Shown here piece by piece: positions 1 to 64,000 of a stretch of DNA of 64,000 bases. Both the position numbers and the translations under genes were made by a program. Numbering within the stretch: the stretch's first letter is position 1; the number at the start of each line of letters is the position of its first letter. Origin of the DNA: Magallana gigas. Its lineage: Eukaryota. A model generated the notes under the pieces. The model had not been told where the DNA came from and did no database searches. It saw only the letters and a program-made list of their open reading frames with translations. The stretch spans positions 11,594,001-11,658,000 of the forward strand of contig NC_088858.1 of assembly GCF_963853765.1 (NCBI RefSeq), in the 5' to 3' direction.

Positions 1-13736: not shown

Positions 13737-14634
13737 CTATAGGTTTCGACGATGTCCCAAGCAACTACGGACTTTTGTGGTCATATGCATCACGAACCGT
13801 ATGATTTTTTTTATATCCTATAAATGTCCAACTCAATTATTTTGTAAAAGACATTTGTTACGTATTGTCATTTTTTTTTTTTTTTTGGAATTTGCGAAAT
13901 GATAGATCCATCAAAATTTATGACAATTCATACTGATGATGAAGTATGGTTCTAATCGTTTCGTACATTTTCTATCTTCAGCGATCGACCCTTTGTCTGT
14001 TCCTCCTTCCATACGGTTTTTAACTTATTTCAATATACATGTTCCATATTATATATGCATTGTACATGATTTTTGCGCTATAACTGCTACGTTAATTACA
14101 TTCTTTATTTGACCAAGACATACATCTCATGGCATAGGTTGTTACATATTATTAAAACGCAATAATGGTATGGTACATGTTCATATGTAAAGACATTGAC
14201 AATGTATATATAATAAATTTTTACTACAGGTGAAAAGAAACCAGAAAATTTTTCTGAATTTAATTATCACGAATTTTAAATGCTAAGTGGAGATTGTACC
14301 TTTTATATAGTTTTTTTTCAATAGTTAATGTCAATACGTCTTTTTTGAGAATTTTGATTTGCCTAAATTTACGGCTTGAGAAAAGGTATATGGATTTGAA
14401 CCTCCTCTACGACGAACTTTCACATCAATTCACTTTTCTAGCGAACTGCAGAAGCTGAGAAAGATGCATGGCTTTTAAATGGACTTATGTGTTTTGTGCC
14501 GAGTTATACAAAGTGCAAGTAAATTGTGTTGTTTAGTTGTAGCTATGCAATATAAACCCTCTCTCCTTGTATCAGTGTCTTCAACATTTATGTTTACATA
14601 TACGCCCAATCCTGTCTGTATCTTTAATACATAC

Positions 14635-17600
14635 CATCGTAATTGATGTTTCCGTCTTTGTCCATTTCAACTTTCGATAGAAGATCCTTCATTTCTTCAT
14701 CAGATATTTTATCATCAAATGACGTAATTAGGTGTTTGAATTCTGGTTGGCTGATGACACCGTTGCCATCCTGGTCATATCTTTGGAAAGCCTCTTTTAT
14801 TTCCGTTTCAAACTTATTCGGATCCTGATAAATATCTTTCACTAAATTTAAAAACTCCGAAAATTCTAAGGATCCGTTCCCTGTATAAAATATGATTGAA
14901 CAAGTCTGTAAAGTATTATAAACACCAAATTTAAAAAAAAAAAAAAAAATGATATGAAACAGACTGTGAAATTGTAAAGTAAAAGTATATAACTATTTCG
15001 TCAAGTTGTACACATGTGCGTTATTCTTACAGTCATATTCGATATTTTCATTGTGAAATCATATTTCAAAAGATCTATCAAAAATAATACCGGTACATGG
15101 TTGTGTTAAGCCACCTTACGGCGATACACAGGGCAACCATGTGCTTACGATTTCTGCATCAATGTTTCTAAGATGTATGAATTTTGCCCCAAAAAAAATT
15201 CAAGGTTCTGGAGTGTCGTTATTTGGAGGACGAAAGAGTTTTACTATGTGTTTTATTTTTAAAAACCGAAAGGCTTATAAAGTGACTTAAAATACGCCAA
15301 ATCCATCAGTTCAAAATTATTTCAATATTTATGCTATGTTTTGCTTGTTTAATGTTGAACCATATTGTGAACTGATCAATGATGTTTCTAAACAATTTAC
15401 AACCAAACGATCGAACCAACTTTCTCCAAACAGGAATATTGTTATTCTCTTACATTACATAGCCAAAGATTTACGTCATCTATATTAATAACATTGATGA
15501 GAAGCGGATATCGTAAAATTCAACAATTTAAGGAAGGTTCATTCAGGATCCCTTATTGCATGGATTAAAAAGAACCTGACCGAAAGACAAATAAAGAGAA
15601 CCTTGGTACATACATATGTCCTTTCTTCGTATCAAATATTAATATACATATTTTATAGAAACCGATGTACATGTAATTCGATCCCAGCTTGGTAGTTCCT
15701 GTATGCAAACGTTAATGATTCTACTGCAAATATATTCAGTCTAAAGAATATGTCATGTTTGATTTTCTAAGTGGGTAAATGTTAATAATTGACAAGCCAC
15801 GTAAAATCATTGCGCTTTGTTGAGTGACTGATAAGGGAGGCACTTTTCCAAAATGTAAATGCCAACTAATAACTTTTAAAAAGAATTATCTTTCTTGTAT
15901 CACAGAATGAACGTAGATTAATTCCACAGGCACCTGACGTTATAGAATTTTCTTATAATAAAATACAATTAACGTTACGTCATATTTCACTTAACTTCAT
16001 GAAGGCTATGTCAATTTGCCCTGCAAAAAAACCGTACCGCAGTTATTAGTATGGGGTATATATTTTTAATTCTGAGAAGAATAACGTCATTAGCCTGTGA
16101 TTAATACCGTTATGATCGACATCATTGATGATGTCCTGTATCTGGGACGTGCTGGCGTTCTGCCCACACGCACGCATCACTCTCTTCAGTTCCCCGGCGT
16201 CAACTGTACCGTCGCCATCGTGATCACAGGCGTCAAAAGCGTCACGTATTTCTGAAAGAAAAAAAGTCCTCATTGTTTATACGATGCTCATATCAGTAAA
16301 TTTTGTAATTATATATTCAATGTCCTTTAAGTTGTAATATGACTGTTGAGAACTCAAATACTGCCGTCTCTTAACTTTAAGTATAAATCTACTGTATCTG
16401 TACTGCATTGATTACATAAATGTTTGTTATAAGCTCACACGAACCTAAGCTTCAAGTGAGGCTTTTCTGATCCATTATACCTTTTGTGAACGTGGAACTA
16501 AAATTTAACGTGAACTCATCTCTGTTTTATGGGAAAATCTTCGCAAGAACTACAAAGCTACAAATTTTTTAGATTAATTTGCAAGCATCCTCAGATAGTG
16601 TAGACTCTTATCAGGCCCATGATCATAAAGTTGATGTATTTTACAACCTTAGTTTTTCGCTCACCGAAACGAAGTCAGGGGGAGCTTATGCTATACCCTC
16701 GGCGTCGGCGTCCGGACCTGGTTAAATTTTTGTTGCAGGTCCTGTATCTAAGCAATTACTTGTCCTATCTTCACCAAACTTGCATGGATGATGCATCTGG
16801 ACCTACTTATGGACTTGAAAGACTTGGGTGCTGAATCTGAGTCCTAAATTTCAGATGCTGGAGGAGGTTAAGGTTGTTGGACCAGGTTAAAGTTTTTGTT
16901 GCAGGTGCCCTTTGATAGCAATATCTAAGTTACTGCTGGTCCGTACTTCACCAAACTTGCATTGATGGTGTGTCTTATAATTCTGATGCACCAGACAGGC
17001 TTGAATGCTGAATCTGACCATAGGTTACAGATGCTGAAGGAGGTTAAGGTTTTTAGAGCTGGTTAAAATTTTTTGATGCAGGTGCCCTCTGATGATTATA
17101 TCTTAGTTACTACTTGTCCTAACTTCACCAGACTTCCATGGATGGTGCGTCTTATGATACTGATGCACCAGACAGGCTCGAATGCTGAATCTGAGCCATA
17201 GGTTTCGGATGCTGGAGGAGGTTAAGGTTTTCTGAGCTGGTTAAAGTTTTTGAAACAGGTGCCCTCTGATGATTATATCTTAGTTATTACTTGTCCTAAC
17301 TTCACCAGACTTCCATGGATGGTGTGCCTTATGATACTGATGCACCTGACAGGCTTGAATGCTGAGTGTCTGAGTCTGAGCCATAGGTTTCGGATGCTGG
17401 ATATAGTTAAGTTTTTTGGAACAGGTCACATGTTTTATAGATAATAGTACTATTTGAAACTTGCATAGTTGATTAAACTGTAATATGAATAAATCACAGA
17501 GGAAGCTTCAGATGCAGAGCCTGATCTCCATTATCAGGGATGCTAAAAAATATATCTTAGTTATTACTGGTCCTAACTTTACTAAACTTGCATGGATGGT

Positions 17601-20600
17601 GCGTCTTATGATACTGATGCACCTGACAGGCATGAATGCTGAATTTGACCCATAGGTTTCGGATGCTGGAGGGAGGTTAAGGTTTTAAGAGCTGGTGTTT
17701 TTGGAGCAGGTGCTCTCTTATGATTATATCTTAGTTATTACTGGTCCTAACTTCACCAAACTTGCATGGATGATGCATCTTATGATACTGATGCACCTGG
17801 CAGGCTTGAATGCTGAATCTGAGGCGTAGGATTCGGATGCTAGATGAGATTTGTTTTTTTGGAACAGGTCACATATTTTATAGATAATAGCTTGCTTAGT
17901 TGATTTAACTATATTATAAATGAAACGCAGAGGTAGCTTCAGATGCAGATCTCCATTATCAAGGATGCTTAAAAAATTCAGAAAATCTAAAAAAAAAAGA
18001 AAATCTCAAACCTGCTTGATAGGCGTGTTCGTTGTTAAATGATATATTATGATTTCTATGATATAGTATTGTATGATATGATACACTATTGTTTTATATG
18101 ATACAATATTATATCATATATCATTGTAAAAAGTTCTATGATACGATATGATATTGTATTAAATTTTTTGTACATTATGATATGATATTGTATCATGATA
18201 TTGTTATGTATAGAATTGTTTATTATGATACAATATTGTATAATATAATATTGTATAATATACTATTTTATCACATGCTATTTCATATGATATTGCAACA
18301 TACAATATTGTATCATATGATATGATATTATATAATATATATTGTATCATATGAAACGATATTGTATAATATAATATTGGTTTATATAATGTATTGTTAT
18401 ATCATATGAAAATGTATTATATGATATTGTATAATGTGATATTGCATCATTTAATACAATATAGTTTAATATGATATTGTATGATATAATATAGTACTAT
18501 ATCACATGAAATTGTATCAATAGATATAATACAATGTTGTATCTAATTTTATTGTATCATTTAATACAATATCCTATCATGTATCAAATATACAATATCA
18601 TACAATACAATATCATACTATAATATTATACAATATAATATCATATGTTACAATATTGTGATGTATTGTGTGATATAATATTGTATCATATATTATTATA
18701 TTGTTTCATATAATATCAATATCATTATTTATTATGATATTGTATTATGTGATCAAATACAATAATGTATAACAAGAAACAATGTCATATTATATGTTAC
18801 AATATCATATTTCATCATTATTTATTACAGTATTTTATTGTAATATATGATATATATTGTAGGTATCATAGGATGCAATATCGTATTTTATATTATTGTA
18901 TTGATAAACATTGTATCATATAATACCCTATGAAATGAACATATGATTATTATACAATTTTTTAATATATGATATTGTTATACGATATTGTGTCAAAACA
19001 GTATCCATGTATATCCAAGATCATTATTAACTATGATTTTCAAATAATATGATAAAGGTGGTCTCATAAAGGTGATTCCTCAGAAAGGTGATGCCTCGTC
19101 TCGGTGAGCTTTGTAATCTGTGATTACCTATGTTTATTGTATCTTTATTAGTTAGTCTGTAACAGTGCCTGCCTTTCACTTTGGATTTATTTTTATTCAT
19201 TTTCTAGATTTGTTATTTCATACGTTGATGCCGAGGAATATTAAGATTGGTCAGTTGGTGCATCTTAGCTCTTAGAATATGATGTTCCATAAAGTGAGAT
19301 TCAATGATCTTTTTGATTTAATATAATTATTGTCTTGGAATATATGAGAACCATTGTGAGTTTTATTTCTAAAAAACAAAAATTGGGGTTTTTAAGTTGA
19401 GCGATGTGGCCCATGATGCTCTTGTTTCAGTTTTTTCTTATGCACGTTGCTTTGAGTTACACCTATGCTTCGAACACTGTACATAAATGTATTTTATCGT
19501 ATTAGAATCTGAATGTAGATACTGCCATAAGAAGCTTGGTTTTTAAAAAGCAGACTGAACAAACAAGTTTGTCCCAGAGAATGTGAGGAAGTGTTACCAT
19601 GAATTGTTTACTCTTGGTCCAATTTAGGACAGAAATATACAGCAATCGACCAAATGTAAAGACATATCAGCCGCAAGATAATAGTGTTCCGTCCAAAGAA
19701 ATTGATGCGTGTATTTCAGAAAGTAAAATTGTAGTAATAAATATTCATTTAATTCTGAATTAGTAATTAAAAAGGAATAATTTTTTTTTTTATATTTCAT
19801 TATTTTTTTTATAAATAAGATGTATAATAATATTTTATTTATTAAAAGTTGTTTGTCTTGATCATTCTCAAAAGGTCTTTTTCTCCTAGGATTCTGTTTA
19901 TTTCCTTATGTTGGAGTTCGATATTGATGTTCAAGATCAAGTTGAGAAAGGCTAATTAAAAGACCCACTTCATCTCCAACATATACACATGTAGTTAATA
20001 ATTTCAACCAAACAATGGGGTGATTGTGATAATGTAATTTCAGGTGTTCTGGTATTAATTTCCGAATAACACACTTTATGTGTTAATGTGTAAATCAAAC
20101 ATAATGCAGAATGCACAGACAATAACCGTAGTGTGAAATATTCCTGTTTCTCTTGAACAAACAGGGTTTTGTTCCCGCCTTTGTTTAACTGTATCGAATG
20201 TATTGGTAAATAATATCTACTAAGTGGAACTGTGTATAAGAGGGAAAACGTGTCAGAGTTCAAAGAAAATTAATAATTCCAAGATTTAACACGGGACAAA
20301 GAAACAGTATGAAATGGTAAATTAAGGCTTTGGTTTTAATCGATTTTACTATATTTTTAATAATGTCTCATGCATTTTAAACAATACTCAATGTGTATTC
20401 TTTACCGGTTTAAAATTCAGTTACAGCACGTGATGTGTATACATATGATAAATAGTATGATATGTATTAATACATACACTTGTGTATGGTTTTTGATTGA
20501 ACCAACAAAAGATATATAACTTTGAAACAATGATTTCGTTAAAATACATGGCTGTCGGTCAGAGTGAGAGAGTGTGTGTGCGTGTTGTGTTCTATAGAGA

Positions 20601-21168
20601 GAGAGAGTTTGTGTTCTAGTACAGTATATGAAACATAACATTGAATAAAACTTAGAAATACCTTCGATCTGTCGAGGAGAGAGGTTTTCCTTTTCAGAGC
20701 TCTGAAATCAATTTGAGGTATTGCAATTTATTTCACCAAAGGTTAAAGTTCTTTAAACATTAATTGCATGTATGTTTCTAAATTTGCCTGTAATGAGCTT
20801 TAGGTAAGCCAACAAAATGTGTGGATACATTGCTTGCATTACAAGACGCGTCTATCAAATAAACTAAATCTTATTTCTATAAAAATGATGAAATGAATAA
20901 GGTTTTGATATTCTCAGTCTTTAAAGTCCTTATAGATACTAAAATAAGTTTACAGAAAAGCACAAAAAAACCAAACATTTCATGTCGAATTTTTTATCGT
21001 CAAAGTCTTTCCAATACGCACCGATTCCCCACTTTTGAATATAATTTGATAAGTATCAAAATCTATCAAATATAATATTAAATAAATAAAATGAATGAAA
21101 ATATTTCATAATATAAAAAATTACATGCTTTTCTAGTTGTAGTATATAAAAATGTCTGATCTTACCAT
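14635..21168 (-). CDS. Calmodulin-like gene A (4 EF-hands); last exon uncertain
   Basis: Exons 21166-21168 (ATG|GTAAG), 20662-20701, 16108-16251 (144 nt), 14635-14880 (246 nt), all GT-AG with compatible phases. Protein MSSEKENLSPRQIEEIRDAFDACDHDGDGTVDAGELKRVMRACGQNASTSQIQDIINDVDHNGNGSLEFSEFLNLVKDIYQDPNKFETEIKEAFQRYDQDGNGVISQPEFKHLITSFDDKISDEEMKDLLSKVEMDKDGNINYD... A candidate last exon is 9896-9909 (DFIK*). Read-through gives GMY* at 14624. Confidence 0.85.
16430..19425 (+). mobile_element. Older degenerate Helentron-type (HINE) element hosting the younger element at 16651-19116
   Basis: 5' piece AAGCTCAC...TCAAGTGAGGCTTTTCTGATC at about 16430 and 3' piece TGAGCGATGTGGCCCATG..CTCTTGTT at about 19398-19425 resemble termini I recall from oyster Helitron-N/HINE families. 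Confidence 0.5.
16651..19116 (+). mobile_element. Composite Helentron-type non-autonomous element (HINE), copy 1: ~177-bp satellite array + AT-rich array, in gene A intron 2
   Basis: 5' TTTT-GCTCACCGAAACGA pairs with 3' subterminal TCGTCTCGGTGAGC (13/14 inverted match), followed by hairpin GTAATC-TGT-GATTAC. GATGCTG(G/A)AGGAGG markers at 16854, 17030, 17208, 17393 give a monomer of about 177 bp. An ATATGATATTGTAT-type array spans 18040-18990. Confidence 0.85.
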
Positions 21169-24100
21169 GTTTAAGTGCTTCCCTTCTTTGGGCACTTTAC
21201 TTCTTGGGACTTTACATTAATCGATCACATACAAGATCGACTCGATACAGGAAAGTTTACCAGCACTTTGGCTCCTTTTCCGTTACAAAAAGGTCAATTT
21301 AAGGTATTTCATTGAATTGAAGAGTTTTATTAACAACAATGGGTGTTGATTAAGCACTTTTTATGTTATTATGCTGAAATCCTTTATAAATGATAAATTA
21401 TAAATGATATCTTTAACCTTTTTTTACAGAACTACACTTCATTTACAGTGATGTATTATACACTGTCAAATATTGCAAAAATAAACAAACTACTAGATAT
21501 ATTGAGTCTATATATATTCTTTAATAATATATAATGTCAAGGAAAATAATGTTATCAAATGGCTGGTGTTCTAACCACTTAACCATTTCAGTCACATCAA
21601 AGTAGTTATTTGAATTCTATACGCGACTTTGACCACGAATATAAAGACTTGTACAAGTACTACTAGTATTTTCCTAAAACGTTCAAGTGTTGGGATACAA
21701 AACGATATTTCTATCTTGGGGTTTTTACTCCATGTTTTTGTTGATTTAAAATAGTTCGTTTTCCGTTATACCTTAATAATATGGAGCCCACAAAACAGCA
21801 TGCTGTTCTTATGATCCGTCAAAACTGAACTTGGTTCTCACCAACCAACCAAACTCGTGCCATAAATCTGAACTCGTCTGTCATCGTAGCTGAAGTTTTA
21901 CTAACCGTTTTCGAGGATCTTTGGTAGTATTGTGTATTTTCTTAAAGATTCGAATATGTCTTCCATGGAAGGGCTGCTTCAGTAGAAGCTCCTCGAGTCT
22001 TTATGATCTGTATTGTTTTTATGATGTTTAACGTCCGGGCAAGAAATTTAACAAGACTCTTTGGCCGTTGCCGTTTTGTAGTATGCTTTACCTCCGAACA
22101 ATTAATAGTTTAATTAATTTAACCAATATAAAATATGGTTAGTAAAGGATGCAAATTATTTTTCCTTCATCAATATGTATTAAGTGAAGTTTAAGTGCAA
22201 TAAATTAAAAAAGATGAATCAATTGACCGATCATTCAAGACCCGGTCTCCATACTCACGTTGAGTCGCGGATCGTCATCAGAGCAAGCAAATCAAAGGTC
22301 TTCAAAGTCAGGATGCTTTGCTTTTACGGACCGCCCAGGTGCCAATACTCAAATGTTTTCACTGAGTGTTCGCAAATAACGCTTTTGAGAAACATCAAGG
22401 ATACATATCAATTTACGGGGAAATGATTATAGAAATCTTAATATATGTTATTAAAAACAAAATGATAATAGCCAAATGGACAAAATGTGTGAACGTTCGG
22501 TCTGCTATAGAAAATAAAAGGTAGACTAAAATAACAGTTCTCTCAATATTTGGAATTCTCCTATTATGGAATTTATCACAGGTAGTTTTTTTGGCACTAT
22601 AGAATCAAATTTTGTGATTAAAATTAATGAAAGGTGCATACTAGTAATTTTTATAGTAGTAGTTCATACCCAATCCAGTCTATAAGTTATCAATATATTC
22701 ATCAATTTTCAAAACAAATTGCTTCATTCATCAATTTTCAATACAAATTGCTTCATTCATTTTAGCTTACATGAGTAATATACATCAATAGCTTATTTCA
22801 TCAATGTGCAGCTTTTGCCGGGTTGCTGTATGCTCGGTGACTGTTTAGGCCCATGGGCCTATATTTATGAAGTAAGGTGATAAGCATATGTATGTACCTC
22901 GAACTCATCAATGGATCAAATTTATTTTCAAACAAATTATGTGAAATAAATGATTATTTCTGTTATCATTTAATAAGCAATTTTTGGATGACATAGAAAA
23001 TGATACTTGCCAAAGTTGTCTTGAAAAGGATTGTTAGTCGGTACGTATTTTTACAATATATGAGTCCGTTTCTTTTTAAAGTGATTTTCCAACTATTCTA
23101 TGTCAGATTTATATGAATTTATTTATTTTCTGATTTTTTATTGTTTAGAAAAGATACAGGTACCGTATCATAAAGATTTAAATTTTCAATTGTTTAGCCA
23201 AAAAATCTTTAATTTCAATTTATATATGTAATCCGGACTTCACTTTCCCCTGCAATATTTCCGTTGTCTGATATTGAGTTATTTACCCTTGTCGGACGTT
23301 CAACACTCCGTTTTTCCATTAGCAATATGAGGTTGGTTGCAGAACATGTCAGTCAATCGATTTAATCAATTTTGGAAGAGACACCACCGGGTCGAACGTG
23401 TTTATTTCGGGATAGTGTTGCTTGTTAAATGCTTTTTTCTGCATCAGTCATCTTCCAGTAAATTTCAATTTAACGCAAAAAACAACCTTTTTAACAAGAG
23501 TAATCAATTTTCAAAGTGTTCAAAGTGCTTTATGACGAAACTTTATTTATCCTTTACCTACAGTGACGTAAATAGTTAAAAGCTATACATACAGTAGGAA
23601 CATCATTATGTACACTGGCATATCTTGTGTAAAGACTGCACAAGAAAGACATTGAAGCATCGTTTAATGATGGGTTTGATTTTTTTTAATTCATATACTA
23701 GCTCAGTACCGATCAATATGGCTTATGCTCTTATCATAATTTTTTTTATATTTTAGAGGCAGGATCAATTGTTCTGAAGGAAGTATCTAACGATTTCTTA
23801 TAAACAATCAGGTTTTTAGAGTTCCTATAAACAATCTACATACATGAATGCATACATACACTCTACATTTATTTACGCTCGTTTTTCATATTTTCTCTTC
23901 ATTTTTGTAACTGTTATTGAACAAATTGAATTTCCTTCTTTACCAGTTTGTATTTTTTAAGTGTCCTGTCAATAAATTTTTTATAAAACTTCTTGACAGC
24001 TTTGGGCAAGTCTTTTCATTTAGTACACACATAGATTTAGCATTTCTTTTGTCTTTTGTAATCAAATTCTAAATTTTACGCGTAAAAACTTTGTATAATC

Positions 24101-24291
24101 AACTACAGATCATCATACTCATAACAGACCTAGAATAGACAAGTAAAGATTAAGTCCTTTTATATTATAATATGAATACATCCGTTATAAATTTTGAGCC
24201 CTTCACATTAGTCTATGCTCTCTTCACAATAAATAACAAAATCACCGAACCAATATATTTGGTCCATATTGCACATGTTTTGTTTGCTTCT

Positions 24292-25155
24292 TCAATCCGC
24301 CGAGAATCGCTCATTCAGGATCAATGCAAACTCTGCAAAAGAAAGTTAAAAAGCATAAACTTCACTTGACAACGCATCAAATAGAAATTCGAAAACTGAA
24401 TTCATTAAGAGCAACTCTCTTGAGACTATTTAGTTTCCTCATGTGGAGAAAGGTTGATATTGAAAATTGAAAATCCAATCTCAGATAAAGCCCGGCCTTG
24501 TATACTTAAGTCGTATATGCAGAATATCAATACATATTCCATTGTGTATGATTACATAAACTATTTTCATACGTACAGAATTTCATTGTGTATGATGACA
24601 TAAACTATTTTAAAAGTAGCACGGAAAACCTTGGGATATTAATACAGATGATAATAATGTGTTGTAAATTTTGAATTTATCGAGTAATCAAGATCGATAG
24701 TGAAATTATACGGAAATATATATGTCGTAAATTTTATTGTATTTCGAAAGAAAGTACGTCACAAAATGGAGGAGTGTAATATCTCCTTAAGACTACATGT
24801 ACATGTAGAGCCATACCTTCGTAGTTAATTTGTCCGTCTTTGTCCAAATCAGATTGGTTGAAGAACTCCTGCAAGTCCTCGTCACTGATGCTGTTCTCTC
24901 CTCGCTGTAAAATGGACTTGGCCTCATCTATTGTGATGTAACCACTGCCGTCCTTATCGAACACCCGGAACGCCTCCTTCACCATGGACATTTCTTCATC
25001 CTCGGACCGGAATTTAGAGGGTGCATATTCCAGGAACATCTCGAACGAAATCTCACCGGTTCCTACAAATTTTTAACATAAATATATTCTTTTATCGTAA
25101 CACTCACAAGGAGTTAGGAAGTTTCAAAATTTCAAATCTAGGCCGATAGACTTTG

Positions 25156-25220
<65 letters not shown>

Positions 25221-26294
25221 ACCCTCTGGGTCCAGGTCCACGAGAAATTCCTCTAGCTCCTCTGGTGTTGGATTTTGGTTCATAGCATGGAGGAGACGCT
25301 CCAATTCTCCGGCGTCGATCACTCCATTACCGTTCGAGTCAAACATGTTGAAAATCAACTTCATTTCTAAATCGACACATAAATGTATTTTTAATCACTG
25401 TTTAGTTAAATCATCCATATTTAAAATAAATTATTTTTTTATCGTAATGGTTGCAATTATTTTCAGATCATCAATTATTGGTATACCTCGAAGTTGCTCT
25501 TCCGTCAAATGCTCAGCCTAAAAGAAGTAAAAACTGTATCAATATTTGAAGAGATTTCATATCATTCAATGTGTGTTTTTACCCTATATTGTACATGCAT
25601 GTATATACATTTTTACAACGACTACATTGTCGTTTTTAAGGTTTACATATGTACATCAAGCCATAATTTTCCACGTTAAAGGTACATATACATGCATGTG
25701 ATTTTCATATTATTCTCATTCTTGTATAAAAGACAATACAGAGGAGTGAGGGTCAAACGTGGCTAAATTGATTAAGTTCCAAAAATGTTTGTATATGAAA
25801 TTTGAAGTGACCCTCTGCTGTGTATTTAACTCAAACGTCTCTGAGTTTAGACAAATTTGAATGACAAAAGTGAGTGTTTACTCGAAGGCAGTGGACAAGA
25901 ACCGTGTTTACGTTGTTTGCATTTTACCCTGAAGTGTTTCACTAACGGCAGAAACTAGAACATCTAATGATGTACTTCATTTATAATGACTGAGTTTTCT
26001 AAAGAATTCTCTTAAAATGATATGCTTAAAAGTAAAATAGCTCAATTACTAAAGCAACTAGATTTAACGAGTTATAAATTATGCCTTGTGTAGATTCTTC
26101 CTTTTAGGTTTCATAAATCTGGGTTTTGAAATACCATGCATGAAGAATTGTCAGCAAACCATCGAAACAAAAAGCGTATCGGAGTATCGATTTCATCAGG
26201 AATATTTTTTAAAAGTATTTTTGTTTGTTTATTAATTGATCCCAAATTACTTTTGCTTAGCTTTAAGAAATAAAAAGAATAATACTCTTACCAT
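24292..26294 (-). CDS. Calmodulin-like gene B, 154 aa
   Basis: Exons 26292-26294, 25487-25517 (31 nt), 25223-25366 (144), 24817-25062 (246), 24292-24332. Protein [154 protein letters not shown]. Confidence 0.92.
25159..25216. repeat. (TC)n microsatellite in gene B intron 3
   Basis: Seen directly; on the minus strand it abuts the splice donor. Confidence 0.95.
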
Positions 26295-29206
26295 GTTTGG
26301 TTGCAAAATCTCTCTGGAGGAACCGGTGACACTAACTTTCTCACTTAGTAACCACTATACACAGTTGTCGTCTGCAAGTGACGTCTCGCTCCCGCCTCTC
26401 TGGGATCTTTAAGAAAAACTCTCCGTTAGAACCGATTCTTGATTAGTTAAATGATCGGAGCTATTTTCTCAGGTTTCTCTTTCAAAGCGTTTTGATTTTT
26501 CGATTTAAAAGGTGCAGAATGCTTCGATAACGGATATTGTACATAAGTGTGTTCTTGGAAGCGTTGAAGACCAATGTTCTTTGTAATATAATGATCTATC
26601 ATGAAAGCTAGGGTCAAGTTTTTAATCGCAGTAATAACATTGTGTTCTATAGGATATGTTTACATCAAAGATCACTGGTTGTAATAAAGGTATTCCACAA
26701 AAGTGGTGCAATTTCTAAGCTTAACTCTGAGGTTCCGTATTTCACCATTTAGTTTTATTTGGTGAGGCTGTTGTTTCCTGGACTGGAATACACCATACGA
26801 CATTGGTCACAGTTTTAAGAAGTTCTCTAGAAATCCTTCTTGATTAACCATCAGATGAAAGCGTTACAAAGATCACAAATGTTTGAAACTATATGTAGGG
26901 TCATCCACCTTGATTCCATTAAATGTAAACATTGAATCTATAACGAGAAGTCGCAAAAGGCTTTGTTCAACTGTGGAGTTGTTGCCATTCTTAAATTAAT
27001 TAGATCTATGTGCATGAGTTAATAATTTGTATATAAATCTTTGGAGTATATTGTTAATAAAACATGTTCATTTTAATATATGGAAATTCTTCTATTTAAT
27101 TGCATTCCATACATTGTTGAAAAGTAAAGGAGTTACATTGTAGAGATTCTTAATCCAAGGCCCCTGATGAGCTAGCGTGTCTAAATATTTTTTGGGACAC
27201 CTTCTTCAAAATAAACTCCATTCATTGAGCAAGATCTTTGTAATCAGACTAACCTTAAATTGAGTCTTTAATCCAACTATGTTCCTAGAAAGTACATAAG
27301 AGAGTGAATGAATGTTTAGCACCCATCGATTAATGAGTTCAGATAATTAGGCAGTTTAATTTCCTCGTAATTGGGAAGTACAGTGGGTATGGAATTGAAA
27401 ACAAATATCAGCCTGTGTTTGTTGATGCCCGAATCTATATGGTCAGTAAGAATTCAATTTACAATATTAGCAATATTCTTTGCTATTGATCATGACCCTA
27501 CACGTATCTCCTACGACACACTTTTATACCTGAAGCTTATGTTTCACGCCATGCAGGTACATGTATAGAAATCAATCACGATCTCTATCGGTCATTGCAA
27601 ATATTTTTCATGCTCGCAAAGGTCAATCCAAACTTTAACAGAAGGACTGAATTTGTTGTACTCGTCTATATTTGTGATAAGTTTTATTGACAAATTCGTG
27701 TTTCACGTACAGTTTTATCACGAAGTTCCATTGCATGTCAATATAACAATGTGATCATATTCCATGCATGTGTTTTGTACACTTTACATGATATATAAAT
27801 CATTCAACCTGTGAATAATTGATTTACTTGTGCTTTAATGACATTCCATAACTTATTTTCCATATACGCTATCGGAAGTATTAGGATATCTTAATTTGTG
27901 TTGTTGTTGTTTTTATTTTTTGCTTTAATAATCTTCATCATCAATAGTTGTTTAGAGGTCAACTGAAGAGAATGATTAATTAGTTTAATAACAAAGCAGG
28001 TATACATGTAGATCGCAACATGATATCCGAGCCACAATGGGTCACGCTGTGTTAGGAAACGTTTCACTTATTCACTAATTGGTTGACCCCCTTTGCGTTC
28101 ACTCATTCATTCGTTTGTTACACCAATTTATGGATTATATTTAAGATTGTGTCATATGAAGTCTTCTCTAAATAAAATCATGGTTGAAGAAGATTTATTA
28201 GGCTTTGTGGTTAAAATTGTTTATTCGACAATATATTCAAAATCTGATATACTTTAATGATTTCTTTATACAAATGTCCCTGTGAAAAATGTATTGCTTC
28301 AAGCAAAGCTAGCCCAGCAAATATCAGCATCAATAATGATTAAATGTTTACCTGACCGTCCCTTAAACTGAAAGGGGTGGGGTGGTGGGTGTCATCTTAA
28401 TAATGAAATAATTTCTTTGGTGATTCATGAGGGTAAGAAGGTAGCGACAATGGTAGAAATAATACTTAACCCGCGTCAGCGGATGGATGTTAATTAGATA
28501 CCATGATACATGTACATGTATATAACTCCAAACAATATAGGAAGAGTGGCTCTGTAGCCCCTGATGCGTTCCGCCTTATTATAAATAGCGCAATTTGCTA
28601 TATCTAATAGGGACGGGTGCTTATTCTTTACTTATTGTCGTATGTTTGCGTACCGGATTAACTAGACTAAAGTTAACCACTTTAGGATTGTGTTATTTAT
28701 TTACTTTTACATTTAAACATAATGATAAACTGAGCAGAATCAGGCAAATGAAGTTCAAATTAGCTTTGTAAGGAGAAGGACATTCTTTTAACCACTGCAT
28801 GTAAATAATTAATGCTTATACGATACCAAAAAAAATATAACAAACAACTTCATTCAAAACAATGATATATTTTTATTTAGAAAATAAAAATGTTAACAAA
28901 TATGGTCAAAAAACGAATCTGAAGTAAATCAAGAGAACATATTCTTTTTCTCTTACCGCACTATTAATATCCAGAGCAGTAGAGAAAGTCACCAGAATCA
29001 TAAGTATATGTATTTTAGCTAAAGACATTATTTAGTATGACTTCACCACTACTTTTAACCTGGCTTTATTTTTAAAAACAACCTCGCCTAAAAGTTGTTT
29101 ATACTAATGGATCTTTTCTTCGTTTGAGAATACAAATTATTAATAAGAATTTTCCTTCAGAACTCGACGTTCAATGTGCCCAGTAGGATGTGCAAGAGGA
29201 GGAGGA

Positions 29207-32200
29207 TTAATCTTGCATCATTCTTATAAATTCTGAAAAAGAAAACGTTTACTGTTAAGATTTCTAAACACAGTTGGGACCTGTTTATTCCATTGTATTC
29301 GTAACCTTTATTGTCTTGTACATTCTTAAGTATATACGTTACATTTCTAGTCAATTTAACTACAGTCAAGGGCAGTCTATACCAGCATAGACCATATATT
29401 CGTTTATGTACAACCACATTATCTCATAAATATATACTTCATATCTTATATATCTGTCTGTGCGTGACTCCCCGTCTTTTATAATATTATATATGTATAA
29501 TCAGTTTTACCAGCGCAATGCAACTGTATTTTTAGTAGACTTTACCATTGCAGTTACTATGTCCGTCTTCGTGAAACAATAGTCAACTTTAGAATCAATT
29601 CATATAGTCTTTTTGTCATTGTGTATCTTCAATTTAGTATAGACTTTACATACATAATAATCTCTCTGTCTTTACAGTTGACTATAGACTTTACCTATAT
29701 AGTCAACATTTCCGTCTTTACAGTTGACTATAGACTTTACCTATATAGTCAACCTTTCCGTCTTTACAGTTGACTAAAGACTTTACCTATATAGTCAATC
29801 TTTGCGTCTTTACAGTTGACCAAAGACTTTACCTATATAGTCAACCTTTCCATCTTTACAGTTGACCAAAGACTTTACCTATGTATTCAATCTTTGCGTC
29901 TTTACAGTTGATTATAGATTTTACATATATAATAAATATTTCCGTCTTTACAGTTGACTATAGACTTTACCTATATAGTCAATCTTTCCGTCTTTGTCGA
30001 GATCGGCCGTTTTGATCATATCCTCCGCCTCTTCTTTTGACAGTTTATCTCCTAACCTCATCATTGCCTCTTTAAGTTCATCAGCATCAATTTTACCGCT
30101 ACCATCTTTGTCAAATAATTTAAAAGCCTCCATCATTGAACTATTGGCTTCTTCTGCAGATTTATAGTGATCGGCCATGTATTTTTCAAATTCTTCGTAT
30201 TCTATTTTGCCATTTCCTGAAAAAGAAAAAAAATGGATTTTACAATACATGTTTTATCACTTACTAAAAATAAAAAACTGTTTTGTATTGGAACTTTTAT
30301 TTGAAAAAATGAATACGCAATGATCGTTTTGTTTGGTATTAGAATGGGACGGAACTATACAGACAAGTGCATGTACGAGCATGCAAAGAAAAAACCGACA
30401 GTCGTTAACACTGGTACGCTTTCCTGATGCAATCGGCATGAAGCATCACTCTCATATCTGATCATAAAAAAATATTTGATGCAATTAGTAAATAGCAACA
30501 GACACATATGCCTCCAATAACATCTTCAGTATTACAAGAAATATTGACAGTTGCAAATATGTGTGTAAAAGTACAGTAGTATTTAAAAAAACGTCAATTA
30601 TTTTTTTTTTATAAAGCCGAGAAAAAATATTTTAGCCGATATTCACATTTCGTTGTTTCTTTTATTTCTAAATGACTGACACCATTGTTGATAAACAGGT
30701 CATGGGCAACGGAAGTTCGGAACATTCAGAGCTTGGTAAAGCTAGTTCAATTTCCTGCCCATTGGAATTTGCCTGATAGCGCTCTATTGAGCGACAATGT
30801 TGTCTGCCCCCAGGGAGGCATTTCTTAATTAAAGTCAACCATAGATCTATTGTTCAGAATTAATATTAGGTTTATAGCTAATTATTTATCGTAATAACAT
30901 GCCTTTCATTCAATGCTAATGTGCATAAGATTTTTTATAAGGATTATAAAACATAATGTATTATTTAGGGAGATTGGGAGGTAAGCAGTTGGCAAGTACG
31001 AGTCATTTCTAAAACATGTTAAATTTGTCTCACGTGTCACAGATTACATCTTAGCAGAAAAATATCTATATTGAATTCTATTATTCATCTGTTACCTCAT
31101 CAGCAAACTTTGATACGATGATAAAATAAAAATAAAATAAAAATGGTCACGACCAAACGGCCGCCTTCAGACGCTGATTACAGTGAGGTTACTTAAGAGA
31201 GGCGGACGATACCATTGGTGTCCAGTTCCTGCATTAGATGCTGCACCTCGGCCTTGGTTGGGTCCTGTTTGAAGGCCCGCATCACCGTCAGAAGTTCCCG
31301 ACTGTTGATATAGCCGCTACCGTCTTTGTCAAACAGCTCGAACGCCTCTCGGAATTCTAAAGAGAGATGTGTCGTAAAGTGGTAGATTAAAAGCTTAACT
31401 GTTCGGAGTAAATATCAGGCATTGCTTCGTATACTAACATAGTATCTTTCTATGAGAAACATGAAACAGTAATAGAAATGAAATGTCAATTAAAGAAAAA
31501 ACTACCAACTTTGTCAAATAAAAATTAAATTCATGATTCAGCAAAGGATAAACGCAAAGGCGAAATTTTACAAAAGAATACTAGTATTTTGCATATGCAA
31601 TAAGAACTGGAAACACCCATTTTATATCAGATATATACCGGTATCTATTTTTTTTTAAAATTCTTTTCAGTGGTCAATAAGACATCGGAGTACATATTTA
31701 CCAGTGATCAAGTAGCAATTTTCTTTGACAAAGTCAACACTGTCTAAATAAATGCCATTTACAAAGATACTCAAACATCAACCAAAATAGGTACACTTAG
31801 AGGCCCTATTTGGATTGATCAATGCATTAGTGTACGCAATCCTTGATTAACATCCTTAAAATCACACTTCCATTAAAGCCTATAAATTCTGAAATTGTAT
31901 ACATGACTTTAAACCATAATGATCTGATCATTTAGAAATGTTTTTATTCATCCCACATTATACATCAGAAACCGTGTCCTGTGTGAAAAAGAATAGACAT
32001 ATTGATCTCTTTCCCTGATCCCTGAACACCTATGAATAATTACTATTGAAAAAGCTTTGAGGTTCGTTTATATTTATATCATTTAGCATCAGTAAACATT
32101 TCAGCTGAAATTTCACAATCAATACCATATCAGGAATCCCGTTTTCCGTGCCAAACGCTAGAGTTCTGATTTAGATCATCTAGCCTTATATTTTGGAAAA

Positions 32201-32410
32201 TGTTTCAAGTTTTAATGTAATTCAAGATGACACTTACCTTGTTTTATTTCCTCTGGTAACTTACTCTGAAAAAAAAAATTAAAAATGCCGGTGTAATTAT
32301 TACCGAAAAGAAATCAGATGATCGACTACACTGAATTATTCATTGAAAGTAAAAAACTTGATCCCTTGTTTGGGTCGCTGGGACCACTGTACCAAATTTC
32401 CACTTACCAT
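29207..32410 (-). CDS. Calmodulin-like gene C, 148 aa
   Basis: Exons 32408-32410, 32238-32265 (28 nt), 31213-31356 (144), 29971-30216 (246), 29207-29232. Protein [148 protein letters not shown]. Confidence 0.94.
29669..29990. repeat. 7 x 46-bp tandem repeat spanning the exon 4/intron 4 junction of gene C
   Basis: TCTTTACAGTTGACTATAGACTTTACCTATATAGTCAACCTTTCCG units start at 29669, 29715, 29761, 29807, 29853, 29899, 29945. Confidence 0.95.
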
Positions 32411-33504
32411 GCTGTATCATTGGAGTGGAAGGGAGACACACACACTCGCCGTCAGAGACCAGACCGGCTCTGATCGTCCTACGATCAATTCACCAACGTT
32501 CCACGTGATGGTTGTAGCAGTAGGTACAGACGAACGAGTCCAGTGATTTCAAACGTGACATTCAACCAAGGTATCACTTACAGGAATTGGGCTGTATTGT
32601 GGAACTTGTTTAATATTGATGGGAAGGATTCCATTGTAAGGAACACTTATTTTCTGGGACTCTTGATGCATTAAAATCCTTTTAAATATTATCTTTATTT
32701 GAAACGGAAAAATTTATTCATGAAGAAAAATCGGTGAAATCACATAAATATTTTCTTTGTAAACTAGCAATTCCGGTAAGAAATCTATAAACTATGTTCA
32801 AGCGGAAAATACTTGCTGCACAAAAATATTAACAGAGGATGAATTTTTTATAGGTTCAGTGCGATATTTTGATATTTAGGCGAGGACAAGGGGGTGGAGC
32901 ACCTTCGGTATTTTAGGGCAAACTTTGCTAAATATAACTGTTTTCATAAATGCTCGTTCAGTTCATTCTACCAATAGAAGAAGAACTCGGAACATTTTGA
33001 AGTAGAAATGAGCACATTATCATTTACTTGATAAGACAGTCTGTGGGACATAATGTTAAAATGAAACTTAAGTGTGTATGTCTATACATGTATTGGAATT
33101 TTTGTACATTGGAATATTTGAGCATGATAGGGATATGTTTTAATTTTTGGGCCATTCTGTACGCATTGTCACTCATTCTTTCTTTCTTTCGGAGATTGAC
33201 TCACATAGTAATTTTTATATACCAGTAAACATTGTAAAAGCAAACCACAATTTCTTATTGTTTAAAAGACAGTACACAGATAAATGTATCTGTACACTTA
33301 TGCTTTGATTAAAAAAAAAATAGATATATGTTATTTTAACTCGACCAACCTTGTTGATGGAATTCATGAAAAAGCAAAGCAATGTCATATTATATATAAA
33401 TTTTGAATTTACCGGAAGGCAGTTAATACAAAATTTACAAAATGACAACTTTACAGCCGCCCGGTAAAATCAAAATTTAAATGACAGTAATATAGGTTAT
33501 AGTT

Positions 33505-33876
33505 ATATAAATAGTGCCTGTTTGGGAGGGTAACAGTTGAAATTGACACCCCGAGAAAACCATTGTCAACCGACGCGAAGCGGAGGTTGACAATGGTTTT
33601 CGAGGGGTGTCAATTTCAACTGTTATCCTCCCAAACAGGCACTCTTTATTTTGTTATACTGAATGTCTTTTTTAAAATTTTTAAGAAAATTTTACTGCTT
33701 TTATATAGGAATAACGTGAATTCTACAGCGAACCGTACGCGCATAATTTTCGCGCATGTAACATTTTTTAATGTTACCCGTTGCCAAGTGCGTTGCTAAC
33801 GCTGAGGGTAATAGTAAATATTATTAACTGCGTCTTAACCAATCAGATTTCAGTATTTAACATGAAAGTATAACAA
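33505..33876. mobile_element. Fold-back non-autonomous element (Crypton-like design), copy 1
   Basis: Near-perfect arms of about 60 bp at 33513-33643 around GACGCGAAGCGGA. An inverted second copy lies at 41785-42792. The superfamily assignment is recollection only. Confidence 0.75.
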
Positions 33877-34515
33877 AGTAATATATCAAATAAGCTGGGA
33901 GTGTTGTTTCGTTTTTCGTATTTTTTAAGGTTATTTTTTCTTGTTTTGTATTTTAAGAAGAAACTAAGATTTCCTTCACGTTATACCTACTATAGTATTA
34001 GTTGATTAACGGCAGTTGACAATTCTTCCATAGTAGTAAATCTACATTTGCAAGAGCAAGTTAGGTGTAAAATACATGTCAGCTCTGATTAAATAAACTT
34101 CATGAACACAGAACAAGCTATGTTTTCTCTTGTTTTATTACAACATATATGCGACAAAGATCAATAAATAAACTTTCTGTTAAATTTATTAACAACATAG
34201 TAAGGTACATTATACATTGTATATGTACATGAATATCTAACTTGGAATCTCTTTGTTAACTTATTGCAAACATACATGTAAGTTATTTTGTTACAAGTTG
34301 TTAAATATCTGAAAAATGTATTATTTTTTACAAAATAATATAGTGTCATTTACAAAGTAAAAGTAATTGCATTTTTAAGAAAAAAAACCAAAGGTATGAA
34401 CAGCTGCATTATTTCCGGATTGTGTAGTAAGAGTTCGGGAAAATTTTTGTCACGGACGGATGTTTGTGATATCTCCTTCTTAGCTGCCGATGGCCTCGGA
34501 TACAGACACATTCTT

Positions 34516-37500
34516 CTACTTCATCATGATTTTGACAAATTCTGAAAAAGAAATCGCAAATACTCAGGGGACGTACATGTATAACAAATGACTGAATAAA
34601 AACTATATCCATGAAAAAATATTATAAATAGATGTCGATGCTCATAGTATGCTGTTGTCTACGGGTATTGTGATATTATTGTTTTATGATGGATACATTC
34701 ATTTATTGGTTTGTAGTATTCTTTATCAGTTAATGAAATTTGTTATCTATTATAAAAAGTTATGGTTTTAAATGTTTGAGCCATGCATGGATAGTTTGTA
34801 TAAAATTGTACCACAGCATATCATAATTATCCTATCTGCTTTAGCAATCTTGTCTTTTCGCTTATTGCTACTAACATACATGTATAGTGTCAAATAAATG
34901 TACCAAGACAAACCAAAATAGTCTACATTGCTGTCAGTACTTAGATCCACTCCTTTCGCGCCTACCAAAATAACCTCTTGCAATGTAGGCTGGAAGTACT
35001 TTGATTCGCAAATGTAACATTTACTTGAGAAGTCATTTGCAACTAGTACCTTGATCCGCTCTATTAACATTTAACGGAATAGTTCAATTCGCTGTCAGTA
35101 CCTTGATCCACTCCCGTAGCACTTACCGGAATAGTCCACTTTGCCGTCAGAGTCTTGATCCGCCGCCTTGATCATTTCGTCCACTTCCCCGTCTGTCATT
35201 GTTTCCCCCAAACTTTTCATCGCATGCCTCAGCTCTTTGGCATCAATTTTTCCACTTCCGTCCTTATCAAAGATTTTAAACGCATTTCTCATTTCTTCTT
35301 CAGCTTCATCTGGACTCTTGAATTTATCGGCCATGAATTTTTCGAATTCGTCATATTCTATTTTTTTGTTACCTAAAAAAAATACAGCATTCTAATCAAA
35401 GAAAATGTTCCAGGTAAAATATTTAACTTGGCATGTAAAATTGATGTCAATCACAGTTACTGTTTGTAATTTGATAAGTCACGGGAAATTATAAGCAAAT
35501 TCACATCCGTCTTCATCTTCGCTAGCCAAGGGTTTATGGGGAGCAAAGTGGACCGAAAACCCTTGGCTAGCGAAGATGATCATCTTCGCTAGCCAAGGGT
35601 TTTCGGTCCACTTTGCTCCCCATAGTGGACCGAAAACCCTTGGCTAGCGAAGATGATCCGTCTTTCATTTACACATTCTTATACTAAATCCAATACCAAA
35701 AAGTGCATATGATATACACTCTAAATCATAGCTTTAATTTTCTTTATGACATTGGTTTTCATCTCTAGTAATGTTATTTTTTAAAATGGTATAACAAAAG
35801 TGATATCGGGTTTTGTAGATTGAAACATGAGATACAGAACTTTGACCTAACCAAGATTTACACAATATATCAAACTGAAAACAAGAGAAAGCTGTCAATG
35901 TGACAGCAAACTGGGTTTCCCTTTGTGTAAACAGTATCCATAATCCATTTGTCAATTAAAAAAAATCAAAGTACCATGCTTATCTCAAAGGTGCATATTT
36001 GAACAACTGAAATGCAAATAACTTCCTATCTTGAAAACTGTAGGAGTTATCTGGACAAATGATGCACCCTGTATGCAATGTTATGGAAAGAAAGTTGTTC
36101 AAAAGCTGGCGTTTTTCTAAAAAAAAATTCACGAAAACAAAATACAATACTAGTATACACATCTAGCATATATGTACAATTGAACTGCAAAACAAAACAG
36201 TTGAACAGCTAATATTTGTTTGTGTTTTAATAGAAATTAAATCAAAGTAATGAGTACATTTCATATATATATATATGAACAATTGATCTGCAAAAGAAAA
36301 TCTTCCTATCCTAAAAACTGTAGGTGGGGTTATCCGTACAAAGGTACACTGTATTTTTGGTATTAAAAATCAAAATCAAAGTAATAGGGACATATCTGAT
36401 TTATGTACAATTGATCTGCAAAACAAAAACGTCCTACATGTATCTTGAAAACTGTAGGAGGACCTATCCGTACATACAAAAGGGTACCCTATTGGCAGTC
36501 GCCCGTCTAACCGCCATTTTCGCCATTTTAATAACCGGATTTTTCATACGAAAAACTCGGTTAAAAATCATTATCCACAGTATCATAGAGATGATAATTG
36601 TTCTCATTGCAGACATTATTCATATTAATAAAGGATAACATCTTATAAACGAAGTTTAGGAAACCCTACAGAAAATAAGGACGTTTTTAATTTATACATG
36701 ATGGTCGTGCAATGAGTGTATTCGACCAAAAACGTTTATTTTAGTCGCCAAATATAGATACAGTTGCCATGCATAAAAATATGTTATTGAATGAATTGTA
36801 ATTTAATTGCTGTTTGGTGTTCTTTTCATCTTGTATATTCCCCGCCACACGGGGACGGTACATAAAACATTAGATACAGTAAAACACGCTTACCGAAGCG
36901 CGATAATTTTGATTCATCAAAGGCGGTTTTCATATATATATCTATTGTATTTTAATAATACCGCTATATATCTACAAAAATTAAAACTGATTTCGCTCTA
37001 TGCGTAAATTCATTATACATGCACGTTCGATGAAGCCGAGTTTACTGTAGTTTTCCGGGCGGCACTGTTATAAATACGGTATACCCACCGTTTTTGTCCA
37101 GTTCTGCTATCATATCCTCGACATCCTTGTCCGTGGGGTTCTGCTTCAGGGTCTGTAGGACGGTTTTCAGCTCGGCGGCGTCAATGAACCCACTGCTGTC
37201 TTTGTCAAACAAATTGAAGGCAGACTTGATATCTAAAACAACCGCAAATAATTTTTATCTTATTTTCTATTGAGGTGTCGCACTAGTTCTACTGTCCTTT
37301 GCAAAACTTTGAATTGTTTAAAATCAAAATTAAGTTACATTGTACGTAGCAACGAAGATTTTGATTTTAAAGAATCTAAGTTTTTGCCGTTACAAACTCA
37401 CAACTTGCGTGGTGATGGTCATATTAAAATTCCATCACGCAAACTAGGTTAACCGTATCTGATTATGTTTGGTTTAAAGTTTTTGGCATTTTCTAACTTT

Positions 37501-38700
37501 TGCATTATTTATAGTGATAAACTTTAATATAAAAATGTGATGACACAGCAAAATAAGTATACCTTCTCTCTGTGAATCCGTTATTTCACCCTGTAATGTA
37601 AATAATGCATACTTAGCAAAATCACAAGGGACACGTGTTTTTTTAATCATGATTAAGTACATGATACATACATAAGTACAATATGTACCATCATAACCGT
37701 TGAACGTTCCTGTAACAGTTATCTCTTATTCAACAAATCAAATGCAAAAATATTCTAAATGAATGCGAAAAGTGGATAACAAACCAATATGTTTTTCTTC
37801 ACCAGCGAGAATTTATCTTGAATACTCGTATAATGGAATTAATTCATACAACAGCAAATTTCAACATTAAGGATGCTTGTCAGGGAGTCAGATTACAACA
37901 AAATATAGTCTCGCTGGGACGATATCATTTAAAAATTAATATTGTTATTCTTTCCTAGCGGAAGTTTGTTTGGCACTTTTCTATATATTAGTATTTTGAC
38001 AATTCCAGTGTTAGGAATCCTTCATCGTTTTATGGATTTATAGGATCTTATTCTAGTGCCCCACTAGTTCCCAGCATACTTGTATTGAATGATCGAAATT
38101 TTAAAGCAAATAGAAATGAAAATGTTACACAAGGGGTTTAAAAGGATCATGGGAACTTATTTTACATACTTCAGGGTAAAATAAATGCATTCTGACCATC
38201 CATTGATCGGGATTTATCTGATTTCGAATTACACTGAGAACACCCGTGTCCCAATGTCTTGTGCAGTGATTATCTACTGGTGTTTTAAGAATCTGTAGTT
38301 AAACGAAACACGGTGTACTGTAAAGTGCATTTAATTTTTGATGTTTCATGTTTTCATGCACGAAATCATTCTTTCAAAATCTTTCAATTATGGTGATTTT
38401 GAAACGTGTATCTCTGTACCTGTATAACAAAGTACATTGATACAATTTTTGAATGTGCATGGTTATGAAAATAAGCCAGGGTCCAAAATAAAGATTAATT
38501 AATTTAGCCAACGGCACATTTATTAAATGCATTGTAATTAATTTCCAGTGAACTGCATCCATAGTCAAGTTAAACGAATAGAAACAGAAATAAAACAAAG
38601 GTAAAAAAAACTATACACATTCTGTTATGTATGTATAGACAATATCTGCATTAATGTTTTAATAGCACAAATCGATGTTTAGTCCTCAAACACTTACCAT
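34516..38700 (-). CDS. Calmodulin-like gene D, 148 aa
   Basis: Exons 38698-38700, 37563-37590 (28 nt), 37089-37232 (144), 35127-35372 (246), 34516-34541. Protein [148 protein letters not shown]. Confidence 0.94.
35514..35655. mobile_element. 142-bp palindromic MITE with 22-bp TIRs and 9-bp target duplication, in gene D intron 3
   Basis: TIR CATCTTCGCTAGCCAAGGGTTT. ATCCGTCTT flanks it at 35505-35513 and 35656-35664. A perfect 90-bp palindrome occupies 35535-35624. Confidence 0.85.
35879..36568 (-). mobile_element. Helentron-type (HINE) element with internal AAACTGTAGG..TATCCGTACA repeats, in gene D intron 3
   Basis: End AACAAGAG..GCTGTC..GACAGC hairpin at about 35879-35908. Repeat motif at about 36028, 36307, 36441. 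The other end is AACCGG...CGGTTAAAAA at about 36533-36568. Confidence 0.6.
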
Positions 38701-39337
38701 GTTTGTGATTCTGGCCGCCAAAGGAAAGATCCGGAGAGACCACGACTAGAGGCAACACAAACAGAGCTGGTCGTTACTAAGATCCACTATCTGTGTGCTG
38801 ACGCGATTCGATGAGTCGCGGTTCTCAACCCCTGGGAGAAACGCGGCATTTAAATCTGTTTAGAAAATAAAGGGGGTTTTAAACAAGGCATGTTCTTGTT
38901 CATCGGATATTTCTACATAGCCGATTTTGAACAGAGCTTTTAAAGTCATAAAAGGAATCAAGCTTATATATCGAACTTTCTTTTTTTTTATTTTTTAGAT
39001 GAAAAGGAAAGAAAAACATTGGAAGTACATATCGATCGTTATTTGAACAAACTATTTCAATACATATCATTTGTGGCATACAGAAAATAGAAAACACGAT
39101 TATAAATTTGAGCGAGCGCAGAATGAGAATAATTATACCTTTGTTGTACTAACTCTGTGCAATAAGCATTTATATTGACATTTGCACATAAACCTGTAGA
39201 ATAGCGAAAACGAGCTTTTTCATAACGTCACAATTATCATGACATGCGCTTATCACTTGACGTTTGGATTATTACATAAAATCTCGCTAATTTTAACAAT
39301 TCTGAACCATTAACCTTTTTCATATGCAAATATAAGT

Positions 39338-39487
39338 AATAAACAGCAATATTAAAAAGTTCACCGGGAAATCAACTTGGTTGGTACGTGATCAGATCTT
39401 TTGAGAAGTCCTTCGGGTTGCGCAGGAACATGATCACGTGACCAACCAAGTTCATATCCCGGTGAACTTTTTAACTTGCTGTTTATT
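39338..39487. mobile_element. 150-bp fold-back element (arms about 57 bp) upstream of gene D
   Basis: AATAAACAGCAA..AAAAAGTTCACCGGGAAATCAACTTGGTTGGTACGTGATCA is mirrored by TGATCACGTGACCAACCAAGTTCATATCCCGGTGAACTTTTT..TTGCTGTTTATT. Confidence 0.75.
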
Positions 39488-40387
39488 TCTTAAATCAATC
39501 AATTATTTTTTTAGGGGTGGGGGGGGGGGGGTTAAATTCATCGTATTATGTTTTCATATCCGTAAACTGTATTAAACCATACATGAAGATACTTTGGAAA
39601 TTTTGTTTGAAAACATCAGTTTATTGAAAGGGAATAAACGGCACTCCAATACCCGGCGTTGTTTCAATATTTTAATGTTATCGAAGTATGTGTTCATATC
39701 GGCAGCTAATGAGCACAGGAAACGGGCGGAAGGACACTAAGTTGACATTTGTAATTTATACATATGACTTCCTACAATTTATTTGTAATTGCTAGAAAAC
39801 CATTTCTTTTACTTAGTGTATAAAATGTTTCTGTTCAATAACTGTATATATGGTGTTTAAATTAAAATTCAAGCGCTCCAAACTGTTTGGAAATAATTAC
39901 ACATCCGATAATTAATTAACTTTGTCTTTAGAATACTCATTTGAAGATTAACTTGCTCACCCAACTCGACTGTGTTGTATAAATGGAGTACAAAATCACA
40001 TGACTCCTTCTTTGAATGAACTTAGGGTTATATATTTTTCTATAACTGATATATTTCTTAGACAATTTGAATAATTTTTATTAATTTTTATATTTCAACA
40101 AAGGGCGATTTGCAAATAACAAAAGAATTGACCTATAGGGGAGATGGATTTCCCGGAAAAAATAACTTTTTAAGCAGAATTGTACATTTTGTACATTAAA
40201 CTTCCATCTTCTTCCTTAAATGCACATTTGCTCTTTGAATTTAAGATGAAGGATATCGATGGTAAAGGTATATTCTTCAAATTCACTACATGTAAAAGCA
40301 ATCGACCGGAACTATACCCTAGTGTCAGCACGCTTTGTTTAAGGACAAGAAACATTCACTCTGTGTTATTCGAGACAGGTGCCACGT

Positions 40388-43300
40388 AAAAACATAAGTA
40401 ATCACAGATTACAAAGCTCACCGAGTTGAGACATCACCCTTATGAGACAACACCTTTATGAGACCACCTTTATCATATTATATGAAAATCATACTTTATG
40501 ATCTTGGATATTCATGGATTCTGTTTTGACACAATATCATATACCATCTGTTAAAAAATTGTATGATAATCAAATGTTCATATGTTAATCAATACAATAA
40601 TATAAGATTAAATATTGCATCCTATCATATTTACAACATATATCATATAATACAATAAAATACCGTAATAAACAATGAAAAGATATGATATTGTAACGTA
40701 TGATATGACATTGTATTGTGTTATACATTATTGTATTTGATCACATAATACAATATCATAATATATAATACAATATAGTATTATATTACAACATCATATT
40801 ACATCATACATCATAACATTGAAACATATGATATTATATTGTATAAAATAGTATGATATTGTATGATACTGTATCATTTTTGATACATATTACGATATTG
40901 TATCATATGATGCAATGTAATTTGATACAACATTGTATCATATCAAATGATACAATATTATGTGATAAGGAAAATATTATACAATACAATATTATATTAT
41001 ACATGTTGTATCATATGATACAATAATATATATAACAATATCATATAATACAATTTCATGTAAAATGATGATATATCCTATTTATAAACCGATATCATAT
41101 TTTATTACATACTTAGTAATAAATACAGGTTTTTTGCACATGTGATACAGATGACGTCACAAAATCCATATCGGCCTCCGGGGCTGATACAGGTTATCAG
41201 CCCTCCAGGGCTGATACGGATCCGTATCACATCCCTCGCATTATCACCGGTGTCTTTGATCACACAAAGCCTCGTCCTAGACAGTGAATCTTGTCCCCTC
41301 GGTGGAATTTCACTATCCCACACGAGTTTATAATGAATGATTATTTTTCTCGCATTATATTAGCTTAAAAAATGATGTTTGACAACTTTCTATTATGACG
41401 TTCAAAAGATTACTTTCGGTTTATCCCTCCGCGTGCTTCAAATAGTGCAAGTTAAATGAAAGCATACGACAGTTTTTTCAATTAAAATATGAAAAATTGT
41501 AATTAATTATGCAACACAATTAATTAATGGATAATCTCAATGCACAATTGTGCATTTCCCTACCGCAGACAACGTTTGTTTACGTTTTAAAACGGCGTAG
41601 TAATACACAGTGTAAGACAGAAAAATCTCACACTGCTGTCTCACACCGGACAAACCGATCTCACACCGGTGATAATGCGAGAAAATTCTTTATTACAGAA
41701 ACCAATATCATATTATACAATATCATATAATAAAATATCAAAAAAATTGATACAATATCACTTTGTATCATATAACTTTTTATATTGTTATACTTTCATG
41801 TTGAATACTGAAATCTGATTAGTTAAGACGCAGTTCATAATCCGTTCTATTACCCTCAGCGTTAGCAACGCACTAAGCAACGGGTAACATTATACATATA
41901 TTACATGGCATCGAGGGCGACATACCAGAATATTTGCCCCGAGGTGGCAGGAAAGCCCTGGAGTGTTATGTCGCCCGATGCCGAAGGCAGAGGGCGACAT
42001 AACACTCCAGGGCTTTCCTGTCACCGAGGGACAAATATTCTGGTATTGTCGCCCGAGAAGACATGTAATATATGTTATATAACATTTTTAAACAAATCAA
42101 AGTCGGGTTATGAACATATTTATTTAATTCACAAGGGAGAGGCAAATATTTTTAAAACACTAACGCTTGAGTTTATCACTTTTGTCGTATTTGCCGAATG
42201 TTTTCATCAATTAAACTATCGAGTTCATCTGAATTTAGATGAACAAACCACAGACGTTGGCCTGACATATTTAAAATTCGCGGATCTGTTTACGTTTGCT
42301 TAGCAACTGGCTCGTTGAATTTCGAACCCGACGTAATTAATATGCAGAATTCTTGCACGCGATGGTGATATTACAGTTTCGGGAGGGCAATATAACTATT
42401 TCCTGTGAAATATAACTGTTTCCGGGAGGGCAATATAACTGTTTCCGGTGTGATTCAGCAATTTTCGGGGCATAGTAATAAAATTATCTCATTTGTGACA
42501 TAACGAGAAAACTTATTCAAAAATGGTATATTACAAATTGTTACATGCACGAAAATTATGCGCGTACGGTTCGCTGTAGAATTCACGTTATTCCTATATA
42601 AAAGCAGTAAAATTTCTTAAAAATTAAGACATTCAGTATAACAAAATAAATAATGCCTTTTTGGGAGGATAACAGTTGGAATTGACACCCCTCGAAAATC
42701 ATTGTCAATCTCCGCTTCGCGTCGGTTGACAATGGTTTTCTCGGGGTGTCAATTTCAACTGTTTCCCTCCCAAACAGGCACTATTTATATAATATAACAT
42801 ATGATATTATATTGTATCATATCAAACAATATTGTTTCATATCATACAATACTATATTATAGGAATCATGTTTTGTTTTCCCTCAGACTGAAATGTCACA
42901 TTTTCATTGGATTAAACATGGCACGTGATTGCATAATATATCTCTATGTAGGTTCTGTGAGGATTAATATTAGGCAATATGGCCGTCATTGGCCGCCGCC
43001 TCACCTACTCATCTCGATATTTCATATTATTTAACACAGAAATCTTGTTCAGTAAGTCATTAAAATATTTAGAGTAGTGGCCCTTTGGAATTATTTTTAA
43101 ATTAGAGTAGTTGCCCTTTAAATATTGACGTCACATTGTTGTGTCTGGAGCAGAACAAAATGGCAGCATCTAAATTTGCTTAAAACTCTGCAGAGGTTTA
43201 AAATTGAATAGCAACAAAACATTGTAAGTAATATGGGTGAAGCAAAGATTTTTTAAGCGTATTTGAAAGGTGGTATTGATAATTTTGAAGAGTTTAAATG

Positions 43301-43484
43301 AGTTTAATTGGACGAGATGTAAGGCATCTTGTACACGGCTTTGCGTAGATCACCGCTACAGTTTTGTGAATGAATATGTCCCTTGATAGTCCTCGGGAAA
43401 ACAAAACACTCATAAGGTTAGTTACTGACTCACTACGGAAAAATATTGGGTTGATCAATCTCATAGACGGCTCGGCTTCGCCTC

Positions 43485-43521
<37 letters not shown>

Positions 43522-45108
43522 AGTGAGTCAGTAACTAACCTAATAAGTAATAATATCATTTATCAACAAACACATCTATCTATTTAGCAGGTTTGAGTGA
43601 GGTAGGAGATTTCTTTAGCATCTTTGATAATTGAGATCAGGCTCTGCATCTGAAGCAATCTCTGCATTTCATTTATTATATAGTTAAATCAACTATGCAA
43701 GCTATCATCTATAAAACATGTGACCTGTTGAAAAAAACTAAACCTCATCAAGCATCCGAAACCTATGGCTCAGATTCAGCATTCAAGCCGGCCGGGTGCA
43801 TCAGTATCATAAGACGCATCATCCATGCAAGTTTGGAGATGTTCGAACCAGTAATAACTAAGAGATCATCATCAGAGGGCAATAGCAATTAAAACCTTAA
43901 CCTCCTCCAGCATCCGCAACCTACGGCTCAGATTCAGCATCCATGCCTGTCAGGTGCATCTTTATCATAAGACACACCATCCATCCAAGTTTGGTGAAGT
44001 TAGGACCTGACGTGTAATAACTAAGATATATTTTTTAGCATCCTTGATATTAATTGAGATCAAGCTCTGCATCTGAAGCTACCTCTGCAATTCATTCATA
44101 TTACATTTTAATCAACTATGCAAGTTTGAAATAGTACTATTATCTACTTAACATGTGACCTGTTTCAAAAAACTTAACCTTATCCAGCATCCGAAACCTA
44201 TGGCTCAAACTCAGCATTCAAGCCTGTCGGGTGCATCAGTATTATAAGACACGCCATCCATGCAAGTTTGGTGAAGTACGGACCAGCAATAACTAAGATA
44301 TAATCATCAGAGGGCACCTGTTTCAAAAACTTTAACCAGCTCTTAAAACCTTAACCTCCTCCAGCATCCGAAACCTATAGCTCAGATTCAGCATTCAAGC
44401 CTGTCAGGTGCATCAGTATCATAAGACGAACCATCCACGCAAGTTTAGTGAAGTTAGGACCAGGAGTAGCTAAGATATAATCATTAGAGGGCACCTGCTC
44501 AAAAAACTATAACCAGCTCTAAAAACCTTAACCTCCTCCAGCATCCGAAACCTATAGCTCAGATTCAGCACTCAAGCCTGCCTGGTGCATCAGTATTATG
44601 AGACACCATCCATGCAAGTTTAGTAAAGTTAGGACGGACCTGTAATAAATTAGATTTTGCTATCAAAGGGCACCTGCAACAAAAACTTTAACCTGCTCCA
44701 AAAACCTTAACCTCCTCCAGCATCCGAAACCTATAGCTCAGATTCAGCACTCAAGCCTGTCTGATGCATCAGAATTATAAGACACACCATCCATGCAAGT
44801 TTGGTGAAGTACAGACCAGCAGTAACTTAGATATTGCTATCAAAGGGCACTTGCAAAAAAAACTTTAACCTGGTCCAACAACGTTAACCTCCTCCAGCAT
44901 CTGAAATTTAGGACTCAGATTCAGCATCCAAGTCTTTCAAGCGCATAAAAAGGTCCAGATGCATCATCCATGCAAGTTTGGTGAAGATAGGACAAGTAAT
45001 AGCTTAGATACAGGACCTGCAACAAAAACTTTAACCAGGTCCGGACACCGACGCCGACGCCGGGGGTATAGCATAAGCTCCCCTTGACTTCCTCTCGGTA
45101 AGCTTAAA
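40388..45108 (-). mobile_element. Composite HINE copy 2 (inverted relative to 16651-19116), interrupted by several later insertions
   Basis: Reverse-complement matches to copy 1 at the 5' end (45045-45108), the satellite array (43590-45040), the array junction (43550-43590 and 42795-42860) and the 3' end (40388-40560). Confidence 0.85.
41100..43545. mobile_element. Nested fold-back elements inserted in HINE copy 2
   Basis: Hairpin elements at about 41100-41700 (ATCAGCCCTCCAGGGCTGAT centre), 41785-42792 (copy of the 33505 family) with another nested inside (41896-42072, centre GCCGAAGGC), and 43415-43541 (centre GGCTTCGCC). Confidence 0.75.
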
Positions 45109-48100
45109 ATCATGCAGACCAAAAGCTGTGGCGTATGCCTTTCCAGAACATCTATAGGAAACGGTATAATTAGGGGAGAAGTACTGCAAAGTAGATGCAG
45201 TTTGTTCTTTGCAATTAAAGAACGTGTCCAATGGTGATATTTTAAGCCAAAAATGCAGGAGGAAGGTTTATAGATTAGAAAAAATGGGGTTGGTCAGAGT
45301 TTTCCGTCCCCTTGTCATTTCGGCAACAGGTAAGTCTCCTTATACAAAGGATGCAGCTGTTAATACGGAAAAGCGTTCAGTTGGATGTACAGTGAATGAT
45401 GTAAGTGTTCGAACACCTGTAAAAATCCTTCTACATCTACAAACATCACTTTTTTTATTATATCTGTTGGATAAACTAAGGCGACGTGCAAAGAGTCAAA
45501 GGGTTTGCGAACTTCGAAATCGCGTCACGCGAGACTTTCGATAGTTGCTAATATGTCCTTGGTTGTAAATTAACGCATTTAAAGAACATGTATTGTATTA
45601 TAGGATGTAAACTGAAAACAAAATTTAAAAAAAAAACGTTCATAACTCATATTGCTTTTGTTATGAGAACTAGATCCTAAGAGTTTACTGTGAATGGCCT
45701 AAAATCAAGAAGTGGAAAGGAAATCGATACGCTTTTTTTGTAACGACAGAGACCAATACCGGCACTGTAGTTCAAGTTAGATACAAGTGTTCCTTAGCAT
45801 TAAATATCATTTTAAATCGTTGCCCTTTGTTCTTTTTTTTGTTAAAATTAATAAATATTCAGATGCCCATCCATCCACTATATAGTACTGTACTAGATTT
45901 TAAATATGTAATGTTTGACTTGCGAGACATTGCTCTCGTTGTTACGACGATGACTTTGTAAAACTTGATCCGGCAAAAAACGGATACAGTGCATGGAAAC
46001 TAGAAGTATTAGTTTGGATTGTTTGAAAACCCATTGAATTCTGATCCGGTCAATCGATTTTTTTTATTTGTAGTACGTAGCAAAATCAATTCTCTGATCC
46101 AGATGGAAGAATTGTATTCTAATGCTGGGAACCTAATCAATAACAAAATAATGAATTAATCATCAGAGTTTGTAAAACCTTTAAATATACATTAAAGGTG
46201 TGAATTTCACGGAGAGGGAAATTCTGAGGAAAAACAAAGGAAAGATAGAAAACATATATTATGCATTCGATCTCAAATCTATAGAAAAGAGTTGAATTGA
46301 TAGAAATATGGAGCATTAAGAAAAGATGAAATAGTGTGTGTAATTTATGACCAGTGACATTTTTTTTTACCTTGTTAACACCAACCTATTCCAATTTATT
46401 AAGATAACCGCAATTAACACAATCCCCCCAAGACATCTGCGTTGGCTTGTTTGGCAGTAGACAGGTTAATTTCTGGAGTTCGAGACCAATCACGGATATA
46501 AGTATAATTATGCCTATAGACACAGGAGCCGGACATTAAAATATTTTTTTTTACAATAAAATCATTTTAGGCATACTAATATGACAGCAGGAATTATCAT
46601 AATACTTGTATCGTATTTTTCCAAAGCATATTATTGGTCAATTGTTGTAATGTGGTCAAGTTATTAATTCTGTCATAAATCTTACTATACCTCATCAGGT
46701 TATAATTGTATAATAATCTTATAAAAAAGAAATAGTATGCCTGTGTCTATAAATGATGATTTGATTCGAGTAGTGATGATAGAATTCAGCGAAAAATAAC
46801 TTATTTTAAAATCGTATACGTCAGATAATGACTTCAGATAAGCCCCAGAAAAAATCAAATTATAAGTATTTTTTAAGGTTGCGAGCATTGCTTATACGTT
46901 ACCTGCGTTAGTATGTTTCTTTGTGCAAAGAAGATGTAATTCTCTATGTTTAATCAACAGTTTAAATCCGCTGACTGGTTGATTAATCATTTATGCATTT
47001 ATTATTTCGTGAAAAGTCGTAGACAAATGTTTTCTATTTATCACAGCCTGACTAAACCTGAATAGTTAGATGTCACGAGATACCTTTTTGCATGTGATTT
47101 CCATTGATTTCTAAGGTGCTTGAAATACAGAAATACACGCTACAATCCTAACTCTATTACTTTTGACTGTATACAATGTACATGTATATCAGAAATTGTC
47201 TTGGTTTATCGTACTTTTAGTAAAAATGGTTTGGGTTTTTTTTTAGTCCAAGCTCAAGTTTTTATTGAGTATTTCTCTGGCGTAAAGTACAAGCAAATTA
47301 AACATTGTGTCCTCTCTTTCAGTGCGTCAAAGGTAAATATGGCAACTGTTGCATAACTTCCATATATAAACATTTATACAGTCTTCCTGTTAAATATCTA
47401 GTGTTTAAGTATTGTTTAATATTTGCTCTATTATCACTTTATGATTTACAATCCTCAACATATTGCACTTTATTTTCTATATATAGGCCTATAAGTGCTT
47501 TCTTACAGACAAAAAAACCCCACCTGTTTTTTTCCCTAGGAATACCCATGAAACGACAAAGTTCATTTTCCTAACTTTGTCTTAAAGTTCTTAATTTGTG
47601 CTACTTTAAAATGTTTGTTTTTTTATTTTTATGTACCTTTCTAGATAAAAAATATTTCAACCTTGAAAAGTTTAAAAATCCATCTATAACTTAGCAACTC
47701 TTTGGGTATGTTGTATTTTCTATGCTCTTTAATACCTTTAACCAATACACAACAGATTTTTATAAATATTGTACCATGATATATCCCCAACTCTTTTTTA
47801 GTCCGATTCATTTATGGTTAGTATTCTTAAAAGTAAAGTGTATCTTGGCTGATTAAAATTGAAATGAAACTGGGGCACACACGTGTTCCTACAGATCGAT
47901 TTTTTTTAAATTGAGTATAGATATAAACACAAAAAAGCCTAATGCCCTAGTATTTTCCGACACAAATCCTTGTTATTATTGTCCTGTCTGAACGAGATGC
48001 TGTTGATAATGTAGAAATAATACACGCTTATTTTCTTAAAACAAAAAGGTATGTGAGCTAGCGGTGTGGCCATTTTTATACACACAAAGGAGGGTACGTG

Positions 48101-49644
48101 GACATCTAGGTTATTTTGCTGAAATTTTCCCGCGTGAATGTCACTTCTTTGCTCGGATTTTCCATGATAGACTCAAGCCAATTCGACCAATGGGAAATTA
48201 TCTTTTTTGTAAATCAACGTAAAATTTCCCCGCTTGGATTAATGTCGTTTCAATCGAATTCATGAATTCGTTATATCAAATTCAAAAATATTTTTGATAG
48301 GTCCTAGATGGGCTTCCGTACAATCGTACAAAAAGGTAAAATTAAAGAATTATATCAGTGTGGTACTTAATTGTCTCAGTCTTTTCTTGTCTTTCCAACA
48401 AACTCTGAAAAGATACACTGTTTTTGTTGGTTTATCTAGAAAGGTGGGATAACTGTAAGAAAAGCTAGGTTTCACCAGTTGGTCTCTACCATCTCTTGGC
48501 AATATATGACCAAAGGTTTTCTAGTACTTAATATGTACGTTTGACAATAAATTAAGACACCTCACAATTCGGATCATGTCTATTTTTTATGATAAAATAA
48601 GATTGTCATCGTACATTCTATCTACAGTAGTTTTCCCAGAATGTCCGACTGTGAAGTCGAGCATGCGTACTTCAGAAAGTTGCCAGCGATGTTAGAACTT
48701 ACTAGCAATAATCAATTGACCAACTGTAGACGGATTTTTTTTAAACGGTTGTATTTTTTGCCCGAGTCGGAAATTGATAATTTCGGATATGATGCAGTTT
48801 TAACGCAGTTGAATGTGCAGTCAATAAACAGTGAAATGATATGTAGTATTTTCAAAAGTTCGAATATGAAGCAAAATGTCATTTGCACACTTTAAGCTAT
48901 CATACTCTTCGTCAAAAGTAAAGATTCAATGAAATTATATACTTGAGATACCCGTATGTGTGTTACATAAAGCAAAAAGTTTAATCACTCTGTCAAAGAT
49001 ACAACCTATTTGACAATGTTTTTAAGATCGATCATGTACTCGATTTAAATAACGAATATATTGTATGCATCATTCACTACATTTTTTTTTTTAGCTGAAA
49101 CAGACAGACATTGTTATAATTCTGATAACAATGTACTTGTATAAAACAGAGACCAAAACATTCATGAAAGACCCAATTCCAATTTTTCGTCTACCAAACA
49201 CAATTTTCCTGTACTTTTTGCATACCTCCTCGTCTATAAATACAATTTATTCGTTATATCAGGTTAATTTTATACCAAGCTTCTCACTCAGTTTATCTGA
49301 ACTTTTAATTTGTTTTTGAAAGGCTAAATTCTCGACATCATCTGCAAAAAAAAAAAAAATGCACATTAAAAACAAAAACTAGCCCGTTAGACGATCAAAG
49401 TCCAACAACTCCGATTTAGTAAATAGACATCAATCAAAATCGGTCAAAGTCCAACTACCATACCAAAAGAAACGACGAAATCTTGATCAACATAGAGATT
49501 ACACAAAACAGAGAAAAAACAGCGCTAGCGGGATTAATGACCCCCCCCCACCCAAATGTTTGCGAATCTGATCGACCATATTCCCATATACATGTAAAAA
49601 TTTGAAGAAAGTAGGGAAACCTTTACAGACATACATAATGAATA

Positions 49645-50156
49645 ATAAAGGGGCATGGTCACGATTTTGGTCAAATTTTAATTTCTTTTTGTATGGGGTT
49701 GTAATGCTTAGAAATGCATTTCTAATGGTAAACAAAAATGCGAGTGTCAGTCGTAAAGTTATAAGCACGATATAGGCCTCATGATTCTTTGTCATGTAAA
49801 CAGGGCTCGTGCTGTTTTTGTTTATATTGGTTCAATATATTGGTAAAAGTTCCTTTTCAAGCTGATTTCTCTCTGTTCTAATTCGTTTTAAGTATATATT
49901 CATAAAATGTTCCTAGCGTTTATAACATTCATTTTCGGTATAAAACTGGATTTTTTACCTCAACATTCAAAACGTAAACAAAAACATGACGTATATACAT
50001 GTAGCTTTGTTTACGTGACAAAAAAGAATTGAGAGTTCTGTGTCTGCTCATAACACGACGACTGACACTCAAATGTTGTTGACTATTTGAAAGTATTGTA
50101 AACATCAAAAAACAGGAAAATAATTTTTAACCAAAATCTTGACCATTCCCCATTAA
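49645..50156. mobile_element. About 500-bp non-autonomous TIR element, Kolobok-like
   Basis: AGGGGCATGGTCACGATTTTGGT ... ACCAAAATCTTGACCATTCCCCA-TTAA imperfect TIRs; TTAA on the right only. Confidence 0.6.
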
Positions 50157-51096
50157 ACTTACATCAGTGTATTGGAGAGGATGAAGGAATTCAATATATT
50201 TGGTAAAGGTTCATTCACGTTTTCTAGCCCCAATCATCACATAATAATAAACTTAAAACATATTTCGAGTGATACTATTATGTGAATTGTTACGGTCTGT
50301 TATCTAATGAAGACTTTTGTTCCCTTGGTGTCAGATAAATCTATATACGATATATAGTGATGATAGAGATTTATAATAGAGAAAAAATTAACATATTGTC
50401 TTTGTTTGTACTTACAATGTAGTATCTGAATATAAATTTTTAAAAAATAGTGATTTTTATCACTCAAAATTGGTTACATGTTTAGCAATTTCAAAATAAT
50501 TTCTACTATCTTTCTTTCAGTTGCATAAAATTAAATTAAAAGAAAAGGACTAAGTATGATATGGGCCTAATAAGTCCCCCTTAAATGGACATCATCAATT
50601 TACTGTAATTCATCTTTTTTTTGTACATATGTGAAGTTTTTTCGTAAATTTTATTTGGATCCAAATGCCCACAATATTGAAATGTGGGATCTTAAAAAGT
50701 TAACCTTTCCCGCCCCGTGTGTGACTTCATGATGACACTTTTAGGATACGAAAAAGTCAGACATGCCGTGTGTTGTTTCATCAGCTGCAAGGAGACAAAA
50801 TCACTAACTTGGTAAATAAAAAATTCGACAAATGCTGCCTTGTTTAAACATCCTAGCTGCTCTGTAGAAAAGACGAGACAGGGTGTTATTAGATGTTAGA
50901 TAGTGCAACAGGTTCTCCGTGGGTTTGTTATGTGCAAGTACGAGGTTATTGTTTGATGTAAAACGTGATGAACTGTGCGGATGGAGTCGTCCTAAATGTA
51001 CATTGTGGTACATTAAATGAAATAACAGCATGAATGAACGGTCAGTCAACAACTTATCTGTCGTTGTGTCCTGGTACTCACGGACAGTGCAGTAGA

Positions 51097-51142
51097 TGAC
51101 GTCAGATCCCGCATGTTCATGTTGTGAAGTTACATGGGTTAC

Positions 51143-51187
<45 letters not shown>

Positions 51188-51601
51188 ACAACTGTTTAGA
51201 ATTTTTTGTTTCCTATCGATTATTTCTGGGTGGAGTGATGTAAGAAGGGTACAAAGTCCACACAGTATGCATCATTAGCGCTCCACAGAAATATCGGGGA
51301 AAGAGTGGACCTTGAACCCAACCCTCGCGGGATTCTTGATCTAGTTGCTTTGATACTTTCTACGACCTGTCGATCTCGCTCATTGATTTGAAGAGGATTA
51401 AATACACAATACATGGGATAGGGACTTCTACATAGTAAAATATATAACCTAAGTATTTACATTCAGATGATATATAGATTCCAAAGTCGATCGATTACTA
51501 TTTATTATGCCAGCAATAAATATATCCCCCAAAAGATGTTCCAAAAGGTCGCTTCTCAGTCATTATGTTCTGCGGGCTACTCTGTCCGTAGTGTGACGTC
51601 A
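51097..51601. promoter_or_regulatory. CRE cluster upstream of UCP
   Basis: TGACGTCA at 51097 and 51594; TTACGTCA at 51139. Motif evidence only. Confidence 0.4.
51147..51184. repeat. (TC)n microsatellite
   Basis: Seen directly. Confidence 0.95.
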
Positions 51602-53418
51602 CAATGACATTATCGGTAAGATTCCGTATAAAGCGATGACAAACGAAAACAAGATTATTTACACTGTTTACTTGGATAGAGAGACCATGCAAGGTAATGT
51701 AAAATAAAAACCAAACTTACAAGCCTTAGGAACTGTTTATGTTCTTAACATGATTTTCAACGTTTATCATTTTGTATTTTGTTCAATTGAAATATTCATT
51801 TTCGATATATCGATTGAAGAAAAAAAAATCACACACCCCGTAAATTTTCATACCTGCATCCTTTATAACGTAGAGTGAAGTCAGTTCTGCGAACAATTAC
51901 TTATATATAATAAACGATGGTAATTACAATTACATGTATAACTATTATTTTGTTCTTTACTTAATTTAGCAAATATATTTTTACGCGAACATTTGTTTTG
52001 TTAACTAACCTAGCTGGTAGCTAAATGATATTGAAAAATAACGCAAAAACATGAAGAAAGACGCAAATTACCATTTTTTCTGATGGTTTCATTTTTGTTT
52101 AGATGCAAACAATGTTCTTCAGAAGATACGAGAAAAATACTGGACAATTAATCCCTCACATTTATCTGGTTCATTCGAGTCTTTGCTCGGTAGGGGGGTG
52201 GGGGTCATTTACACCTGCACCGTCACTTCATTGACCAAAAACACTACGGAAGCCGTAAAGAATCTTTAAAAATTTCAGTACTAATGGCGTGATGGAGCAC
52301 TCCATTTAGCTTCAGCGATCTTAATAAAAATATTGGAACATTTTTTAAATAGAAATTAATAAGAATTTGAGATTGTATCTATAAATAATAGTTCTTTAAC
52401 AAATACAAATCTAACCATTTTCTTTATTTAAAGATTAATTAACGGCAATATTTAGAGCAAATTGAACAACAGACCGAATCACAAACGAGCAAAATGACTT
52501 TCATCCATTTGCTTAAAATTATAAAATCCTATCCTACAATATATATTTTTTATAATGCCTAAGCTCACATTCTTTCGAAATGTACTCTTCGTGGACGATT
52601 TCAAGATCGATCGATCGATAAAGTTTTGGCATCTTTGAAAACAAAGGAACACACTGACTTGTGACACACGTTTGTTTTCTCTGTCTTTACCTTGTACCTC
52701 TAGATGTTCCTTTCTGGTCATTGTACTCATAACTGTCTTCAAAAACTCTTATTTTATTTTATTTTAATTTTTTTGCAATGCTCTCTAGGTTTATATCATT
52801 ATGGAATACCAAACACTTTTTTGTACGGGAAAAGATATCGATACCTTATGGAAAATCAAAATTAAGGAATTAGTTGGGATCCCTGTGGTGATGGATCATT
52901 ATGTGCCTTCATGTGGAAATTACGTTATGTATGGCCCGTCTTGGTCTCCGTAGGCGCAAAGAAACAGCTGATCAGCTGGTATTTTGTGAAAGGATCTAGT
53001 TAGTACTGGCGGGGTTAGCCGAGCGCGGACAATGATTGAGTCAGTTTGTTTTTATTTTGCGTGGAAGGTCAATCGTAAGTTCATCCAACGAACCATGATT
53101 CGCTCGGTCCATATAGTCGCCTGATTATAGTTTAAGGTTTCTTACTGTTCGTCTGGGATTAATTTCAGAAATGTTTCAACAGAACTTCGTATGTATATAG
53201 GTAAATTATCAATAATTTTGTTGTAAGTTAAACTTCTTTATTTTTAGGAGGGGATGGGATGACTTTTTTGTTTTTGTTGGGTTTTTTTGGTTGATTTAAA
53301 AAAAATTATTGTTTTTTGTTTTGTTCTCTTTTTTGGTTGATTTTAGTCGTTCTAATCAAGATTCTCTACAGATTAGTTAAATTTGTATTTAGAAACTTGA
53401 CCATAGAATGGAATTCAT

Positions 53419-55910
53419 ATGAATGAGCGGATGACGGAGACATCAACACGACCCCCGGCCCTGCGCCCCGAGCCGGCCCTTGGGGTCAAGGTGGCCAAAA
53501 CTGACGCCCCCTTCTGGGTCAAGTTGGTCAGCGCCGGGACGGGGGCCTGCTTGGCCGATGTGGTCACGTTTCCTCTCGATACAACCAAAGTCCGACTACA
53601 GGTAGGTTACAATATTCCCATACTAAATTCTTTTTAAAGTGTATTTTATTTTTTTTACATTTACCGTACATCTATAAACAATATTTAAAAATTAATTGAT
53701 CTTTTCTTTTTTCTTATATCTGTTGACTAAATAATCGATTTGGTTTCTTTCAAATTTTGCAAACTCTCTCAATCTAAATATATATACTGGTACTGGATGA
53801 CGAAATCACGATAAGGCGCTCAACACACAATATTATGTTATATATACGCTATGCTTAACCTTGCTTTTCATAAACACTTCGATCATTGACCCCCTCTAGT
53901 ACATGTGTTACACGACCTTTCAATCTCCACAGATTAAAGGGATTCGAATCAGCAAAAAAATCTATAACGTTAAGAGTGCATAGGAACATCGTAAACATTG
54001 AAAAGTCGCAAAAAATCAAATATTACCATTTCCATTTTCTCCCTCTAGTATAAAAATTATTTTTCAAATTTTAAAAATAGTTAAAGTTGTCGTTAACGTA
54101 TTTTAGTTTAATTAAGAATTAAGAATAATTAACATAACACACAGATATTTTAATTTTATGTTCTAGTTTTGAGACACGAAAAGGGGGGTAATCATTATTC
54201 GTATATCACTCAATGTTTGCACATGTATTTTATTCACGCAAGTTGGGTAGGGTGGGTAAGGACAATGGTCGACTTTTAAAAGTGATTGTGGGGATAGTGA
54301 TGTATATCTTAGAATATAGGTATTAGAATAAATGTGATTGTATCATTCCGTCTTAAAGATAAAACCCAGCGTCAGCTTGTGATCTAGGTCGTGGGATCAA
54401 AGTCGACCCCCCCTCCCCGTGTCGCCAAATATAAGGGAGAAGGTCTGCTTTTAATCAGACTGAATAATTTTGTGATTGGAGTTTAATTGCGGAATTTAAT
54501 TTGTGGAAAATTTAGAATTATAGATGTTCGTGCTCTGACACTGTTTTAATTTCTTATTAAGATATTGTCTCGTTCTTTCTTAGTATAGAAAAAAGGGGTA
54601 TCCGAAACTGAAATTAAATAGAAAGAATTATAAAGTTATCTTATAGACAATAAAATTTGCCTCATTTCATTTTCTGCATGTCTTTGGTAGGTACAAGGAA
54701 ATGTTGGCGGGGCTCCCAGCAAGTATTCCGGTATATTCCGGACCATTTTCACTATATTCAGCGAGGAGGGAGTCGGTGGGTTGTACAAAGGACTAATACC
54801 GGGCTTACAGAGGCAACTTGCATTTTCTACCATAAAACTGGGCTGTTATGATGATGTGAAGGATATGTATTCCAGTCTGATATTTAGTGGTAATTTCATC
54901 AGGTCTATCCTCAACTTTTTTTCCAAAGAAATGAATATTTGAAGGCTATGCTAGTCCACTTTTCTGCAAAAATTATGTTTTCACCTTCTAAAGATGTTTG
55001 ATATCACGATATGAAAATATCAATAAAATGTTTTTTTCTCTCTTTCGACAGAAGATAATAGGCCCACCAAGACGCCGGTATTTGTCCGGGTTTTGGCGGG
55101 AAGTACCACGGGGATATTGGCCGTGGCGGTCGCACACCCGACGGATGTCGTCAAGGTCCGCATGCAGGCTCAGTTCGGCAACAACCTTGGTCGCTATGCT
55201 AACTCTACAGATGCTTACAAAAATATATTCACCAAGGAGGGAATGAAAGGACTTTGGCGAGGTTATTGCAAATCTCTCTCTCTCTCTCTCTCAATCTCTC
55301 TTTCTTACATTCATGTATAATAAATGTGTTAATATTTTTTCATCCGTTTTAGGTTGTTTACCAAATATGACACGGAATGGAATCGTCAATATAGGGGAGG
55401 TGGTGACCTATGACATCATCAAAGATCATCTTATACACAGTAACATAATGTCCAATGGAACTCCCTGTCACCTGGTGTCGGCCTTCGCCGCCGGGTTTTG
55501 TGGCACAGTGTTGGCATCGCCTGTCGATGTGGTTAAAACACGTTTTATGAACTCTATGCCTTCCCAATACAAAGGCGTCTTACACTGCACTACGGTTCTA
55601 TGGCGGGAGTTGGGGTTTGCAGGATTTTATAAAGGGTGAGAATTGTTAAAGAAAAATTCACGATAGATATAATAACTGAATATGTAAATCCTGATAGCAA
55701 AGTTATAAGTAATATACCTATTTGTTTACTTTTAGATTTGTACCTGCACTTCTACGGATCGGAACATGGAATGTACTGATGTTCCTGAGTTACGAACAAA
55801 TGAAAATTATCATGCAACCTGATTCGGTACACAGATTTTCCCCACAAGAGAATGTTGAAAGAGCAGCAAAACACATTCTATTCAAAGAAAAGCATGCATC
55901 TGTTAAATAG
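53419..55910 (+). CDS. UCP2: Mitochondrial uncoupling protein, UCP2/3-like (SLC25), 349 aa
   Basis: Exons 53419-53601, 54691-54889, 55052-55261, 55353-55635, 55736-55910 splice in frame (1050 nt). Three carrier signatures ([30 protein letters not shown]) and UCP motifs [24 protein letters not shown] are present. Confidence 0.92.
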
Positions 55911-56074
55911 TGCTATAAATAGAAAAGTTCTTTTATTTTTATAACAATAAGTCTGCTGATTAAAGGTTGTTTATATGTACATGAATAATATATTTTATCT
56001 GCTTTTTCACCACTTATTTCACTTTCATACTGTACATTATGTCAGGAGGGGTTACTTTGTTCAATTCACTTATA

Positions 56075-56235
56075 CAGTGTCAGATCCAGGGGGAAGTTGA
56101 GAGGCCAAATAAATGTTATTTCTTATGTCTTAAATTCTATATTGAGCCAAAAAACGTGTTCCTTTTCATGTAATGAAGCCTGTCTCAGCCCCCCCCCCCC
56201 CCATTTTAACTCAGGTAAACTTGAATCTGGCACTG
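56075..56235. mobile_element. Degenerate MITE
   Basis: CAGTGTCAGATCCAGG ... CTTGAATCTGGCACTG imperfect TIRs with G/C runs inside. Confidence 0.45.
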
Positions 56236-57132
56236 TTAGATCTTTATTCAATACCCAGTGATTTCTGTATCATTTTAGAGTGATATTCTGTGTATGGACC
56301 CTATGGGGTGTTTGTATTTCTATGCAATGCATACAGTTTTATCTCTTATAGACAGGGATTATGTTTACTGTATATTTATTGCATTTATTGCACAAAAATG
56401 GCTTTTTTAAATATTGTTTAAATTGAAATGTTCTTTTAAAGTATTTTCATTGAACAGTTGAAGATTGACAAATGATTAATTGTCTATATTGAGGTTTTTT
56501 TGACATTGCTTATAATAAAAACATTCAACAGTTATAACCATAGTATTGTTCTGTTCCTTCTTTTCCTCTTTTCATAACCACAACAATAAAATTATGGCAA
56601 ATATTTACTACATATAAGCATGGTAAATTTATCATAAACCAAGACAATTGTATAAAAAAAATGCATGTGTCATCAAGCCACTGAGAAAGTGATTCTTAAA
56701 TATGTATCAACCATGCATGTAATAGAGTCTTTCATCCAACAACTCTGATGAAATATTGAAGTAAATGTACATTTATATCTTTTTAAGCTATGAAAATATG
56801 TCCTATCATCAAAATTTCTTATTTTCTGATCTTTTTTTTCCAACAGTTTCCTTAACCAGAATATATCAAAAACAAAGATTTGGTTCAACTGATGAATGCT
56901 CTAAAACTAGCTAATTGTGAATTTTGAGATAACAAATCAATAAATGTGTGTGTTATTGTAGGATTAGCTGCCAACAACCTGTAAGTCTTGTACTGCTGAT
57001 GAAAAGCTCTGAAAAGCTATCACCTGCCAGTGAACCAACGAGAAAAACTAGGGAACTAATCCTTCAATGTCTTCTACTTCTAACAATCAAGCTCCACCTG
57101 TCTGAAGTTGAAGGACTAAGTAACCAGTGTGA

Positions 57133-58943
57133 TCAGTCAAACTCGATTCCTGTTGCAGCCTTCCTCTTTTTGCTGCCAGGATTGATCACACTCATGCCTA
57201 CTTTCTTTGGCATGGGTTTTGCACGAGACTCCCGTTTTGAACCAAAATCCATGGCTGAAGCTCCAGCACTAGCATTTGCTGTCTGAGATTTCAAGTTCTC
57301 TATTGTTTTGTTAGCTGCTGCAAGTTCACCTTCAAGTTTTGTAGATGATGAGGCCAATCGAAACAATAAATCCTGCAGTTCTGTTCTCTTCTCAACAGCT
57401 TTGCACTCATATAAGTCAAAGGTCAATGCACTTGGACCTTTGCCAATCGTTAAAGTTATTCTATTTCCTATTAATGCCACAGAAAGATCTCCATCTGTAA
57501 ATCCCTTCCTGCAAAATATTATACAAAATTTATTGATGTATAGAGTTTTTAGGTTCTACATGTAACACAAATATCCATTATCTGTAAATCAGAATATGAC
57601 TCTTACTGATGTTGATTCTTAGAAACAAATAGTATACCAAGTATGTTTGTTTTTTACTTCAAAGACATTAATATTAAAATGAAGTTTTCAAGAAATGACA
57701 ATATATCAATATTAACTATATGTACATTTACAAGGTAAATAAATTGGAAAACCTTATCCATATGAAGTTTTATACTATACATGTAAGAACTCCTAAATAC
57801 ATGCAAGTCAGATGTTCATGCAGAAATGTAGCTCCACGGGAAATATTGGTTGATTGACCATGGAGCTACAGTTCCATAAATACAAACAGTATATTTATTG
57901 CTTGCAAAAAGTTGCACACTGTTTTGGACTTCTTCAACAAATATAAAACTATATTCTATGAAATATTTTAATATAAAAAAATTCTTGAGACATTTTACTA
58001 CTGGTTCACCCATTTACTTTTTACGTGCCTCAAACGTTTTATTAAATACCCTAACCCACCTCGGACAGTGAAGATTGTTTAATTCACTTCAGAATCAAGA
58101 GCTGCCAACAAACCCAACCGTTTCACTTTACTGGGCTGGTGGGAGTGTTTAAAAGATATTCAGAGGGAAGTGACGTAAAGCATTTAAAGTAATATGTCTC
58201 AGGAATTTTTTGGGGATTAAAATTTACTCAGAAAACATTCCTTTATTGGTTTAATACGTCCTAAATTGTGTGCAATTTTTAGTGCGCAATAAATATACAG
58301 TTTTTATTATTAAAGGAACTGTAGCTACATTATCCATCAACCCTGAATTCTTCTTCTTTTCCTGTGCTGACCTCGATATCGAGTGTATTTAACAGGTCGA
58401 AAACAGCTAAAAGCCTTTTATTTACAAGTTAAATACTAATTAAAAAACCAAAATTCTGCAGGTTTCTAAGGGTTGTACGAGGCAGCCATGGTGTTAATTA
58501 GCTGCTTCTTGGAGCCCTCGATGGTACTTGCTTCTTTGCCTTGATCTGACATGCTGTTCCCGTGGAGCTACACTTCTGACTCGGATTAGCTGCAGGACTG
58601 TAGCTCCCGGTCTGAAAAAATTCGGATGGACGACCTGGGAGCTACAGTTTTAGACCGGGAGCTATAGGCCTGCAGCTAGACTCGGGTGAACTTGCTCTAT
58701 GGTTTGCATTTACCTAATTTTAAGAAGAAAAGCCTCATTTGATGACGTTTCAGACAACTCTCTTAGCGACTCTAACTCTTTTTCGTCCATATCCAGTCGC
58801 CAAACATCAATACCATCCGTGGCGTTTAGGGAAAAACTCTTTCCCATTTTGGTAAAGATAAGAAACTTTTGACGTCCATTTTCTATCAATCTGTGTAAAT
58901 TACCAACTTTTGCTTCTAAAATACTATCCTTAAAAGACGACAT
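57133..58943 (-). CDS. PAXX: PAXX (XRCC4/XLF paralog, NHEJ factor), 201 aa
   Basis: Exons 58714-58943 (AG|GTAAAT) and 57133-57508 join in phase 2. The C-terminus SVINPGSKKRKAATGIEFD* matches the human PAXX tail SLINPGFKSKKPAGGVDFDET. Head domain followed by a coiled coil; length is similar to human. Confidence 0.88.
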
Positions 58944-59248
58944 TTTTGTAAATACGACTCACGTATGAGAATAAAATCACAATAACTTCGTTTACTGTTT
59001 ACTTTTCTTTTACTGACATGGAGGCGGCCATTTTAATATTTATAATACGTGTATATATCAAAACGAAAAGGATTTTATTTTTTCCTAAGCATTTAGACAA
59101 ACCAAAGTAAATAAGACCAAACAATCTAAATTAGTTTGATTATAATAAATATAACAGATGACATATGGAAGCATGAAGTTAAAAAAACATTATATTCGTA
59201 TTGGCAATTTAGGATCCGTGTTCTTATTTAGTTACCACTGTAAACAAC
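58944..59248. promoter_or_regulatory. Probable bidirectional promoter PAXX/EFCAB2
   Basis: Divergent ATGs are 305 bp apart; YY1-type GCGGCCATTTT at 59024-59034. Confidence 0.6.
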
Positions 59249-61393
59249 ATGGCTGACGAATCGAAAGAAAATGCTGGTAAATGCTATGATTTTTTTTCTG
59301 TCTTTCTTTGATTTATCAAACTATATACGTTAAAACAAATATAGGATTTGGCAATATACAATGTACTGAAAGAAAATGTTAGAATCTTATGGATAAATCT
59401 TCGCAGATGTGGTATATTTTATGAAATGTTGTTGCTTAATTTATGAGTTTGCAGACCATATACATGTAGCTGCGCTCATTTTAATAGAATGATTCTTCAA
59501 GAATTTTTTTTCCTCAGATTCCCTTATTGCTGATATTCACAAGAGAATAACCGAGGCATTTGAAATATTTGATAATGAAAACAATAAAACAGTTGATGTC
59601 AGGTACGTGCAAATAATTCAATATTTCTTTCGTTTAACATGATAATTAAAGTATAGTAATTAATATATGTTCATATAAATTACATGTACATTGTATGTTA
59701 CATTGTTTATGAAATATGTGTACCTGGATTTCAGTCTGTTTTGTTTTTCATAGAATTTAATTGTGCTCAATCTCATTGTACCAGTATTTATATTACTGGT
59801 ACAATAAAATAAGTTCAAACCAAATCTAGCTATGGTGAATCATGAAAAGTGATTATGAATTTATATGGGAGGTATATGTAGCAATAAGCATAACAGCAGA
59901 AATAAGATATGAAAGGGGAATAATGCATATATTTATGAATCCATGTCAGCTGTAAGTTGGTATGGGACATCTGTCAATATTAATATGTATTAAAGTACAT
60001 TATAATCAAAATACTTTCACCGATTCATAATTTTCAAATTTTACAATTTTTCACCTTAAAATACATTTTAAAATTTTTGGGAAAGGAAAAAATTTTAAAA
60101 TCCCCAGAGGGATTTACGGATTCGTAGTGAAACCTCTAACCCACTGCCCTACACTGCTAAAAGACAATTACAGAAAAGAAATTATTTATAAAATTAAAAT
60201 TGATTTTATTGTTTATTTCGATAAATAGTAGGTCACAACATGGAGGTGCCCCATACCACCTGAAGTCTATGTTAACTGTGGAATAATGTCAACATAGGTT
60301 GATTATGATGTTTTTAGTGTCTATTTATTTAGTGATTGCAAATTGACCATTCTATGGTAGTAGACCATTTGCATTCACAAATAATATTGTGACCAAGCCT
60401 ATATATTTATGGTTTTAACATATTAGCCTAATTACTAGTACCGGTATGTTTAATTTCAAAATAGTAACCACAAAGATAAGTTGATTTGCATTTTTCTAAT
60501 TTTTTGACTAAACTGTATAGAATGTGTTGCAATACAGTAATTTAAATACACATTAAATTAATTGAAAATTAGAAAATATTGTAAGCACTTTTATAATATT
60601 GGATGACTGCAATTAATATACGTCTTTTTACTGTGTGTAACAGGGAAGTTGGTACAATTATTCGTTCATTGGGATGTTGCCCCACAGAAGCTGAGCTCAC
60701 AGATATGTTGGTAGAGGTTGGTATTCAAAAATTAGACTAAAGAAGATCAGATTTGAAAATTTTCTTATTTATCATACATGTATATAAATGTTAAGTGTTG
60801 AATTCTTACACAAAAAAATCCAACTCTTATTAATTAACAGATAGAAGAGGAGGATGAAGCAGGATACATCAGATTTGAAAAATTTCTAGGATTGATGACA
60901 AAAGTTTTGATGGAAAGGAGGTAGGGTCTTGGTTTTCAACACTTAGTATGCAGTCGTGTATTGTCCCCTGGTAAACTGATGGAAAAAATTTATAATTTTT
61001 TATTATCTATGCTGTTTATTTTTAAGTCATTGTTATGTCCATTTTAGATATAAGCCATCACCAGAAGATGTTCTGCTGAAAGCCTTTTTAGTTTTAGATC
61101 AAGATGGAAAGGGATATCTAACACAGGATGAACTAGCTAAATACATGACAGAAGATGGTAAATACACTGATTTTACTTTATATGGAAAAAGATTTACATC
61201 TTTTTTAAATGTTAAGTTAGTTGACATTAATACTGGTACTGGTAAACATGACTGAGAGAATGAATGTTGTATTTCAGGTGAACCATTCCAACAAGAGGAA
61301 CTAGAAGAAATGCTCTCAGCTGCTGTTGATCCAGAGAAAGGGACAATTTTATATAAAGAGTATGTGTCCAGGATGGCAGTCGAGGAAGTGTAA
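59249..61393 (+). CDS. EFCAB2: EF-hand calcium-binding domain protein 2 / dynein regulatory complex subunit 8, 163 aa
   Basis: Exons 59249-59276, 59518-59602, 60644-60716, 60841-60920, 61048-61157, 61278-61393. Protein MADESKENADSLIADIHKRITEAFEIFDNENNKTVDVREVGTIIRSLGCCPTEAEL...GYIRFEKFL...KYMTEDGEPFQQEELEEMLSAAVDPEKGTILYKEYVSRMAVEEV* carries the EFCAB2 hallmarks TVDVREIGTIIRSLGCCPTE and GEPF..EEMEEMLSAA. Confidence 0.94.
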
Positions 61394-62327
61394 TGTGCAA
61401 GACAAGCAGCAAAGTGGAAAAGGGGTGGGGTGGGGTGGGGGTAAAAACACATTTTAAAGAACCAGCAGCAGATAGAATCTGTGATACTATTTGATTAATG
61501 TTTTATTTCAAATTCTCTATTAGATTTTTTGAGATATCCAAACAGAAAATTGTGATATTTACAAATTAGGTGTAAATAAACTTAAGAGAAGAAATAAATG
61601 TACATGTGATATGTAAATTATGTGGTTGTGTTGTTCTTTCCTTTGCAACAAGGTACTGTAGGTGTGAATGAGCAGAACTAACATGTGATTGTATGACCAA
61701 CCATGTGTCAATTGTGTGTATAATATTTAATTGGCCTTACTGTAAGTGCCTTATCCGATTAATACCGTTTTAGCCTGTTTAGGAACAATATTTCACCATC
61801 TATTGAGTGTTACCACAGATATACTTTTCAGGGTTGTGCAGCCAACAATTAACTTCATATCATTGCATGTACAAATTATTTTTTATGTCTACATTTGTAT
61901 TGTAAATTTATGGAGACACTTCAGTGGGTTTTAAAACAGTCCCAACCTAAAAGGAAGAAGTTTACCTATTTGTACTTTTATGAAGCATATTTCACCTATC
62001 ATTATACATCACTTTCTTCTAAGAGACTCAGAGGGAAACAGCCACTGATTGCTGGTTATTGGGATAGTATTTTCTCTGACCCTAGCTGTCTCAAGTATAT
62101 TAGATATACCCCCATTTCTAATTGGGTCAAGGATGCAAATTAAAGGTGTTTTGGAGTTTCCCGATCTTCAATATTTCCTAAAAATGTGGTTCTTGTTTTT
62201 GCTTGTATACTAGTAATGGGGACTAACATTTTCCACACAGCAATGCACAATCTTATGTTAACAAATGGTGGTAAACAATATGTGCATAAAACAAAAAGGA
62301 TATCTTTAAACTAATTATATGATTAAG

Positions 62328-62541
62328 TACTGTATACAGGGTTATTTTTACCCCATGTAATTTTCGCCCTTCCCCACTTGCAAATAGATTTGCCCCATCT
62401 TAAGTTTGCCAAGACACAGATGTGTTTAAAGAGAGATAATTTGAAACTTAAGAATTCGCCTGGTCTTAAATTCACCTGCTGACAACAAGAGCGAAATGGG
62501 AAAAAAATAAAAAGGGGGCAAATATTTCCCTGTTTACAATA
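62328..62541. mobile_element. MITE, Tc1/mariner-like
   Basis: TACTGTATACAGGG..TTTTACCCC ... GGGGCAAATATTTCCCTGTTTACAATA imperfect TIRs; same end style as 10595-10817. Confidence 0.7.
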
Positions 62542-64000
62542 TACATGTACCATAACCTTCATTACTGCAGCATTCAAGGTGCACAATCTGGCAAGTCACA
62601 AGAAAAAAACAATCAGAAACAAGGATATTTAATGTTTAATTGATCTTTTCTCACAACAAACAGAATCCATGTCATGTTTAATGTTTAACATGGTTTTGAT
62701 CACCAGTGAAAAATGAATAAATATATCAATTGAAAGAAATATAATGAAATGGTGGTGTTTTATGACAGTTAACACCCATGATGCTTCACATACACTGTGA
62801 AAAATAGTACAAAAATAATAGTATCCTGGAGTAAATGTGAATGAAATTGAAGGCCAAAGGCCGTACATTTAACACTCGCTTGTCTTTCTCTCTGTATACT
62901 AACATTCTTAACAATAGACGCTGGAGGAATGGATCTATATACTTGCATCTTTTCTGACCAAGAGGAGTAGAGTGGATCTGAATAACCATTGGCTAGTGAA
63001 TGTGACTCTCTTGAATTTGAACACACACATATATGCACTCTGTTGGAAATCAACCATGTAGTGGATAGACAGAAAGCAAAGCCTGTCCACTTCTCTCTTC
63101 TCTTAAAAAAATTTAATTTTCCAAATTAAAAAAAATCGAATTTTTAAATGTTTTATCTTTATCAATTAAGCCCAAAATTTCTCTCCATCCTTTTAATGGG
63201 TTGATGAAATTAAACACCACATTTACACATGTAATATTAATCTAAAAATTCAAAATATGTTTCTGGCAAAATATTGTATGTTTTTAATTTTCATTCTACA
63301 TATATTAGCTAAATTCAACTTTTAAAAGTACTCGTATATCTTTCTTAATATAAAATATTACTGTGTACTGAAGTTTAATAAATCACATGTACATAATCCC
63401 TCATTTAAGAAAAACCTACAGATTGGTTGATTTCCTCAATGCCATATTGGTTAATTTATAAGATGTACATAATACTTAGAATAGTTCTAATATAACTCTG
63501 TTGTTGCATATTCTCTCAATCCACAGTGCCATTTATGTGACAAGATGATATGTACATATATTTTGTTGTCCTTTCACACACAGTAAACACCTCAAGTATA
63601 CCACCGCAATAGGTTTAGTTTTGGCTCCATTTTCATTACATATTTTTTCTTAACAAGACGGTGCTGTAAACGTATTACATTTGACTGTGTATCTTGGCGG
63701 AATGTGGCTTTCACTAAATCAAGACCATCGCAAAATGTCAAACATATATATTGATAAATTGGTACTTTCAGGAATTCACTTAATCATATCCATGCTAACC
63801 TGTTGAAAACTTTGCACCAAATATAAGTACACGCCAAGTATAATACGCTTACAGTGAGTTCATGGTTCATGGTCCACAGTTCTTGACCAACATGGCTTGA
63901 ATAAATTAACATTGCAAAATGCTAGTTGTTAAACTGCTTCTGGTATACAAGTTCTTATATCAGTCCTATGGTTTCTTTATGTGGTTTGGAGAATAAATTA

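Follow-up and report, generated by a model that had tools for sequence, protein, structure and literature searches.

Four tandem calmodulin-like genes with conserved structure and order in the oyster Magallana gigas

In the published structure of molluscan calmodulin (CaM) genes, exon 1 codes for ATG alone, exon 3 is 144 nt long and exon 4 is free of introns (PMC6171432). Canonical CaM, including the oyster copy L010 and abalone CaM A-D (PMC6171432), has a two-lobe, four-EF-hand build. CaLP of the bivalve Pinctada fucata, which figures in the shell-formation literature (as cited in PMC5379566), is likewise a four-EF-hand CaM-like protein, and troponin C and the myosin essential light chain belong to the same EF-hand superfamily. 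Four CaM-like genes of Magallana gigas, lettered A to D in order of increasing coordinate, were compared with these systems. They have the two-lobe, four-EF-hand build of CaM and, with canonical molluscan CaM, the same five-exon structure, ATG-only exon 1, 144-nt exon 3, intron-less exon 4 and intron phases. They differ from oyster CaM in sequence (about 39-57% identity over exons 3-4) and in some degenerate Ca2+ loops, and, unlike the nearly invariant CaM, they evolve fast (Magallana and Saccostrea orthologues are 70-83% identical).

The window, a stretch of 64,000 nucleotides of M. gigas chromosome sequence, was scanned in six frames for EF-hand loops, and all matches (8/8) fell within four genes on the minus strand, which are transcribed in the order D, C, B, A. 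The scan and the exon models bear out the initial annotation in its description of a four-gene, single-strand tandem array of calmodulin-like genes. The range that it gave for the array, 14635-38700, falls short for gene A, as the coding part of exon 5 (10111-10139) lies 4.5 kb below the start of that range. The features are listed below; where AG/GT is given, the exon is bordered by these dinucleotides.

9601-10139, minus strand: gene A exon 5 and 3'UTR; coding 10111-10139 (29 nt), ending ...KLLYGN then stop; RNA contig L031
14635-14880, minus strand: gene A exon 4, 246 nt (second half of EF2, linker, EF3, EF4); AG/GT; joined to exons 3 and 5 in L031
16108-16251, minus strand: gene A exon 3, 144 nt (EF1 and start of EF2); AG/GT; RNA contig L031
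20662-20701, minus strand: gene A exon 2, 40 nt; RNA contig L031; 40-nt counterpart in Saccostrea cucullata
21166-21168, minus strand: gene A candidate ATG, end of putative exon 1; sole ATGGTAAG-type candidate
23529-24332, minus strand: gene B exon 5 and 3'UTR; coding 24292-24332 (41 nt); RNA contigs L054-L056
24817-25062, minus strand: gene B exon 4, 246 nt; AG/GT; RNA contigs
25223-25366, minus strand: gene B exon 3, 144 nt; AG/GT; RNA contigs
25487-25517, minus strand: gene B exon 2, 31 nt; RNA contigs
26292-26487, minus strand: gene B exon 1, 5'UTR ending in ATG (26292-26294); three RNA contigs, L054-L056; GTAAG after ATG
29207-29232, minus strand: gene C exon 5, 26 nt coding, predicted from a strong acceptor and a CaM-like C-terminal peptide
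29971-30216, minus strand: gene C exon 4, 246 nt; AG/GT; joined to exon 3 in an RNA contig of run X1
31213-31356, minus strand: gene C exon 3, 144 nt; AG/GT; run X1 RNA contig
32238-32265, minus strand: gene C exon 2, 28 nt; RNA joints 31356/32238 and 32265/32408
32408-33302, minus strand: gene C exon 1, ending in ATG (32408-32410) after a long 5'UTR (895 nt or more in the contig); run X1 contig; GTAAGT after ATG
34119-34541, minus strand: gene D exon 5 and 3'UTR; coding 34516-34541 (26 nt); RNA joint 34541/35127; contigs L057-L059
35127-35372, minus strand: gene D exon 4, 246 nt; AG/GT; RNA run and contigs
37089-37232, minus strand: gene D exon 3, 144 nt; AG/GT; RNA contigs; the loose end at 35373 continues into the end of exon 3
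37563-37590, minus strand: gene D exon 2, 28 nt; RNA contigs L057-L059
38698-38842, minus strand: gene D exon 1, 5'UTR ending in ATG (38698-38700); contigs L057-L059; GTAAGT after ATG

Exons 3 and 4 measure 144 and 246 nt in 4/4 genes, each bordered by AG and GT, and in the order A/B/C/D exon 2 measures 40/31/28/28 nt and the terminal coding exon 29/41/26/26 nt. The five-exon layout described initially stands in all four genes for the sizes of exons 2-4, and in B, C and D also for an exon 1 whose coding part is ATG alone, as seen in RNA contigs. Gene A agrees with the molluscan CaM gene structure through exons 2-5, with exon 1 a candidate. The predicted products have 148-154 residues (gene A 153 if the candidate ATG is right), and pairwise protein identity between the paralogues is 33-39%, with 52% for C versus D. 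The full models of D and B are exact matches to RefSeq XP_034326096.2 (P0225) and XP_065943740.1 (P0238). The array is a genuine but fairly ordinary paralogue cluster that is already annotated, its genes being present in RefSeq and UniProt.

Spliced RNA was found for all four genes, and in RNA contigs A, B and D each end in a separate stop codon and 3'UTR. For gene A, positions 469-1008 of contig L031 (Logan, ERR12311762) align to 10140-9601 at 99%. In this single contig a TGA stands in frame upstream of exon 2 and no ATG precedes EF1, and the first (5') 26 nt of the contig matched nothing in the window or the genome. The candidate at 21166-21168 is the only ATG followed by GTAAG or GTGAG between genes A and B. 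The N-terminus of P0022 was rejected as an artefact, TGA having been read as Trp, and so was the C-terminal extension of P0035. Expression of gene C was weak in the runs examined (depth about 1 or less in two polyA runs, 16 in one contig), and the junction of exons 4 and 5 did not appear in them; the S. cucullata orthologue retains the predicted C-terminal peptide of gene C. The contigs for gene D, L057-L059, are three RNA contigs of a close relative, and the joint 34541/35127 was also seen in run X1 and in raw polyA RNA reads (17 of X21 and 26 of X22). At the C-terminus of gene B an in-frame 9-nt indel polymorphism was observed.

Calmodulin is the nearest characterised relative of D, B and A. 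Their best solved relatives are calmodulins, matched over full length at E of about 1e-34 to 1e-39, and the best 60 solved-structure matches shown were all calmodulin. Pfam EF-hand_7 matched two stretches each in D, B and A (E 1e-30 to 1e-37) and both exon peptides of C, so that the two EF-hand pairs and roughly 150 residues of the CaM/CML group are present. EF-hand_1 matched four stretches in D and three each in A and B, in agreement with the degenerate loops. Gene C alone has four canonical Ca2+-binding loops, as calmodulin does. The EF2 loop of D carries Lys at position 6, the EF2 loop of B has lost Glu at position 12 and carries Met instead, and in the EF4 loop of A positions 1 and 12 are Glu and Ala. 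Top identities to oyster CaM-type copies were 57% (D), 43% (A) and 39% (B), below the over 90% identity of canonical calmodulin among animals. AlphaFold2 models D (mean pLDDT 81) as eight helices with four loop bridges, and the central helix is interrupted at residues 76-78.

Two other assignments were rejected. Troponin C was absent from the best 60 solved matches, and the linker of A-D is only one residue longer than that of CaM. The vertebrate troponin C linker is longer by three. The myosin essential light chain was set aside since calmodulins give the best matches and the canonical loops number three or four; the UniRef name of gene D, 'Sulfhydryl light chain', is an automatic label. For CaLP, from which an earlier idea of a role in shell formation was drawn, orthology with A-D is neither shown nor implied, and no link of A-D to shell formation was found. 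CaLP presumably has an extra C-terminal tail, which A-D are without. Literature searches returned nothing on the accession numbers of the array, on oyster 'calmodulin-like protein 12' or on CgCaLP.

Taken together, we consider it probable (about 0.85) that A-D are four separate tandem paralogues of the CaM family, encoding two-lobe, four-EF-hand proteins, with structure and order kept under purifying selection. The order was compared across oysters. The Crassostrea virginica model XP_022331785.1 contains pieces of D, C, B and A in that order, in S. cucullata C-B-A share a strand and have 144- and 246-nt exons, and in Saccostrea echinata D is followed by another CaM-like gene. Orthologue groups were recovered with 100% support for A, B and C and with 90/50 for D. 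For C and D, dN/dS was about 0.10 and 0.12 respectively, and gene A had a dN of 0.18 with saturated dS; these omega values are rough because dS (NG86) is saturated against Saccostrea. Such orthologue groups, gene order and dN/dS of about 0.1 for C and D agree with the initial description of the genes as old and maintained. A-D are under purifying selection and predate the Crassostrea/Magallana-Saccostrea split, before which they arose by tandem duplication. Word-based searches returned no named orthologues of A, B or D outside Magallana, Crassostrea and Saccostrea, a result that does not prove absence elsewhere. A library-wide protein search with gene D gave one close representative, from S. 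echinata (71%), and other single-unit matches all at or below 56% identity, the level of CaM itself; the search says little about non-oyster relatives because it was swamped by multi-EF-hand proteins.

How the four genes relate to other CaM-like copies of the genome turns on the linker. Between EF-hands 2 and 3, A-D have one extra residue relative to CaM: HMMER alignments of D, B and A to solved calmodulins open one gap, of a single residue, in the linker, and MAFFT agrees. The EF2-EF3 loop spacing is 26 residues in all four, versus 25 in canonical CaM, and exon 4 is 246 nt, versus 243 nt in canonical copies such as L010 of the same genome. The initial annotation had treated this residue and the exon layout as marks of the array. 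The residue is present in all four genes and missing from canonical oyster CaM, but it does not mark the array, since the linker is longer by one or more in 20/42 exon-4 copies examined in the genome (by exactly one in 17/42). The tyrosine/lysine-proline-acidic linker motif also occurs in some copies elsewhere (for example L017, L023 and L024 at 30.93 Mb). The exon layout fails as a special mark, being the known molluscan CaM gene structure (PMC6171432) and that of other CaM-like copies here. Other M. gigas CaM-like clusters with this layout lie on C6 (8.5-9.0, 10.4-10.5, 30.9-31.1 and 39.2 Mb), C5 and C7. Their copies form no supported clades with A-D, and those of the large 30.9-31.1 Mb cluster are mostly closer to CaM than A-D are and have a 243-nt exon 4.

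The initial annotation had also derived the four genes from one ancestral duplicate. If A-D formed an exclusive clade from a single duplicate that gained the extra residue, the longer linker would be a synapomorphy of the array. The best tree of 42 oyster copies does place A-D on one side of a branch, with C and D as sisters (98/93) and B joined to them at 88/70, and the AU test does not reject a clade that holds all twelve array sequences (p = 0.50). The support of the four-gene branch is, however, just 68/34, and when orthologues are added A drops into a polytomy and the four-gene clade is not recovered. The same spacing occurs in 13 further exon-4 copies outside the array, on contigs C5 and C6 and up to tens of Mb away, the linker trait cannot be mapped onto the tree with fewer than 6 changes, and an alternative in which it unites all 20 long-linker copies is likewise not rejected (p = 0.34). 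In these trees eight exon-4 copies were entered without exon 3, and several weaker genome matches were left out. A single origin exclusive to the array is, in our estimate, somewhat doubtful.

A broader grouping appears unlikely, in which the long-linker copies (at least 20 exon-4 copies including the array, usually with a proline hinge) would be one old sensor subfamily, restricted to bivalves or to lophotrochozoans and distinct from calmodulin. Within it D-C-B-A would have been conserved as a module, perhaps under common regulation, in which the number of working Ca2+ sites is graded (four, about three-and-a-half, three and three).

It is highly improbable that the four units are modules of one multi-calmodulin polyprotein gene of the 'calmodulin-like protein 12' type, with the single-unit models as artefacts. 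Fused models do exist: the older RefSeq XP_034326096.1 (476 aa) joins D, C and B, the C. virginica model mentioned above (479 aa) joins pieces of all four, Crassostrea angulata XP_052699652.1 has 360 aa, and multi-CaM proteins occur among the database matches. However, each of B, C and D starts with a 5'UTR exon of its own that ends in ATG, and complete single-unit reading frames with stop codon and 3'UTR are present in RNA contigs, none of which, among those listed, links two units. The fused models omit terminal exons or add non-homologous joining peptides, and current RefSeq has D and B as split single units. The oyster 'calmodulin-like protein 12' models XP_034326096.1 and XP_022331785.1 are made of the same exons as A-D and are chimeric fusions of neighbours, separate genes being favoured by the RNA contigs and current RefSeq.

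That A-D are decaying, unexpressed duplicates can practically be dismissed, and is already contradicted for B, C and D: the divergence of the paralogues, the degenerate EF2 of B and EF4 of A and the putative start codon of gene A could be read in this way, but reading frames are intact, splice sites are canonical, all four genes are spliced in RNA, exon lengths are identical in orthologues from three other oyster species, dN/dS is about 0.1, and the loop degeneracies are common to orthologues and are thus old and tolerated.

As four separate paralogues, A-D are predicted to act like CaM as Ca2+ sensors in the cytosol. On binding Ca2+, each lobe would open hydrophobic pockets, with which target proteins would be clasped. 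Given the different loop changes (four canonical loops in C, altered loops in D, B and A), the copies may have diverged in function. The extra linker residue, usually within a short proline-containing motif, is probably a permanently broken, flexible hinge that would leave the mode of action unchanged.

The CaM-like expansion in oysters is very large, with at least 87 exon matches in this genome from a search with a single protein, and the literature searched held no sorting of oyster CaM-like copies into old maintained sensors and recent copies. The release of the same exons as a fused 'calmodulin-like protein 12' documents a hazard for annotation. The array opens no new kind of biology; it is a clean example of the old maintained kind, with four paralogues, an order kept across oyster genera, strong purifying selection and differing loop loss, and it could serve as a test case for the functional divergence of Ca2+ sensors.

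A six-frame scan of the window for EF-hand loops gave eight matches, all on the minus strand and falling into four pairs. Extending the frames from these matches and locating the splice sites yielded four gene models, lettered A to D by rising coordinate and transcribed in the order D, C, B, A. Each has a 144-nt third exon and a 246-nt fourth exon, with AG and GT flanks. The predicted proteins are 33-39% identical in pairwise comparison, with C versus D at 52%.

Coding features of the four calmodulin (CaM)-like gene models
Gene A, minus strand: exon 2, 40 nt; terminal coding exon (exon 5, 10111-10139), 29 nt; protein, 153 residues with the candidate ATG
Gene B, minus strand: exon 2, 31 nt; terminal coding exon, 41 nt; protein, 154 residues
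Gene C, minus strand: exon 2, 28 nt; terminal coding exon, 26 nt; protein, 148 residues
Gene D, minus strand: exon 2, 28 nt; terminal coding exon, 26 nt; protein, 148 residues

The initial annotation had described a tandem array of four genes with these exon 2, 3 and 4 sizes, and this observation was confirmed. The only corrections concern the strand, which is minus, exon 5 of gene A, which lies outside the range given (4.5 kb below its start), and exon 1 of gene A, which is only a candidate.

All four genes are represented by spliced RNA, which argues against unexpressed pseudogenes. Exons 2-3-4-5 of gene A are exactly joined in one 1008-nt RNA contig, whose 5' end leaves exon 1 unplaced and carries a TGA in frame ahead of exon 2. 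Three contigs from three runs cover gene B from the 5'UTR-ATG exon through exons 2, 3 and 4 to exon 5 and the 3'UTR. A 1313-nt contig from a metatranscriptome run (X1) contains exons 4, 3 and 2 of gene C and a long exon 1 ending ATG|GTAAGT. The exon 4-5 junction of gene D was found in 17 and 26 raw polyA RNA reads from two runs, in agreement with the RNA contigs; strand information was consistent with a minus-strand transcript, and three contigs of a close relative (91-97% identical) carry the complete five-exon mRNA of its orthologue. The RNA level of D was well above that of C in the runs examined. Open reading frame calls on the Logan RNA contigs take TGA as Trp, producing spurious extensions at the N-terminus of the gene A product (P0022) and the C-terminus of the gene B product (P0035).

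Matching RefSeq and UniRef entries place the genes already in public databases. The models of D and B are identical to M. gigas XP_034326096.2 and XP_065943740.1, respectively; UniRef labels D "Sulfhydryl light chain", and "calmodulin-like" and "calmodulin-alpha-like" are older RefSeq names. No paper on the four genes was found in the literature searched. Older models fuse them, and the separate 5'UTR exons, stops and 3'UTRs argue against these "calmodulin-like protein 12" models.

Older fused models
XP_034326096.1, "calmodulin-like protein 12", 476 aa: D, C and B joined
C. virginica XP_022331785.1, 479 aa: pieces of D, C, B and A joined
C. angulata XP_052699652.1, 360 aa

Several repeats and a polymorphism lie within or near the genes. 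A tandem repeat with a 46-nt unit (7.8 copies, 88% match) occupies 29638-29995 and has no counterpart at this position in Saccostrea cucullata. Its unit joins the final ~27 nt of gene C exon 4 to the opening ~19 nt of intron 4, with an in-frame TAA in each copy. Because the unit spans this border, the donor ATAG|GTAAAG recurs about six more times, giving possible decoy donors. In each of the four runs, the element at 33396-33995, between C and D, reached RNA depths in the thousands on either strand. It showed many joints classed as "opposite strands" or "goes back", with loose ends at 33503/33876, and appears to be a dispersed repeat that is highly transcribed, has inverted ends and belongs to neither gene. 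A perfect (TC)29 microsatellite (25159-25216) makes up over a third of the 160-nt intron 3 of gene B. An in-frame 9-nt indel polymorphism (24292-24310) affects the gene B C-terminus, which ends Ser-Ala-Asp in the window and RefSeq, Ser-Pro-Glu-Ser-Tyr-Asp in RNA contigs and Ala-Glu-Ser-Tyr-Asp in C. angulata. Within the 4.4-kb intron 2 of gene A, 16757-17365 and 18057-18745 hold a 177-nt tandem repeat of 3.4 copies and a series of AT-rich microsatellites of 15-20 nt (GC ~25%).

Against solved calmodulins, D, B and A each aligned over their full length with one single-residue gap in the EF2-EF3 linker (HMMER, E ~1e-34 to 1e-39), and a MAFFT alignment concurred. Exon 4 of L010, a near-canonical CaM copy in the same genome, is 243 nt. 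The additional residue is real and present in all four genes, and canonical oyster calmodulin lacks it. At least 87 exon-level matches to gene D were found in the 564-Mb genome, in the clusters below.

Clusters of CaM-like exon matches
Contig C6, which carries the window at 11,594,001-11,658,000: 8.5-9.0, 10.4-10.5, 11.6, 30.9-31.1 and 39.2 Mb
Contig C5: 3.46-3.57, 8.86 and 45.2 Mb
Contig C7: 14.3 Mb

Exon 4 could be defined in 42 copies, on which the linker counts are based. It is 243 nt in 20 of the 42, while the spacing is longer by exactly one residue in 17 (A-D and 13 elsewhere) and by one or more in 20. Three loci at 30.93 Mb (L017, L023 and L024) have the same aromatic-Lys-x-Pro-Asp-Glu linker motif as D and A. 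CaM-like exons are hugely expanded, and ~150 kb of C6 (30.93-31.08 Mb) holds 20 or more copies of exon 4; L017 and L023, 3 kb apart, combine a 141-nt exon 3 with the longer linker. The shared exon layout had also been taken as a mark of the array, but CaM genes of abalone have five exons, the first encoding only the start codon, with no intron in exon 4, and those of a sea squirt are alike (PMC6171432). The layout of A-D is the inherited CaM gene structure, known in molluscs, and neither it nor the linker is special to the array.

Exclusive descent of A-D from one ancestral duplicate is weakly supported. In a tree of exons 3+4 from the 42 copies, C and D were sisters (98/93), the A-B pairing was weak (91/61), and a single branch of the best tree set A-D apart from all other copies, with support of just 68/34. 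When orthologues from C. virginica, S. cucullata and S. echinata were included, one orthologue group was obtained per gene (A 100/100, B 100/100, C 100/99, D 90/50), together with B+(C+D) at 88/70. The twelve array sequences did not come out as one clade, yet such a clade was not rejected (AU p = 0.50). With linker columns excluded, the long-linker state requires at least six changes, and a single long-linker clade was not rejected (p = 0.34). The deep order is beyond resolution because the alignments have ~100-130 columns.

The genes are old and maintained, as first proposed. S. cucullata has orthologues of C, B and A in that order on one strand, where A and C have a 144-nt exon 3 and a 246-nt exon 4, and C and B an ATG-only exon 1. 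In S. echinata a D orthologue of identical exon sizes precedes a further CaM-like gene, and the pieces in the fused C. virginica model follow the M. gigas order. A-D were thus all present before Crassostrea/Magallana and Saccostrea separated. Orthologues outside Ostreidae were not found by searches ill-suited to prove absence. Over exons 3-4, amino-acid identity with Saccostrea is 83% for C and 70% for A and D; dN/dS (YN00) is 0.10 for C and 0.12 for D, and gene A gave dN of 0.18 with saturated dS. These values show purifying selection, though the proteins change far faster than calmodulin.

In sequence, the four proteins are all CaM-like. AlphaFold2 modelled D with eight helices and four loop bridges (mean pLDDT 81), with the central helix broken at residues 76-78, the Lys-Ser-Pro of the longer linker. 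Gene C encodes four canonical EF-hand loops. Gene D EF2 has Lys in place of Gly at position 6; gene B EF2 has Met at position 12, where its orthologues are degenerate too; in gene A EF4, positions 1 and 12 are occupied by Glu and Ala, the Ala being shared with C. virginica. Pfam EF-hand_1 stretches (four in D, three in B, three in A) were consistent with this loop inspection. A-D are probably cytosolic Ca2+ sensors with a calmodulin-like mode of action, and would differ in how many sites they have and how tightly these bind, presumably also in targets. Calmodulin accommodates small indels in its flexible central linker; the one extra residue, often with proline, would therefore be expected only to fix a hinge, with no new mechanism. 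No link of A-D to shell formation was found in this analysis.

The initial interpretation is thus partly supported. The paralogue array is real and conserved and has been maintained by selection, and its claimed hallmark is common to many other oyster CaM-like copies.
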